A stretch of 64,000 nt of DNA, from positions 1,440,001 through 1,504,000 of the forward strand of contig OZ252149.1 of NCBI GenBank assembly GCA_965248755.1. The letters are read 5' to 3'. Both the position numbers and the translations under genes were made by a program. Positions 1 to 64,000 of the stretch are shown piece after piece (position 1 is the stretch's first letter; the number at the start of each line of letters is the position of its first letter). The stretch is from Candidatus Latescibacterota bacterium. GTDB lineage: Bacteria > Latescibacterota > CBDEFO01. The notes beneath the pieces are model-generated. The model was given only the letters and a program-made list of their open reading frames with translations. It searched no databases and had not been told where the DNA came from.

Positions 1-855
1 CCTCGATCTGCGCTCCGAAGCTGAGGCGCGCAGATTCAGATCCCGGGAGGATGAGCACTTCCTCAGGGAAACTCTATGGTGTCGGCTCATAAGTTATTAG
101 TGACGCGATCTTGGGATAAGGGTGCTGCCTGGGAGGGTCGTGAGTGGACAGTGCTGGGATACACGAATGTCCACAGTGTTCCGCTCCATCTACTCCTTAC
201 GATGCTTGAGGACGGGCGTTCCTCTATCCCATCTACGCTATGTGGAAGGGTGGGACCAGAGAGGGTCTGATCTTCCGGTCGACCGATGGGGGAGAGACGT
301 GGAGATTGCATGGGGCGTACCCGAGAGCAGGCGGCGAGTGGTAGATTTTGGAGGTGGAGCCGGGATTGCTCTTCAGGACACATCCGCAGTGGCTATCGTT
401 GGAGACATCCGAGGTCCTCGACAGATTCAATCGGGGATAGGATATTTGCTCTGGAGGTCTGGTCGGAGGACGGCGGGTTAACGTGAACATACCCTGTGGA
501 GGCGTCCTTTCAGGGCTATCCGAATCATCTATTGAAGTTAAGAGATAGTCGCATCTTATGCACGTTCGGGTATCGCCGCAAGCCTATGGGAGTGCGCGCG
601 CGCATAAGCGAGGATGTAGGACGCACCTGGGATTTAGATCACGAATATGTGTTGTGTGATGATGGAGGCACCACTTCAGACCCTTGGGGTCCTCCGCACT
701 CTGAGATTCCCGGGTTCGGTAGTTCCGACGTGGGTTATCCGACCTCAGTAGAGTTAGAGGATAGTTCGATTTTTGCTGTCTATTACATCAAGACTCCTGA
801 CGCCATAACTCACGTTGCATGCGCGCGTTGGCATCCCGACAGGGACAGGCTGTAG
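1..855 (+). pseudogene. Frameshifted paralog of the downstream BNR/Asp-box sialidase-like gene (5' part lies outside the window)
   Basis: Fragments in different frames (VTRSWDKGAAWEGREWTV, ALEVWSEDGG, FQGYPNHLLKLRDSRILCTFGYRRKPMGVRA...WHPDRD) match successive parts of 906..2051, interrupted by several frameshifts and a stop. Confidence 0.8.
415..438. repeat. Short palindromic element, copy inside the sialidase-like pseudogene
   Basis: tcctcgacagattcaatcggggat. The intact paralog reads HPEYDR here; this copy reads HPRSSTDSIGDR. Confidence 0.75.
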
Positions 856-905
856 AAGTAAGCTGGAAATTCACTCGATGTGATAAAAACAGGGAGTTCT
901 ACTCA

Positions 906-2051
906 ATGGAACACACGATAATTTTGAAGGAAAAGGGGCGCTACAACGCGTTTCCCGTTTTGGACCACCTCCCGGACGGACGGTTGACACTAGGCTTCAT
1001 CTCCTCGCCAGTTGGCGATCATATGGGAATGGGGGATTGGGCAGTCTTTGTATCATCGGACAGCGGTTCTACCTGGCAGCGGTCGGACGATCCGACGCTG
1101 CCTCCCAATTGGCCCGGGACTACCCCGCGTGAGAAGTACGATAGACTCTCCCGTATAATGCCCGACGGCAGCTTTATGGCAGTGGGATCGGTAGGGCATG
1201 AGCTTTGGGATTTCGGTCGGCGCGCCGAAGCTGAGGCTCGTGGATTGAGAATAATAGAGGACGAGATAATCTCCCAGCAACTCCCCGGAAAGCTCGTCGT
1301 GTCGGGGCATCGGCTGGTGGTGATAAGGTCGCAGGATAAGGGCGCCACGTGGGATCGGCGAACGTGGACAGTGCCGGGATACATTAGTCTGATTGGATTC
1401 CCGCGCGGCACGGTCCTTGAGGACGGAACCTGGCTCTTCCCCGTCTACACGAGTCGGAAGGATGGAGGCGGTGACGGTCTGATCTTCCGGACTGCCGACA
1501 GAGGGGAGACGTGGAGGCTCTATTTAGCAGTCCCAAGGGTGTGCAACGAGTGGGCATTGGTAGAGGTAGCACCTGGACGTGTACTGGGACACCTCCGCTG
1601 GGGCTATAGATGGGGACATCCGGAGTATGACAGGATGTACACCCTGGAGGTGTGGTCCGAGGACGGCGGTACAACGTGGACTCAACCGGTGGAAACGAAG
1701 TTCCAAGGTTATCCGAACCATCTGTTGAAGTTGCACGATGGACGCATCTTGTGCACATTCGGCTATCGTCGTAAACCTATGGGAGTGCGTGCGCTCATTA
1801 GCGAAGACAGAGGAAACACCTGGGATTTAGATCACGAGTATGTGTTAAGAGACGACGCCGGTACCACTTCGAGTTCTTGGCCTGCAGTGAAACACGCGCA
1901 GCCCGGGTCCGGAAGTTCTGATGTGGGCTATCCGATCTCGACGGAGCTGGACGATGGCTCTATCCTTACAGCCTATTACATTACGCAACCTGATGCCATA
2001 ACCCACGTGTCTGTCACGCGCTGGCATCCCGAGGGGGACAGGACGTCGTAG
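906..2051 (+). CDS. Sialidase-family / BNR (Asp-box) repeat beta-propeller protein
   Basis: Repeated S-x-D-x-G-x-T-W boxes (SSDSGSTW, SQDKGATW, TADRGETW, SEDGGTTW, SEDRGNTW) and C-terminal DVGYP. Start placed at ATG 906 after GGGAG. Confidence 0.8.
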   Translation: MEHTIILKEKGRYNAFPVLDHLPDGRLTLGFISSPVGDHMGMGDWAVFVSSDSGSTWQRSDDPTLPPNWPGTTPREKYDRLSRIMPDGSFMAVGSVGHELWDFGRRAEAEARGLRIIEDEIISQQLPGKLVVSGHRLVVIRSQDKGATWDRRTWTVPGYISLIGFPRGTVLEDGTWLFPVYTSRKDGGGDGLIFRTADRGETWRLYLAVPRVCNEWALVEVAPGRVLGHLRWGYRWGHPEYDRMYTLEVWSEDGGTTWTQPVETKFQGYPNHLLKLHDGRILCTFGYRRKPMGVRALISEDRGNTWDLDHEYVLRDDAGTTSSSWPAVKHAQPGSGSSDVGYPISTELDDGSILTAYYITQPDAITHVSVTRWHPEGDRTS

Positions 2052-2071
2052 TTACCCTGTCTTTTCTCGGC

Positions 2072-2100
2072 TTGACCTGAACATTGAAAATCTGTATATT
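2072..2100 (+). promoter_or_regulatory. Putative sigma70 promoter of the aldolase gene
   Basis: TTGACC-17 nt-TATATT. Confidence 0.5.
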
Positions 2101-2161
2101 CTACTGACGTATCTTTCGGTTTTCTGAACTTTCAACTTTTCCTTCCCAAACTGGAGTTGCA

Positions 2162-2935
2162 ATGAAGAATCTTAAAGCTATGTTGAAAGAAGGCAAGACG
2201 GTGATAGGAGCTACTTTAGCTGAGTACTCCCGGCCGTCTCTGATTAAGATCTACGCTCAGGCGGGATTTGACTTCGTCTTCATCGAGAACGAGCATGGCT
2301 TCTTCTCTCCGACTCAACTGACCGATATAGTGGTGGCAGGAAGGGATAATAACCTTCCTGCAGTAGCCAAGGTCGGATGCCTGGATCGCGGGGAGACAGC
2401 AAGGCTCCTAGACTGTGGAATCGTCGGAATACAGCTCCCCCGCACCAACACACGAGATGACATCGATACGCTCGTAAGCTGGATGAACTTTCCTCCCGTC
2501 GGAGATCGCGCTATCGCCGCGGGATACGGCAATTCTGACTATCGCCAGATCAACATATCCGATTTTATAAAGGAAGCCGATGAAACCACTCTGGTGGTGG
2601 CTCACATCGAGACAGAGGAGGGCGCAGAAAACGCTGACGCTATAGCGTCCAATCCACAGGTGGACGTGGTGTTCATAGGTCCCTATGACCTGTCAATTTC
2701 TCTTGGAGTGCCCGGTGGATTCGATACCCCTAAGTTCACCGATGCCGTCGAGGCGATCTTTGAAGCTGCACAAAGGCACGGTTCTACACCGGGGATATAC
2801 ACTCACGGTTACGAGGACACAAAGAAGTGGAGCGACATGGGAGCCAGGTTCTTTGAAGGGACGGATGAGTTGGGAATGTTGCACCGTGCTGCAAGATCCC
2901 TTGCGGAAGATTTTCGAAGGGCAATTTCCGAATAA
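2162..2935 (+). CDS. HpcH/HpaI (GarL-like) class II aldolase family protein
   Basis: GFDFVFIENEHG, LDCG, PPVGDR, HIET and VFIGPYDLSISLG motifs; 257 aa. Confidence 0.88.
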   Translation: MKNLKAMLKEGKTVIGATLAEYSRPSLIKIYAQAGFDFVFIENEHGFFSPTQLTDIVVAGRDNNLPAVAKVGCLDRGETARLLDCGIVGIQLPRTNTRDDIDTLVSWMNFPPVGDRAIAAGYGNSDYRQINISDFIKEADETTLVVAHIETEEGAENADAIASNPQVDVVFIGPYDLSISLGVPGGFDTPKFTDAVEAIFEAAQRHGSTPGIYTHGYEDTKKWSDMGARFFEGTDELGMLHRAARSLAEDFRRAISE

Positions 2936-3343
2936 AGTAGATAAGGGTACCTGTTCCAACCTAAACCCTCCCTGAACCCTCATTGTGGGCAAAGCGAGGT
3001 CTCTGAGATTGCTTCGTCAGACAGGTAAGGACGACCGTTTTGCTGCGGCGGATGGTAACAAGCCACGAAATGGTCTGATCCATTACACCTGCGTGTTCAT
3101 AATGCGGTTGGCAGGATAGACATTCTTGGCTGTTCACTTGCGCAATGACAGAACGCAAAAGGACTCGCAACTTCCCTGATAGTCTCTGAACTGTAATTGC
3201 CAGCGAAAGGGTCCCCCAAAAGCATTGAATAACTTTTGGGGGAAAGCCAGGCACTCTCACTCAGACTGTCTTTCCCCTCACGCTATCTACCCTAGTTTTG
3301 TCCTGTCAAATCTTGAAAATAGTGCCCAATCCAGAAAAAAGAC

Positions 3344-3372
3344 TTGACAAACTGTCTTAATTCTCTTAAACT
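3344..3372 (+). promoter_or_regulatory. Putative sigma70 promoter of rho (long ~260-nt leader)
   Basis: TTGACA-17 nt-TAAACT. Confidence 0.6.
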
Positions 3373-3528
3373 TTGTATTAGCAATTCGGGAATACCTCAC
3401 AATTGACATTCTTCCACATGTACTCCGTAACTTCACCGATTTATTCTTCTCTCGGTTTCCTATAGAACTAAACTATTCCGAAATAAGACCGATATATATA
3501 GTTGAACCATCGAACAGCAGTATGCAAG

Positions 3529-3582
3529 TTTGTCTTTCAAAGGCACGATATCCCTTTTGTCTTTGAAAGGCACGATATCCCT
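3529..3582. repeat. 27-bp tandem duplication in the rho leader
   Basis: tttgtctttcaaaggcacgatatccct followed by tttgtctttgaaaggcacgatatccct (1 mismatch). Confidence 0.9.
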
Positions 3583-3638
3583 GTGCTGTTGTGTGCGCTT
3601 GTCATCTCATCTAATTTTACTAACCCCGCAGGAGAGTT

Positions 3639-4919
3639 ATGTCCCCTACTATAAACATGGAAAACCTGGACATTGCAGAGCTCCAGCAAAAGAGCATAAT
3701 AGAACTAAACGAACTGGCAGACGAGCTCCAAATACCGGGACACAGCGGACTCAGGAAGCAGAATCTGATATTTTCGATCCTGCAAACAAAGACGGAGCAG
3801 AATGGTCTCATCTTTGCAAAAGGAGTCCTTGAGGTTCACGAGGACGGCTACGGCTTCCTCCGCTCGCCCAGTTCCAACTATCTTCAGGGCCCCGGCGACA
3901 TCTACGTAGGTCACTCCCAGATCAAACGCTTCAACCTCAGAACTGGCGACACCGTGTCCGGTCAGATACGCCCTCCCAAAGAGAGTGCAGGTGAGAAATA
4001 CTACGCTCTTTTGAGAGTCGAAGCTGTAAATTTTGAAGACCCTGAAGTCGCCAAGTATAAGCCCCTTTTCGACAACCTTACGCCTGTGCACCCTATAGAG
4101 AGAATAAAGCTTGAACGGGATCCCAAAGAGTATTCCACGCGCATAATAGATCTTCTGTGCCCCATTGGGAAAGGACAAAGGGGCCTTATTGTAGCCCCCC
4201 CCTTCACAGGCAAGACAGTGCTCTTGCAACAGATCGCAAACAGCATCACAACAAACGATCCCGACATGATCCTGATTGTTCTTCTAATAGACGAACGTCC
4301 TGAGGAAGTCACCGACATGCAGCGTTCTGTTGACGGAGAGGTCATAAGCTCCACATTCGATGAGCCCGCCACAAGACACGTCCAGGTCGCCGACATGGTC
4401 ATAGAAAAAGCCAGAAGACTCGTGGAGCATAAGAAAGACGTGGTCATACTCCTGGACAGCATTACGCGCCTTGCCAGGGCTCATAACACAGTCACTCCCC
4501 ACAGCGGGAGGATACTGACAGGTGGAGTGGACGCCACAGCTCTCCTTGGTCCCAGAAAATTTCTCGGCGCTGCTCGGAAGATTGAAGAAGGAGGCAGCCT
4601 TACAATAGTCGCCACCGCTCTTATCGAGACCGGAAGCAGAATGGACGAAGTCATCTTCGAAGAGTTCAAGGGGACGGCAAATATGGAGCTTAAACTCGAC
4701 AGAAAGCTCTCCAATCGCCGCATCTTCCCCGCTATAGATGTGACGCAGTCTTCGACGAGAAAAGAGGAACTCCTGATGACCGACTACGAGCTCAATAGAA
4801 CCTGGATACTAAGGAAAATCCTCAACCGGATGCCGCCTCCGGAGGCCATCGAACTCCTCCTTGGAAAGATAAGTGCTACGCAAAGCAACAACGAATTTTT
4901 GGAAATTATGAATGAGTGA
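3639..4919 (+). CDS. rho: Transcription termination factor Rho
   Basis: [57 protein letters not shown]. Confidence 0.98.
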
Positions 4920-5015
4920 TGGGGCATACATAGGTCGAAGTTTTAAACTGTTAACACTTTTTCGCCAAGAAGTTCTTCGATACTTTTTGGGGCTCCGTGA
5001 AAGGAGAATCTCGTA

Positions 5016-5255
5016 GTGAAAAAAGATATTCATCCCCAATATATAGAGACCACAATATCCTGCGCCTGCGGGAATAGCGTAACGACGCGCTCCACAGTTC
5101 CCAACTTGAGAGTTGAAATCTGTTCTGAGTGCCATCCCTTCTACACAGGCAAGCAGAAACTTGTGGACTCGACAGGCAGAGTCGAAAGATTCAAGCGTAA
5201 GTACGGAATGAACAAGGAAGAAAAGACAGAAGCTGAGCAAGCTCCAGATAGCTGA
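5016..5255 (+). CDS. rpmE: 50S ribosomal protein L31, zinc-binding type
   Basis: MKKDIHP...CACG...[21 protein letters not shown] start after AAGGAG. Confidence 0.97.
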
Positions 5256-5332
5256 ATCCAAAATGAGCTTCCTTACTCTCAGCTGGAGGTGACCCTCACG
5301 GCGCTCAAAGCCGCGCTTGGGAGGATCGTTAC

Positions 5333-5567
5333 TAACCCGAATAATTTACACAAAAGGGCAGTGTATTAATTAAGGGATTGTATTATAATATAGTTATGCT
5401 GTTTAAGCGCCTTCGGTGTCCTTGCGAGCCGAAGGCGAAGCAATTTCGCTTCTGTGGTAGATGTAATACTCTCCGGCTCTCATAGGAGACCACTATAAAA
5501 CCTTGAGATTGCTTCGTCGCTTTGCTCCTTGCAATGACTCCACCAAGTTTATGAATTAATCGGGCTA
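5333..5567 (+). mobile_element. 235-bp MITE-like element, copy 1
   Basis: TA-ACCCGAATAATT...AATTAATCGGGC-TA terminal inverted repeats with flanking TA; closely similar to 47536..47770 and, reversed, to 22621..22868. Confidence 0.85.
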
Positions 5568-5582
5568 AAAAGGGCACAGGAA

Positions 5583-6662
5583 GTGTTTGAAACACTTCAT
5601 AAAATAGAGGAACACTACGAAAAGATCGAAAAACTCCTGGGTGAACCCCAGGCTGTGAATGACCACAAGCGCTATCAGGAGCTGGCCAAGGAGTATAGTG
5701 ACCTGGGCAGGACTATCTCAGTCTACAGGGAATATAAGTCCGTCTCAAATGACCTTTTAGAAGCCAAGGAGATTCTCAAAGATTCTGAAGATGGTGAGCT
5801 CGTGGAACTTGCCCGTGATGAAGCCGAAGAATTAAAGGAAAAGGAAAAGGGGCTTGGAGAAGAACTCAAGATTCTCCTTATATCCAAAGATCCCGCTGAT
5901 GAGAAGAACGCTATAGTCGAAATAAGAGCTGGAACCGGTGGGGAAGAGGCAGCCCTATTTGCGGCGGACCTCTACAGGATGTACTCCAGATATACGGAAA
6001 ACAGAGGATGGCAGATCGAACATATAAGCTCAAACCCGACGGGAATAGGAGGATTTAAGGAGATCATCTTTTCGGTCTCGGGCAAAAACGCCTATGGCGA
6101 TCTGAAATACGAAAGTGGGGTCCACAGAGTTCAAAGGGTCCCCCAAACAGAATCGAGCGGACGCCTCCACACGTCCGCAGCCTCCGTCGCAATCCTCCCC
6201 GAAGCTGAAGAGGTGGATGTCGAAATAGACCCTGAAGACCTCAAAATAGACTTCTTTCGCTCCTCAGGCCCCGGAGGACAGAGTGTCAACACTACAGATT
6301 CAGCGGTCAGAATCACGCACCTTCCTACAAACATCACCGTCCAGTGCCAGGATGAGAAATCCCAGCATAAGAACAGAGCAAAAGCCCTCAAAGTCCTCCG
6401 CTCCAGACTCCTGGATGCTGCTACCAGAGAACAACAGGAGAAACTTTCGTCCGACAGGAGAAGACAGATCGGGACAGGAGACAGGAGCGCAAAGATCAGA
6501 ACATACAACTTTCCTCAAAACAGAGTTACCGACCACAGGATCAATCTGACGCTCTACAAGCTCGAGGGCATCCTTGAAGGTGCAATTGACGAACTTGTAG
6601 ACGCTGTGCGCATCGCTGACCAAGCCGAGAAGATCGCCCAATTAGACGATGGCGGGGAATAA
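5583..6662 (+). CDS. prfA: Peptide chain release factor 1
   Basis: GPGGQSVN (GGQ), RVPQT (RF1 PxT), RTYNFPQ; followed by prmC. Confidence 0.97.
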   Translation: MFETLHKIEEHYEKIEKLLGEPQAVNDHKRYQELAKEYSDLGRTISVYREYKSVSNDLLEAKEILKDSEDGELVELARDEAEELKEKEKGLGEELKILLISKDPADEKNAIVEIRAGTGGEEAALFAADLYRMYSRYTENRGWQIEHISSNPTGIGGFKEIIFSVSGKNAYGDLKYESGVHRVQRVPQTESSGRLHTSAASVAILPEAEEVDVEIDPEDLKIDFFRSSGPGGQSVNTTDSAVRITHLPTNITVQCQDEKSQHKNRAKALKVLRSRLLDAATREQQEKLSSDRRRQIGTGDRSAKIRTYNFPQNRVTDHRINLTLYKLEGILEGAIDELVDAVRIADQAEKIAQLDDGGE

Positions 6663-7581
6663 TACATTCTCCACGATTGAACCCCCGACTGGATCGGGGA
6701 TTGGGGATGCCCTCAACAAAGCAATCCAGTTTTTAAGTTCCCGCGACATTGAAAGTCCCCGGATCAACGCAGAGAGGCTCCTTTGTCATGTGCTGGACGT
6801 TGACAGCTCGTTTGCTCTCTACCTTGAGCCCGATCGCTTGCTATCTCAGAACGAGTTGGACTCTTATCATTATCTTCTCAATAAAAGGATTAAAGGAATT
6901 CCACTCCAGTACATCGTTGGGAAGACAGAGTTTATGTCCCTTCCCATCAAAGTCGAGTCCCCGATCTTAATCCCGCGCCCTGAGACTGAAATTCTCGTAG
7001 AAACTGTCCTCGACAGATTCAAAGGCAACGAGAGTCGTCTACTTCTGGCAGCCGACATAGGCACAGGCGCAGGAAACATAGCTGTATCCCTTGCCCGCTA
7101 CATCCACGGGATCCACATCTACGCCACAGACATATTCCTCCCAGCTCTCAGACTTGCCCGATACAATTCCCGACTCAACGATACCGCCTTTAGAATAACG
7201 TTCCTTCACGGAGACCTTTTCGATCCCTTCAAAAGATACGACCTCCAGAACAGACTCGACCTTATAATCTCCAATCCTCCATACGTAAGGAGGTCGGATA
7301 TACCGCACCTTCCCGCCGAGATAAGGAATCACGAATCCCACAGAGCCATTGACGGCGGAAATGACGGACTCGACTTCTACAGGAGGCTTATCCCCCAGTC
7401 TTTTGAATATCTCAGATCCGGCGGTATCCTCGCCTTAGAGATAGGGTTAGGACAGTCAGAATCCGTATTCCAGATGATCAGAGACCTCAAAGTCGTGCGA
7501 CCACTGCGTGCTTTTACCCCTCCAAAGATCGTCAAGGACTTCAATGGGATAGACAGGGTTGTCCTGGCGCATAAGATCTGA
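6649..7581 (+). CDS. prmC: Release factor glutamine methyltransferase
   Basis: LIPRPETE, DIGTGAG, SNPPY; overlaps the prfA stop. Confidence 0.95.
   Translation: MAGNNTFSTIEPPTGSGIGDALNKAIQFLSSRDIESPRINAERLLCHVLDVDSSFALYLEPDRLLSQNELDSYHYLLNKRIKGIPLQYIVGKTEFMSLPIKVESPILIPRPETEILVETVLDRFKGNESRLLLAADIGTGAGNIAVSLARYIHGIHIYATDIFLPALRLARYNSRLNDTAFRITFLHGDLFDPFKRYDLQNRLDLIISNPPYVRRSDIPHLPAEIRNHESHRAIDGGNDGLDFYRRLIPQSFEYLRSGGILALEIGLGQSESVFQMIRDLKVVRPLRAFTPPKIVKDFNGIDRVVLAHKI
6670..6708. repeat. Nested, degenerate short palindromic element in the prmC 5' end
   Basis: tccacgattgaac[ccccgactggatcgggg]attggggat, read in-frame as STIEPPTGSGIGD. Confidence 0.6.
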
Positions 7582-7748
7582 AGAATTCCCTTTACATCAT
7601 GCCCGATTTTCCGTATCGTTTAAATGTGGGGACAACCTTACCTGGCCCCTATGAATCTCCCATTTCGAAAGCGGAAAGCCGATCATAGAGGTCCATACTC
7701 TGATCCTCAATCCGAAGACCCTAAATCCCAACGGAGTGGTCACACCAC

Positions 7749-8987
7749 TTGAAAAGAGTTGTAGTCACAGGCATCGGACTCGTCGCGCCCTTGGGATGTT
7801 CAAAAGACATAGTCTGGAAGAACGTCTCACAAGGAATCTCAGGCATCTCCCATCTGAAATGGGCGAAAGACCCCTTCCCCGTCAAAATCGGAGCGCAGGT
7901 TAGTGATTTTGAACCTGACCCCGGCGATAGCGGATATGACCGCTTTATCCAATTTGCCCTATCGGCAACAAGACAGGCAGTAAAAGACGCAGAACTCACG
8001 TTAGATTCTGATCTAAGTCAGCGCACAGGCGTCCTTATCAGCTCCAGCAAAGGAGGCATATCCACCTTCGAAAAATATCACTCCCGTCTTTTGGGATCTG
8101 GTCCTTCATCGATTCCGAAAAACCTCTGGTTCAACATAAGCCAGGCGTCCGCCTCTCAAGCTGTATCTAAACTTCTATCCCCGATAGATTCAATCGTGGA
8201 TCAACGTTTAGAGGGACCTTCCTACGGCATAGTATCTGCGTGCGCCACCGGAGCTCATTCCATCATCTCGGCATCCCACCTGATAAGCGAGGGAAGAGCC
8301 GACATTATGATAGCCGGGAGCAGCGACGCCTCCTTGACTCCCCTGATATTAGGGGGCTTCAGCAAGATGGGAGCGCTATCCCAAAAAGCCTCCCGCCCAT
8401 TTGATGCCGAAAGGGACGGATTCGTCCTCGGTGAAGGATGCGGTATCGTCGTCTTGGAATCCTTGGAGGGAGCAAAAAGGAGGAAGGCCAGTATCTATGG
8501 AGAGATACTTTCTACCGTGGCAATGTCTGAAGCCCATCACGTATCAGCTATCGAACCCGGAGGAAAGACTATAGGTCGAGCTGTCCAACTCGCTATACAG
8601 AGGGCTGATCTCTCCGCGAAAGATATAGATTATGTTAACGCTCATGCGACAGGGACGGTAGAAGGGGATATAGCTGAAACTTTAGCCATAAAAAGAGCGC
8701 TGGGAGAAAATGCTTACAGTGTAGCTATAAGTTCGACCAAATCTATGATGGGGCATCTACTGGGGGCCGCTGGGAGCGTCGAGTTTATCGTATCTTTACT
8801 CTGTATGGAAAACAACTACGTCCATCCGACTATAAATCTGGAAAATATAGATCCCCAATGCGACCTCGATTATACACCCAACGCAGGTGCCGCCAGGACC
8901 TTAAAAAATATAATGTCCCTGTCTTATGGCTTTGGAGGACACATCGCTGTTCTGTTAGCGGGCAAGCCTTTAAGTTATAGTAATTAA
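7749..8987 (+). CDS. Beta-ketoacyl-ACP synthase II-like (FabF family) protein
   Basis: KRVVVTGIG, SACATG (Cys), RPFDAERDGFVLGEG, NAHATGT and MMGHLLGAAG (His, His), SYGFGG; TTG start. No acpP adjacent, so orthology to housekeeping fabF is not certain. Confidence 0.88.
   Translation: MKRVVVTGIGLVAPLGCSKDIVWKNVSQGISGISHLKWAKDPFPVKIGAQVSDFEPDPGDSGYDRFIQFALSATRQAVKDAELTLDSDLSQRTGVLISSSKGGISTFEKYHSRLLGSGPSSIPKNLWFNISQASASQAVSKLLSPIDSIVDQRLEGPSYGIVSACATGAHSIISASHLISEGRADIMIAGSSDASLTPLILGGFSKMGALSQKASRPFDAERDGFVLGEGCGIVVLESLEGAKRRKASIYGEILSTVAMSEAHHVSAIEPGGKTIGRAVQLAIQRADLSAKDIDYVNAHATGTVEGDIAETLAIKRALGENAYSVAISSTKSMMGHLLGAAGSVEFIVSLLCMENNYVHPTINLENIDPQCDLDYTPNAGAARTLKNIMSLSYGFGGHIAVLLAGKPLSYSN
8177..8201. 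repeat. Short palindromic element in-frame in the fabF-like gene
   Basis: atccccgatagattcaatcgtggat encodes SPIDSIVD. Confidence 0.8.
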
Positions 8988-9043
8988 CCAGCAAAATTGC
9001 AGCTAGCACATTGCGATCTTCGCGTCATTACTGTATAGTTGAT

Positions 9044-9450
9044 GGATGCTTATCCGTCGTTGCTGCGACAGTAAGAAATTTCGGAGACTTTCTACTGGCC
9101 AGAGACGATGCTAGCGGTGTGGTTTAACCAGAAGGTTTACCGAAACCACCTGGCAGAAAATCAGAGTGTCTCCCTATTGGAGGGGCGGGCCGGTAGAGTT
9201 TTCTCTTTAGGTGTATCAGCAATTACATTGAGATTCCAAGTGCCTTTAGATCCTAAGACGATTCAATGATGGTTTAGAATCCCTAGAGTGACAATCTACG
9301 ATCAATAGGCAAAGGAACTCTTGACTCTCTCAGGACAAATTGAAATGGATAAGACTCTCTTTGGTGATAGGCGATCTGGTAAGTGAGTTCGGGCAGCTTC
9401 AGGAAAACTAATGGTCTTTGGCATCTACCAGAGAAAAGGCCGTGTTCATC
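9044..9450 (+). pseudogene. IS1595-family transposase remnant
   Basis: Manual translation gives Zn-ribbon-like CCDSKKFRRLSTGQRRC*RCG and LSGQIEMDKTLFGDRRSGK*VRAASGKLMVFGIYQRKGRV. This resembles the IS1595 core LSGEIEVDESYFGG...RGRGA.GK..VFG. Internal stops; truncated. Confidence 0.7.
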
Positions 9451-9577
9451 TCAAGCTTTACATACTCACTCTCATTTTGGCTGCAGCTTCGCCGCCCTGA
9501 GTCCATCGTTAATTACGCAGTGCGAAGTCCCCAATAACGAAAGTTCACCGCAGCGAAGTCATCGAACGACCAGAATC

Positions 9578-11425
9578 TCACTTGAGGTCCACCTTCTGCA
9601 GATCGCGCCGTGGGAGGATGAGGCTGACCGCCGTTCCCACCAGGATGCTCACCGCCAGCGACACCGGTCCAATCCACTGAAAGCTGATCGGGTCGACGCA
9701 CGTCTTCCAAGGTTCGCCGCTGACCGGGTCGATCTTGGTAATGACTTCCACGTTAAACATTGCCGGATCGACACCGAATTGCGTGTGTAGCCAATAGACC
9801 AGCGGACCGGAAAAAGCAATCGACGCTGCGGAAGCGATTGCCAGCACTGTTCCGATCCAGACCCCCGGCACCGTCGCACGCCGCACGAACAGGGCGAAAA
9901 AGAAGAGCCCGAAAATGGGTGCCGTCAGCAGGTTGACCGTCTTGTTCGTCATGGCCGTAATGTTGCCGGGGATGTATCCCATGTAGGAGCTGCCCAGCAC
10001 CACAGTCAGTCCAATGCCCAGCGCCAACAGCCGCGCCACGAGCACGTGACCCTTTTCGGTTCTTGGCTTCAAGCCGAATCGATCCAGAAAATCGGTCATG
10101 ACGACAGCCGTGACCGAGTTGACTCCCGAATCGATACTCGACATGGCCGCCGCGAACATCGCCGCGACGACTAGCCCGGACACGCCGATGGGAAGATAAA
10201 AGGCAATGTAGTGTGGAAACAGATCATCGGCGTTGGATTTCAGGTCCATGCCCTCCGGCAGATCAGCGTAATTCGCTTGAAAGTAGCCCAACAGAGCGAA
10301 TCCGACCAAGGTCAGCGTCAACCCGACGATCACACCAACCGTCAGTTGCGTGGCCACCGCTCGCTGGGCAGCGCGTAGATCAGTCGTCGCCATAAAACGC
10401 TGGATGACCGTCTGATCCCCGCCGGCAGTACAAACGTACCAAGTAAGAACCGAAAGGATGGTACCAACCACGGTGACACGGGTCTGTGGATCGAAGCTGA
10501 AGAAGGGCTGCGTATCCCAATTCGGGTGCCAAGTGGTGGGGAACCACCCCAATCCACCAAGACTCCAGCTGACGGTCACAAGCACCAACAAGGCACCGCC
10601 AAAAAGCAGCATGGTTTGCATGAAGTCGGTTACCACGACCGCCCGAAGACCGCCTAGTGTGGTGTAGATCACCGACACCACTCCCGTTACAAGCACGATC
10701 AACGGTATCCATTTGGCATCGACGCCCATCATCACCGTAAGTGCCTTGGCGGCCAGATAAACCAGCAGCGTCATCCAGAACAGACGCAGGGTAAGGAACA
10801 TCACCGCACCCAACAGGCGTATACTCAACCCCAGCCTTTCTTCCAGCAACTCGTAGGCGCTGGTGACGCGGTGTCGCATATAAACTGGCAGCAGGACGTG
10901 CGCTATGATGAAATAGATCAGCGGGTAGCCTAACAGGCTGAACAGAATGACCGGTCCTTTGCCAGCGCTCTCGCCGGGGATCGACAAGTAGGAGATCGTG
11001 CTCAACAGCGTTGCGAACAGCGAAACGCCTATCAGGAGCGAGTTTATGTTGCCTCCACCGACGAAATACTCCTCGGTGGAACTCTGCTTGCGGCTGAAAT
11101 AGACTCCCAGACCGATCGTCGAAACCGCGTAAATTGCGATGAGCACCCAATCCAGGGGCTGCAGGCCGACAGTTTTCATCACGGTCGATTGAGCCACCGC
11201 CTCGTCTGCCAAGGCCGAGTTACCCGGGAGCGCCAAGTAAGCAGCACACAGGGCGAGAGGGTGTTTTAATACCTTAAGAGAGAGGCCGCCGCCCCGCCGA
11301 AACATGGACAATGCCTGGCTCGAAACACCGTCGAAACAGCATAGATTTAATCGTGCAGATAATTTCATGGGTGCAACCAGCCGGTAAGTCTTGATAGGGG
11401 AAATGATCACAAATCTAACAGTCAA
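9578..11425 (-). CDS. Sodium:solute symporter (SSS family). The true start is probably downstream, near 11305 or 11180
   Basis: EEYFVGG, GVSLFATLLSTISYL, SAYELLEERLG, YTTLGGLRAVVVTD, AAAMSSIDSGVNS; many TM segments; visibly GC-richer than its flanks. Confidence 0.9.
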   Translation of the reverse strand: MTVRFVIISPIKTYRLVAPMKLSARLNLCCFDGVSSQALSMFRRGGGLSLKVLKHPLALCAAYLALPGNSALADEAVAQSTVMKTVGLQPLDWVLIAIYAVSTIGLGVYFSRKQSSTEEYFVGGGNINSLLIGVSLFATLLSTISYLSIPGESAGKGPVILFSLLGYPLIYFIIAHVLLPVYMRHRVTSAYELLEERLGLSIRLLGAVMFLTLRLFWMTLLVYLAAKALTVMMGVDAKWIPLIVLVTGVVSVIYTTLGGLRAVVVTDFMQTMLLFGGALLVLVTVSWSLGGLGWFPTTWHPNWDTQPFFSFDPQTRVTVVGTILSVLTWYVCTAGGDQTVIQRFMATTDLRAAQRAVATQLTVGVIVGLTLTLVGFALLGYFQANYADLPEGMDLKSNADDLFPHYIAFYLPIGVSGLVVAAMFAAAMSSIDSGVNSVTAVVMTDFLDRFGLKPRTEKGHVLVARLLALGIGLTVVLGSSYMGYIPGNITAMTNKTVNLLTAPIFGLFFFALFVRRATVPGVWIGTVLAIASAASIAFSGPLVYWLHTQFGVDPAMFNVEVITKIDPVSGEPWKTCVDPISFQWIGPVSLAVSILVGTAVSLILPRRDLQKVDLK

Positions 11426-11779
11426 TTCCCAGTGGGGAAGCCCTGGGCGTAGCGGTCCCCCAATCGCTCCACTCCCGTTGCCAATCTCCTTACAGAGCCG
11501 TTACGCCGTTGCCAATAACAGGTGTTATTCCTAACCTTTGTTGGCGAGCGCCCTCTGCGGAAGTTCACGGCGAAATCGAGACTGGCATGGAACAAAACGG
11601 TCACTCTCTCCTCTAATCCGACATTCCCCATATCAAATTTACAAGGGATTATAATTAGCTAGAATCTTGTTCGTGAATTAATATTGCCACTTTTACATTT
11701 TTCAACAAGTACTTTTTTCAATCAAAATAGCATTCTCCTCTGAATTATTACTTTCTTTGTGCTGATATCTTCCAATTAG

Positions 11780-11970
11780 AGACACTTCTCAATGGAGATA
11801 TGTGCACCGGAATTGACAGTTGTATGCTGACCAGTCCTGCTCGCCAACGTACAGGGCTTTCGGAACTGTCCAAATCCAGAATGATTCGTCCCTTCTTGAA
11901 TCCACAGACCACTTATATCTGACAGGCTGTTGAGATTTTCGAGCAGCGCCAGTATCTCTGTATTTATGCT
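11780..11970 (-). pseudogene. IS1380-family transposase remnant
   Basis: Minus-strand manual translation: NTEILALLENLNSLSDISGLWIQ / RIILDLDSSESPV / GEQDWSAYNCQFRCT, resembling IS1380 ILDMDSSESPVHGEQEGSAYNGHF; frameshifted. Confidence 0.65.
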
Positions 11971-12167
11971 TTCACCCTCTGGATGATCAATATCTATCCG
12001 TCATTTATGAGTCTTATCTACATATAGTATAACATGTTCTGGGGACTTTGACAAACATTCTTGGGGTCTAATGATGGGGAATGGGGGCTCGCAGACTTTC
12101 TAATGATTTTCTGAAAACTCTTAAGAAAACTCCACGTTTCCGAATCACAAGAACTATCAGAATGCTA

Positions 12168-12196
12168 TTGACAATAGTCCTTCAGGGACATATATT
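12168..12196 (+). promoter_or_regulatory. Putative sigma70 promoter of glmM-zapA-murA
   Basis: TTGACA-17 nt-TATATT. Confidence 0.6.
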
Positions 12197-12253
12197 GATC
12201 CAGAGCAGAAAATATTGGATCTTTCAATCTCCTTCTCTTAGCACTATCCGACT

Positions 12254-13627
12254 ATGGAAAAGGTCATCATAGGAGTCTCAGGTGTAAGAGGCATCGTAGG
12301 CCAGGGGCTATCTGCCAAGGATGTTCTTGAGATGTCCGCCGCCTTCGGAAAGATCTGTGAGGTAGGAAACGTGCTGGTGGGAGGGGATACCAGGACGTCG
12401 GGAGATATGCTCAGATACGCCGCTATATCGGGCCTCCTCTGGGCAGGATCAGACGCAACAGATGCAGGAATTTGTCCCACCCCCACAATTCAGATGGCCG
12501 TTAAGGACGGTGACTTCCAGGGAGGAATAGCGGTAACTGCAAGTCATAATCCCCCCGAGTGGAACGGACTCAAATTCATAGGCCCAGACGGCATATTCTT
12601 ATCCCCGATAGATTCAATCAGGGATAAAGAAAAAGGCAGAAAACCTGCAGATCTCTTCCAAAAATGCAAGGTTCCTCCCCCGGACTGGGAAAAAGTAGGG
12701 CACGTCAAAGCTGCCAGTTGCTTCATAAAAGAACACATCTATAAAATACTCTCACTCGATCTTGTGGATGTTCAGAAGATAAGAGAGAGAAGGTTCAAAG
12801 TAGCGATAGACTGCTGCAACGGGGCAGGTTCCCTTATAAGCCCCCTCCTTCTGAGACATCTCGGATGCGAAGTGATCGAACTGAACTCAAAGCCTGATGG
12901 GATCTTCCCTCACGATCCCGAACCTGTTCCTGAGAGCCTTGGACAACTCTCTACAGCCGTGGGAGAATATGGTGCAGATGTGGGATTTGCGAACGATCCT
13001 GACGCCGACCGACTCTCCATCGTATCGGAAAAGGGGGAGGCTATCGGCGAAGAATACACGTTAGCTCTCTGTGTAAAATTTGTATTGATAAAGAAGAAAG
13101 GTCCAGTGGTCGCTAATCTATCTACGAGCCGCATGTTAGACGATATTGCCGCTGAATTCGGCACAAAGGTGCACAGATCAGCCGTCGGAGAGCTCAACGT
13201 GGCAAAAAAGATGCAAACGGTAGATGCCGTCGTAGGAGGCGAGGGCAACGGAGGTGTTATGCTCCCTGCATTGCATCTGGGGAGAGACGCTCCTCTGGGC
13301 ACGGCGTTAATTTTGAGCTATTTAGCCCAATCTGAAAAGACTCTCTCAGATCTTGCATCTTCCATCCCGAAGTACGTTATGCTCAAACAAAAACTGGACC
13401 TTGGGACCAAAGAACCATCGGAGGTGCTCCATTTAGTAAAGCAGATCTATTCCAAAGAATACATGGATCACACAGACGGGGTTAAGGTTATGGGACCAGA
13501 TTGGTGGCTCCACGTCAGAGCATCAAATACCGAACCTGTGCTCCGCCTCATATCCGAAGCCCCACAAAGAAAAAAAGCCGAACTTTTGTGCAAAAGCATC
13601 AAAGATAGACTGAGAAAATTCAAATGA
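12254..13627 (+). CDS. glmM: Alpha-D-phosphohexomutase (phosphoglucosamine mutase / phosphomannomutase)
   Basis: SGVRG, TASHNP (phospho-Ser), DPDADR (metal loop), GEGNGG, RASNTEP. Linkage to murA favours GlmM. Confidence 0.75.
   Translation: MEKVIIGVSGVRGIVGQGLSAKDVLEMSAAFGKICEVGNVLVGGDTRTSGDMLRYAAISGLLWAGSDATDAGICPTPTIQMAVKDGDFQGGIAVTASHNPPEWNGLKFIGPDGIFLSPIDSIRDKEKGRKPADLFQKCKVPPPDWEKVGHVKAASCFIKEHIYKILSLDLVDVQKIRERRFKVAIDCCNGAGSLISPLLLRHLGCEVIELNSKPDGIFPHDPEPVPESLGQLSTAVGEYGADVGFANDPDADRLSIVSEKGEAIGEEYTLALCVKFVLIKKKGPVVANLSTSRMLDDIAAEFGTKVHRSAVGELNVAKKMQTVDAVVGGEGNGGVMLPALHLGRDAPLGTALILSYLAQSEKTLSDLASSIPKYVMLKQKLDLGTKEPSEVLHLVKQIYSKEYMDHTDGVKVMGPDWWLHVRASNTEPVLRLISEAPQRKKAELLCKSIKDRLRKFK
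12601..12625. repeat. Short palindromic element in-frame in glmM
   Basis: atccccgatagattcaatcagggat encodes SPIDSIRD. Confidence 0.8.
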
Positions 13628-13917
13628 CACAGGACACAACGGTCGAACTAAACATATACGGCGTGTCCTACTCTATAAGTACATCGGAATCTGAAGAGTA
13701 TGCAAAGAGGGTCACCCAATATGTGAACGAGAAGATGAAAGAGGTCTCTGCAAAGAGCGTCGGACGCTCAGACCTCCAGATAGCCGTCTTTGCGGCTCTT
13801 AACATAGCGGACGAACTCTTCCAGGAGAAAAAGAAGAAATCGCAAACTCCAAATCCGACGGAAGGAAGGCTTATTCGACTTTCTGAAATGTTGTCCAAAG
13901 AGATCGACAACCTGTAA
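13624..13917 (+). CDS. zapA: Cell division protein ZapA
   Basis: VELNIYGVSY...YVNEKMKEV...AVFAALNIADEL; 97 aa; ATGA overlap with glmM. Confidence 0.9.
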   Translation: MTQDTTVELNIYGVSYSISTSESEEYAKRVTQYVNEKMKEVSAKSVGRSDLQIAVFAALNIADELFQEKKKKSQTPNPTEGRLIRLSEMLSKEIDNL

Positions 13918-13936
13918 ATTGTTATAACTCATGAAT

Positions 13937-13963
13937 GCAGGGGCAGGGCTAACCCGCCCCTAC
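13937..13963 (-). repeat. GTAG-type REP-like palindrome
   Basis: Minus strand gtaggggcgggttagccctgcccctgc. Confidence 0.6.
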
Positions 13964-14006
13964 AACAACGCACGTTAGGGCAAATCGTTTGCGTACACAG
14001 GAACAG

Positions 14007-15290
14007 ATGCAAAGGCTCATAGTAGAGGGTGGGCATTCCCTGAAGGGAACTGTGGTTCCCAGCGGGAACAAAAACTCGGCACAGCCTATCTTGGCCGCCT
14101 GCCTTCTGACAGATGAGCAGGTGACTTTGGACAACGTTCCCCGCATTAGAGACGTTGAGACCATAATATCTATTCTCCAAAAGATAGGCGTGGACGTATC
14201 TTTTCAGAAAGAGCAAAACCGTGTTACCGTGCGGGCTAAGAGCTTAGATGCCACCGAGTTAGACCCAGAGCTTTGCGAACTTGCAAGGGGATCCGTAACG
14301 TTAGCTGGCCCCATGCTTGCAAGGTGCGGCAGAGTCAGACTTCCACGTCCCGGAGGCGATAAGATAGGTCGCCGCAGGATAGACACCCACATCCTTGCCC
14401 TCAGACAGATGGGGGCGAGGATAGAGCCTTCGTATTACTTCTACGACATGGAGGCCCCCAACGGTCTGAAAGGAGCGGACATTCTCCTTGACGAGGCGAG
14501 CGTCACCGCCACAGAGAGCACAATTATGGCGGCTTCGACCGCAAAAGGAGAGACTATCATAAGGAACGCTGCATCAGAGCCGCACGTCCAGGAACTCTGC
14601 TGCTTCCTCAACATGATCGGAGCCCGAATATCGGGCATAGGGAGCAACACCATCACAGTCGAGGGCACAGACTCGCTCGGCGGCGGAACTCACACAGTGG
14701 AATCCGACTATCAGGAGATAGGAAGTTTCATAGGACTTGCCTCTGTCACTGACAGCGAGATACTCATAAAAGGCGCTGTCCCTCACCACATGAGAATGAC
14801 TCTGATGGTCTTTAAGCGCCTCGGAATCCAGGTTGAAGTAAGAGGCCAGGACATACTTGTCCCCGAAGGTCAAAATCTCAAAGTAGAATCCGACCTGCAC
14901 GGGGCTATCCTCAAGATAGACGACGCCCCCTGGCCCGGATTCCCCCCGGATCTTATGAGCATTGCACTCGTGGTCGCCACACAGGCTGAGGGCACGGTCT
15001 TGATCTTCGAGAAGATGTACGAAAGCAGGCTCTTCTTCGTTGACAGGCTCATCGAAATGGGGGCAAAGATAATCCTTTGCGATCCTCACCGAGCCGTCGT
15101 ACAGGGACCCTCCAAGTTGCACGGCGAGACCGTAGTTAGTCCCGACATCAGAGCAGGGATGGGGCTCCTTATCGCCAGCCTCTGCGCCCAAGGAACAAGC
15201 GTCATGCACAACATCGGGCAGATAGACAGAGGATACGAAAGGATAGACGAAAAGCTCAAAGCGCTTGGCGCTAAGATACAAAGAGCGTGA
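14007..15290 (+). CDS. murA: UDP-N-acetylglucosamine 1-carboxyvinyltransferase (Asp-type loop)
   Basis: [54 protein letters not shown]. Confidence 0.95.
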
Positions 15291-15331
15291 TCAAACAAAG
15301 ATAGTAGACGGCGCATCTCCTCCCTTCCTTT

Positions 15332-15450
15332 TAGATTACTTCGCTACGCCCCGGTTGAATCGGGGGTCCGATAACGGTTCGTTGTTGCTTGCAATGAGGT
15401 CTGATGAGACCTTTGGTCATTGCAAGGGGTGAAACCCTGAAGCAATCTCA
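15332..15450. repeat. Degenerate GATTGCTTCG...GCAATGAC-type palindromic repeat pair with a nested short palindrome (15349..15365)
   Basis: agattacttcgctacg[ccccggttgaatcgggg]...ttgcaatgag and gtcattgcaagggg...gaagcaatct; same family as the MITE core. Confidence 0.6.
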
Positions 15451-15490
15451 CGTAGACTACCTCTCCTTCTTAGCTGTTCACTTGTTTTCA

Positions 15491-16597
15491 ATGAATCCGA
15501 AGATGCAATATCCCCCAGAATGGAACAGAACTGTTGAAGAGATCCTGTCAAAAGCTCGAACGGCGGTCTGCAAGGACTCTACTCCTGGCGGATTGACAAT
15601 GCTCTTGGGCGCGACAGATGTGGGCAAGACTACCTTTGCGAAGTTCCTGATTGAAAGGTCGTACTCTGAAGGGTTAAGGACAGCTTACATAGATGCAGAT
15701 ATAGGTCAAAAGACGGTAGGGCTCCCGGCTACGGTAAGTCTTGCATTCATCGTTCGTACGCCTGGAGATATTTCCGATATAAAGCCAGATGTCTCTTATT
15801 TTGTGGGTGATACCTCTCCTCTGGGACACACCTTGGAGATTGTGTCAGGACTGCGGAGACTTTCAGATGAGGCCCTAAAGATGGAGGCGGATGCGATCCT
15901 CCTGGATACGACAGGTCTGGTCTGGGGTGAGCATGCAATGCGGCTGAAGTCTCATAAGATAGACATGCTGTCCCCTGAATATATCGTAGCTTTTCAAAGG
16001 GAGGATGAAGTCGAACATATCTTGCGTCCCTACGACAAAAGGGGGGATATGAAGATCATAAGGCTTTCGGTTCCTCCTGATATCTCAAAAAGGACGATGG
16101 AGAGGAGGAAGGCTCACAGAGAGGGGAAGTTTGGGAGGTATTTCAAGGACGCCAGGACTGTGGAGTTTGAAAGAAAGGAGGTTCAGATTACGGGGACACC
16201 TCTCTCATTTGAGGGCGGACTTTCACCGGACGATCTGGATTTCCTATCAGATGCACTCGATACTCCTGTAGCCTACGCTGAGAAAGATGCAAGATGTCTT
16301 TATATTGTCGTATCTTCGGATTATTCGAAAGATAAGATATATCGATTAAAGGCCCGGTTTGGAGAAAAGATCTGTATCCTTAATAAGATCGATCTTGAAG
16401 GTCTCCTTGTAGGGCTCAACGACGGACACGATCGAACGTTGGCTGTGGGCATAATTGAGGAAATCGATTTTGAAGAGGGACGGCTTTGGGTAAAGAGTCC
16501 AATTGAAAATAGAGTGGAAGTCAAGCTTATCCGCTCAGGTTTTATGAGATTAAGTAAGCTGGCTCAGGAAATAGGTAGGTTCTCTATATGTAAATAG
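15491..16597 (+). CDS. Clp1/Grc3-family polynucleotide 5'-hydroxyl kinase
   Basis: Walker A GATDVGKTT, DADIGQ, DTTG (Walker B region), lid-like ERRKAHRE and C-terminal GLLVGLND...GIIEEIDF. Start moved to ATG 15491 (or 15503) because the upstream ORF part is a repeat. Confidence 0.85.
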   Translation: MNPKMQYPPEWNRTVEEILSKARTAVCKDSTPGGLTMLLGATDVGKTTFAKFLIERSYSEGLRTAYIDADIGQKTVGLPATVSLAFIVRTPGDISDIKPDVSYFVGDTSPLGHTLEIVSGLRRLSDEALKMEADAILLDTTGLVWGEHAMRLKSHKIDMLSPEYIVAFQREDEVEHILRPYDKRGDMKIIRLSVPPDISKRTMERRKAHREGKFGRYFKDARTVEFERKEVQITGTPLSFEGGLSPDDLDFLSDALDTPVAYAEKDARCLYIVVSSDYSKDKIYRLKARFGEKICILNKIDLEGLLVGLNDGHDRTLAVGIIEEIDFEEGRLWVKSPIENRVEVKLIRSGFMRLSKLAQEIGRFSICK

Positions 16598-16662
16598 GGG
16601 CGAACCCGTGTGTTCGCCCAGTTAATTGTATTTTCGGGACAGACAGGTGGATCTGCCCCTAC
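16595..16662. repeat. Inverted pair of REP-like palindromes between convergent genes
   Basis: taggggcgaacccgtgtgttcgccc (16595..16619) and gggacagacaggtggatctgcccctac (16636..16662). Confidence 0.7.
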
Positions 16663-16667
16663 TGCCT

Positions 16668-19571
16668 TTACAGCGCATCTGCCAATATTTCCACAGGGTG
16701 TCTGGTTTTTCTTCCCGTTCCATCCTCTATCTGATGGCGGCAGGACATTCCGGACGCAGCTATTTCGAAATCGTGAGGCGTCTGGCCGATAGTCTTGAAG
16801 AGATCGAGTTCCCCAATTTTCATTGAAATGTCGTAGTGCTCCGATTCGTAGCCGAAGGAGCCTGCCATGCCGCAGCAGCCGGAGTTGGCGTCCACTACTT
16901 CATATCCGGGAGGAAGACTTAGGACTTCTATGGAGGGCTCTGATCCGATGAGGGCCTTCTGGTGGCAGTGTCCATGGAGGAGTATCTTTTTCTTTACGTC
17001 TTTGAATTCAATGCCGAGTTCCCCTTCATCCACCAGGAGTTTGAGGAATTCCTCTATCATATAGGTGTTCCGAGCGACCTCTTTGGCCTTTTGGTCCTTT
17101 ACAAGGTCCAGATAGTCGTCCCTTATGACTGAGACGCAACTAGGTTCACATCCGACTATCTTGTAGCCCTTCTGGACGTAGTCGTAGAGACTGGAGACGT
17201 TGTACTCGGCGTTTTCTATGGCTTTGTCTATCATTCCTTTGGATATCATTGGTCTGCCACAGCAGACCTTTTGAGGAAGAATCACCCTGAAACCCGCTCT
17301 TTCCATAAGATAGACGGCCGCTTTTCCGATTTCGGGATAGTTATACTCCATAAAGCTATCGTTAAAGAGTACAACTGTGCCCAGGTCCCGCTTCTGGCTC
17401 TTTTCTCCTGACGTGTGGAACTTTCCATCGTCAAACCATTTTGAGAAGGTCTTTGAAGCAAAGGGAGGTAGATCTCTCCTGCTATCGATTCCGAATAGCA
17501 CCTCCATTGCCCATTTGGAGGGATAGCTCTTTGCTATCCAGTTGGATAGAGGAGCAAAGGTGCTTCCAAATCGGCCCAGGGCAGCGATGTTTCCGAAGAG
17601 CCTGTTTCTCAAAGGGAGACCGTTCTTTTTGTAGTAGTGGGCCAAGAATTCGTATTTGAGCTTGGCCATGTCAACGTTTGAGGGACACTCGGCTTTACAT
17701 CCTTTGCACTCCAGGCACAGGTCGAGGACGTCAAAGAGCCTTTTGCTCGTAAACTCCTCGTGGGGAAATCTGCCCGAAAGGACAGCCCTGAGGGCGTTGG
17801 CTCTCCCTCTTGTGGAGTGTTCTTCCTCCTTGGTCGCCATAAAGGAAGGGCACATCGTCCCGTCTATCTTTTTTCTGCAAGCCCCCGAGCCATTGCAGAG
17901 TTCCACGGAGAGGTCGAATCCGCCGTCGGCTGAAAAGTCGAAGTATGTGTCTATCTGAATGGTCTTGTAATCTGCCCCGAATCTCAAGTTTTCGTTCATG
18001 TCCTCTGCATATACAATCTTACCCGGGTTCATGATATTGTCCGGGTCGAAGGCGGCTTTGACCTCTTTGAAGGCTCCGTAAAGTGCCGGTCCGAACATCT
18101 TCTGATTCCAGCAACTTCTGGCCAGACCGTCTCCGTGCTCCGCACTCATCGAGCCTCCGAATTCTAGCACCAAGTCGCTTATCTCATCTGCTATGGATCT
18201 TATATTCTCTATCTGTTCTTTGTCCTTAAGGTTTATCAAAGGGCGGATGTGGAGACAACCGACGCTGGCGTGCGCGTAGTAACCGGAGGTGGTCCCGTAT
18301 TTTTCTATTATCTTATCGAATTTCCTTACATAGTCGGGGAGCTTTTCGGGTGAGACCGCGGTGTCCTCCACAAACGGAATAGGCTTTGTGTCGCCTTTCA
18401 TGCTCATAAAGAGTCCCAGTCCTGCCTTTCTTACGTTCCATACGTTATTCTGCTCTTGGGGATCTATAGCTCTTACGAAGGCGCTCCCCATATTTTTGCT
18501 CTCGAGACGTCCTTCTAGGCCGTCGAGTTGACCTTTCAGTTCATCCTGGGATGTCCCGTAGAACTCCACGATGAGGATAGCTCCAGGGTCGCCCTGCACA
18601 AAGGTCCTCCTCCTCGAGTACTCGAGCGACCCCTTGGCCAGATCTAAGAGGGTCTTGTCCACAAGTTCCACGGCCGAAGGAGCCGATTCGAGGATCGTCT
18701 CCACAGCTTCCATAGAGTCTGTCAAAGTTTCAAAGTGGACTATGTCAAGGGCTGTCATTTGAGGCACTTCGACCAGACCGATTTTGGCCTCGACCACTGT
18801 CGCAAGTGTGCCTTCAGAGCCTACAACGATCTTGGAGAGATTGAATTTGTCACATAACCTATCTTCGACTTTGTCTATAAACTCGTCGAGGTTGTAGCCC
18901 CCTACTCTCCTTAGTATCTTGGGGTAACTTCTCAAAATTTCCTCTTTGTTCTCCTGTACGATCCTTCTAACTTCGCGATATACGTGTCCCTCCAGGTCTT
19001 CAAGGCTCATTTTATCTCTAAGTTCGACCTCAGAAAGTCCTTTAAATACAGTCTCTTTGCCGTTTGACAGGACAACAGAGAGTTCCTGTGTGTAATCTAC
19101 GGTCTTGCCGTAGATAATTGAGTGTGCTCCTGATGAGTTGTTTCCTATCATCCCTCCGATGTTGGCCCTGTCGCTTGTGGCTACGTCGGGTGCGAACATA
19201 AGGTTGTAGGTTTTGAGGTAGACGTTAAGTTCGTCCAATACGACTCCGGGCTGGACTCTTACCCATCTTTCCTCCCGATTTAATTCCAATATCTTGTCCA
19301 TGTATTTGGACATATCTATGATAACGGCCTCGCCTATGGCCTGTCCTGCAAGGCTGGTTCCTGCTCCTCTGGGAAGGACGGGAACCTTGCGGTCTTTAGC
19401 GATGTTCATAGCTGTAACGACATCGTCCTTGTGCTTAGGTATGACGACTCCCATAGGTTCGATCTGGTATATGCTGGCATCTGTGCTGTAAAGCATCCTT
19501 GAGTATTTGTCGAATCTGACTTCGCCTTCCACGTTCTTTTTAAATTCATCTGATAGATCTGGCATTCCCAT
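16668..19571 (-). CDS. FAD-binding / Fe-S oxidoreductase (GlcD-GlcF fusion, YdiJ-like)
   Basis: YSTDAS, PRGAGTSLAGQ, GGMIGNNSSG, GSEGTL, SAEHGDG, CNGSGAC, CLECKGCKAECP, CCG motifs; start after GAAAGGA. Confidence 0.9.
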   Translation of the reverse strand: MGMPDLSDEFKKNVEGEVRFDKYSRMLYSTDASIYQIEPMGVVIPKHKDDVVTAMNIAKDRKVPVLPRGAGTSLAGQAIGEAVIIDMSKYMDKILELNREERWVRVQPGVVLDELNVYLKTYNLMFAPDVATSDRANIGGMIGNNSSGAHSIIYGKTVDYTQELSVVLSNGKETVFKGLSEVELRDKMSLEDLEGHVYREVRRIVQENKEEILRSYPKILRRVGGYNLDEFIDKVEDRLCDKFNLSKIVVGSEGTLATVVEAKIGLVEVPQMTALDIVHFETLTDSMEAVETILESAPSAVELVDKTLLDLAKGSLEYSRRRTFVQGDPGAILIVEFYGTSQDELKGQLDGLEGRLESKNMGSAFVRAIDPQEQNNVWNVRKAGLGLFMSMKGDTKPIPFVEDTAVSPEKLPDYVRKFDKIIEKYGTTSGYYAHASVGCLHIRPLINLKDKEQIENIRSIADEISDLVLEFGGSMSAEHGDGLARSCWNQKMFGPALYGAFKEVKAAFDPDNIMNPGKIVYAEDMNENLRFGADYKTIQIDTYFDFSADGGFDLSVELCNGSGACRKKIDGTMCPSFMATKEEEHSTRGRANALRAVLSGRFPHEEFTSKRLFDVLDLCLECKGCKAECPSNVDMAKLKYEFLAHYYKKNGLPLRNRLFGNIAALGRFGSTFAPLSNWIAKSYPSKWAMEVLFGIDSRRDLPPFASKTFSKWFDDGKFHTSGEKSQKRDLGTVVLFNDSFMEYNYPEIGKAAVYLMERAGFRVILPQKVCCGRPMISKGMIDKAIENAEYNVSSLYDYVQKGYKIVGCEPSCVSVIRDDYLDLVKDQKAKEVARNTYMIEEFLKLLVDEGELGIEFKDVKKKILLHGHCHQKALIGSEPSIEVLSLPPGYEVVDANSGCCGMAGSFGYESEHYDISMKIGELDLFKTIGQTPHDFEIAASGMSCRHQIEDGTGRKTRHPVEILADAL

Positions 19572-20024
19572 TGTTCCTTTCAAAAAGGCTTGTCTTGGGC
19601 TTTCAGCTTATGGATCAAATTTGGTATCTTCTACAGTACAGTTTAGCAAAACCGCACTATGTTGTCAATCAAAATTATGCAAGGAAGAACGTCGGAAGTC
19701 TATCGATCTGTCGGAACTTTGCGATGAGCTTTCTGATCTCCTCACTTGAGCTTGTCGAAGTGCGGCCAAAGGTGTACTCAGATCAACAAACAGGGTAGAT
19801 CAGGTCTCTCGCCTGGTCTTGGAACATCCTTTCGCTCCTGCGCAACCGATACTTTCGCGAAGATTAAATGGCTCTGTCTCCAGAAATAAGTTCTTGACAT
19901 TTAATCACTTCTTACATACTTTAATTATTGTTGGATAATTTACGCGGGGGCAAAACTGGCGTATCAAGAAGGGGAACGTTGCAGCTGAACTTCATTCAGA
20001 TTGTCAAAAAGTAGGAATACCATT

Positions 20025-20969
20025 ATGGGAACACGATGGACCTTTCATCTCGCAGCTCTGCTGAGTTTCCTGTTGCTTCCGGTGGTGTCAGGTCTTGCTC
20101 AGGAAAATGCCGCAGATCCAACACAAACCAGTCTATCAAAGTCGAAAATCGCTTTCGTGTCATACCCCAAGAACAGCTACTATTACACCACTTCGACAAT
20201 CCCCGAATTGAGAACCTCTGAAATTTACGTGATGAACGCTGATGGAACAGACCCAATAAGACTGACCTACAACACGGTGAAGGACTTCCTGCCCTCCTGG
20301 TCTCCGGACGGAACTAAGATCGCGTTTGTTTCATATCGCGATGGCAACGGGGAAATCTACGTGATGGACGCTGACGGGACAAACCCGATAAGGCTCACCA
20401 ACAACTCCGAGTACGACACCGCGCCTTCCTGGTCGCCGGATGGGACAAAGATCGCCTTTCGGTCACACCGCGATGGCAACTATGAGATCTATGTGATGAA
20501 CGCTGACGGAGCAGACCCGATAAGGCTGACCCACAACCCGGCGCGCGACGGTTTCCCTTCTTGGTCTCCGGATGGGAGGCAGATTATCTTTATGTCAGAT
20601 TCCGATGGCGACTATGAAATCTATGTGATGAATGCTGACGGCACAGACCCGATAAGGGTGACTGACAACACGGCGGATGATTTTAGACCTTCCTGGTCTC
20701 CGGATGGGCAGAAGATCCTCTTTTGGTCACACCGCGATGACAACTATGAAATCTACGTGATGCATACTGACGGGACAAACCAGACACGGCTGACCGATAA
20801 CAAAGAGTCGGACTTCTCGCCTTCTTGGTCTCCGGATGGGACGAAGATTGTCTTTCAGTCAACTCGCGATGGCAACTATGAAATCTACGTGATGGACGCA
20901 GACGGGACAAACCAGACACGGCTGACCGACAACCCGGCGGACGACGGCACACCTTCTTGGTCGCCGTGA
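20025..20969 (+). CDS. Secreted TolB-like PD40-repeat beta-propeller protein
   Basis: Signal peptide plus six 44-aa repeats EIYVMxADGTxxxRLTxNxxxDxxPSWSPDG. Confidence 0.88.
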   Translation: MGTRWTFHLAALLSFLLLPVVSGLAQENAADPTQTSLSKSKIAFVSYPKNSYYYTTSTIPELRTSEIYVMNADGTDPIRLTYNTVKDFLPSWSPDGTKIAFVSYRDGNGEIYVMDADGTNPIRLTNNSEYDTAPSWSPDGTKIAFRSHRDGNYEIYVMNADGADPIRLTHNPARDGFPSWSPDGRQIIFMSDSDGDYEIYVMNADGTDPIRVTDNTADDFRPSWSPDGQKILFWSHRDDNYEIYVMHTDGTNQTRLTDNKESDFSPSWSPDGTKIVFQSTRDGNYEIYVMDADGTNQTRLTDNPADDGTPSWSP

Positions 20970-20972
20970 CTG

Positions 20973-21068
20973 TCCCCCGAATGAATCTACCCCCGATTGA
21001 ACCCCCAATTGTGATCCTCTATTGAATCTATAGGGGGTTGGGGGTTGGGGGTTGGGGACTATCGGGGG
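20973..21068. repeat. Nested stack of the short palindromic element
   Basis: Left arms cccccgaatgaatcta, cccccgattgaa, cccccaattg; core cctctattgaatctatagggg; right arms gttgggg x3 and actatcggggg. Confidence 0.65.
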
Positions 21069-21126
21069 TAGATGTCACTTAGTATCCGACAGTTCCGAAG
21101 AAAATACAATTTATTAAAAAAAGTTC

Positions 21127-21155
21127 TTGACATTCAAAAGAGAATTTAGTATGAT
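21127..21155 (+). promoter_or_regulatory. Sigma70 promoter, copy 1
   Basis: TTGACA-17 nt-TATGAT with an A-rich upstream tract. Confidence 0.75.
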
Positions 21156-21414
21156 AAACGTTGAATCGTATTTATCTCGATTTGACTATGATTTCATAGG
21201 TTGTCGTTCAAACTATAGGTACGAGCACTTATTGAAACTATTTTGAACTGTTTTGACCTATAACGACGTCATAACAAAAAAGGGAGGTGGTGTCGAGACA
21301 GCGATTAGGAACATGGTAACCGCGAAAGGAGGTGGTAGCTAGGAGCGAAAAGAGTTGTAGTATTAAGGTTTTCGTTGTAGAAACTTATCATCTTAAACAA
21401 GAGAGTTAAACAAA

Positions 21415-22338
21415 ATGAAGAAGATAGTTTCCATTGGCTTAGTACTGGGTGTTGTCCTTCTCGCCGCTTCTATGAGTTATGCTCACATGGGCGAGGACTT
21501 TTTCGCTGTCCAGGTGCCCATTGATATGATGTCGCCGGTCCAGAACGTTGTACTCGACGGTGACGAAAGCGATTGGGATATGGTTGACCCGGCTTTCTGG
21601 ATAACTCACGACGACCTGGTAGAGAACCAGAATGAACAGGGTATAAACGCCGCTGACCTGGGCGAGAGGATAATCGTAGGGTGGAGTCCTGATAGCAACA
21701 AGATTTACTGGTTTGAGGATAGATTTGACGATTGCTGGTGGGGTATGAACACATTAGCCGGTCAGGAGGGTGTTGAGCTTGTCATCGATGCTGACCACAG
21801 CGGCGGACGGTACATGGTAACGAATAATATAGACCTGGATCCACTCAGGTTCGACGGATCTCATGCACAAAATTATCGCTATTATCCGGCCCGAGAAGAT
21901 CCGGTCTGGCATTGGGGAAATGCTACGTGGAATTACGTGGCTCCTTTTGCCGAGTTCGGCTGGAGCTTTGATGGTACCGAGGACGGTGGCGCGGGAACCG
22001 CGACTATTGAGATGGCTGTGACGGCGTTTGACGATCTTAATCCTTCAGGTTTAGGGGATAGCATCGTACACCAATTTACAGAGGCAGATGGCGGTGAGAA
22101 AGTCATAGGCTTAGGCTTTCAAGTTCAAGACACTGACTGCGATGAGGGCATACCTAACACAGGCATACCGCCAAGTGGCGGTGGCAACTACACGAGCAAC
22201 GGTGGCGGGACAACGATGAACCAGGATACTGACTTCCTCAATGACTTCACCCTGCTTTCTTTTGATCAGGATCAATGGGGAACAGCAGTTGAGTCTGACA
22301 CCTGGGGCCGTATCAAGTCCAGCTTCAACAAAAATTAG
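21415..22338 (+). CDS. Secreted CBM9/DOMON-like protein with C-terminal AVESDTWGRIK tail, paralog 1
   Basis: Signal peptide ending SYA; VLDGDESDW, ELVIDAD, IEMAV, IGLGFQVQDTD. The fold call is by motif resemblance only. Confidence 0.7.
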   Translation: MKKIVSIGLVLGVVLLAASMSYAHMGEDFFAVQVPIDMMSPVQNVVLDGDESDWDMVDPAFWITHDDLVENQNEQGINAADLGERIIVGWSPDSNKIYWFEDRFDDCWWGMNTLAGQEGVELVIDADHSGGRYMVTNNIDLDPLRFDGSHAQNYRYYPAREDPVWHWGNATWNYVAPFAEFGWSFDGTEDGGAGTATIEMAVTAFDDLNPSGLGDSIVHQFTEADGGEKVIGLGFQVQDTDCDEGIPNTGIPPSGGGNYTSNGGGTTMNQDTDFLNDFTLLSFDQDQWGTAVESDTWGRIKSSFNKN

Positions 22339-22364
22339 AGGAGGAAGAACACGATCAGATGTCT

Positions 22365-22400
22365 GGAGGGGGGCGAACTTTATCGCTCCCCTTCTTTCTT
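22365..22400 (+). terminator. Rho-independent terminator
   Basis: ggaggggggcga-loop-tcgctccccttc followed by tttctt. Confidence 0.7.
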
Positions 22401-22620
22401 GTTAGCAGAATCTTTGGGCGGTTGTTCCAGACGAGGTGCCCTGCTGCGATTTGCTCCTGTTGATTAGGGATCCTCGAAGATATCTAATATTTGAAAGGCA
22501 ACCCAACACAGATAAAAGATTATATATTACTCTATGAACGCACCGAAGGAGCAACAAAATTACCCCTGTTGAAAAAATGAAGCATTTGAAACTAACACAT
22601 GATAGATTCGTAGCTATTAT

Positions 22621-22868
22621 TAGCCAGATTAATTCATAAACTTCGTGGAGTCATTGCGAGGAGCAAAGCGACGAAGCAATCTCAAGGTTTTATAGTGGTC
22701 TCCCATGAGAGCCCGAGAGTATTACATCTACAACAGAATCGAGATTGCTTCGCCTTCGGCTCGCAATGACGTCGAAGATGGTTAAACCGCATAACTATAC
22801 TATAATACAATCCCATAATACAATCCCATAATTAATGTACGGCCTTTTTTTGTGAATTATTCGGGCTA
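22621..22868 (-). mobile_element. MITE-like element, copy 2 (248 bp, with a 13-bp internal duplication)
   Basis: TA-GCCAGATTAATT...AATTATTCGGGC-TA; taatacaatccca repeated twice; absent from the paralogous flank near 24582. Confidence 0.85.
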
Positions 22869-22897
22869 AAGAAAATACAATTTATCAAAAATAGTTC

Positions 22898-22927
22898 TTG
22901 ACATTCAAAAGAGATTATAAGTATAAT
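22898..22927 (+). promoter_or_regulatory. Extra partial promoter copy upstream of paralog 2
   Basis: TTGACA-18 nt-TATAAT; 22869..22990 is a third copy of the promoter and leader start. Confidence 0.65.
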
Positions 22928-23091
22928 AAACGTTGAATCGTATTTATCTCGATTTGACTATGATTTCACAGGTTGTCGTTCAAGCTATACTAATATAGGG
23001 AAGAGAACTAATTTGGGTCGGGGACTATGGGGATAGGCATCACACAGTATCCGACAGTTCCGAAGAAAATACAATTTATTTAAAAAAGTTC

Positions 23092-23120
23092 TTGACATTC
23101 AAAAGAGAATTTAGTATGAT
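23092..23120 (+). promoter_or_regulatory. Sigma70 promoter, copy 2
   Basis: TTGACA-17 nt-TATGAT. Confidence 0.75.
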
Positions 23121-23379
23121 GAAGGTTGAATCGTATTTATCTCGATTTGACTATTATTTCATAGGTTGTCGTTCAAACTATAGGTACGAGCATTTATTGA
23201 AACTATTTTGAACTGTTTTGACCTATAACGACGTCATAACAAAAAAGGGAGGTGGTGTCGAGACAGCGATTAGGAACATGGTAACCGCGAAAGGAGGTGG
23301 TAGCTAGGAGCGAAAAGAGTTGTAGTATTAAGGTTTTCGTTGTAGAAACTTATCATCTTAAACAAGAGAGTTAAACAAA

Positions 23380-24303
23380 ATGAAGAAGATAGTTTCGATT
23401 GGCTTAGTACTGGGTGTTGTCCTTCTCGCCGCTTCTATGAGTTATGCTCACATGGGCGAGGACTTTTTCGCTGTCCAGGTGCCCATTGATATGATGTCGC
23501 CGGTCCAGAACGTTGTACTCGACGGTGACGAAAGCGATTGGGATATGGTTGACCCGGCTTTCTGGATAACTCACGACGATCTGGTAGAGAACCAGAATGA
23601 ACAGGGTATAAACTCCGCTGACCTGGCCGAGAGGATAATCATAGGGTGGAGTCCAGAGAGCAACATGGTTTACTGGTTTGAGGAAAGATTTGACGATTGC
23701 TGGTGGGGTATGGACGCAGCCGCCGGTCAGGAGGGTGTTGAGCTTGTCATCGATGCCGACCACAGCGGTGGACAGTACAATCGCATGCAAACAGTAGACG
23801 AGGATCCAGCCAGGTGGAACGGATCTCACGCACAGAATTGGCGCTATTATCCGGCCCGAGAGGATCCGGTCTGGCATTGGGGAAATGCTACATGGGTATT
23901 CGTGGCTCCTTTTGCCGAGTTCGGCTGGAGCTGGGATGGTACCGAGAACAGTGGCCCGGGCACCGCGACTATTGAGATGTCCGTGACGGCGTTTGACGAT
24001 CTGAATCCTACAGGTATAGGGGATAGTATAGTACACCAATTTACAGAGGCAGATGGCGATGAGAAAGTCATAGGATTAGGCTTTATGGTTCAAGACACTG
24101 ACTGCACGACAGGCTTAGCCAAAACAGGCATGGTGAATAGTGGCGGTGGCAACTACACGAGCAACGGGGGCTCGACAACGATGAACCAGAATGCTGACTT
24201 CATCAATGACTTCACCCTGCTTTCTTTTGATCAGGATCAATGGCCCACTGCAGTTGAGTCTGACACCTGGGGCCGCATCAAGTCCAGCTTCAACAAAAAT
24301 TAG
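23380..24303 (+). CDS. Secreted CBM9/DOMON-like protein with C-terminal AVESDTWGRIK tail, paralog 2
   Basis: Same length (307 aa) as paralog 1, identical N-terminal ~78 aa and last residues, divergent internal patches. Confidence 0.7.
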   Translation: MKKIVSIGLVLGVVLLAASMSYAHMGEDFFAVQVPIDMMSPVQNVVLDGDESDWDMVDPAFWITHDDLVENQNEQGINSADLAERIIIGWSPESNMVYWFEERFDDCWWGMDAAAGQEGVELVIDADHSGGQYNRMQTVDEDPARWNGSHAQNWRYYPAREDPVWHWGNATWVFVAPFAEFGWSWDGTENSGPGTATIEMSVTAFDDLNPTGIGDSIVHQFTEADGDEKVIGLGFMVQDTDCTTGLAKTGMVNSGGGNYTSNGGSTTMNQNADFINDFTLLSFDQDQWPTAVESDTWGRIKSSFNKN

Positions 24304-24327
24304 AGGAGGGTAACGGTAAGATATTCA

Positions 24328-24363
24328 GGAGGGGGGCGAATTTTATCGCTCCCCTTCTTTCTT
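24328..24363 (+). terminator. Rho-independent terminator
   Basis: Copy of 22365..22400. Confidence 0.7.
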
Positions 24364-24680
24364 GTTAGCAGAATCTTTGGGCCGCTATTCCAGACTTAAA
24401 GCCCTGCTGAGATTTGCTCCTGTTGATTAGGATCCTCGAAAATATCGAATATTTGAAAGGCAACCCACACAGATAAAAGATTATATATTACTCTATCTAA
24501 CGCACCGAAGGGGGAACAAAATTACCCCTGTTGAAAAAATGAAGCATTTGAAACTAACACAAGATAGATTCGTAGCTATTATCAGGAACTAAAGAAAAAA
24601 TATCCTGAAAATTCGTTGCTGTATCGGAACAAAAGTGTTGTAGAGCACGGCAAGGATTTACCATACGGAGGTGAAAGTTC

Positions 24681-26795
24681 TTGGCATCAACAGTAGGTAG
24701 TATTTTATGTAAGCTGACAGGATTGATTCTGCTTGCGTTGATGGGCATGATTATCTTTGTGGATGACGCATCCTCTGCGATTATCTATAGAATCGGTAGC
24801 CCCTTTTCACGTGCAGAAGAGGACAGTCTCCTGGGAATAGGGTTTAAGTCCGAGGAGATCAGGGAGATCAAGTGGAAAGATTATGAGTCGGTGAATACCC
24901 TCGACGTGGATTCCCTGGAAGCGGCGGATGTCGGCTCAATTCAACCCAAGTTTATCAGGGAGGGTGAGAGCATAGCCACAACGGCTCGGGACCGAGAAGG
25001 ATGGGTAACCATGGGTACCCAAGGAGATGAGTCGACAGGCAGCTTCAAGAGGCATGAAATCGAAGGCAACGTGGGGAATAACCTAATAGATGGAGATTTT
25101 ACCACGGCTTTTGTGTGGCCTCAGGGGCCACACCGAGGGGGCGCAAGATGTTCTAAGGCCAATGGCCGGGTGGTCATTTCCTTAGGCGGTCTATTTCTGG
25201 TCAACGAAGTAAGATTCTCCCCTCGTCAGGAACATCCGGAGCGCTTTTTACCGGAATACGAATTGGGTCTCAGCCAGGGCCTCCCGGAGGATTTCGAGGG
25301 TTTCGGTTTTCCTGGACCAGGAGGGCAGCAGGGAGGGCATCGCAAGGGCAACTTGTGTCGAGGACAATTATTCATCCCGGACTTCCCAAATTTGCCCAAT
25401 TACACGCACCTGGAGCGTGTAGAGCATGTGCCAATTAACAATCTATCTCCTGTAGTTAGCTTCACCTTTCAGCCACCGCAGAGGGTCGCTTATCTGGGGT
25501 TGTTTATCTGGCGCACATCGCAAAAGGCGATAGAGATCGCTGAGATTGAAGTCCTCGGACCGGGCTTTGTACCTGGTGCCTCTTATATAGCTGACATAAT
25601 TGAGTTGGATAAGAGCGCCACTTTGGGAGAGATCACGTGGTCGGGGAGGCGTGATCCCAAAGCCAGGGTTGAGATCAGAACAAGGAGCGGAAAAGATCCC
25701 CAACCGGACGTCTACTGGGAACTCAGACGGGCGCAGAATACGCTGGTAGAAATTCCTCCGACCGATGCTACAACCGGAGAAGTGCTCAGTTCAAAGGGGT
25801 ACAAACAAAAATACGATAATGTGAATAAGCCTGATCAAGGTGGAGTTACTGACGATACGCAAAACTGGAGCTTCTGGTCACAACCTTACGTTTTTGAGAG
25901 TCCGGGAACAGACATATTCTCTCCGGGCCCCCGCAAGTTCTTTCAGATAAAGGTGGATTTTTTCTCTTTTGGTCAGGACGGGGGCAAGATCGACTATTTA
26001 CAGTTTAAGGCCTCTGTGACTCCTGCGGCTTCGACTCTAGTAGGTGAGATATTCCCAGTGGAGGTCGAGATAGCAAAGACGACACAGTTTACTTATTTTA
26101 TCAATTCGGAGATCAGAGTTGGCGATACTGGATTCGATACCGTGGAGATTTTAACGCCTTTTGGGGTTACTTCGGTCGATTTGCTCAGAATAGATGGCAT
26201 CGACATTAATCGGGAAGATTTTACCCTGATGCTAAGGGAAGACGGCTTTGAGGTTAAGTTGCCGAGAAAGATGGAGATGGAAGACAGTGGATCTCTAATT
26301 GAAATGGTCTTCAACGCTCCTGTTTTGAGGGAACGCGGTACGATTTTTGACGGCAGGGTGTTTGACAGCGCCCTGCCACACGAGGTCCGTCAGAGGATCA
26401 AGGAGGGTAATGCGGCAGATGAGATAGAAAGCGATGTTCTTTCTGTAATTACGTCTTTGGACGCACCGTTACTCTCCTCCGTTGAGGTTGAACCAGACCC
26501 CTTCACACCCAATGGGGATGGTATCAACGATGAGTTGAAGATATCTTATGACCTTTTGAAGGTGACCGCTCCTGTTCCTGTCTCAGTAGATATATACGAT
26601 CTGTCGGGTCTCCTTATAAAGAACGTGTATTCTGGGGTTGATCCCGCAGGAGAATATACAGGAGAAGATGCCCGGGTTTGGGATGGGACAGACAGCGACA
26701 ATAATTTTGTTCCGCCTGGAATATATCTGTATCGCATATCGGTGGAGGCTGAGCAAGAGGAGACTGAGAGCGGTACTGTCTCTGTTGTCTATTAA
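24681..26795 (+). CDS. Secreted protein with discoidin-like domain and C-terminal CHU_C/FlgD-Ig-like sorting domain (paralog A)
   Basis: TTG after GGAGGTG; signal peptide; VISLGGLFLVNEVRF; WSFWSQPY...SPGPRKFFQ; C-terminal PDPFTPNGDGIND...IYDLSG...WDG...VPPGIYL...VSVVY. Confidence 0.8.
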   Translation: MASTVGSILCKLTGLILLALMGMIIFVDDASSAIIYRIGSPFSRAEEDSLLGIGFKSEEIREIKWKDYESVNTLDVDSLEAADVGSIQPKFIREGESIATTARDREGWVTMGTQGDESTGSFKRHEIEGNVGNNLIDGDFTTAFVWPQGPHRGGARCSKANGRVVISLGGLFLVNEVRFSPRQEHPERFLPEYELGLSQGLPEDFEGFGFPGPGGQQGGHRKGNLCRGQLFIPDFPNLPNYTHLERVEHVPINNLSPVVSFTFQPPQRVAYLGLFIWRTSQKAIEIAEIEVLGPGFVPGASYIADIIELDKSATLGEITWSGRRDPKARVEIRTRSGKDPQPDVYWELRRAQNTLVEIPPTDATTGEVLSSKGYKQKYDNVNKPDQGGVTDDTQNWSFWSQPYVFESPGTDIFSPGPRKFFQIKVDFFSFGQDGGKIDYLQFKASVTPAASTLVGEIFPVEVEIAKTTQFTYFINSEIRVGDTGFDTVEILTPFGVTSVDLLRIDGIDINREDFTLMLREDGFEVKLPRKMEMEDSGSLIEMVFNAPVLRERGTIFDGRVFDSALPHEVRQRIKEGNAADEIESDVLSVITSLDAPLLSSVEVEPDPFTPNGDGINDELKISYDLLKVTAPVPVSVDIYDLSGLLIKNVYSGVDPAGEYTGEDARVWDGTDSDNNFVPPGIYLYRISVEAEQEETESGTVSVVY

Positions 26796-26823
26796 GTACA
26801 TGGTAAGCTGGAGGTGTTTTGTT

Positions 26824-29649
26824 ATGAAGTGGAGAATAGTTTGTCTATTATGCGCAATAGCGTGGGGCGTACTCTTGAAAGACTCGGTCGTTTGGGGTCA
26901 GCAGGTGGGACATTCTATCCAAGGCAACAGGGTCGTCATAGATTCGGAAGAGCATTGGTCTGCCTGGAAGTCCGCTCCAAAGACGATTCAGATCACCGAT
27001 GAGGGAGTAAGACCCTTCTTCATTCGCAAGAGCACAGAAATAGAGATAGATGGCCAGATAGTGAGAGTTCCCGGCATAAACGCCTCCTTGAACGCACCTG
27101 AGTTTGGAGGAGATGACTTCGCATTGGAGGCAGGTTCTAACCCTTCAAAGGTCTCCGACCTTTTAGATGGTAGAATGGATACCTTCTGGGAGCCGGACAG
27201 GAATGATCCCATAGAGGATTGGTGGGTGCGGATCGATCTGGGACGGGCTGTAACCGCCACCAAGGTTGTCCTCAAGTTCGTCGGGGAGGATCTTGGAAAT
27301 CCGTTTTTGCAGTTTAAGGTCCTCACGTCTCAGGGGTTAGAGGACAATAAAATTCTTAGAACCAGACAAGTCTTCACTACCGACAAGCCGCTCAAGGATA
27401 AGAGAGTCGTTGAGGTCGAATTGACTCTGACGGGTAAATTCGTCCGAGGCGGGTCACGAACTCCTTCTGGTTCAGCTGAAAAAATTGAGGAATTTAGCGG
27501 CGACGCTATCAGATATGTGACCGTTCAGATAACAGATAGCGATTTCGGAAAGGAGAGGCCGGTCTCCAAGGCTGCGTTTGAGAGTCTCGAGTCCAACAGA
27601 ATGGGAGATATAGAGTACTTCAGAAAGGCAGCATCGGGAAGGTTACGGTTGCTATCGGGGAAAGAAGTCTGGGAGGATTTAGATGAGAGTAAACAAGGTC
27701 CTGTAGTCCATTACCGTAGGGAGCTTCCGAGGTTGGCTGAGTTGGAGGTCTGGTCAATTGGCGACAACGTCGCTTTGGGCGTAATAGATCGTGGTGGCAC
27801 TTTAAGTAGCCTCGAAAACAGGAATGAAGAGCGTGTAGTCAATGGCGATATCACAGATGTCTGGTTGGGCAAACAAGGTTTTGAAGCCTCAAATGTACCG
27901 CCGTCTGAGCCTCTGGATGTCGAGCGCGACTTGTTTATAGACCTTGGAGGAACTTTCTTTTTAGATAACGTCCGGGTGATCATGTCACTCACTGAACCTC
28001 CCAGTGGATTTCACGCATACTTCCTGAAGGTTTCGGACGGCTCCCTGGCTGCCGACGAGGGTGTATCCTTTAAAACTGTGGCGTCGAAGAGTGGTATAGG
28101 CAGTGAAGATGCATTTCACAGCCACAACTTCGAGCTTACCAAAGTAAGATTTTTCAAATTTACCACCTCGTTCATAGCAAATCCAACAGGAGGAGGAGGA
28201 ACACCCGCAGGATTAGCGGAGCTACAATTTTTCGGAGAGGGCTTCGTGGCGAAGTCCCAGATCGAGTCTGTCTTTGAAGAAGGATCTCCTTTTATCGAGC
28301 TGGGGACTTCAAAGAATCTGGTTTCCATAGAGTGGGATGCAGATACTCCGCCAGGCACAGATGTTATCATTCAGACAAAGACAGGGGATACGTCAGAGAC
28401 GGAATACCGCTACTTTGACTTAGGCAGGAAGAAAGAATTTACGACGAATAGAAGGGGCGAATCGCCCAAAGTACAATATGAAAAGAAGGTTAACCTATTT
28501 TGGAAAAAGAGAGATCCAGACCCACCCACCCTGAAAGACGTATGCAGCAAAGGCGAGGATGTCATTGACCAAAATCTCTGTCGAAAATGGCTGGTCGATG
28601 AAAACACGAACTTTGAGGTTGGGCCCATAGATGCTGACATCCTCCCGGGGAATGACTGGAGCGGTTGGAGCCAGCCCTATGAGCATCCGGGGGATAAGAT
28701 CACGTCTCCGAGTCCCAGAAAATTCCTTTCGATCAGGGCTACGTTATTGACGGATGATCCTCAGGAGTCTGCCACTTTGCGTTCAGTGACACTTAATTTC
28801 CTAAATCCTGTGGCTGCAAATGTCGTCGGCGAGATAAAACCCAGCCGTCTGGATAAGCTGGGTGTCAATCAGGAATTTTCCTATTTCATCCGTCCGACGT
28901 TCGATCCTCAAAACCAAGAGCAAGAGTTCGATGAGATCCTTATTGAAGCGCCTCCGGGAGTCAGGATGAACTTTAAGCAGGTCAATAAGTGGGAGGATGA
29001 AAGCATTGAAGACATGATCATAAATGGCCTTCTGAGGGAACCTGATGAAAGTTATACAGTTCGAAGCAAAGATTTTGAGGTTTTATCTAGAGATGAGTCC
29101 GATTCTCTGTGGGTGCATCTGCCGAGTCTTATCGGGACGACTACAGACGCTGTTCTTATCGAGGTGCAGTTTGAAGCGACCTTGTTCGGATTCAGCACAT
29201 TTTTTGACGGTTCTATCGGCAACTCCTTTTCCGATGAGGTTTCATGGCAGAGGGTGGATGACGGAGATGCAAACGGCGTTACAGACAGTGAAAAGACAAT
29301 AGTATTAGCCCTTGAAGGAAATAAGATATTAGACAATATTGTGGTAGATCCTGAGATTTTTACACCCAATGGAGATGGTATCAACGATGAGACGTCAATA
29401 AGCTTTTCCCTATTGCGTTTGGCATTGAGTCAGGTCCAGGTTCAAATATACGATCTTAGCGGCAATATAGTTGTTGAATTGCTCAATGATTCCCTCTCTT
29501 CTGGGGCACATACGGTGACCTGGGCTGGCGTCGATAAGTCAGGAGACTTAGTCCCTCCCGGTATATATCTTTTAAGAATTAATATTGATACCGATTCAGG
29601 TTCGGCAGAAGATACTTCTGTCAACCGGTTAGTGAGCGTTGCTTATTAG
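26824..29649 (+). CDS. Secreted protein with discoidin-like domains and C-terminal CHU_C/FlgD-Ig-like domain (paralog B)
   Basis: ATG 26824 after GGAGGTG; WVRIDLGRAV, FIDLGGTF; WSGWSQPY...SPSPRKFL; PEIFTPNGDGIND...VPPGIYL...VSVAY. Confidence 0.8.
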   Translation: MKWRIVCLLCAIAWGVLLKDSVVWGQQVGHSIQGNRVVIDSEEHWSAWKSAPKTIQITDEGVRPFFIRKSTEIEIDGQIVRVPGINASLNAPEFGGDDFALEAGSNPSKVSDLLDGRMDTFWEPDRNDPIEDWWVRIDLGRAVTATKVVLKFVGEDLGNPFLQFKVLTSQGLEDNKILRTRQVFTTDKPLKDKRVVEVELTLTGKFVRGGSRTPSGSAEKIEEFSGDAIRYVTVQITDSDFGKERPVSKAAFESLESNRMGDIEYFRKAASGRLRLLSGKEVWEDLDESKQGPVVHYRRELPRLAELEVWSIGDNVALGVIDRGGTLSSLENRNEERVVNGDITDVWLGKQGFEASNVPPSEPLDVERDLFIDLGGTFFLDNVRVIMSLTEPPSGFHAYFLKVSDGSLAADEGVSFKTVASKSGIGSEDAFHSHNFELTKVRFFKFTTSFIANPTGGGGTPAGLAELQFFGEGFVAKSQIESVFEEGSPFIELGTSKNLVSIEWDADTPPGTDVIIQTKTGDTSETEYRYFDLGRKKEFTTNRRGESPKVQYEKKVNLFWKKRDPDPPTLKDVCSKGEDVIDQNLCRKWLVDENTNFEVGPIDADILPGNDWSGWSQPYEHPGDKITSPSPRKFLSIRATLLTDDPQESATLRSVTLNFLNPVAANVVGEIKPSRLDKLGVNQEFSYFIRPTFDPQNQEQEFDEILIEAPPGVRMNFKQVNKWEDESIEDMIINGLLREPDESYTVRSKDFEVLSRDESDSLWVHLPSLIGTTTDAVLIEVQFEATLFGFSTFFDGSIGNSFSDEVSWQRVDDGDANGVTDSEKTIVLALEGNKILDNIVVDPEIFTPNGDGINDETSISFSLLRLALSQVQVQIYDLSGNIVVELLNDSLSSGAHTVTWAGVDKSGDLVPPGIYLLRINIDTDSGSAEDTSVNRLVSVAY

Positions 29650-29666
29650 TTTTTATTGAGGGAGGT

Positions 29667-31835
29667 ATGGATTTAATGGACAGCAGTTTTTTTAGAAAGG
29701 CGTGGCTATTAGTCCTTCTTATTGTGTTAGTGGGACTTATAACGAGAAAGTCTCATGGTGAGACGATTATAATAGGAGGCGGCCCGGACAATCTCCGCTG
29801 GGACGAACAATTTTCCGAGATAAAAGTCATCGATTTTGGCACTGATTCCGTCTCGGTTCAACCTAAACGGACTGATCCTAACGATAACATTTCCCTGGGG
29901 ATAATCAATAGGGGAGGGTCAATAACGTCACCTAACGCCGACAAAGCGCTTAGAGTGAGCAATAAAGAAATAGAAAAAAGATTACAGAATATGGTAAGCG
30001 GTGATACGACTGCTTTTGTAGTTAGGGGGATAAAAACTGTAGGGATCATAATTACAATAGATTTAGGCGAGCGATTCGCGGTCAGAAAGATCAAGTTTTT
30101 CCCAAGGAGTGGCTCTGAAGACTTTTTCTTGAGGGGCTATCAGATAAGATTAAACGATGGGAGTGAGGAGCAGAAGTTCTTAGGAGGGAGTCCGGAGTTC
30201 AGGTTCTTTATGTCAGTGGATGACAACGAGGAGCCGATAGTTGACATAGATGTCCCAGTGCAATTTGTCCGTTTCATAGAGTTACAACAGCTTCAACGAT
30301 CGGAGTGGGAGATAGACGAGTTTCAGGTCTTCGGCGAAGGTTTTGTGGCCGCAGCGTCGTATATATCAAAGATATTCGATCAGGGACAGCTTTCCGTCTT
30401 TGGCGGTATAGAATGGTCCAAGGGAAGTATAGGCCAACAGGCCAAATCGAGTGCTACTGTATCGACAAGGAGTGGAAGCGGAACAAGCACAAGTAACGTG
30501 GTGTGGAGGGATTGGTCTCAGCCCTATCGGGCAGGCGTCCTATCTGATATTGTATCGCCAGCACCGCGCCGTTTCTTTCAGTTTCGCATCCTCTTCGAAA
30601 GCGACGATATTGAGTCCGCCACAACTGTCGATTCGCTCGCATTTGAAGTTTCTCCAGCAGTAGCCGACTCGATATTGGGCGAGATATGGCCCCAAAATAC
30701 GCTCATCGGGCAAAACACTACCTTCGCCTACACGATAAGATCGTTCAACAGCACAGGCTTCGACACCCTCGAAATAAAGACCCTGGCGCCGGTGGACGTA
30801 GTAAGTTCGGTGCAAATAGATGGAATTGATGTTGATATTGACAAAAGAGATGTTATAGACGGGTTCAAAATACGCTTTCCGAGGATCACAGGGGACAAGA
30901 CCCTCACGGTAATTTTCGACAGCGTCGCCCTGCAGGTTAACACTGTGTTCAGTGGAAGGGTCTCTGATAGTCAAAGACCCGATTGGCTACCCCAATCCGC
31001 TGTAGATGGAGACGCAGCCCCGGATTTTGGCGTATTCGCGGATGGATTGGGCAATATCTATATTGCGGACGTGTTCAATCACCGGATATTTAAGGTGGAT
31101 ACGTCGGGCATCATCAATACTGTAGCAGGAAATGGCATTGCTGGATTTTCCGGTGATGGTGGTCCAGCTACCAGTGCGAGCCTGAATGTTCCTTCTGGCG
31201 TATTCGTGGATGAATTGGGCAATATCTATATCGCAGATACGAGCAATCATCGGATACGTAAGGTGGATACGTCGGGCATCATCTCCACCGTGGCAGGAAA
31301 TGGCATCCGGGGATTTTCCGGTGATGGTGGTCCAGCTACCAGTGCGAGCTTGGATCTTCCTTGGGGAGTATTCGTGGATGAATTGGGAAATATCTTTATC
31401 GCGGATCAGAAAAATAAACGGATACGTATAGTGGATACGTCGGGCATCATCTCCACCGTGGCCGGTACGCTGCCAGCCGTAAATGACCTTTCCGTAACGA
31501 TCCCTGTGGGTGACGACGTGATCCATTCCATGGAGGCCGCGCCCAATCCCTTTACACCAAATGGAGATGGAATAAACGATATCCTCTTTGTAACCTACGA
31601 CATTTTAAACCTGACAGACATAGTCCCGGTCTCGGTAAGTATTTACGATTTAAGCGGAAGGTTAAGGAAGGAGATCTACTCGGGTCATGATGCCAGCGGT
31701 AGATACCAACGGGACTGGGACGGGAGTGACGATGACGGACAACTGTTGCTCCCCGGATCGTATTTACTTCGTGTAGAGGTAGAAACAGATACGGTGACAG
31801 AGGGTAAAACAGAAACCGTATCTTTAGTCTATTGA
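29667..31835 (+). CDS. Secreted protein with NHL repeats and C-terminal CHU_C/FlgD-Ig-like domain (paralog C)
   Basis: TIDLGERF; WRDWSQPY...SPAPRRFFQ; NHL repeats GNIYIAD..NHRIRKVD; PNPFTPNGDGIND...VSLVY. Confidence 0.8.
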   Translation: MDLMDSSFFRKAWLLVLLIVLVGLITRKSHGETIIIGGGPDNLRWDEQFSEIKVIDFGTDSVSVQPKRTDPNDNISLGIINRGGSITSPNADKALRVSNKEIEKRLQNMVSGDTTAFVVRGIKTVGIIITIDLGERFAVRKIKFFPRSGSEDFFLRGYQIRLNDGSEEQKFLGGSPEFRFFMSVDDNEEPIVDIDVPVQFVRFIELQQLQRSEWEIDEFQVFGEGFVAAASYISKIFDQGQLSVFGGIEWSKGSIGQQAKSSATVSTRSGSGTSTSNVVWRDWSQPYRAGVLSDIVSPAPRRFFQFRILFESDDIESATTVDSLAFEVSPAVADSILGEIWPQNTLIGQNTTFAYTIRSFNSTGFDTLEIKTLAPVDVVSSVQIDGIDVDIDKRDVIDGFKIRFPRITGDKTLTVIFDSVALQVNTVFSGRVSDSQRPDWLPQSAVDGDAAPDFGVFADGLGNIYIADVFNHRIFKVDTSGIINTVAGNGIAGFSGDGGPATSASLNVPSGVFVDELGNIYIADTSNHRIRKVDTSGIISTVAGNGIRGFSGDGGPATSASLDLPWGVFVDELGNIFIADQKNKRIRIVDTSGIISTVAGTLPAVNDLSVTIPVGDDVIHSMEAAPNPFTPNGDGINDILFVTYDILNLTDIVPVSVSIYDLSGRLRKEIYSGHDASGRYQRDWDGSDDDGQLLLPGSYLLRVEVETDTVTEGKTETVSLVY
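31029..31469 (+). repeat. 168-bp tandem NHL-repeat module (2.6 copies)
   Basis: Units start at 31029, 31197 and 31365 with high DNA identity. Confidence 0.9.
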
Positions 31836-31863
31836 GCCCCGATAGACTCAATCGGGGGCTTTA
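31835..31863. repeat. Short palindromic element at a stop codon, terminator-like
   Basis: agccccgatagactcaatcgggggct followed by tta. Confidence 0.75.
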
Positions 31864-31913
31864 ACTGATCTAAAAGCTTCTGCTGTTCTAGCGCGTAACC
31901 AAGGGGGGTACTT

Positions 31914-34610
31914 ATGATAACTTTCAGATCTAAGGCGCGTGGTATCGGTGCTGCTATGGTTTGGGCGGTGATGATTTTCAACACTATTGCTTACGCTCAA
32001 GACTACAGTGCGTCCCGGATAGGGCTGCTTCGGGGTGGGGAGATCTCCTTTGAACCAACCGGACCTGGTGTCATAGTTGACGCTTTGGACCCGGCTGTCA
32101 AGAAATGGTATGTCCCGCAGGAGCTATTCATAGAGTACCAATGGAAGCAGTGGGAGTACACAAACTACGCCCGGGACCGCTACCAGAGGTATGTGGATAT
32201 CACACTTGAGGGGGATTATTTCTACGATCTCTACGGCTCCTATATCACTCGTGGATGGTTGATCTACGACTGGAGCCAGACACAACCCCAGCAGAGCGGT
32301 AGCGGTATTCTCAAGACTTCGAGATACGGAAGCTTCTTCAGCAACTTGGTGATAGCCTCCGATCAAAAGGGGCAGCACCATCTGGCGGTAACTATAGGCG
32401 ATGATATCAGGACGACGCTGACTCCGATGACCTTTTCAAAGCCTGCGTTTAACGGGATCCAGATTGATCTTCAATCCGACAAATATGAAGCCACAGCGCT
32501 CCTTGCCCGACCCAGTAATACGGGAGGTGAACCGTCCCAAAGGGTAACAAGCCAGACAGTCTTGACGGGGGGGAGGGCCACAGCCCAATTGGGGGATTTT
32601 GTGCAAATCGGAGTGACCTACGTGAACGTTCACAACTCTATGACGCTTTTAGAGAGCTTCAAGGGGAGCCCGAGAAGCGGATCACTCGCCGAAACCCAGA
32701 ATTCCAATAACATAACAAAGCTATTCCTACGTCTTCTGGACGATTCTCCCGAGGATTTTGAGGGTGGAGCCGCCCTATTCTCATGGGACCTGATCATAGA
32801 AGCGGATATTCAAAACTTTGACGAAGAGGGAAACCTGACGACGATCGAAAGGGAGGTATTCAGGGCAAGCAAAGTGGGAAGCCTTCCTTCTCCTGAGGGC
32901 GGCTTTCAGCGCAAAGGTTTCTGGGAGGCCAGCGGACCTGAACAGATAGACTTGGAATTCGATTTGCGGTCATATACAGGCTTTGGTCCGTCGGAGATAA
33001 AGAAGGTGACGTTCGAGGTGGTGGTAGGGAACGACTACAGGATCGAAGTATCTTCTGACCGCCAGCTAGACAGGCTTGACAAAAAGGTATATCTATTGGC
33101 CGCCAGAGCCGAAGGCAATACCAAGGACAGCTCGAATCTAAAGCTCCTCAGGATCGACTACGGTCTGCCAACAGGCACCGAGATATACGGGGTAACGCTG
33201 GAGGCGAACGATCTCTTGGGATTCGATATTTACGCAGAATTTGACCGTAGCCGTAGTTACAGACAATATCCCAACAGGCGGGACGTAGAGCACGAAACAG
33301 CCTCCGACGAGGGCGATGGATGGATGGTAAACATATCCAAGATTGACTATCCGTGGTTCCTCTTGGGAGAGGCTTACAGTATGGACCACAACTATAATAC
33401 GTCCGCATTTCTTGCAAGAGGTGATCTTGAAATAGATTACAACAATATTCAACAGTTCACATACGAACTTGTAGATGACAACGACGATCAGGACAGATTT
33501 GCCGATTGGGAAAGGAGAGGCGAATCCCTGGACCGTGAAGTATTCCCGGGCTTTGATGAGAACCAGGACTTTATATCCGACTTTAATCAAAATAACAGCA
33601 GGGAACGGCCAAACGCGGTGCCTGACTACGATGAGCCGTTCTTGAGGTACGGGACAGATCGGCGGGAGTTTCTATTCGGAATAGATATGAACAACAATTT
33701 ATGGGTGGATCGCTTCGAAAATGATGACGACCCCGACTTTCCCTACGACAGGGACCACAGAGGATACAACGCTTATGTTGGTCTTCATGTAACTCCGGAT
33801 GTAAGGGTTATGATCGGCCAAAACAGAGAGGATCTCCTTGCCGGCGACAGGGATAACCTGACAACCTATGCGCTCTTTACTCTGGACAAGGACTTCCCGG
33901 CGTTGGGTAGGCTGAAAATATTCGAGAATTTTAGGTTGGCAAAGGACAATATAGAAGATGATCTTCGCCAATGGGATGATCGCGAAGTTGTAGGTTTATT
34001 TGGTAGAGCAGGGGCAAACGTCTCGACCCCCGATCCTTTGGCGGCGCAAGATACCTGGATAAATTCAGCCTTTGTAAGTTTTGATTACACAAAGAAGAGA
34101 AATCTGAACATTATCAGCAAGCTAAAATTCGATGTGTGGAACCAAAGGGCAGAACGGCCAGGCCTAAGGGACGAGTTCACCTTTTTCGGCCTGATCAATA
34201 AAGTGGACTATACCTTTAAGATAGGGGTCTTTGATATCCAGCCCCGGATCAAAAACGAACTCAGGATAGAAGCTCCGGCGCTCAAATCAGATCCTAGACG
34301 AAGAGAAAATACTCTAATTCTCTTTCTGATTGCTAAGCTCCCCTTCCTTGATGGTTCCGAAATTGAAACCGGAGTTGAATATATGATCTTCCGACAGATG
34401 AGGCCTGAAGATATCCTCGTAAGGGAAGGACTTTTGGACGACTTTACCCAAATCGTAGGTGCAGTGCAATTCTCCAACCTTGGGGACTACTTGGGATACA
34501 AACTGATCACCCAGTTAGGTTTAAGCTTGAACAGAAGGTTCATCCCCGGAGATGATCCCAAAACGGGTAGTTCAGCCTTTGTTACGGTATACGCCGGTGT
34601 GCAAGAATAA
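31914..34610 (+). CDS. Large exported protein, putative outer-membrane beta-strand-rich protein with acidic Ca-binding-like motifs
   Basis: Signal peptide ending AYA; many alternating hydrophobic/aromatic strands; DDNDDQDRFAD, DENQDFISD, DMNNNLWVD; C-terminal strand SAFVTVYAG. Confidence 0.6.
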   Translation: MITFRSKARGIGAAMVWAVMIFNTIAYAQDYSASRIGLLRGGEISFEPTGPGVIVDALDPAVKKWYVPQELFIEYQWKQWEYTNYARDRYQRYVDITLEGDYFYDLYGSYITRGWLIYDWSQTQPQQSGSGILKTSRYGSFFSNLVIASDQKGQHHLAVTIGDDIRTTLTPMTFSKPAFNGIQIDLQSDKYEATALLARPSNTGGEPSQRVTSQTVLTGGRATAQLGDFVQIGVTYVNVHNSMTLLESFKGSPRSGSLAETQNSNNITKLFLRLLDDSPEDFEGGAALFSWDLIIEADIQNFDEEGNLTTIEREVFRASKVGSLPSPEGGFQRKGFWEASGPEQIDLEFDLRSYTGFGPSEIKKVTFEVVVGNDYRIEVSSDRQLDRLDKKVYLLAARAEGNTKDSSNLKLLRIDYGLPTGTEIYGVTLEANDLLGFDIYAEFDRSRSYRQYPNRRDVEHETASDEGDGWMVNISKIDYPWFLLGEAYSMDHNYNTSAFLARGDLEIDYNNIQQFTYELVDDNDDQDRFADWERRGESLDREVFPGFDENQDFISDFNQNNSRERPNAVPDYDEPFLRYGTDRREFLFGIDMNNNLWVDRFENDDDPDFPYDRDHRGYNAYVGLHVTPDVRVMIGQNREDLLAGDRDNLTTYALFTLDKDFPALGRLKIFENFRLAKDNIEDDLRQWDDREVVGLFGRAGANVSTPDPLAAQDTWINSAFVSFDYTKKRNLNIISKLKFDVWNQRAERPGLRDEFTFFGLINKVDYTFKIGVFDIQPRIKNELRIEAPALKSDPRRRENTLILFLIAKLPFLDGSEIETGVEYMIFRQMRPEDILVREGLLDDFTQIVGAVQFSNLGDYLGYKLITQLGLSLNRRFIPGDDPKTGSSAFVTVYAGVQE

Positions 34611-36726
34611 GGGATGGGTTGAGAGTTTACTCAGTAGTAAGACAACAGGCATTTTCCTTATTGCCTTAGCAGCAAGGCTTTTCTACCTCAGTCAGATATC
34701 GGATAGTCCGCTTTTCGACTTCCCTGTAGTAGACTCATTAACTTATGTAGATCAAGCCAAGGATATAGTTGACGGGAACTGGCTCGGTGTCGGGAAGGGC
34801 CCTTTTTGGCAGCCGCCTTTTTATCCGTACTTTCTGGCTTTAGTAAGGTTGATCTTCAAAGACCAGTTCTTCTGGGCAGTTCGCCTGATACAGATTGTAC
34901 TCGGTTCTTTGGGATGTGTGCTGATATTTTTGATAAGCAGACGATTTTTTAATACGTCTGTGGCTATCATCGCCTCGGTGTTGGGTGCTCTTTACGGCAT
35001 CTTGATATATTTTGACGGTGAACTCCTGCCCGCATCCATCGCCCTCTTTTTGGATCTGCTTCTTATTCTGTCTCTTTTAGAGGCTTCTGAACGTCCACGC
35101 ATCTGGAAGTGGCTCCTTTCGGGATTCATCTTCGGCTTATCGGCCATTACGGTTCCCAATGTTTTAGCACTTGCACCTTTTATCTTGCTCTGGATGTGGA
35201 TAGCGTTCAGATCCAGATCAAACGTCGATTCAGTTCTGTCGGCTGACAGCGGGACGATAGAGACTGCAGAACCCAAACTCGAAAGAGGTGGCAGAACTTC
35301 ACAATTTGCGGTATGGTGCGGCAGCTTCCTTCTGGGTGGGCTTCTGGTGATTTCAACTGTTACGCTGAGAAACTACCTTGTAGGCGGCGATTTTGTCATA
35401 ATTTCCTACAACGCAGGGATAAATTTCTACATCGGTAACAACCCTGACTATGACCGAACCGTCGGGATCAGACCGGGATGGGAGTGGGAGAACCTGTCCT
35501 TTGAACCTTTAGAGAAGGGCATAGACAAGCACTCCGAAAGTTCGAGGTACTTCTTCTCCAAGGCGTGGGAATTTATCAGAGACCAGCCCTTAGAGTATTT
35601 CAAACTCCTTTGTAAGAAGCTCTTTTTATTCTGGAACGGGAACGAAATTGGTCGCAATCAGGAAATCTATTTTTCCAGGGGGTATTCCTCTTTGATGTGG
35701 GCTTCCGTATGGAAGAGGATCATCGCGTTCCCCTTTGGGATTTTGTCTCCTCTTGCTCTTGTGGGTCTGATCATATCTCTTCCCCGTTGGCGTAAGCTCC
35801 TGCTGCTGTATATCTTTGTTACAGTCTACGCCGCTTCTGTGGTCCTTTTTCTGGTGACGTCCAGGTATCGCCTTCCAGTGTTGCCCTTTTTGATGATCTT
35901 TGCAGCCTACACGATATGGTGGTGGTTCCAGAGCGCTAAAGGTGGTCGTTATCTGACTCTGACTCTTTCGGTTGTGCCCTTTGTCCTTTTCACCCTGGCT
36001 GCAAACACAAAGATCGGAAAGATGGACACCGCCGACAATGCTGAGGTTCATTACAACCTCGGCACAGCATACCTGCGTAAGCAAATGTATGCAAGCGCTA
36101 TCGTGGAGTTTGAAAAGGTTGTATCTCTTAAAGAGCATTATTGGGAGGCATGGCTGAATCTCGGTTCCATCTATGCCACAATGGGCATGTATGATGATTC
36201 TATAGCTGCCAGAAGAAAAGTTGCGGAGGACAGGCCGAGCTCGATGCTTGCCCAACAGGACATGGTGGAAGGGTACATCAAAACCTGTCTTGGTGCAGCA
36301 CACACTTACATACAATTAGGCATGTACGACAGGGCTCAGAATGAGTGCGAAAGCGCCCTCAAATTAGACCCTGATAATGTAAAGGTTCGTCTCAAGTTAG
36401 CGTATATCCACGATAAGAAAGGACTCTATGACGAAGCTGTGGATGAGTACAGAAAAATCATCCGGACTGGAGACGATAACCTGGAAGCCCGAAATAATCT
36501 GGGCGTTGTTTATGCCAAGAAGGGGATGCTGGACGAAGCTATAGCTGAATTTACGAGACTGATAGAGATCCAGCCCCAGCAATTAGATGCCCGTTATAAT
36601 CTGGCTGTTGCCTATAAGGAGAAGGGGAAGTACAAGGATGCTATTGCTCAATACGAAGAGATTCTCAAGATAGAGTCGGATTATTCCGATGTCCGTCTCA
36701 AATTAGCGCTCCTTCAAAAGAGATGA
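34552..36726 (+). CDS. GT-C fold membrane glycosyltransferase (PMT_2/ArnT-like) fused to TPR repeats; start uncertain
   Basis: D-S-L-T-Y-V loop, PPFYPYFLA, multiple TMs, RNY, NFYIGNNP, RYRLP; C-terminal TPRs (HYNLG, WLNLG, RNNLG, RYNLA). Confidence 0.82.
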   Translation: MIPKRVVQPLLRYTPVCKNKGWVESLLSSKTTGIFLIALAARLFYLSQISDSPLFDFPVVDSLTYVDQAKDIVDGNWLGVGKGPFWQPPFYPYFLALVRLIFKDQFFWAVRLIQIVLGSLGCVLIFLISRRFFNTSVAIIASVLGALYGILIYFDGELLPASIALFLDLLLILSLLEASERPRIWKWLLSGFIFGLSAITVPNVLALAPFILLWMWIAFRSRSNVDSVLSADSGTIETAEPKLERGGRTSQFAVWCGSFLLGGLLVISTVTLRNYLVGGDFVIISYNAGINFYIGNNPDYDRTVGIRPGWEWENLSFEPLEKGIDKHSESSRYFFSKAWEFIRDQPLEYFKLLCKKLFLFWNGNEIGRNQEIYFSRGYSSLMWASVWKRIIAFPFGILSPLALVGLIISLPRWRKLLLLYIFVTVYAASVVLFLVTSRYRLPVLPFLMIFAAYTIWWWFQSAKGGRYLTLTLSVVPFVLFTLAANTKIGKMDTADNAEVHYNLGTAYLRKQMYASAIVEFEKVVSLKEHYWEAWLNLGSIYATMGMYDDSIAARRKVAEDRPSSMLAQQDMVEGYIKTCLGAAHTYIQLGMYDRAQNECESALKLDPDNVKVRLKLAYIHDKKGLYDEAVDEYRKIIRTGDDNLEARNNLGVVYAKKGMLDEAIAEFTRLIEIQPQQLDARYNLAVAYKEKGKYKDAIAQYEEILKIESDYSDVRLKLALLQKR

Positions 36727-36808
36727 GCGTTGTCAAGCATGAGGGTTCTGTAAGTAATTAAGGAATTCATAGATATACGCGATTTACCAAAAAAGGAGAT
36801 TTTGGAAG

Positions 36809-38557
36809 ATGAACAATTGCAGAATATATGCAAAATCGCGGAATACCGCCTTTGTCTTAAGAAAAGCTGCTGGAATCTGGCTGTTTCCAATTGCACTCTT
36901 AATTATCAGCATGAGTTGCACAGGGAAAAAGGAGGATCTGGTACTTGCCCAGGTTGGGGATAAGGAGATAATTGTAAAGCAGTTGACAGAATTTAGCGAT
37001 GAAGTCCCTGTACATTTCCAGAGCACAAAAACAGGGGTAGAAAAACAAAGGAATGATCTGCAGACGGTGATCGACATGGAGCTTTTGATGATGGAGGTCC
37101 GGGACAAGGGCATTGAAAAGGGTCTCCGCTTTCTGAGGAAGATGCACAAGACCCGAACACGAAAGCTCGTAAGTATCTTTCAACAAAGGGAATTAGCGGT
37201 AAATATAAAAGAAGAGGATTTACGGGATTTATTCGAAAAGTCGGGATACTCCAGGGCGATCAGGTTTAGCGATATAATGGTGGACAGCGAGGATAAAGCA
37301 AGGGCTGCTCTTGAGGAGATCAAACAGGGGGAGAACTTTGAGGAGGTAGCCCGACGGCGTTCTATTAATGAGGAGACAGCACCCAGGGGCGGCGATTCAG
37401 GAATGTTTCACACCAAAGTAAGCCTGCTCCCCATTCTTCAGGATAAGTTATTTTCTCTTAAGGTGGGCGAAGTATCAGAGCCCATAAAGATCGGCAGGAG
37501 ATATTCGATCTTCAAAGCCACCGCTGACAGTACAGTTCAACCCAGCTCAGAGATTTACCAAGCACTCTACAACAAAAAGCTTACCCTTGAAAGAACCGCT
37601 TTAGTAGAAAAGCTCAAGGTAAAGTATCGCCTCGAACTGGATCAGGAAGGCTTGAAGGACTTCCTTGAAAGATTGCGCGGCGGCGCATCTCTTCCCACGG
37701 AGGATGATAGGAGCAACGTTGTCTACAGATACGACGATGGAAAGATAACCTCAGAGGACTTTATCTACGTGATCAGAGATGTTCAAGCTATCAGAGAGCG
37801 TCAAGGTAAAGGTGGTCTTCCTATTAAAGATAGCAAGCAGTTAGTCTCCTTTGCAGAGCGTTTCATCATTCCCAACAAAATGATTGTGGAAGCTGCTCTT
37901 CGCGCTGGGATAGATAAGGAAGAAGATACGGCACGATGGCTTGAGAACGAAGGAAGAAAGTTCTTAATGTCTGAACTCAGGGAACAAGCGCTGGAAGGTA
38001 AGATAAACATAACTGAGGACGAAATGCGACAGTACTACGACAGCAATCCAGATAAGTATCTGCTTCCTGAGCAGATAGATATACAGGAGATACTTGTAGA
38101 GACAGAGGAAGAGGCGTTGAGCCTTATGGAACAGATCCGAAAAGGTGCTCCAATGGGCGGGCTTGCGAGGGCTCATTCTACACGTCCTGCAGACCATCGG
38201 GACGAAGAAGGCAGATTCCATTTTCATCCTTTCGAAAGCCAAAAATACGGCGAAATAGTGGAAGCTGCGAAGAAGGCTCAGATAGGGGAGCTTACAGGTC
38301 CTGTTGACGTTAAGGGTACATATCCTACCGTTGGAGGTCCTGTCCAGGTAGCGGGCGGATATTCTATATTCAAAGTGCTATCCAGACGCCGTGAGAGACA
38401 GCCCTTTGAGGATGCCAAAAGGCGCGTCAGAGGGCAGATAAGGAGAACGAAGGAGCGGGAGATATTCGAGCAATTCTTGGAAGGACTGAGAAAGAAATAC
38501 GCATCACAGGTGCATATTCGGGAAGATAACCTTAAAATTGCCTTCAGGACAAAGTAG
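36809..38557 (+). CDS. SurA/PrsA-like parvulin peptidyl-prolyl isomerase, probable lipoprotein
   Basis: Lipobox-like ISMSC; two parvulin domains (GENFEEVARRRS...GGDSG...VGEVSEPI; LARAHS...IGELTGPV). Confidence 0.85.
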   Translation: MNNCRIYAKSRNTAFVLRKAAGIWLFPIALLIISMSCTGKKEDLVLAQVGDKEIIVKQLTEFSDEVPVHFQSTKTGVEKQRNDLQTVIDMELLMMEVRDKGIEKGLRFLRKMHKTRTRKLVSIFQQRELAVNIKEEDLRDLFEKSGYSRAIRFSDIMVDSEDKARAALEEIKQGENFEEVARRRSINEETAPRGGDSGMFHTKVSLLPILQDKLFSLKVGEVSEPIKIGRRYSIFKATADSTVQPSSEIYQALYNKKLTLERTALVEKLKVKYRLELDQEGLKDFLERLRGGASLPTEDDRSNVVYRYDDGKITSEDFIYVIRDVQAIRERQGKGGLPIKDSKQLVSFAERFIIPNKMIVEAALRAGIDKEEDTARWLENEGRKFLMSELREQALEGKINITEDEMRQYYDSNPDKYLLPEQIDIQEILVETEEEALSLMEQIRKGAPMGGLARAHSTRPADHRDEEGRFHFHPFESQKYGEIVEAAKKAQIGELTGPVDVKGTYPTVGGPVQVAGGYSIFKVLSRRRERQPFEDAKRRVRGQIRRTKEREIFEQFLEGLRKKYASQVHIREDNLKIAFRTK

Positions 38558-39028
38558 GAACATGCTCAGATGTACCCCTGTAGTCGTTCTGTAAAGCAGC
38601 CGTAGAAGAAGCACCAGCCTGAATCCAATCAAGGTTTTCCAGGAATCTTAACAGCAGGGGCTAGCGGTGGAGTTGTCACCAGATAAGAACACTGTGAACA
38701 GCGCCTGGACAGTCTCGATCTACTCTGAAAATGCAGGGTAGGAGCGGTTCAAAAGGAACGATTCGGAGCCATTGAACGAGCTTGAGGTCCGTCCGGGAGT
38801 TCTTCGCCTGCCGTCTGGAATTCCCGAAGAAGTGGCACGTAGTCGTCTTCCTCGCCTCAGAGCGGGTAAACTTGCTCTAATGGGGCGTCGGTGCCCGTGG
38901 ACGGGGCACAGGTACGTCCTTCGGCGCAAATAGCCTTTTATAGACGTTGTGCATAGAGCAGGTGTCCAAAGAATCTAAACAACTGTGCAAAGATTGGTAT
39001 TCTCTATTAACGAGAGGGAGGAAACATC

Positions 39029-40057
39029 ATGGAGATCACCGACATCAAGATCCATCAGCCTGTGGGGCTTCTCAGAATCCTGACGGACACTGAGTTGGAG
39101 GGCTGGTGTATGGGTGTGGCCGAGGATACGGCACGCCAGATTCAATCGGCCTACCGGGACGTGTTGATCGGCCAGGATCCCCTGGTCCGGGAGCGTATCT
39201 GGCAGGAACTGGTCCATCTCGACCGTCTCCACTATGTGCCCCAGACTGTGCGGGCGTACGTGGATGTAGCGCTGTGGGATCTGGCGGGTAAGGCGACCGA
39301 TATGCCGGTCTACCGGTTAATAGGGGGTTTCAGAGACAAGATCCCGTCTTACAAGAGCGGGGGGAATCTGTCGGATATCGGTGCCTTTGTGAAGGACGCC
39401 CTGCAGGCCAGGGAGGAGGGATTCTGGGGCTATAAGGACCACTGTAACCTCGGGGTCGATGAAATGATCAAGGTGGCACGGGCAGTCCGCAAGGCTGTGG
39501 GCCCTGAATTTTACCTGATGCACGATAGTGTACAGCAGTACACTTACATCGAGGCGATACGGGTGGGTCGTGCTCTGCAGGAACAGAACTATTACTGGTT
39601 TGAGGAGCCGTTGCGGGACTTCGATCTGATGGGGCTAAAGAAGCTCTCCGAGTCACTGGATATCCCGATTGCAGCGGCCGAGTACTTGCCTGGGACGCTC
39701 TACTCAACGTCACAGCTAATAGCGCTTCAGGCAGTGGACATCGTTCGGGCGAGTGTTCCCTGGCGCGGAGGGATCACGGATATGATCAAGATTGCACATC
39801 TGGCGGAGAGTTTCGGGGTCAATTGCGAGATCAAATCGGGTGGGGTGATGAATGGTTTTGTACACGCTCATGTATTGGGAGCGATCAAGAACTGTGATTT
39901 CTTCGAAGGTTGGGAGGTCGGCTCTCAGGGAGGCGAACCTCTGATTAAGAACCCTCTGGTCCTGGAAAAGGGATATCTTCCAGTTCCCCAGGGGCCTGGT
40001 TTGGGGGTAGAGATAGACTGGGGAGAAGTGGAGAAGAAGACGGAGAGTGTAATCTGA
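39029..40057 (+). CDS. Mandelate racemase/muconate-lactonizing (enolase superfamily) enzyme
   Basis: VDVALWDLAGK, PVYRLIGG, YKDH, MHD, WFEEP, AAE, VPQGPGLG. Confidence 0.9.
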   Translation: MEITDIKIHQPVGLLRILTDTELEGWCMGVAEDTARQIQSAYRDVLIGQDPLVRERIWQELVHLDRLHYVPQTVRAYVDVALWDLAGKATDMPVYRLIGGFRDKIPSYKSGGNLSDIGAFVKDALQAREEGFWGYKDHCNLGVDEMIKVARAVRKAVGPEFYLMHDSVQQYTYIEAIRVGRALQEQNYYWFEEPLRDFDLMGLKKLSESLDIPIAAAEYLPGTLYSTSQLIALQAVDIVRASVPWRGGITDMIKIAHLAESFGVNCEIKSGGVMNGFVHAHVLGAIKNCDFFEGWEVGSQGGEPLIKNPLVLEKGYLPVPQGPGLGVEIDWGEVEKKTESVI

Positions 40058-40191
40058 GCAGGGGGTATCAGACAATGTAGGTGCTATCAATTCGTGGCCT
40101 ACCGTGGAAGCAGCGAGCCACACAGTGGACACAGCACCCGGTCACTGCAAGAAGACATTACGTCACCGCGCTAACAAGAGAGGTTCTTTCA

Positions 40192-41367
40192 ATGCAGATC
40201 AAGGACGTAAAGTTTTACATCCTCGAAGGCGAGCCGAGTGGGAGGCACGTCAGAGGCTCAGCCCCCATTGAGAAGGTACCTCCTGGATTGTCGGGACTCT
40301 TTACTCATTCGTATGGCATTCGTGGGGAAGAGTCGGAACATAATCCTGAACTCATAGAGTACAGGGACGATACCCTAATGCCCACATATACCTCTATGAT
40401 GCGTTTGGTTACGGATGGGGATCTGGATGCCTACATGGGATTCGGCAGTGGTTTTCACCGTGACGAACTGGAGTGGGAGGCAAAACGGATCAAAGCGACC
40501 ACTGCCACTCTGTTGATAGGCGTGGACGCTTTCGACCGGGAATACATCTGGCAGAGATTGTGGTACGCCAAACGGTTCTCCTACCCCCGAATTAGCGCAA
40601 AGATAGACTTTATGCTGTGGGATCTGGCCAGTCGACATGCCAAGCTGCCGCTCTACAAGCTATTAGGAGGTTATAGAGAGGAGATTCCAGTGTACCAGAA
40701 TATCGTCGGTGTAACGATAGACGATCTGGTCGCGAAAGCTCTGCAGGCCAAGGAGGAAGGGTATGTTGGGTGTAAGGATCACTCCACTCGCGGTGTGGAA
40801 GGAAATATCGAAATGGCACAGGAGCTCCGCGCCGCAGTGGGAGATGATTTTCTCTTAATGCACGATCCTGTAGAGAACTATACCTACAACGATGCCGTAA
40901 AGGTTGGACGAGCTTTGGAGAAACTCAACTATTCCTGGATGGAGGAACCTCTTCAAGATTGGGATTTTATGGGACTCAAGAAATTATGCGATACATTGGA
41001 TTTACCGATATTAGCTTTAGAGTGGTCAGGAGCAGTAACCGGAGGACAGCCGTATAACGCATCCGGATTTTTGGCCATGCAGGCTGTGGACATCGTTCGT
41101 CAACGTGGGAAGGATATAACGGCACAGATGAAGCTGGCCCATCTGGCCGAGAGCTTCGGGGTCAATGTGCACGGTGGAGACCCCAACGTAATCCTGGCCA
41201 TAAAGAACGATCCGATATTCGAGAAGAGCGTCGGCATGGGCACGTTGAGAACAGCAAGCGGCAGAGCCGTCGTTGAAGATGGCTATATGTCCATCGATTA
41301 CAAGGATCATCCCGTAGAGGAACCGAATTGGGACGAGATCGAAAAGAAAGCGTTGGTGGTAATCTGA
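40192..41367 (+). CDS. Enolase-superfamily enzyme, tandem paralog 1
   Basis: LWDLASRHAKLPLYKLLGG, CKDH, MHD, WMEEP, ALE, NVHG. Start MQIKDV is shared by all four copies. Confidence 0.88.
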   Translation: MQIKDVKFYILEGEPSGRHVRGSAPIEKVPPGLSGLFTHSYGIRGEESEHNPELIEYRDDTLMPTYTSMMRLVTDGDLDAYMGFGSGFHRDELEWEAKRIKATTATLLIGVDAFDREYIWQRLWYAKRFSYPRISAKIDFMLWDLASRHAKLPLYKLLGGYREEIPVYQNIVGVTIDDLVAKALQAKEEGYVGCKDHSTRGVEGNIEMAQELRAAVGDDFLLMHDPVENYTYNDAVKVGRALEKLNYSWMEEPLQDWDFMGLKKLCDTLDLPILALEWSGAVTGGQPYNASGFLAMQAVDIVRQRGKDITAQMKLAHLAESFGVNVHGGDPNVILAIKNDPIFEKSVGMGTLRTASGRAVVEDGYMSIDYKDHPVEEPNWDEIEKKALVVI

Positions 41368-41517
41368 GCTGTAGAAAAGCTTGCGGATGAATCAGTAGAT
41401 CAAGGAATTAACATAAGGAACTATTGTAATAACGGACAAACGTAAGCGCGACCGCTTCGTGGTGTACTGCCTACGCTTCATCCTCACCTGGCCACGTTAA
41501 CAAGAGAGGTTCTTTCA

Positions 41518-42708
41518 ATGCAGATCAAGGACGTAAAGTTTTACATCCTCGAAGGCGAGCCGAGTGGGAGGCACGTCAGAGGCTCAGGCCCCATTGAGAA
41601 GGTACCTCCTGGATTGTCGGGACTCTTTACTCATTCGTATGGCATTCGTGGGGAAGAGTCGGAACATAATCCTGAACTCATAGAGTACAAGGACGATACT
41701 CTGATGCCGACCTACAGCTCTATGATGCGTTTGGTTACGGATGGGGATCTGGATGCCTACATGGGATTCGGCAGTGGTTTTCACCGTGACGAACTGGAGT
41801 GGCAGGCAAAAACCTTCAAGGCGTACACTGCCCGACTGTTAATAGGCGTGGACGCTTTAGACCGGGAATACATCTGGCAGAGATTGTGGTACGCAAGACG
41901 GTTCTCCTACCCGATAAGTGGGCAGATAGACAATATGCTGTGGGATCTGGCAAGTCGACATGCCAAGCTGCCGCTCTACAAGCTATTAGGAGGTTACAGA
42001 GAGGAGATTCCAGTGTACCAGAATATCGTCGGTGTAACGATAGACGATCTGGTCGCGGAAGCTCTGCAGGCCAAGGAGGAAGGGTATGTTGGGTGTAAGG
42101 ATCACTCCTATCGCGGTGTGGAAGGAAATATCGAAATGGCACAGGAGCTCCGCGCCGCAGTGGGAGATGATTTTCTCTTAATGCACGATCCTGTAGAGAA
42201 CTATACCTACAACGATGCCGTAAAGGTTGGACGAGCTTTGGAGAAACTCAACTATTCCTGGATGGAGGAGCCTCTTCAGGACTGGGACTTTATGGGACTC
42301 AAGAAGTTATGCGACACATTGGATTTGCCGATTTTAGCTTTAGAGTGGTCAGGAGCAGTAACCGGAGGACAGCCGTTTAGCGCATCTTCATTTTTGGCCA
42401 TGCAGGCTGTGGACATCGTTCGTCAACGTGGGTGGAGTATAACGGCAGAGATGAAGGTAGTCCATCTGGCCGAGAGCTTCGGAGTCAATGTGCACGGGGG
42501 AAATCCCCATGTAGTGCTGGCTACAAGAAACGATCCAACATTCGAGCTGACCTCCTTGCATGGAGCAGGTGCTCCGAGCGATGAGAAACTTACTGTCCGG
42601 GGTAGACCTGTCGTTGAAAACGGATATTTGTACATCGCTTGGGCGGACAATCCTGTAGAGGAACCGAATTGGGACGAGATCGAAAAGAGAGCTTTGGCGG
42701 TAATCTGA
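41518..42708 (+). CDS. Enolase-superfamily enzyme, tandem paralog 2
   Basis: Same motifs as paralog 1. Confidence 0.88.
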   Translation: MQIKDVKFYILEGEPSGRHVRGSGPIEKVPPGLSGLFTHSYGIRGEESEHNPELIEYKDDTLMPTYSSMMRLVTDGDLDAYMGFGSGFHRDELEWQAKTFKAYTARLLIGVDALDREYIWQRLWYARRFSYPISGQIDNMLWDLASRHAKLPLYKLLGGYREEIPVYQNIVGVTIDDLVAEALQAKEEGYVGCKDHSYRGVEGNIEMAQELRAAVGDDFLLMHDPVENYTYNDAVKVGRALEKLNYSWMEEPLQDWDFMGLKKLCDTLDLPILALEWSGAVTGGQPFSASSFLAMQAVDIVRQRGWSITAEMKVVHLAESFGVNVHGGNPHVVLATRNDPTFELTSLHGAGAPSDEKLTVRGRPVVENGYLYIAWADNPVEEPNWDEIEKRALAVI

Positions 42709-42902
42709 GGTCTAGAAAAGACTGCGGATGAACCAGTAGATCAAGGAATTAACAGAAGGAATTATTGTAATAACGGACAAATGTAAGCGCGACCGCTTCG
42801 TGGTTTACTGCCGCCGCTTTGTCCTCCCTGACAAAGCTCCCGTGGCGTCTCGTCCGTACAAAAACACATTCCGTAATCACATTAACAAGAGAGATTCTTT
42901 CC

Positions 42903-44096
42903 ATGCAGATCAAGGACGTAAAGTTTTATATCCTCGAGGGAAAGCCGAGTGGGAGGCACGTCAGAGGCTCAGGACCTATTGAGAAGGTACCTCCTGGATT
43001 ATCTGGACTCTTTACTCATTCGTATGGCATTCGTGGCAAAGAGTCGGAACATAATCCTGAACTCTTAGAGTACAGGGACGATACCCTAATGCCCACATAT
43101 ACCTCGATGATGCGTATGGTCACCGATGGGGACCTGGATGCCTACACCGGAATCGGCAGTGGTTTTCATCGTGACGAACTGGAGTGGCAGGCCAAACACA
43201 TCAAAGCGACCACTGCCACTCTGTTGATAGGCGTGGACGCTTTCGACCGGGAATACATCTGGCAGAGATTGTGGTATGCAAAACGGTTCTCCTATCCAAG
43301 AATTGAAGACAAGATAGACTTTATGCTGTGGGATCTTGCCAGTCGACACGCCAAATTGCCGCTCTACAAGCTATTAGGAGGTTACAGGGAGAGGATTCCA
43401 GCGTACGAGAACATCGTAGGTGTAACGATAGACGATCTGGTCGCAGAAGCTGTGCTGGCAAAGGAGCAAGGGTTTGTTGGGTGTAAGGATCACTCCTATC
43501 GCGGTGTGAATGGGAATATCAAAATGGCACAGGAGCTCCGCGCCGCAGTGGGAGATGATTTTCTCTTAATGCACGATCCTGTCGAGAACTATACCTACAA
43601 CGATGCCGTAAAGGTTGGACGAGCTTTAGAGAAACTCAACTATTCGTGGATGGAGGAACCTCTTCAAGATTGGGATTTGATGGGACTTAAGAAGTTATGC
43701 GATACGTTGGATTTACCGATATTAGCTTTAGAGTGGTCAGGAGCAGTAACCGGAGGACAGCCCTATAACGCATCCGGATTTTTGGCTATGCAGGCTGTAG
43801 ACATCGTGCGCCAGCGCGGGAAGGACATAACAGCACAGTTGAAGGTGGCCCATCTGGCCGAGAGCTTCGGGGTCAATGTGCACGGTGGAGCCCCCCATGT
43901 AGTCCTGGCTATAAAAAACGATCCAGTATTTGAGGCTGCCTCCTGGGGAACAGCAAGGGATCTTACCGATGCAAAACTTACTTTCCAGGGCACGGCAGTC
44001 GTTGAAGATGGCTATATGTACATCGCTTGCGGGGATCATCCTGTAGAGGAACCGAATTGGGACGAGATCGAAAAGAAAGCTCTGGAGATAATCTGA
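42903..44096 (+). CDS. Enolase-superfamily enzyme, tandem paralog 3
   Basis: Same motifs as paralog 1. Confidence 0.88.
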   Translation: MQIKDVKFYILEGKPSGRHVRGSGPIEKVPPGLSGLFTHSYGIRGKESEHNPELLEYRDDTLMPTYTSMMRMVTDGDLDAYTGIGSGFHRDELEWQAKHIKATTATLLIGVDAFDREYIWQRLWYAKRFSYPRIEDKIDFMLWDLASRHAKLPLYKLLGGYRERIPAYENIVGVTIDDLVAEAVLAKEQGFVGCKDHSYRGVNGNIKMAQELRAAVGDDFLLMHDPVENYTYNDAVKVGRALEKLNYSWMEEPLQDWDLMGLKKLCDTLDLPILALEWSGAVTGGQPYNASGFLAMQAVDIVRQRGKDITAQLKVAHLAESFGVNVHGGAPHVVLAIKNDPVFEAASWGTARDLTDAKLTFQGTAVVEDGYMYIACGDHPVEEPNWDEIEKKALEII

Positions 44097-44247
44097 AGAT
44101 TAGAAAGAGACTGCAAACGAACGTGCAGATCAAAGAATTAACATAAGGAATTATTGTAATAATGGACAAATGTAAGCGCGACCGCTTCGTGGTTTACTGC
44201 CTCCGCTTCATCCTCGCCTCACCACGTTAACAAGAGAGGTTCTCGCA

Positions 44248-45423
44248 ATGCAGATCAAGGACGTAAAGTTTTATATCCTCGAGGGCGAGCCTAGCGACAG
44301 GCACGTCAAAAACACAGAATCTGTTGAGAAGGTACCTCCTGGATTGTCAGGAATCTTTACACGTTCGCATGGCATTCTTGGCACAGACTCGGATTATAAT
44401 GAAGAACTCATAGAGTACAAGGATGATACTCCAACGCCGACATACAACTCTATGATGCGTCTGGTCACCAATGGGGATCTGGATGCCTACACTGGATTCA
44501 ACAGTGGTTTTCACCGTGACAACCTGGAGTGGGAGGCAAAACAGATCAAAGCGACCACTGCCACTCTGTTGATAGGCGTGGACGCTTTAGACCGGGAATA
44601 CATCTGGCAGAGATTGTGGTACGCCAAACGGTTCTCCTACCCCCGAATTAGCGCGAAGATAGACTTTATGCTGTGGGATCTGGCTAGTCGACACGCCAAG
44701 CAACCCCTCTACAAGCTATTAGGAGGTTACAGGGAGAAGATTCCAGCGTACCGGAATCTCCCCGATGGAACGATAGACGATCTGGTCGCAGAAGCTGTAC
44801 AGTTCAAGGAAGAAGGGTTTAAGGGGTGTAAGGATCACTCCTATGGCGGTGTGAAGAGGAATATCGAACTGGCACAGGAACTCCGCGCCGCAGTGGGAGA
44901 TGATTTTCTCTTAATGCACGATCCTGTCCAGAACTATACGTACAACGATGCGGTAAAGGTGGGACGAGCTTTGGAGAAACTCAACTATTCGTGGATGGAG
45001 GAACCCCTCCAAGATTGGGACTTAATGGGACTCAAGAAGTTATGCGATACATTGGATTTACCGATATTGGCTTTAGAGTGGTCAGGCGCGGTAACAGCAG
45101 GACAGCCGTATAACGCCTCGGGATTTTTGGCCATGCAGGCTGTGGACATCGTTCGTCAACGTGGGAAGGATATAACGGCACAGATGAAGCTGGCCCATCT
45201 GGCCGAGAGCTTCGGGGTCAATGTGCACGGTGGAGACCCCAACGTAATCCTGGCCATAAAGAACGATCCGATATTCGAGAAGGGCGTCGGCATGGGCACA
45301 TTGGGAACAGCAAGCGGCAGGGCCGTCGTCGAAGATGGCTATATGTCCATCGATTACAAGGATCATCCCGTAGAGGAACCGAATTGGGACGAGATCGAAG
45401 AGAAAGCTCTGGTGGTAATCTGA
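44248..45423 (+). CDS. Enolase-superfamily enzyme, tandem paralog 4
   Basis: Same motifs as paralog 1. Confidence 0.88.
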   Translation: MQIKDVKFYILEGEPSDRHVKNTESVEKVPPGLSGIFTRSHGILGTDSDYNEELIEYKDDTPTPTYNSMMRLVTNGDLDAYTGFNSGFHRDNLEWEAKQIKATTATLLIGVDALDREYIWQRLWYAKRFSYPRISAKIDFMLWDLASRHAKQPLYKLLGGYREKIPAYRNLPDGTIDDLVAEAVQFKEEGFKGCKDHSYGGVKRNIELAQELRAAVGDDFLLMHDPVQNYTYNDAVKVGRALEKLNYSWMEEPLQDWDLMGLKKLCDTLDLPILALEWSGAVTAGQPYNASGFLAMQAVDIVRQRGKDITAQMKLAHLAESFGVNVHGGDPNVILAIKNDPIFEKGVGMGTLGTASGRAVVEDGYMSIDYKDHPVEEPNWDEIEEKALVVI

Positions 45424-45638
45424 CGCTTGATCAGAAAGGATATCGGCGAAATAAGCAAAACTGTCTTCGGAAGAGGGATGGCAAAGCGGTTTCAGAATGA
45501 AAAGGTAACTGAAAGGGTGTGCTATCGGGTCCGGACTACCCCCCGAGTCTGAAACTGCCGGTAAACGACATTCAGGATCAGGAGCCGAAGTAACAAAGGT
45601 CTTTTAAGGGAACAGACGAGCGGCGGATTCTCTCGACG

Positions 45639-45775
45639 GGGTTCATCGGCCGAGAGTAGGAACCGTACAGATTCCGGCAGGCGTGCAAAAAAGGGGAGAC
45701 ACGTGTTCCTGTTTCAGGGCTTTGGTGAAATAGGGAAGAGCACGCTGGCGTTCAAGGCCCTGCCAATGCTGACGA
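45639..45775 (+). pseudogene. Remnant of a STAND/NB-ARC-type P-loop NTPase
   Basis: Manual translation GFIGRE*E...(frameshift)...HVFLFQGFGEIGKSTLAFK, resembling FVGRE...G.GGIGKSTLA. Confidence 0.5.
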
Positions 45776-46157
45776 ACGGAAGACCCGAGTTAGGTCAGAG
45801 GCCCTTCTAAGATCAGTGGATCGGCGTTGTCCAGACGGTAGTCAGTTCCTAAGAAATGTTCCTGCCAACTTGAGTTCACCCTCCAGTTAATTGAGAGCTT
45901 TTGTCAAGTATTTATTTAGTTCCTATAACAATTCTTCTGTCTACCTGTCTGAGGCGCGTTTAAGGAAAGCAAGCACTACTGGAACAGTCTCGAACACGAA
46001 CGCAGCATTCCTGAGACCCCCCTTGCTGCTGAAAACAGCGCGAGTACGGGTCAGCGGGTTGAGGTGGACGACTTCCTGTGAAGGAGGCTGACGGCAGGCT
46101 GAGCCCGTAACATCAAATGACTAAGCAGACCGTCTAACGGACGAAAGGGGATCTCAA

Positions 46158-47021
46158 ATGAGCGATCCACTGCGTATACTCTCGGTAGGAGCACACCCAG
46201 CCGACATCTTCGACCAATCTGGGGGAACCATGGCCCACCACGCCAGTCGTGGCGACTACGTCGGCTGTGTGGTGATGACCCATGGAGCACGAGTGCACGA
46301 CGAAGTGATCAGCAATTCGATGTTTCACCGTGACGAGGTCCCGGAAAGTGAAGAGCTTGTGCGGCTCATGGGAGAGCGGTCAGATGTTAAGGCCGAGGAG
46401 ACTCGCGGGGCCTGCGAGATATTAGGGGTAGAGGACATACACTTTTTCGGAGCCGACGATGCAGTGCAACTGGTCACCGAGGAGACTGTGCGGCGTCTGG
46501 CGCGACTGTTCCGTGAATTGAGACCTGATATCCTCCTGACCCACTTCCCGAAGGAAAACGACGGACTGGTGAATGCACATGCCATCACCGGGCAGACGGT
46601 CTTGGCCGCCATAAATCTGTCCGGCAGCGTTGAACCGGGAGATCGGCATCCACCTCACCGGGTGGCACAGGTCTTTTTCTATGGAGCGGGTGCGGCCTCC
46701 ATTCGCCGGAATCTGTGGGACTCTGAAGGCGGTTACTACAACGACGTGTTCGTCGACATCACGGACGTGGTGGACAAGAAGCTGGCGGCCTTGGACTGCA
46801 TGGTGAGCCAGGGCTACGCCGGAGCGTATGCGCGCAAGCGGATCGAGGCCAACGACGGGGCCTTTGGCATGTGCGGCCACTGCGCCTACGCGGAAGGCTT
46901 TATCTCGATGAACGCGGAGACCCATCACTACCTCCCGCTTACCGAAAACGCGCTCCAGACAGCGCGGTCCTCGGATCACGAGGTCATAGACCGAACATCC
47001 TATCGCATACCCGTGGATTGA
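46158..47021 (+). CDS. PIG-L/LmbE-family deacetylase-like protein
   Basis: ILSVGAHPAD, GGTMA, MTHG, ACEILG, RPDILLTH, FVDITDVVDKKLAAL, YAEGF. Confidence 0.85.
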   Translation: MSDPLRILSVGAHPADIFDQSGGTMAHHASRGDYVGCVVMTHGARVHDEVISNSMFHRDEVPESEELVRLMGERSDVKAEETRGACEILGVEDIHFFGADDAVQLVTEETVRRLARLFRELRPDILLTHFPKENDGLVNAHAITGQTVLAAINLSGSVEPGDRHPPHRVAQVFFYGAGAASIRRNLWDSEGGYYNDVFVDITDVVDKKLAALDCMVSQGYAGAYARKRIEANDGAFGMCGHCAYAEGFISMNAETHHYLPLTENALQTARSSDHEVIDRTSYRIPVD

Positions 47022-47535
47022 GGACCAGTGACCCACGAGCGCTCACGCACGCAAAGATTTGCAGTCAAGTTTAGCCACCTCATGTGCGTCGTGACGCCAA
47101 GATTCTTCATGCGTTCCCATCTCCGAATGATCCATCTTTAGCCGAAAGTATCTCGGTAAACTTCACGTACCCTTTCTTCCGCGTCCACGCCAGCGGTGTA
47201 GTCCATGCTTCATCGTCGGGAAGTCCGCATCCACCGGAGCATTGACTCTGACGAGAGCATCTTTCTTCCGGGAGTTCACTCTTTTGTACGGATGCTCAGG
47301 ACCGACAAGAGCAAGCGGAGCGCAGAGAACCTGCTGGCACCGTTGGCGGTTCCCGAGGCGCTGCAAAAGTACATTTCCGGCAAGGGCAGGATCAGCGTTT
47401 CCTTCTAATGAAGATCATGACCGAATCGAACCGACACCGATGTATTTGCTTACATGGAACAGATAAAATCGAAGCTGGAGAAACGGGGGAACTTGGGGGC
47501 CTTGGTCTCCAGAGAAAATCTTGAGAGGGAAGACT

Positions 47536-47770
47536 TAGCCCGAATAGTTCACAAAAAAAGGACGTGTATTAATTAAGGGATTGTATTATATTATAGTTAT
47601 GCCGTTTAACCACCTTCGGTGTCATTGCGAGCCGGAGGCGAAGCAATCCCGATTCTGTGGTAGATGTAATACTCTCCGGCTCTCATAGGAGATCACTATA
47701 AAACCTTGAGATTGCTTCGTCGCTTTGCTCCTCGCAATGACTCCACCAAGTTTATGAATTAATCGGGTTA
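47536..47770 (+). mobile_element. 235-bp MITE-like element, copy 3
   Basis: TA-GCCCGAATAGTT...AATTAATCGGGT-TA; same length as copy 1. Confidence 0.85.
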
Positions 47771-47871
47771 GCAGAGAAAAGTATAAATTCCTGTCGAAGT
47801 TGTGGCTCACTGCTTCAGATGGCGTCTGCGCCCAAAGCTCACCGGGAATCCAGCGCCAGGGTGCTGGATGG

Positions 47872-49398
47872 TCATTTCTGTTCAATTTCGCTGATGTACT
47901 TCCACGCCTTGGCGCGGAGCTTGGAGAAGGACGCCACCGGCGGGTTCTGGGTGTCGGGACCGTCCCAGCCGCTCTCGTAGATGTTTGTTGGCCAGTAGGC
48001 GGTGTCATGCGGCCAGAAGTGCGGCGGCACCGACGCGCGCAATTCCTCGAGCCACTGCGCCGCCTTATGGAGAGTATAGTAATCTTCCCATTCCGGATCT
48101 GTAAAATTCGGGTGCGCGACCAGTTGCTCCAGATGTCGAAGCAACATGTAGTCGATAGCTCCGTCGCGCATGCCCTCGATGCCCACGGAGTCAATAGGGC
48201 CGTCGGGTCCTGCGACAGCGTGGCTGTGCTGGATGGCGAAGACGTCCTGCGGCCCGGCGAATTCACGTAAGTCGTGCGAGTACGCCCACACGAGCACACC
48301 CTCCGGACGGACGGCCCAGGCCCACAGCCCGGTCAGGTACCGGTGAATCGGCGCGTTGGTGCCGCGCATCGCCGACGTGTATATCCACAGCCAGGCACCC
48401 TGTTCCTGTGCCCGGCGTCGGATCTCTTCGTTCATGTGCTCGATATTCAGGATCCACATGTCGAGCGCATCTCCGAAGACCATTACGCTGTAACCCGGTA
48501 TGGCCGTCCCGCTGAGAACACCCAACTTGTGTGCGTCGGCTGCGTATTGGCGAACCAACTTCTCCCTGTGCAGGCCCGGCTCATCCACGTTGCCGCAGAC
48601 AAGGGGCGGCCACTGATCAGGGTAGCGCGCCAGCAGCTTGGCCTCGATGATGTGCTCTGGATGGACGGAGAGGCACAACAGCGGATGTTTCGGACCGATG
48701 AGTCCTTCCTCGATAGCGGCGTCGATGCGCCAAGCGATCCGCGCGGCAGTGTTGTCCTGCGTGGGTGCATGCGGTAGAGAAGCGTGCACGGTATCGGGCC
48801 GCGGAGTGAAGACGTTCAGCAGATGATCGCGCATGCTGCGCCGGATGAGCGGCTCCTCCTCCGGCCTGGGCCACGTGAACGGGTTGTAAAACCCCAGGCC
48901 GATGTCGGGCTTCGGCAGCGGCTGGGTGACCTCGAGGTTGATCGTTACGCCCTCAGCCACGGGCACGGTAAACTCTCCGGGCTTGTCGGCGTACAGTCTG
49001 ACAATGGGGTCCGGCCTGGGTCCGACGCGCCAGGGCAACAGCCACATAGGCACGAAACGCTCGCCACCTGCGACGAACGGTCGCTGGTCTCCCCAGAGCC
49101 AGAAAGTCTCGGCGCGCACTCCGTCCGGTGCTTCGACCTTCGTCTCCTGCACGTTGTGCAGCCGGAGCGTCGTAGCGGTACCGGCCGGCAGAATCACGCG
49201 CAGCGCATGAACCGGCGCAGCGCTCACCTCCGATACCTCGGTCGCACCCGGCGAAAGCTCGGCAGGAACTGCGGTCACGGACAATAGCAGCGCTATCACC
49301 GCCACCATAGCAATGACAAGGAACACTTCTATCCCTAGTTCATAAATCGGCTGGTCTGTCTCTTGATGTAACTTGGCTGCAATCTGAAGAGCTTTCAT
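47872..49398 (-). CDS. GC-rich hypothetical exported protein with DUF4091/GH123-like C-terminal motif
   Basis: VDEP, GVLVWAY, GPIDSVGIEGMRDGAIDYMLL resembling S.R.E.LR.G..DY; hydrophobic N-terminal segment. Confidence 0.6.
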   Translation of the reverse strand: MKALQIAAKLHQETDQPIYELGIEVFLVIAMVAVIALLLSVTAVPAELSPGATEVSEVSAAPVHALRVILPAGTATTLRLHNVQETKVEAPDGVRAETFWLWGDQRPFVAGGERFVPMWLLPWRVGPRPDPIVRLYADKPGEFTVPVAEGVTINLEVTQPLPKPDIGLGFYNPFTWPRPEEEPLIRRSMRDHLLNVFTPRPDTVHASLPHAPTQDNTAARIAWRIDAAIEEGLIGPKHPLLCLSVHPEHIIEAKLLARYPDQWPPLVCGNVDEPGLHREKLVRQYAADAHKLGVLSGTAIPGYSVMVFGDALDMWILNIEHMNEEIRRRAQEQGAWLWIYTSAMRGTNAPIHRYLTGLWAWAVRPEGVLVWAYSHDLREFAGPQDVFAIQHSHAVAGPDGPIDSVGIEGMRDGAIDYMLLRHLEQLVAHPNFTDPEWEDYYTLHKAAQWLEELRASVPPHFWPHDTAYWPTNIYESGWDGPDTQNPPVASFSKLRAKAWKYISEIEQK

Positions 49399-49633
49399 AT
49401 TTCAGTCCCCGCTTTTTTCCATGGTTCGTTCAGCTTCTTCATCGCCGCCACGTCTAACTGACTGGATTTTCAACTATCATGGGCCGGATGAGCGCATGCA
49501 GGTGGGTCATACCGCCCACCTTTTCCCCGGCGAGCGTCCGTAAGGCATAGTGCATGGGCTGCATCCAGGCCGGCTGTAGAAATTCGATCATCGGATCTGG
49601 TTCGCCCAGCTTCTCGGTTTTTCTGATTATGCG

Positions 49634-50590
49634 TTAGGCTTCGGTTTCCTGTCCTTCAAAGAGTCGATCCCAATCGTGATGCGATCGCGCCACGCTCTCG
49701 GGATTCTTAAGGCTGCGGACGACAAAGCCGGGCACATGAGGACGACCAGTTGGAAGCCCAATTGCGCTATAGCGAGTATCGACGCTCCATCTTATGGTGT
49801 TAGACGTGTTGGATAACGATCGATGCACCAACCGTTCCGTCGTCATCAAGACGTCCCCTACATTCACTTCACCCGTCACGATTCCACAGTCCGGCAAATC
49901 GGCATCCGCAATGCCTATATTTTCCCTATCACCGGGAAGAGGAATCCGAGCATTATGGGGCAACAGACCCAAACGATGCGATCCCCTCATCATCTGCATA
50001 CAGCCATTTTCGGACGTAGCCGTCACAAGAGGAATCCAGAAATTCGCAACCAGCGTATCCCCCGCTTCTTCCGGTGTCAGGAATGCCAGATCCTGGTGCC
50101 AGGGGATGACGGTCTCTTCCTGATCCGGTAATTTTGTGCGTATGTTGAACGTCGGGTGGCCTAAAATCTCTGGACCGATTACTGATTCCAAGACATCCAG
50201 CAGAGACGGCCAGGTTCTAAGTATGAACATCCCGGCCGTACGGGGTTTCTGTTTCTGGTCGGAGATATCCTGCTCGTAGAAATACTGTTCCCAGGGCCAG
50301 TTGCGCTCTGAGCAGGTCCTGCAGATAAGAGAGAGGCGCGTCTCAAAGGGCGCGTCTTCAAACGTGTTCGACGGGTCCAGGATCCGCCGCTTGACCGCCT
50401 CATGCGCAGCCTCGTCCACCTTCTGCTCCATTTCGTCAATCAACGGTCGAAGTGCCTCGCGTGGGAGCAGGTCGCGAACGATCAAAAAGCCATCGTCTAT
50501 AAACTGCTGGATTTGATTGGGCGTAAGACCTGATGCTGTTGATTGTTCTCGATCAGCAATCTGGTCCTCTGAACCCTCGACATCGGACAT
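49634..50590 (-). CDS. Phytanoyl-CoA dioxygenase (PhyH) family Fe/2OG enzyme
   Basis: FIDDGFL, PWHQD, WIPL...ENGC...GSH, VHRS, RWSVDTRY; start after AAAGGAGG. Confidence 0.9.
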   Translation of the reverse strand: MSDVEGSEDQIADREQSTASGLTPNQIQQFIDDGFLIVRDLLPREALRPLIDEMEQKVDEAAHEAVKRRILDPSNTFEDAPFETRLSLICRTCSERNWPWEQYFYEQDISDQKQKPRTAGMFILRTWPSLLDVLESVIGPEILGHPTFNIRTKLPDQEETVIPWHQDLAFLTPEEAGDTLVANFWIPLVTATSENGCMQMMRGSHRLGLLPHNARIPLPGDRENIGIADADLPDCGIVTGEVNVGDVLMTTERLVHRSLSNTSNTIRWSVDTRYSAIGLPTGRPHVPGFVVRSLKNPESVARSHHDWDRLFEGQETEA

Positions 50591-50723
50591 ATAATGCCTC
50601 CTTTCTGGAACCAAGGTTTTCTCCAAAAATAGGTTGACGATTCTAGGTGCAGTTGGACCTTCTTGAACGCTGAAAAAATGATCAAGTTAATTCTGGTTGA
50701 TCCCACGCCGGCGGACGATCCTG

Positions 50724-51929
50724 TCAGTCCGCTGTCACATGAAGCTCGCGCCCGATGGTGCTCAGATCCTCGTACCCGTTCTCTGTGATGACCACACCAT
50801 CTTCCAGACCAATGGCGCCCCATTCCAGACGGCGAGTACTGAACTCGATGGACAACGTCATGCCTTTCTCAAGCACGCGATCACTTTCGACGCCCAGCAC
50901 CGGTTCCTCGTGCACATTTCTGCCCACGCCGTGACCGATATAGCCCTGCAGATAGCTCTCGAGTCCTTCCTTCTGCAGTAGTCCGTTGCCGGTTTCAAAG
51001 ATATTCGACAGCTTAACTCCCGGGCGCAGCAGCTCGAGCACTGCGTCCATCGCCCGTCGCATGCCCTTGTAGATCTTAAGCAGCTCGTTGCTGGGCTCTC
51101 CTATGGACATGAACATGCACAGATCGCTCTGATAGTGGCGGTAGCTGGCTCCGCCGTCAACACAAACGGTCTGGCCAGGTGCAAACAGCATCGCGTTCGG
51201 TCCCACCACGTCTATGCCCAAGGGCCCGATCATCGTATGCAGCCACTCGTGGCGCACGCCGCGCCGGTAGTGTTCAGCGCCTAAGATCCCCTCGAAATCC
51301 AGGCCAGTCATCCCCCCCCGGACACTGTTGAACGCGGTCCTGTACGCCTCCTGGGTGGCCTTGGCCACGAAGCGCATTCGGCGGATCTCCTCCGGCGTCT
51401 TGAGCATCCGAAGTTCGTCGAAGAGGCCCAGGACCTCACGAAACTGCGCCTGTGGCATCAACCCCTGCAATTTCTCGTACGCTTCGATCCCCAGAAAGCG
51501 ACGCTCGATGCCGATTGTCGCCTTATCCAGACCTCGGTGGCAGAGAGCATCGGCGGCCGCGTCGAAGGGATCTAAGTAGGGTTCGGTGATCGACGGCCCG
51601 AGCGGGCTGTTGGTGGAGCGCATCGGCACGTCGGGACCCCAGACGCGACGATCTTTGATCCAGACTTCCCAGTTGTACATGTCACCCTCTTCACTGGCCC
51701 GACGGCAGGTTACGAACGGCTCGACCTTCCGGTCCTGCGGCAGCCCAACGAAGAGCTGATAGGGCTCGTCCCGGTCAAAGGTCGTCCACGGCCCGATGCT
51801 GGTGTACAAGTCGTGCTTCCAGTGGTCGGCCAGGTAGCCTGCGTTCAAGAGTGTGTGGGGCAAAAGCACGTCCACGCCCCACTGCTTCATCAGATGCACT
51901 GCTTTATCGTAGTCAAATAGGATCACCAC
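50724..51929 (-). CDS. M24-family (Xaa-Pro peptidase-like) metallohydrolase
   Basis: KTPEEI, VDGG...YQSD, GHGVG..VHEEP, SIE, LED ligand pattern. Confidence 0.88.
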   Translation of the reverse strand: MVILFDYDKAVHLMKQWGVDVLLPHTLLNAGYLADHWKHDLYTSIGPWTTFDRDEPYQLFVGLPQDRKVEPFVTCRRASEEGDMYNWEVWIKDRRVWGPDVPMRSTNSPLGPSITEPYLDPFDAAADALCHRGLDKATIGIERRFLGIEAYEKLQGLMPQAQFREVLGLFDELRMLKTPEEIRRMRFVAKATQEAYRTAFNSVRGGMTGLDFEGILGAEHYRRGVRHEWLHTMIGPLGIDVVGPNAMLFAPGQTVCVDGGASYRHYQSDLCMFMSIGEPSNELLKIYKGMRRAMDAVLELLRPGVKLSNIFETGNGLLQKEGLESYLQGYIGHGVGRNVHEEPVLGVESDRVLEKGMTLSIEFSTRRLEWGAIGLEDGVVITENGYEDLSTIGRELHVTAD

Positions 51930-52860
51930 GTTCCTCCAGCCAGCTTTCTAAATCGCTGTTCCGCCACCCCTGCGGCCGGTAATTCAACATGCGGGCTGCC
52001 CGTTCATGCGACCAGAGGGAACAATGGTCGTGCAGGGGGGTCTTTAGCGGGACTTTCGGATAGTAACGGGCAACGAGTTGCGCAGTCTCTTGGACGGTGT
52101 AGACTTCATTGCCGAGAATCTGGAAGACGTCATGGACGATTTCGTCGTTCTCCAGCGCCAACCGGCAGGCAACGCCGGTATCTCTGGCGTCCGTGACGTC
52201 CCAGAGCACCTTTGGACCTGGCGGTTTTCCCCTTTCGGGGTCCTGCCTGCGGAGCTGGTATTCCGTCCACATTTCTTCCACGGAGGCGAATCGCACAGTG
52301 CCGCCTCCTGAGCGAACTGCCACTTCGGCCCCTTCCCGATCCACATACCAGTTGTTGCCCAGGCGCAGGCAGATGGTATGAATGCCGTACGCATCTGAGT
52401 ACCGCTTGCACGTGAGTTCACCCAGCAGTTTGCTAAGACCGTATTCGTCCTGCGGCTCGCAGGGGTGCTCCTCATCGATAGGAAAATAGCGCGGGATGAT
52501 CTGATTTTTCGCGAACGTTATACCCGCGGCTGCAGCTGAAGATGCGAACACAACTTTGGCCACACCCACCGCCACGGCCGCCTCGAGAACGCGAAGCGTC
52601 CCGATGATATTGCCGTGCATCATCTGCTCGGGCGTGACCAGGCCCAATCCGGTGACAGCGGCCAGGTGTAATATGGCGTCGTGGCCCGGACAGATCTGCA
52701 GCAGTTGCTCTGCCTCCATGATGTCACCCTGAATGAATCGCGCACCGGACACCAGCGGCTCTCGGCGACCGAAGCTCGAGACAATATGCCCGGCGCCGAG
52801 TAACTCTCGCAGTGCATAGCCACCGAGCCTGCCGCTGCCCCCTGTTACAAGAACCTTCAT
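51913..52860 (-). CDS. NAD-dependent epimerase/dehydratase family protein
   Basis: VTGGSGRLG, HLAA, ASS, YGLSK. Confidence 0.9.
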   Translation of the reverse strand: MKVLVTGGSGRLGGYALRELLGAGHIVSSFGRREPLVSGARFIQGDIMEAEQLLQICPGHDAILHLAAVTGLGLVTPEQMMHGNIIGTLRVLEAAVAVGVAKVVFASSAAAAGITFAKNQIIPRYFPIDEEHPCEPQDEYGLSKLLGELTCKRYSDAYGIHTICLRLGNNWYVDREGAEVAVRSGGGTVRFASVEEMWTEYQLRRQDPERGKPPGPKVLWDVTDARDTGVACRLALENDEIVHDVFQILGNEVYTVQETAQLVARYYPKVPLKTPLHDHCSLWSHERAARMLNYRPQGWRNSDLESWLEERGDPI

Positions 52861-53151
52861 CTTGTGCTCTCCTCTCTCAGGTCAGTTTCCAACGCGGGTT
52901 TGCCTCCTTCAGGAACGTGAAAGCTACTTGGGACCCCTTACAGAGGTTCCTGGACTGCTCACTCCTTCTGATGGTCTCCAGAAAAACAGGTAGCGAACCC
53001 TGCTGCACGCCCTCGCTGAATGTCTAAACTGAGCCCGTACAGCAGCCACGAAGACGGTAGGCGACATGCCTTCACTCAGATCTTCAATGAATTTCAAAGG
53101 TCGCATAACCATCCTGTGTCTACGAAGTTCCGAAGGCATACGGATAGTCCC

Positions 53152-53178
53152 GATCCCCGATAGACTCAATCGGGGATC
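53152..53178. repeat. Short palindromic element, perfect intergenic copy
   Basis: gatccccgat-agactca-atcggggatc. Confidence 0.85.
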
Positions 53179-53329
53179 AACTGAAAATAAGGAAGAAAAT
53201 AGTGTTTGTCAATGAAAAGTTCTCAGTCCAAAACCGTTGTAATACCTCTTTCAATTGAAAATGAGGCTGCATATGTTTAGATCGATACGACTGCTTTTAC
53301 GGCAAACGAGCAGGTTGGATGGGGAAGAT

Positions 53330-53660
53330 AAAGGTAGGTGGACCGGAGACATACGAAGCTAGATAAGCGGCCTTTTAATGGGGCACAGAGAAGCATGATG
53401 CAGAAAGAATGTTGGCCATTCTTTGGTTCACCCGTAACACTGCACATCATGATCAGGGCAATCTCTCGAAAAGTTTCAAGCGTGTCTGTAAAAGGGCAGA
53501 TGGCAAAAATGCCACTATGCATACACATCACCATAGCTTTGGATGGCGCATGTGGAACTCAAGATCCTGCATGGAATCGTGGGAGATTTGGATATCCACT
53601 CCATAACGATCTACTCCCATATCCAGAAAGAATACCTTAAAGGCACGACATCTGCAGCGG
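53330..53660 (+). pseudogene. Tyrosine recombinase (phage integrase) C-terminal remnant
   Basis: NLSKSFKRVCKRADGKNATMHTHHHSFG then, frameshifted, MAHVELKILHGIVGDLDIHSITIYSH. These are degraded HxLRHSF and LLGH..I..T.IY.H boxes. Confidence 0.7.
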
Positions 53661-54087
53661 ATGAGCTTCGTGCTCCTTTAAGAAAGAGAGAGGTTAACGA
53701 AAGTTCAAAGATTATGAAGCAAGACTGAAGAAGGCTATTGAAAAAAGGAGCAGATTCTCTTGCCATCTGAACGTTTCGATATATGCTGTCACGCAAAACT
53801 ATTAGTGACATGATGGATTTCAGTGATGAAGATGCTGTCTGTTCAAAATAAGAGATAGAATCCGATGGTAAAACGGAACTTATGGTCAGAAATCTCTGAC
53901 GTTAATACGATGCTATTTCTTGGAGAATAGCGGAACTTTTCGGTATTCAAGAGATATTTATGGCGAACTGGATCTTACATTAGAAAGGTAGAAAAGCAGC
54001 AGACAAAAGTTATAGCAGGTTCATTTCAGTCCACCACAAATTGGTAGGATCAGTGGGCAAGAACAGGGAGCGTGAAGCGATAAGATA

Positions 54088-56044
54088 CTACTCTATGCCC
54101 GATATTAGTCTGTGCCTGTATATGCTCTTTTTCAGTACATCTCCCATAGTGAGCGCCTCGAGCTTCTCAAGATAGCTCATCACAACCATAACGACTGTAG
54201 CATGACTCCAGGTCAAAGAGGAGACGGACAGTGGCTCATTTGTGTGAGGATGAACCTGCTCTGCCAAGACTCCCGACTCAAGCGTTCTGTCCGCGACCCA
54301 CTCCATTATATCCACTGCCTTCTTAAGGTCATCTACTTTTATGGAAGTCGCTATGTACCATTCTGCAAGCCACATCGTGCAGATGAACCAGGGATTTCCA
54401 GGGACATTATCTATATCCTGGCTTTTCTGATGGTAGTAGTCGTTCTCATATCTGGCTACTCCCCCCACATTAGTTTTTATCCAGAGCCTCTCCCTTATGG
54501 ATTTCATAGTGGATACAATTTTCGGATCGTCGGGAGGAAAAGCTCCGAATCTGAAAAGGCCGTACATGCTGGCGTCTATGGTCATGTCAAGATCGTATCC
54601 GTCGTCGTTTCTAACTGCTGTCCGACATAAGCGATTGTACTTTTCTGCAAGGGCGTCTTCTCCGAAGGCAGAGGCAAACTTGGCGGCGGCCTTCAACCCT
54701 CCACACACGGCTCCCACCGTATATGCATGAACCCCGTGTCGCTCCTCCCACAGATCGTAAGACTCAAGGGGAAGCTTGGTCTCCTCATCCCTGAATCTTA
54801 CCATAAATTCCGCAGCCGATGTTACCAATCTCCTGTATAAGGGCTTTATGTACTCTATGTCCCTGAATTTGTTGAAGTGCTCCCAGAGCGCCTAGACTAC
54901 AAGCGCGGTCTCGTCCTCCTGTATCGGAAGCTCAAGCTTGCCGTCCTTCGTCCAGGGGTACCAGGAGCTTGCCACAGAACCGTCGGGGCTATATTTGTGC
55001 AGGAAGTATCCATCTTTCCTTATCGCGTGGTAGCAGAATTCGAAGAATCTCCTTGAGATCTCAGAATATCCCGTCTTTATGAGAGTAGTTGCCACCAATG
55101 CCCAGTCCCTGGGCCACATATACGAATAGGTGTCCCTTGAAAAATGCAGTATGTCGCTGTCATTGGCGGGGATTATGGCTCCCCGGTTGTCAATCTGGGT
55201 TCTTAAAATTAACAGGCTCCTTTTGAAAAGGTCGACAATGTTCTGGGAAAGATCCTTGTAGCTGAAGTCCTCCTTGTTTACCCAGAGTCTCCAGATAAGC
55301 GCCTGTCCTTTTTATCAATTCCTCAGGCGACTTCTCGACTACCCTGTTATAACGGCGATCTACGTCAGCCCATCTTCGACCTACAACCATCCAGTAATAG
55401 GCCGTGTTCTGGCCTTTTGCCGGAACATCTATATGAAATCCTAATGTCGAATACACATCTCCTTGTTCTATTGCATTTCCCCCAAGGTGTCCGTCTTCCG
55501 CATCTTTCCAGGTTCCTATTGCACCGCCGACTTCCTTCTTTCCTGTGTCAAACTGATCTATACCTATCTTCTGGGAGTCCGAACAGCACATCCTGAAGTA
55601 CCTTTTCCCCTTGTAGTGAACTATAGATTTCCCCACAGGATCGTAGTAAGCCGTATCCCCCACGTCGCTTCCATATATGTGGAAATCGTGTCCGAAAAAG
55701 AGTCTCCCGTGTCTTTTTTTATTTTCCAGATTCACGATTTTGATCTTCTTTATGTAGATATTTTCGTGGAAATTCACAGTATCGCCGATATAAAGTTCAA
55801 GCTTAAGCCGATCGTTCTTGGCCACCACATCGGTTATCAGTGTCTCTGGAAGGTATTTGTGCGACAGGTCCCATACGTCATCTATCCAGCTGAATTGTCC
55901 GTCGACCCAGGCTCCGAACTTAAAGGAATGTCCTTCCGTGTGGTTCTCCTGTCCCACGTAAGGGTAGTAAATGTCTCGCAACTGGTAGGATTTATCGAAT
56001 GTTATTAGAAGATCCCCGTTTCCTATGGGAATGTCGCCCGGCAT
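54088..56044 (-). pseudogene. GH15 glucoamylase-like glycoside hydrolase, disrupted
   Basis: IGNG, YMWPRD, QEDETA, DLWEE, DAS, RYEND.Y, LAEQ, LTWSHA motifs across three ORFs; extra base near 55294, in-frame TAG at 54892..54894 and an apparent internal deletion near 54630. Confidence 0.85.
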
Positions 56045-56296
56045 TGTTTGCTCCTGTCTCTATGTGTTCTTTGAAAGGCGGATAATAATCTACCGGACTG
56101 GAATAATGTACTAATTGCTCAGGCGATGTCAACTTTTTACCGACGTTAGGTTTGTCTATATTTTTTCTTGTGTAAACCCCTTCCTATGTGTTATAATTAA
56201 TATAAATCGACCTTCTTAGAGAGGACAGCAGAGCTCCTACAAGTTAATTTTCAGGATCGTAACAGCCCAAAATCTCAATTGGAAAGGATGTAAAGA

Positions 56297-57154
56297 ATGG
56301 ATTTGACAAGACAGCCTCCACGTCGTCCATCAAACGTAACGATGGCAGGTATCGTCGGACTTGCTAGAATGACGGACAAGGCAAGAGCGGCCAACAGAGG
56401 GATGTTGGGCGAATATGTGTACGGGGAAGCTTCCGGATCGGACATGAATGTTTTGAATTTTCTGGGGATCTCAGCCGCGGAATTTGCAGAAGCCGTTGAA
56501 AAATACGACGACGCCGGCATAAGTGAGTGGGTGCTCCAAAAATCGGGGAAAACAGAAGACCAGATCGACGCCTTCAATGAGGCCGAACTGTCGCGAGAAC
56601 CGGATGATGAGATGCATCGGGCCTTGCTCCAGGAGCGCGTAGAAAAGTACGCCCCCGGAAGAACAGATATCAAGACAGGGGTTCAGTCTATAGAACTGGA
56701 CGATTGGGGCAACTTTTATAGACTGGATCTCACCAAGCAACCTCCGCGCAGTCCATATTGCACCGACGTAGCAGGAATCGCCTGGGCTGCCCGTGCGGCG
56801 GACAAAGCCAGGGCTGCGAACGCGGGTCTCTTGGGAGAATATAATTACGGCGATGACTCTGAGGGCGATAAACCTCTTTTGGAGTTTCTGGGCATCTCGG
56901 CAGAAGATTTTGCCCGTGCGGCTGTGAACAATCCAAACGATATAGAGTTAGGGGACTGGGTTATCCAGAAGTCGGGGAAAACAGAGGATGAGATCGCAGA
57001 ATTCAACAGAAACTTTTCAGAAGCTGGACCCGAAACAGATGAGGAGCGCGCCGGGTTCCAGGAGTACTTGAACGAATTAGACCCCACCCGGACAGATGTC
57101 ACTACGTGGTCTGCGTTGATGCTCCTTGACGATCAGATAAGTTTTTCAAAATAA
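56297..57154 (+). CDS. Tandem DUF5069-like domain protein
   Basis: Two internal repeats DLTxQPPRxP...ARxxDKARA...LGEYxYG...FLGISA...W...KSGKTED. Confidence 0.75.
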   Translation: MDLTRQPPRRPSNVTMAGIVGLARMTDKARAANRGMLGEYVYGEASGSDMNVLNFLGISAAEFAEAVEKYDDAGISEWVLQKSGKTEDQIDAFNEAELSREPDDEMHRALLQERVEKYAPGRTDIKTGVQSIELDDWGNFYRLDLTKQPPRSPYCTDVAGIAWAARAADKARAANAGLLGEYNYGDDSEGDKPLLEFLGISAEDFARAAVNNPNDIELGDWVIQKSGKTEDEIAEFNRNFSEAGPETDEERAGFQEYLNELDPTRTDVTTWSALMLLDDQISFSK

Positions 57155-57253
57155 GAGATCATTGGAAGAATGTGGAGATGTGGAAGGAAGAAGCTCCAGC
57201 TACGGGTTACACGTCCTTTCCACATCTCCTGCTAATGTGACATGCTTTTCGAG

Positions 57254-58601
57254 GGGTCTGTCAGTTTTTTTGTGTAAATGGGATTTTCTTCTGTACCCTT
57301 TTCGGCTTATTCTATACCAAATCTCCCCTCGAAGTGGATGGAGAATTGGTGAATGGCCAAGCTCCAGTTCCTGATCGGCATCGTCCATTTTTTCTTGATA
57401 TTCTTGAGTGTCATATAGAGTAACTTAATCGCTGTCTCGTCGTTTGGGAAGCTATTTCTGTTCTTTATTACTTTCCGTAGAGAGTTATTAAGCGATTCGA
57501 TGGCGTTTGTGGTATAGATCACCCTTCGGATCTCTTCAGAGTAGGCGAAAAACGGGATGATCCGAGACCAGTTATTCTGCCACGATTTACTTATCATCGG
57601 ATAACGGCTGTCCCAAGCCTCCTGAAAATCTCCAAGGGCCTCTTCAGCCTGTTCTACCGTGGGGGCTCGGTATATATTCTTGAGGTCGGCGGCAATCTTT
57701 TTACGATCCCTATACGACACGAACTTCAAGGAATTCCTCACCACATGGACAATACAGAGCTGGACCTCTGCTTGGGGAAATACGGATTCAATAGCCTCTG
57801 GAAGACCCTGGAGACCATCCACGCAAGCTATCAACACATCGTTCATCCCCCGATTCTTAAGCTCCGTGAAAACTTGCAGCCAGAACTTCGCCCCCTCGCT
57901 CTTTGCAATCCAGATACCCAAAACGTCTTTCATCCCATCCAGACCGACCCCTACCGCAAGATACACCGCCTTGTTTACGATCCGGCCTTCGTCTCTAATC
58001 TTCATCACCAGAGAATCAAAGAATACTATGGGATACACCCCTTCAAAAGGACGATCCTGCCACTGCTTCACCTCTGATATGATCCCATCGGTCACAGTCG
58101 ATATCAAATCAGGGGACACCTCTACACCGTATATCTCCTCCAAATGAGCCTGTATATCACGTGTGGTCATCCCTCGGGCATACATAGACAGTATCTTATC
58201 ATCAAAACCTGTAAATCGCCTCTGCCCCTTCCTCACTATCTGCGGATCAAACTGACTGTTCCGATCCCGTGGCACCGATATCTCCAGATCACCATAATCT
58301 GTCTTCAATCCCTTTGTGCTCCTACCGTTGCGCGAATTACCGCTGTTCCTCCCTTCTGGTAGAACTCTTATCGTAGCCTAACTCATACGTAAGCTCTGAC
58401 TCCAGAGCCCGCTCAAGAATCGCCTTCGTCAACTGCTTCAAAAGACCTTCCTCACCAATTATGTCTTCCGGCTTCTTGTAGTCCTTCAAAAGCTCATCAA
58501 TCAACTTCGGGTCTAGCTTGTCCATGTAAGAACTCCTTATGTAAATGGTGGCCAACTAATATAACTCATTTCCCCATTTACACAAATTTCCTTACACACC
58601 C
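57254..58601 (-). mobile_element. IS256-family insertion sequence (1348 bp)
   Basis: Imperfect TIRs gggtctgtcagtttttttgtgtaaatggg / gggtgtgtaaggaaatttgtgtaaatggg; 8-bp TSD ttttcgag at 57246..57253 and 58602..58609. Confidence 0.95.
57307..58525 (-). pseudogene. IS256 (Mutator) transposase with a +1 frameshift near 58360
   Basis: VPRDR..F.P, YARGMTTRDI, DGLQG, QLCIVH, YTTNAIESLN. The N-terminal ORF MDKLDPK...ELGYDKSS is out of frame with PEGRNSGNSRNG. Confidence 0.88.
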
Positions 58602-58637
58602 TTTTCGAGTGGAGAGATTGGTACTAAAGTATTGTTT

Positions 58638-58677
58638 AGAGAGCCTCAACTCTCTCCAGAGAGCTTCAACTCTCTCC
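58638..58677. repeat. Two tandem 20-bp hairpin units downstream of tyrS
   Basis: agagagcctcaactctctcc / agagagcttcaactctctcc. Confidence 0.75.
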
Positions 58678-58763
58678 CTTACGATTCTTCGGAGTGAGTT
58701 CCCCTCGCGATGACTGAATCGCCCGGGTCAAGCAATCTGCGTGAGACCACCTTTCCCTTTCTA

Positions 58764-60005
58764 CTACGTTCTACTGTTTGGTGCCATGCGGTTTGATCTC
58801 AGTATTTCTGCAAATCTCCTCTTACCTGCCTTTACGATCTCCCCTCCTTTAAGACTGATATCCGCATCAGGATTCGATATTCTCTCCCCATCGATGCTCA
58901 TGCCTCCCCCTTCGATTAGTCTCCTTGCCTCTGTGTTCGTTGTGGCAAAGCCTAAATCCTTAACAAGTTTCACAACCCATATCGAATCCTCCGGCACCTG
59001 ATGCTGGGGGATGTTCTCAGGGAGTTTCTGCTCTTTGAATACTCTGTTAAATTCCCTCTCCGCATCTTGGGCTGTACCCTTATCGTAATATAGGCTTACA
59101 AGCTGTCGCGCAAGTTCCCTCTTCACATCCATTGGATTTACACTGGCGTCGTTCAGACGTCTCTCTATGTCCTCAAGCTCCCCTTCTGATGTCACTGTTC
59201 CCAGAGCGATCTTAAAATAAGGATAGACAAGCTCATCTGAAATAGACATAGTCTTGCCGTATATTTGATCTGGCGGCTCGGTGATGCCTATGTAGTTTCC
59301 CAGGCTCTTGCTCATCTTCAGGGTGCCGTCCAGGCCCACCAAAAGGGGCATAGTGATAAACACCTCCGGCTCCTGACCGTACTCTCTTTGAATCTCCCTT
59401 GCGACCAAGAGGTTGAATTTCTGGTCTGTCCCGCCCAATTCCACGTCTGCCTTGAGTGCCACCGAATCGTAGCCCTGAAGCAGAGGATACATAAACTCTA
59501 AAATGGTAATCGGCTTTCCCGTCTGATAGCGCTCTAAAAAATCGTCCCTTTCGATCATCCTGGCAACAGTGTACTTAGAGGCCAACTCCAGCATATCCTC
59601 AATCTTCAAGGCTCTGCACCACTTGCTGTTGAACTCGACCCTCGTCTTTCGGGGATCTAAGATCTTGAACACCTGTTCCTTGTAGGTTAGTGCGTTTTTT
59701 AGGATCTCTCCCCTTGAAAGGCTTTTTCTGGTAGCATTCTTTTGGCTCGGGTCGCCGATCATCCCTGTAAAATCCCCGATCATGAACACAACTTCGTGTC
59801 CCAAATCCTGAAAATGTTTCATCTTCCATATCAGCACAGCGTTTCCGATATGTATATCGGGAGCGGTGGGATCAAACCCAGTTTTTACTACCAGGGGCGT
59901 ATTAGTCTTTATAGATCGTTCTAACTTCGTTACTAAATCGTCCTCAGGGATGATCTCCTCTGTCCCTTTTTTTATGATATCCAGCTGTTCGTTTAGACTC
60001 ATCAT
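58764..60005 (-). CDS. tyrS: Tyrosine--tRNA ligase
   Basis: [37 protein letters not shown]-terminal S4 domain. Confidence 0.97.
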
Positions 60006-60279
60006 AGGCTCTGACCTTCCGATCATTGTGAACTAATTTGATCCTCTTGGACAAAGTTTCTTTGACATGTAATAGCGCAATATATTGTAATTCTTATAGA
60101 TAGGTGGAGTGTCCACTCTGTTGAGTAGGCAACAAGCCGCAAGGTGGAAAGTAACCATTTGGAACATTCCTAAAATGTCCTTGACTTATTGCCATAAGTA
60201 AGTACAATTTAGAGAAGAACGATTTTACATCTCCAATCTTGCCAAGAAATGCTTTGATACCCCACAAAGGGGAACTGCA

Positions 60280-62352
60280 ATGAAAAGGACACTGCTCTAC
60301 GCTCTTACGGCCTCCATAATATATCTTTTACTTCTATCTGTGGCAGTTGTCTATTTCAGCAGAGGTCTGCCCGGCTTAGAACGTCTCGAAAGGATACACG
60401 AAGAGACCAAGCTCACTACCAGAATTTACTCCTCTGACGGTGTAGTCTTAAAAGAGTTCGCCGTTGAGAAGAGAGAGCCTGTGTTCTACGAACAGCTTCC
60501 ACAGAACCTGGTGGATGCAGTCGTATCTATAGAAGACGAGAGGTTCTGGGATCACTGGGGCATCTCTTTAAGAGACATCGCCAGAGCGGTGTGGATAAAC
60601 CTGACTTCAGCACAGATCAAACAGGGAGCCAGCACACTTACACAGCAACTTGCAAGGAGACTCTTTCTCACCCCTGAAAAGACCCTGGCACGAAAGATAA
60701 AGGAAGCTATAACATCTGTGAGAATCGAAAGGACCTATACTAAAAAAGAGATAGTCCAGATGTATCTCAACGAGCAGTACTTCGGTAACGGGTGCTACGG
60801 TGTTCAATCCGCATCCGTATTTTACTTTGCCAAAGATGTCCAGGACCTCTCTCTTGAGGAGTGCGCGTATTTAGCTGGACTCTTGCAGCGTCCCTCAGAT
60901 TACTCAGATAGCCGTAAAGATGGGTGGATTCGCAGAAATACAGTTCTGCGTGCTATGGCATCCGCCGGGAAGATATCCCGCCAAGAGACAAAAGAGGCCC
61001 AAAGGGCTCCCCCGAGGTTCAACCACCCTCAAGAGGATGAAGGACTTGCCCCCTATTTCACGGAATATGTAAGGCAACATCTTGAGGCAGAATACGGATA
61101 CTCCGCTATATACGAAAGGGGTCTTTCTGTCTATACAGCCCTCGATTCCAGGACCCAAAGTATAGCCGAACAAGCCGTATCCAAAAAGCTCAGTCAGATA
61201 CAGTGGAAAATCGACAGTGAAAGCGCCAAGTTCCCGCCGGATTCTACCCTCTTTCAAATCGGCGATTCCCTTCAGGTAAGCGTGGTTCAAGGAGCCTTGG
61301 TCGCCCTCAATATAGCCACGGGAGAGATTTTGGCTATGGTCGGGGGAAAAGACTTTGAAGAGAGCAAATACAACAGAGCTGTGCAAGCCAAAAGGCAGCC
61401 GGGCTCCGCCTTTAAGCCTTTCATATACACTGCTGCCATAGACAATCACTACCGCACCACTGATAAGATACTCGACAATTCCATCACACTGCCACTTAAT
61501 GGGAAGATGTGGAGTCCGCAAAATTACGACCGAACCTTCAAGGGAGAAATGTCCCTCAGAGAGGGTCTCAAGCAGTCCCGCAACCTAGTAGCCGTAAAGC
61601 TCCTTTTGAAGATAGGTCCCAGACTTCCCATTCAATACGCAAAGAAGATGGGCATCAAGACTCCCCTTCAGCCCGTCTATTCTCTTGCCCTCGGAACAGC
61701 GGAAGTCACTCTTTTGGATATCACATCAGCCTACGGAGTCTTCCCCAACCAGGGCATCAGAGTTGAACCTATCTCTATTTTGCGCATCCTGGATAAAGAC
61801 GGTGAAACTATCTTCGAAGAGGACAGAGGGTCAGAAAGCGAAGTTCTCTCTGCCGAGACAGCGTCGGTTATGACCAGCATGCTTAAATCTGTTATGGAAG
61901 AGAAGGGTACGGGCTACGCGGCCAGGGCATATCCCTACAGATTCAAACGTCCGGCAGGGGGAAAGACTGGAACGACTCAAGATTTCACTGACGCCTGGTT
62001 CATCGGCTTTACACCGCATATTGTGACGGGGGTCTGGATCGGCTTCGACGTAAAGCGCTCGCTCGGTGACAGGATGGCAGGTTCTGTCGTAGCCCTCCCT
62101 CCCTGGGCCGAATTTATGAAGGAAGCTCACGAGGTCTTAGAACTACAGGAGAATGACTTTCAGATGTCTCCCGACGTCGTTAGACTCCAGATCTGTTGGG
62201 ATACCTATGATGTAGCCACCGACTACTGTCCCACAAAAATAGAGGAGGTATTCATCCCTCAAAGCTTTCCCACAGAGCTCTGCCAGGAACATCAAGCAGC
62301 AGGGATAGATGGAATATCAAGGAGCAGAGGCAGAAGAGCTAACGTGTTCTAG
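60280..62352 (+). CDS. Class A penicillin-binding protein (PBP1A family)
   Basis: [22 protein letters not shown] (transglycosylase); PGSAFK, SRN, GKTGT (transpeptidase). Confidence 0.93.
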
Positions 62353-64000
62353 CGACAGCGGCTGATCTCACTTTCATCCTCTTTTTATCCTGCCTGTTTT
62401 GCCATTCCACCAATATGGGACTCGCTACGAACGAAGATGAATAAGTTCCTACGATGACGCCCACTGTCAGCGCAAAGGCAAAGCCTCGCGTCACCTGGCC
62501 CCCTAAGAACAGGAGCACTAAAACTACAGAAAGCGTGGTCAGCGATGTTATAAGAGTCCTGCTTAAAGATTCGTTGATTCCCCTGTTTACTATCTCGTCA
62601 TATCTTTCTCGCCGGTAGACCCCGAAGTCCTCTCTTATCCTGTCGAATATCACAATTGTATCGTTTAAGGAGTAACCCACAATTGCCAAAAGCGCCGCCA
62701 CAACTGCAAGCGATATCTCACCGCCGTAGATGGAAAATATCCCCAAAGTTATCAGAACATCGTGGAAGAGGGCTACTACAGCCGCAATCCCGAATCTAAT
62801 ATCCTTGAACCTGTACCATATATAGACTATAATCAAAGCAAGAGACAGAAATATAGCCTTCACAGCGTCTCTTCCTAATTCTCCACCTATCTTGGGACCG
62901 ACCTTCTCCTCTCTTCTGAGCCAGTCTATCTCATCTTGAATGCTCCCCCTAAAATCGGCTTTGAGCTTCGTCTTTATGGCCGCACCTACGTCCAGTTCCT
63001 CGCCGAAATCCTGGGTCCTTATCAGGACATCGTTTTCATTTCCGAATTCTTTGATCTCACTTTTGCCGAGATCCATACTCTGTCCGTTGACGCCCACGTT
63101 TCCTAAGGCATCTCTGACAGCTTGGACCGAGACAGGGGGGTCAAAATGCAGCTCCAGAAGGGTTCCGCCCGCAAAATCTATCCCCATATTAAGTCCACCG
63201 TGCAGACCCATGGAGATGATACCCACAGCCGCTACAACAACTGAAGTCAAAAATCCCAGACGCCTTCTCTTTATAAAGCCGAAGTTGCTGTCCCTGAATG
63301 CATCTGCACTGCCGATGCTCAGGCTTTTGACGTTCCTTATCCCTGTATAGTAATTGAATATGATCCTTGTGACAAAAAGGGCGGTGAACATGCTTGAAAC
63401 TATTCCGATGGACAGTGTCAATGCAAACCCTTTGATCGGTCCGGTTCCGAACTGTCCCAGCACTAAAGCGACCATAAGTGTTGTGACGTTGGAGTCTAAG
63501 ATGGCAGAAAAGGCCCTCGAATATCCGGTGTCTATCGCCGCTCTGACAGTCTTACCCGACCTGAGCTCTTCTCTTATCCTCTGGAAGATCAGCACGTTGG
63601 CGTCCACAGCCATGCCAACAGTCAGCACTATCCCCGCGATCCCTGGGAGAGTCAAAGTAGCGTGCAGTCCCGAAAGGACAGACAGTATGAATATTATATT
63701 CAGAGCCAGCGCAAAGTCCGCCACCAGACCGGCCAGTCTGTAGTATACGATCATAAATATCGCTACGATAATAAGACCTATGATAATGGCCGTTTTGCCC
63801 TTTTCTACAGAATCCTTTCCCAGTGAAGGCCCTATCGTCCGGTCCTCGATAGTGATCACATTTGCGGGGAGTGCACCGGCTCTAAGAACTATGACCAGAT
63901 CCCTTGCTTCCTCCAGCGTCGCGCTACCTGTGATTTCCCCACTTCCTGTTATCTTCGAATCGATCCTAGGTGCCGAATACGCTCTCCCATCCAATACGAT
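62339..64000 (-). CDS. secDF: Fused protein translocase subunit SecDF (5' end outside the window)
   Basis: [23 protein letters not shown] (SecD); [29 protein letters not shown] (SecF) in one frame. Confidence 0.95.

Follow-up and report, generated by a model that had tools for sequence, protein, structure and literature searches.

A dispersed 23-nt hairpin in a Latescibacterota genome, its filled and empty sites, and its copies in conserved genes

A short palindrome recurs in a 64,000-nt stretch of a Candidatus Latescibacterota genome (contig OZ252149.1, positions 1,440,001 to 1,504,000; hereafter the window, whose numbering we use), and some copies lie inside genes for conserved enzymes, where they are translated. 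What is this repeat, does it move, and how would so short a sequence enter a gene?

The repeat unit and its copies in the window

The repeat unit, Y-CCCCGATAGANTCAATCGGGG-R, spans 23 nt and forms a non-coding hairpin with an 8-bp stem and a 7-nt loop. Tolerating up to 4 mismatches, we find 580 copies spread over the whole chromosome (genome G000). The repeat exceeds chance: the window has 5 matches against a mean of 0.45 over 100 shuffles, and the genome has 237 exact-arm copies with the 7-nt loop, against 0 and 0 in two simulated order-5 Markov genomes. Exact arms also surround a 3-nt loop in 16 copies and a loop of 4 or 5 nt in none. Across 533 copies, loop and arms are equally conserved, and an A8/A14 stem mismatch is kept in 505. 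The terminal pair (-1/+1) covaries, being complementary in 412 copies where 242 are expected; the -2/+2 pair does not (143 against 174 expected). A compensatory change of G5-C17 to A-T occurs in 19 copies, some of them from one subfamily, with single changes in 12 and 9, and stem variants include G-T pairs. Copies are mostly single and not dimeric (35 of 579 gaps between neighbours are below 120 nt; the median gap is 4.5 kb). Flanks are diverse; some subfamilies have a fixed 4-nt foot (RCAGG in 26 and RCAAG in 24 of the 580 copies), a TGAC-type tag flanks 1 + 1 copies, and GTAG-like flanks derive from heptamer hosts. The hairpin has no match in Rfam.

Five of the eight places first listed in the window hold full units, all on the + strand, while the one near 15349 is a 17-nt variant and those at 6670 and 20973 are nested. 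Two full units are intergenic: 31836..31858 has a perfect core, in which a further copy is nested in the sister species (G001), and 53154..53176 is perfect, its fold being a 7-nt-loop hairpin (-10.5 kcal/mol, z = -4.1). The short variant (15348..15366, strand not assigned), with its 3-nt loop, is also present in G001; it sits within a GCAATGAC-type REP downstream of murA. A TolB-like repeat gene has at its end a nested, decayed stack of copies (20973..21067, - strand; innermost core 21016-21036).

The remaining copies lie in genes or gene remnants, and the peptides quoted for them are present as described. In glmM (12254-13627) the unit at 12602..12624 reads SPIDSIRD and makes the protein 7 residues longer than 118 of 120 homologues; of the other two, one is 8 shorter and one is a near-identical relative with the same insert. 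The predicted GlmM structure places the insert in a loop (residues 120-134) of low confidence; this low confidence is in part unavoidable, since no homologue in the alignment extends across the insert. The fabF unit (8178..8200, in 7749-8987) reads SPIDSIVD and adds 9 residues relative to 115 of 119 homologues. A second FabF insert occurs only in G001, both of whose contigs carry a perfect copy at our empty site 7992..8000 (+ strand), with CTTG on either side, 27 more nt and 9 extra residues; the G000 allele there also departs from G001 by several substitutions. The N-terminus of PrmC (gene at 6649-7581) contains a reverse copy with a nested 17-nt variant (6670..6707, - strand; core of the variant 6683-6699). 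Compared with 9 of 10 outgroup orthologues it has 9 additional residues. The difference from G001, whose prmC has a simple copy without the nested variant, is 5 residues. The proposed length differences in GlmM, FabF and PrmC are thus confirmed. A sialidase paralogue had been counted with them. The unit at 415..437 (2 mismatches) does make this BNR/sialidase-like gene 18 nt longer than its intact paralogue, but the frame is broken by stops and frameshifts and the host is a pseudogene; in G001 a 17-nt variant is nested in this copy (+15).

Genome-wide, the picture of an element that targets housekeeping genes in frame is not supported. Called genes (from our own hexamer model) cover 78% of the genome and contain 83 of the 580 copies (14%); 81% of copies are intergenic. 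Four reading frames are in use (21, 16, 15 and 30 copies) instead of a single surviving register, and two frames, not one, hold a stop (0 and 1 copies). Coding copies are not the more mismatched ones, with means of 1.45 mismatches against 1.57 in intergenic copies (p = 0.54). Insertion sizes are in frame in 12 of 14 coding events, as against 14 of 41 others (p = 0.0014). Because the most frequent insertion, +19, causes a frameshift, in-frame survival is due to selection and is not a property of the element. All 13 proteins chosen for comparison show a gap of 5-11 residues. The peptides probably persist as passengers that loops, linkers and termini tolerate, and at these sites protein loops can be seen growing stepwise by insertion and nested re-insertion, filtered by frame.

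Filled and empty sites

G001 is a congener about 95% identical to G000, and the comparison covered 2.79 of 4.6 Mb. About 80% of comparable sites are common to both genomes; at 33 of 210 unique-flank sites of G000 and 38 of 204 of G001, the other genome has no full copy. After exclusion of 24 of 99 candidate sites with poor anchors (including one +22 and one +23 by a cruder measure), there are 48 distinct filled/empty pairs, which come from two genomes and so are unpolarised at most sites; some may be excisions. Net gains are 18-21 or 24-27 nt: +18 in 9 events, +19 in 17, +20 in 7, +21 in 3, +24 in 1, +26 in 2 and +27 in 9.

Copies also accumulate in other repeats. Among 491 distinct copies, 74 are nested in the hairpin itself (0.7% of random sites), 123 adjoin GCAATC-type REP motifs (2.5% of random sites) and 56 adjoin CTGTCTA heptamers (0.6%). 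Hairpins occupy 15 of 71 IS ends, as well as 13 of 39 REP-MITE sites, and their orientation to transcription is unbiased (147 vs 142). We conclude that the 23-nt hairpin is almost certainly a mobile element. The filled and empty pairs, the length differences from homologues and the loop position in GlmM bear out the idea of a very small, non-autonomous mobile palindrome that adds peptides to conserved enzymes.

It is hardly credible that the sequence is immobile, either as a selected protein-binding site or terminator or as local hairpins made by template switching. Its pseudo-dyad symmetry and the intergenic majority would suit such a role, but presence or absence as a block at dozens of sites refutes it, and self-nesting, placement in coding loops and IS ends, the unbiased orientation and the recurrence of the asymmetric loop in a second phylum also speak against it. 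Some copies may have acquired a regulatory use later. An adapter or assembly artefact is rejected, as the shared sites have diverged between two assemblies. Contigs of four sequencing runs, compared with 5600-21200, had no empty allele among the matches listed, and no RNA holder of the hairpin was among the runs listed; neither result is used as evidence.

Most differences between the two species could instead be losses, old hairpins having been excised by slippage or hairpin cleavage. The high share of common sites fits this, slippage between 4-nt repeats would restore the empty site of the +27 class, and 12-nt contractions of nested copies do occur. Yet in the +19 class the empty alleles have 4 bases that are missing from the filled one, copies private to one genome show no greater decay than those in both (1.1-1.2 vs 1.3-1.4 mismatches), outgroup proteins lack the inserts, and IS ends and REP-MITE sites are filled in part. 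We regard loss as a highly improbable general explanation.

Junctions and the route of insertion

The events fall into two size classes: the unit minus 2-5 target bases (mode +19) and the unit plus 3-4 bases (mode +27). Both junctions vary. Four-nt direct repeats surround 20 of 491 distinct copies, against 3.0 in shuffled pairs, with clean duplications of TTGA, TTCA and CTTG. Among 44 three-base repeats, 20 are TAG/CTA, which likely reflects the heptamer host. The 4-nt repeats, together with many multi-copy transposase-like genes in G000, would suit a minimal MITE with two 8-bp inverted ends, a DDE transposase and a 4-bp target duplication. The deletion of target bases in 36 of 48 events largely refutes that reading, and several +27 events add bases foreign to the target. 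The loop is conserved like the arms, and inverted ends 7 nt apart can hardly be paired in one transposition complex. A MITE is thus very unlikely.

The replaced 4-mer has a central YR in 13 of 17 cases, with CG in 9 (p = 4e-6). Mismatch to the empty allele climbs toward the junction, from 2-3 of 36 at 12-14 nt to 10 and 12 of 36 at -2/+2. In 37 of 44 untied cases with differing 4-mers, the version at the filled site is the one that flanks other copies more often. This test is not independent, since a large number of events are in repeated hosts and gene conversion there yields the same signal. One event (G000 1760538) retains the target bases at -1/+1 and fits equally a 19-nt insertion between C and G.

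Our best explanation, to which we give about an even chance, is that short-homology repair fits a single-stranded hairpin fragment, with some 4 bases of donor flank, as a patch into a staggered break. The break, perhaps made by a putative host or visiting nuclease cutting at hairpins, would have ends about 4 nt apart; loss of the overhangs would give +19 and their retention +27. The donor tails would anneal and overwrite 1-4 target bases, and many 'target duplications' would therefore reflect bases in which tail and target agree.

Alternatively, an HUH enzyme of visiting origin (RAYT/TnpA-REP or IS200/IS91 type) might read the A/A mismatch and transfer one strand, with host repair completing the second junction. 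According to the accessible text of PMC8266576, TnpA-REP requires a stem mismatch bulge and a 4-nt foot and acts on single-stranded REPs; the retained mismatch and the fixed foot of some subfamilies agree with this, and Y1 genes occur in 5 of 5 carriers of the hairpin from a 'Deltaproteobacteria' class. Against it, G000 and G001 (98% and 96% complete) have no Y1/RAYT gene, Y2/IS91 is absent from 7 of 7 carriers and rejected, none of the 12 Y1 loci retrieved from 31 hits in other carriers contains the hairpin, the GTAG foot is absent and both junctions vary. We consider this route unlikely.

An RNA hairpin reverse-transcribed into a nick, with the second nick 4 nt to either side, seems rather more doubtful still. 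In target-primed insertion, the position of the second nick sets duplication or deletion, and this is the pattern observed; G-T pairs among the stem variants and two reverse transcriptase genes in G000 also fit. Neither of these genes is flanked by the hairpin, however (the nearest copies lie at about 0.7 kb, within an IS end, and at about 2.4 kb), and they are rejected as candidates. The unbiased orientation, the lack of an Rfam match and the donor-type flanks on both sides argue against RNA as well.

The short-homology patch we prefer needs a source of breaks, and our searches found neither a mobilising enzyme nor an intermediate. As first proposed, the mobiliser is absent from the window: the sole transposase family in 39 distinct scanned ORFs is of Mutator/IS256 type. 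An HUH/RAYT or GIY-YIG gene flanked by the hairpin had been suggested as something to look for and was not found. In G001 another REP, with a TGTC tag, flanks a small stand-alone GIY-YIG gene, and G000 retains remnants of this arrangement without the gene. As a candidate it is rejected, since the query matches none of the 5 'Deltaproteobacteria' carriers, whose genomes are incomplete, and does match 9 of 16 non-carriers. IS110, present in only 2 of 7 carriers, is also rejected. The matches listed also include 15 tyrosine-recombinase hits. The 62 genes with a hairpin on both sides include none that looks transposase-like by eye, and in other lineages 148 of the 175 clusters of ORFs lying up to 500 nt from a copy were examined and include one DDE_3, one IS110 and one Mrr, with nothing recurrent.

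Occurrence elsewhere and known systems

The repeat is not confined to one lineage, as had been thought. Within the phylum it is present in G001 and absent from 59 other genomes, and the identical sequence, with the same asymmetric loop, is in 13 of 96 genomes of the 'Deltaproteobacteria' class. Counts of metagenome loci are among matches listed in both collection scans and leave out single exact hits (e.g. Nanoarchaeia contig L226) that may be chance or mis-binned; viral contigs gave no exact match. A tagged form, TGTC-ATCCCCGAT...ATCGGGGAT-CC, is found in locus L396, with related arms in L369, L277 and L287. Its presence in a second phylum suggests that a unit with no room for a gene has spread horizontally. 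Tentatively, the hairpin may be a DNA parasite of just 23 nt, self-contained in that the host need carry no gene belonging to it, with 4-nt tails that pick a target by base pairing and capture at 4-nt staggered breaks by general host enzymes. It would have crossed phyla unchanged, seeding SPIDSIGD, PDRFNRG, PRLNLSG and SPIESIGD in unrelated proteomes.

How repeats of REP or SDR size spread is an open question, and REP dissemination is termed poorly understood in the abstract of PMC8266576. Our 48 pairs from two similar species are natural before/after comparisons, and the junction rule (about 4 bases lost or gained, a YR-centred target, donor tails carried over) is open to testing. We found no publication on this 23-nt family in a search that mostly lay outside subscription journals and outside the consensus figures and supplements of PMC3733652.

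The insertion of peptides in frame is already known as a phenomenon. Rickettsia RPEs, the precedent first cited, are about 105-150 bp with nearly half in ORFs, as far as the available text of PMC10969869 and PMC3184786 goes. They too encode in-frame peptides in unrelated conserved proteins; the hairpin differs in being 23 nt long, with 14% of copies in genes, in four frames, and in frame only after selection. Closer precedents appear to be intragenic CGTC/GTAG REPs and the equally short Nostoc SDRs.

CGTC/TGTC-tagged REPs (Di Nocera et al. 2013) are described in the accessible text of PMC3733652 as having no known transposase and some intragenic copies. The hairpin shares with them these two traits, a stem of 8-9 bp (here 8 bp) that starts with AT in the tagged form, and the exact core with TGTC tag and CC tail in L396. 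Derivation from one arm of such a REP, with loss of the tag, is likely. As far as that text shows, it differs in its 7-nt loop (4-5 nt in REPs), its terminal CGTC/TGTC/CCTC tag in just 2 of 580 G000 copies and a few loci in other lineages, its rarity of head-to-head dimers and its insertion into REPs. GTAG REPs with RAYTs, from what is accessible of PMC8266576 and PMC3116915, are likewise short imperfect hairpins with a conserved mismatch and hundreds of copies; unlike them, the hairpin has no 5' GTAG foot, forms no REP doublets and lacks a RAYT in both our genomes. A MITE would duplicate its target constantly, which this element does not.

The Nostoc SDR1-8 repeats, which Elhai and colleagues are said to have described in 2008, are reportedly dispersed mobile hairpins of 21-27 nt with compensatory stem changes. 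They are also said to nest in themselves, in heptamer repeats and in mini-transposons, with several families per genome, and are not known to have a mobiliser. Our hairpin resembles them in size and in its hundreds of dispersed copies, in mobility seen through empty sites, in its compensatory stem, and in nesting in itself, near heptamers and in REP-MITE sites; its hosts belong to other phyla. SDRs are cited in the accessible text of PMC5861425, PMC4390886, PMC3116915 and PMC2884548. SDR5, as that of PMC4390886 has it, inserts precisely at one HIP1 position, whereas the target of the present hairpin is loose and YR-centred, with about 4 bases lost or gained.

A 23-nt mobile hairpin in two sister genomes

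The first-pass annotation claimed copies of a palindromic mini-element in the window, and they are present: five of the places hold the full unit, 15349 holds a 17-nt variant, and 6670 and 20973 hold nested stacks. The genome-wide copy number exceeds that of randomised sequence. The 4.54-Mb genome (G000) contains the arms CCCCGAT and ATCGGGG at a spacing of 7 nt in 237 cases and 3 nt in 16, with zero cases at 0-2, 4, 5 or 8-13 nt, and two order-5 Markov genomes contain 0 and 0 arm pairs. The oriented core CCCCGATAGA(T/C)TCAATCGGGG occurs in 580 copies dispersed along the chromosome (≤4 mismatches). Among 61 genomes of the phylum, the core is found in G000 (312 copies) and its congener G001 (331 copies), and the other 59 have no match (≤1 mismatch).

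The bases flanking the core are complementary in 412 of 533 copies versus 242 expected (T-A 251, C-G 159), and the next pair outward in 143 versus 174 expected, indicating no pairing. Because the first outer pair covaries and the second does not, we define the unit as 23 nt with an 8-bp stem. A stem G-C pair is swapped for A-T in 19 copies, and a loop-closing A/A mismatch is retained in 505/533. A perfect window copy has a predicted fold of -10.5 kcal/mol (z = -4.1); Rfam has no match within the window.

We compared G000 with 2.79 of the ~4.6 Mb of G001. Orthologous flanks were located for 250/533 G000 copies and 256/348 G001 copies, and at 40 and 59 of these sites, respectively, the other genome has no full copy (33/210 and 38/204 for unique-flank sites only). 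An anchor filter retained 75 of the 99 candidate sites, some of them nested or decayed variants, and merging repeats of the same host left 48 events with net sizes of 17-28 nt: +18 (9 events), +19 (17), +20 (7), +21 (3), +24 (1), +26 (2) and +27 (9). Among the rows that the filter dropped, a cruder measure gave one +22 and one +23. The sizes therefore imply that the unit either takes the place of 2-5 target bases, usually 4, or brings 3-4 extra. The hairpin is a real, very small mobile element that was active recently.

Beyond the phylum, the exact core is found, among the matches listed, in records titled Deltaproteobacteria or Thermodesulfobacteriota. Five such genomes contain 33, 9, 9, 5 and 8 copies (reversed pattern, 0), and 13/96 genomes of the "Deltaproteobacteria" class contain the exact core. 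The terminal pair is complementary in 61/62 distinct copies from that class and metagenome loci; the metagenome search pattern demanded Y and R ends, not their pairing. These copies likewise nest in themselves and in REPs and encode the same peptides, including SPIDSIGD in an inositol monophosphatase with step-by-step nested growth. In one EamA protein, a related variant accounts for 9 aa that 5/5 aligned cluster members do not have. At locus L396, a REP dimer carrying a TGTC tag and CC tail has the exact core as its arm; tagged close variants of the core occur at loci L369, L277 and L287. The tagged loci fit the CGTC superfamily as the available text of PMC3733652 describes it. The tag is retained in 2/580 G000 copies. 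A REP arm is the probable source of the hairpin, which may have passed between phyla by horizontal transfer.

Reading frames and host proteins

We called genes ourselves, obtaining 3700 that cover 78% of the genome. Of the 580 copies, 83 lie in genes, 468 between them and 29 on edges, with no orientation bias relative to transcription (147 against 142 copies). In-frame insertion had been proposed as a property of the element. Frame is kept in 12/14 gene events versus 14/41 elsewhere (p = 0.0014; net 15-34 nt); because the frame-preserving share is high in genes only, the element is not aimed at frame, and selection retains +18, +21, +24 and +27. Of two out-of-frame gene events, one is in a multi-copy transposase-like gene and one in a 151-aa ORF. 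Instead of a single surviving register, four are in use (SPIDSIGD 21, PDRFNRG 16, PRLNLSG 15, SPIESIGD 30). Stop-bearing frames are near-empty (0 and 1 copies), and there are two such frames, not one. Coding copies, reported as more mismatched, show no difference from intergenic ones (p = 0.54).

All 13 of 13 chosen proteins have a 5-11-residue gap relative to the sister species. They include FabF, a MutS2-type protein and a Gfo/Idh/MocA oxidoreductase by family scan, and one that, from its N-terminal motif, we take to be SMC-like. Further G001 host genes encode SecA, LpxD, an AcrB-type pump and MeaB (27/55 candidate frames scanned). The indels suggested for three core enzymes are borne out. 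GlmM has +7 aa relative to 118/120 homologues and to two solved structures, with the insert placed, as anticipated, in a predicted loop (pLDDT < 50); FabF has +9 aa relative to 115/119 homologues; and the PrmC N-terminus has +9 relative to 9/10 outgroups, 5 of the 9 from a nested short variant. The sialidase paralogue copy at window 415 is 18 nt longer than its paralogue as described, and its reading frame is broken. A second FabF insert, in G001 only, is a +27 copy with CTTG flanks at window 7992-8000. G001 carries the window's region twice (L120 in G001 C2, L020 in G001 C4), and one of its two fabF copies has gained 3 nt beside the hairpin relative to the other, which suggests either that insert edges still change in length or that two strains are present.

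Targets, neighbouring repeats and possible mobilisers

The replaced 4-mer is YR-centred in 13/17 cases and CG in 9. Direct repeats of 4 nt surround 20/491 distinct copies versus 3.0 expected, and repeats of 3 nt surround 44 versus 12.9 expected; 20 of the 44 are TAG/CTA and likely derive from heptamer hosts. Several +27 events bring bases absent from the target (CCTG, CAGG), and mismatches to the empty allele concentrate at the junction. In 37/44 untied comparisons, the 4-mer of the filled allele flanks other copies more often than the empty one does; the comparisons lack independence, since many hosts are repeats. We read these junction signals as carry-over of donor tails. Far above random sites, the 491 copies are nested in the hairpin itself (74), GCAATC-type REPs (123), CTGTCTA heptamers (56) and GTAG REPs (20). 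Hitch-hiking copies fill 15/71 ends of one IS and 13/39 sites of a REP-MITE.

Other repeats are abundant. A 235-240-nt MITE-like repeat around a GCAATC-type REP pair (window 5333-5567, 22617-22819 and 47536-47770) has dozens of copies in both genomes, and the hairpin enters it at two fixed sites. GGTGGTGCGACCACTCCGT-like sequences (window 7491-7509 and 7731-7749) make up another small mobile family, with 39 copies genome-wide at ≤3 mismatches (reversed pattern, 0), 27 of them in genes, with several 18-nt presence/absence pairs relative to G001; the 17-nt hairpin variant inserts in it too. One copy adds 6 aa (VVRPLR) near the PrmC C-terminus relative to 10/10 outgroups, so PrmC carries two families. 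A third, GTCAGACAGGAATGTCTGACC-like family has 61 copies in G000 (3 in genes, none in the window) and one 24-nt presence/absence pair. An element that ends in GTAATTATCGATCCACTGAG and CTTGAGGGTCCTGAAAAAAC has 85 copies genome-wide, including the G000 1272100 region. G000 also contains a 109-aa IS ORF (71 copies), an IS1380-like fragment (49) and an element of IS256 type (15). Twenty linked ORFs include G000 4064164-4065897, and the longest of them looks by eye like a UvrD-type helicase; IS-derived ends that they share may have linked them artefactually. In the window, a 307-aa ORF with no Pfam match is duplicated in tandem (21064-22338 and 23029-24303) together with the region upstream of it and a repeat of 70 nt. 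The window also contains a tandem set of five mandelate racemase/enolase-family paralogues (39029-45423), four 83-98% alike in DNA, and a Mutator/IS256 transposase (57307-58308) without about the first 70 profile positions.

The net sizes, the bias in target choice, the nesting and the filtering by frame are observed; the single-stranded intermediate, the break and the enzyme of the mechanism proposed here we infer. The hairpin would be captured single-stranded, with short tails, at a break with ends staggered by ~4 nt, and short-homology repair would complete the capture; overhangs lost would give +19, overhangs kept +27, and donor tails would overwrite adjacent bases. We consider this capture to stand at about an even chance. 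No mobiliser was found: 148 scanned ORFs neighbouring copies in other lineages include no recurrent gene family, and the viral contigs searched have no exact hairpin match. Movement by a visiting RAYT-like enzyme is unlikely. Y1 genes occur in 5/5 other carriers, and 0 of 12 fetched Y1 loci contain the hairpin; G000 and G001 have no Y1, where the first-pass annotation looked to a HUH/RAYT gene flanked by the repeat, and none of 7 carriers has Y2. Target-primed reverse transcription we regard as improbable: G000 encodes two RT genes (3731598-3733370 and 3677787-3679310), neither flanked by the hairpin. The former adjoins a 301-aa ORF in a layout that appears retron-like by eye, and an IS abuts this RT gene.

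IS110 was rejected, being in 2/7 carriers, as was a REP-flanked small GIY-YIG, whose flanked gene is in G001 only and whose query matched 9/16 non-carriers. This ~97-aa nuclease gene has TGTC-tagged REP hairpins on both sides (L246:1400-1800, a G001 locus). Gene-less cassette derivatives lie at G000 1272056-1272217, 2714105, 2979141, 3031450 and 3547838, and one arm alone is a 20-nt insertion missing from G001. CGTC REPs are said, in the accessible text of PMC3733652, to be without a dedicated enzyme, and the searches made found no literature link between a GIY-YIG nuclease and TGTC-tagged or CGTC REPs.

Comparison with known repeat systems

Within limited literature coverage, we found neither the hairpin family nor the lose-4/gain-4 junction rule described, though a related consensus may be listed in figures or supplements of PMC3733652. 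As far as the texts available describe them, CGTC REPs are defined by a tag, a loop and a dimer arrangement that the hairpin does not share (PMC3733652). It also has neither the foot nor the RAYT that mark GTAG REPs (PMC8266576), and it does not match RPEs in size (PMC10969869, PMC3184786). In-frame peptides are a phenomenon already known from intragenic REPs and RPEs. The hairpin works like the SDRs of Nostoc, which reportedly resemble it in size, nesting and structure (Elhai et al. 2008). That these SDRs exist and are mobile, and that SDR5 inserts precisely into HIP1, is described in the literature (PMC5861425, PMC4390886, PMC3116915, PMC2884548).
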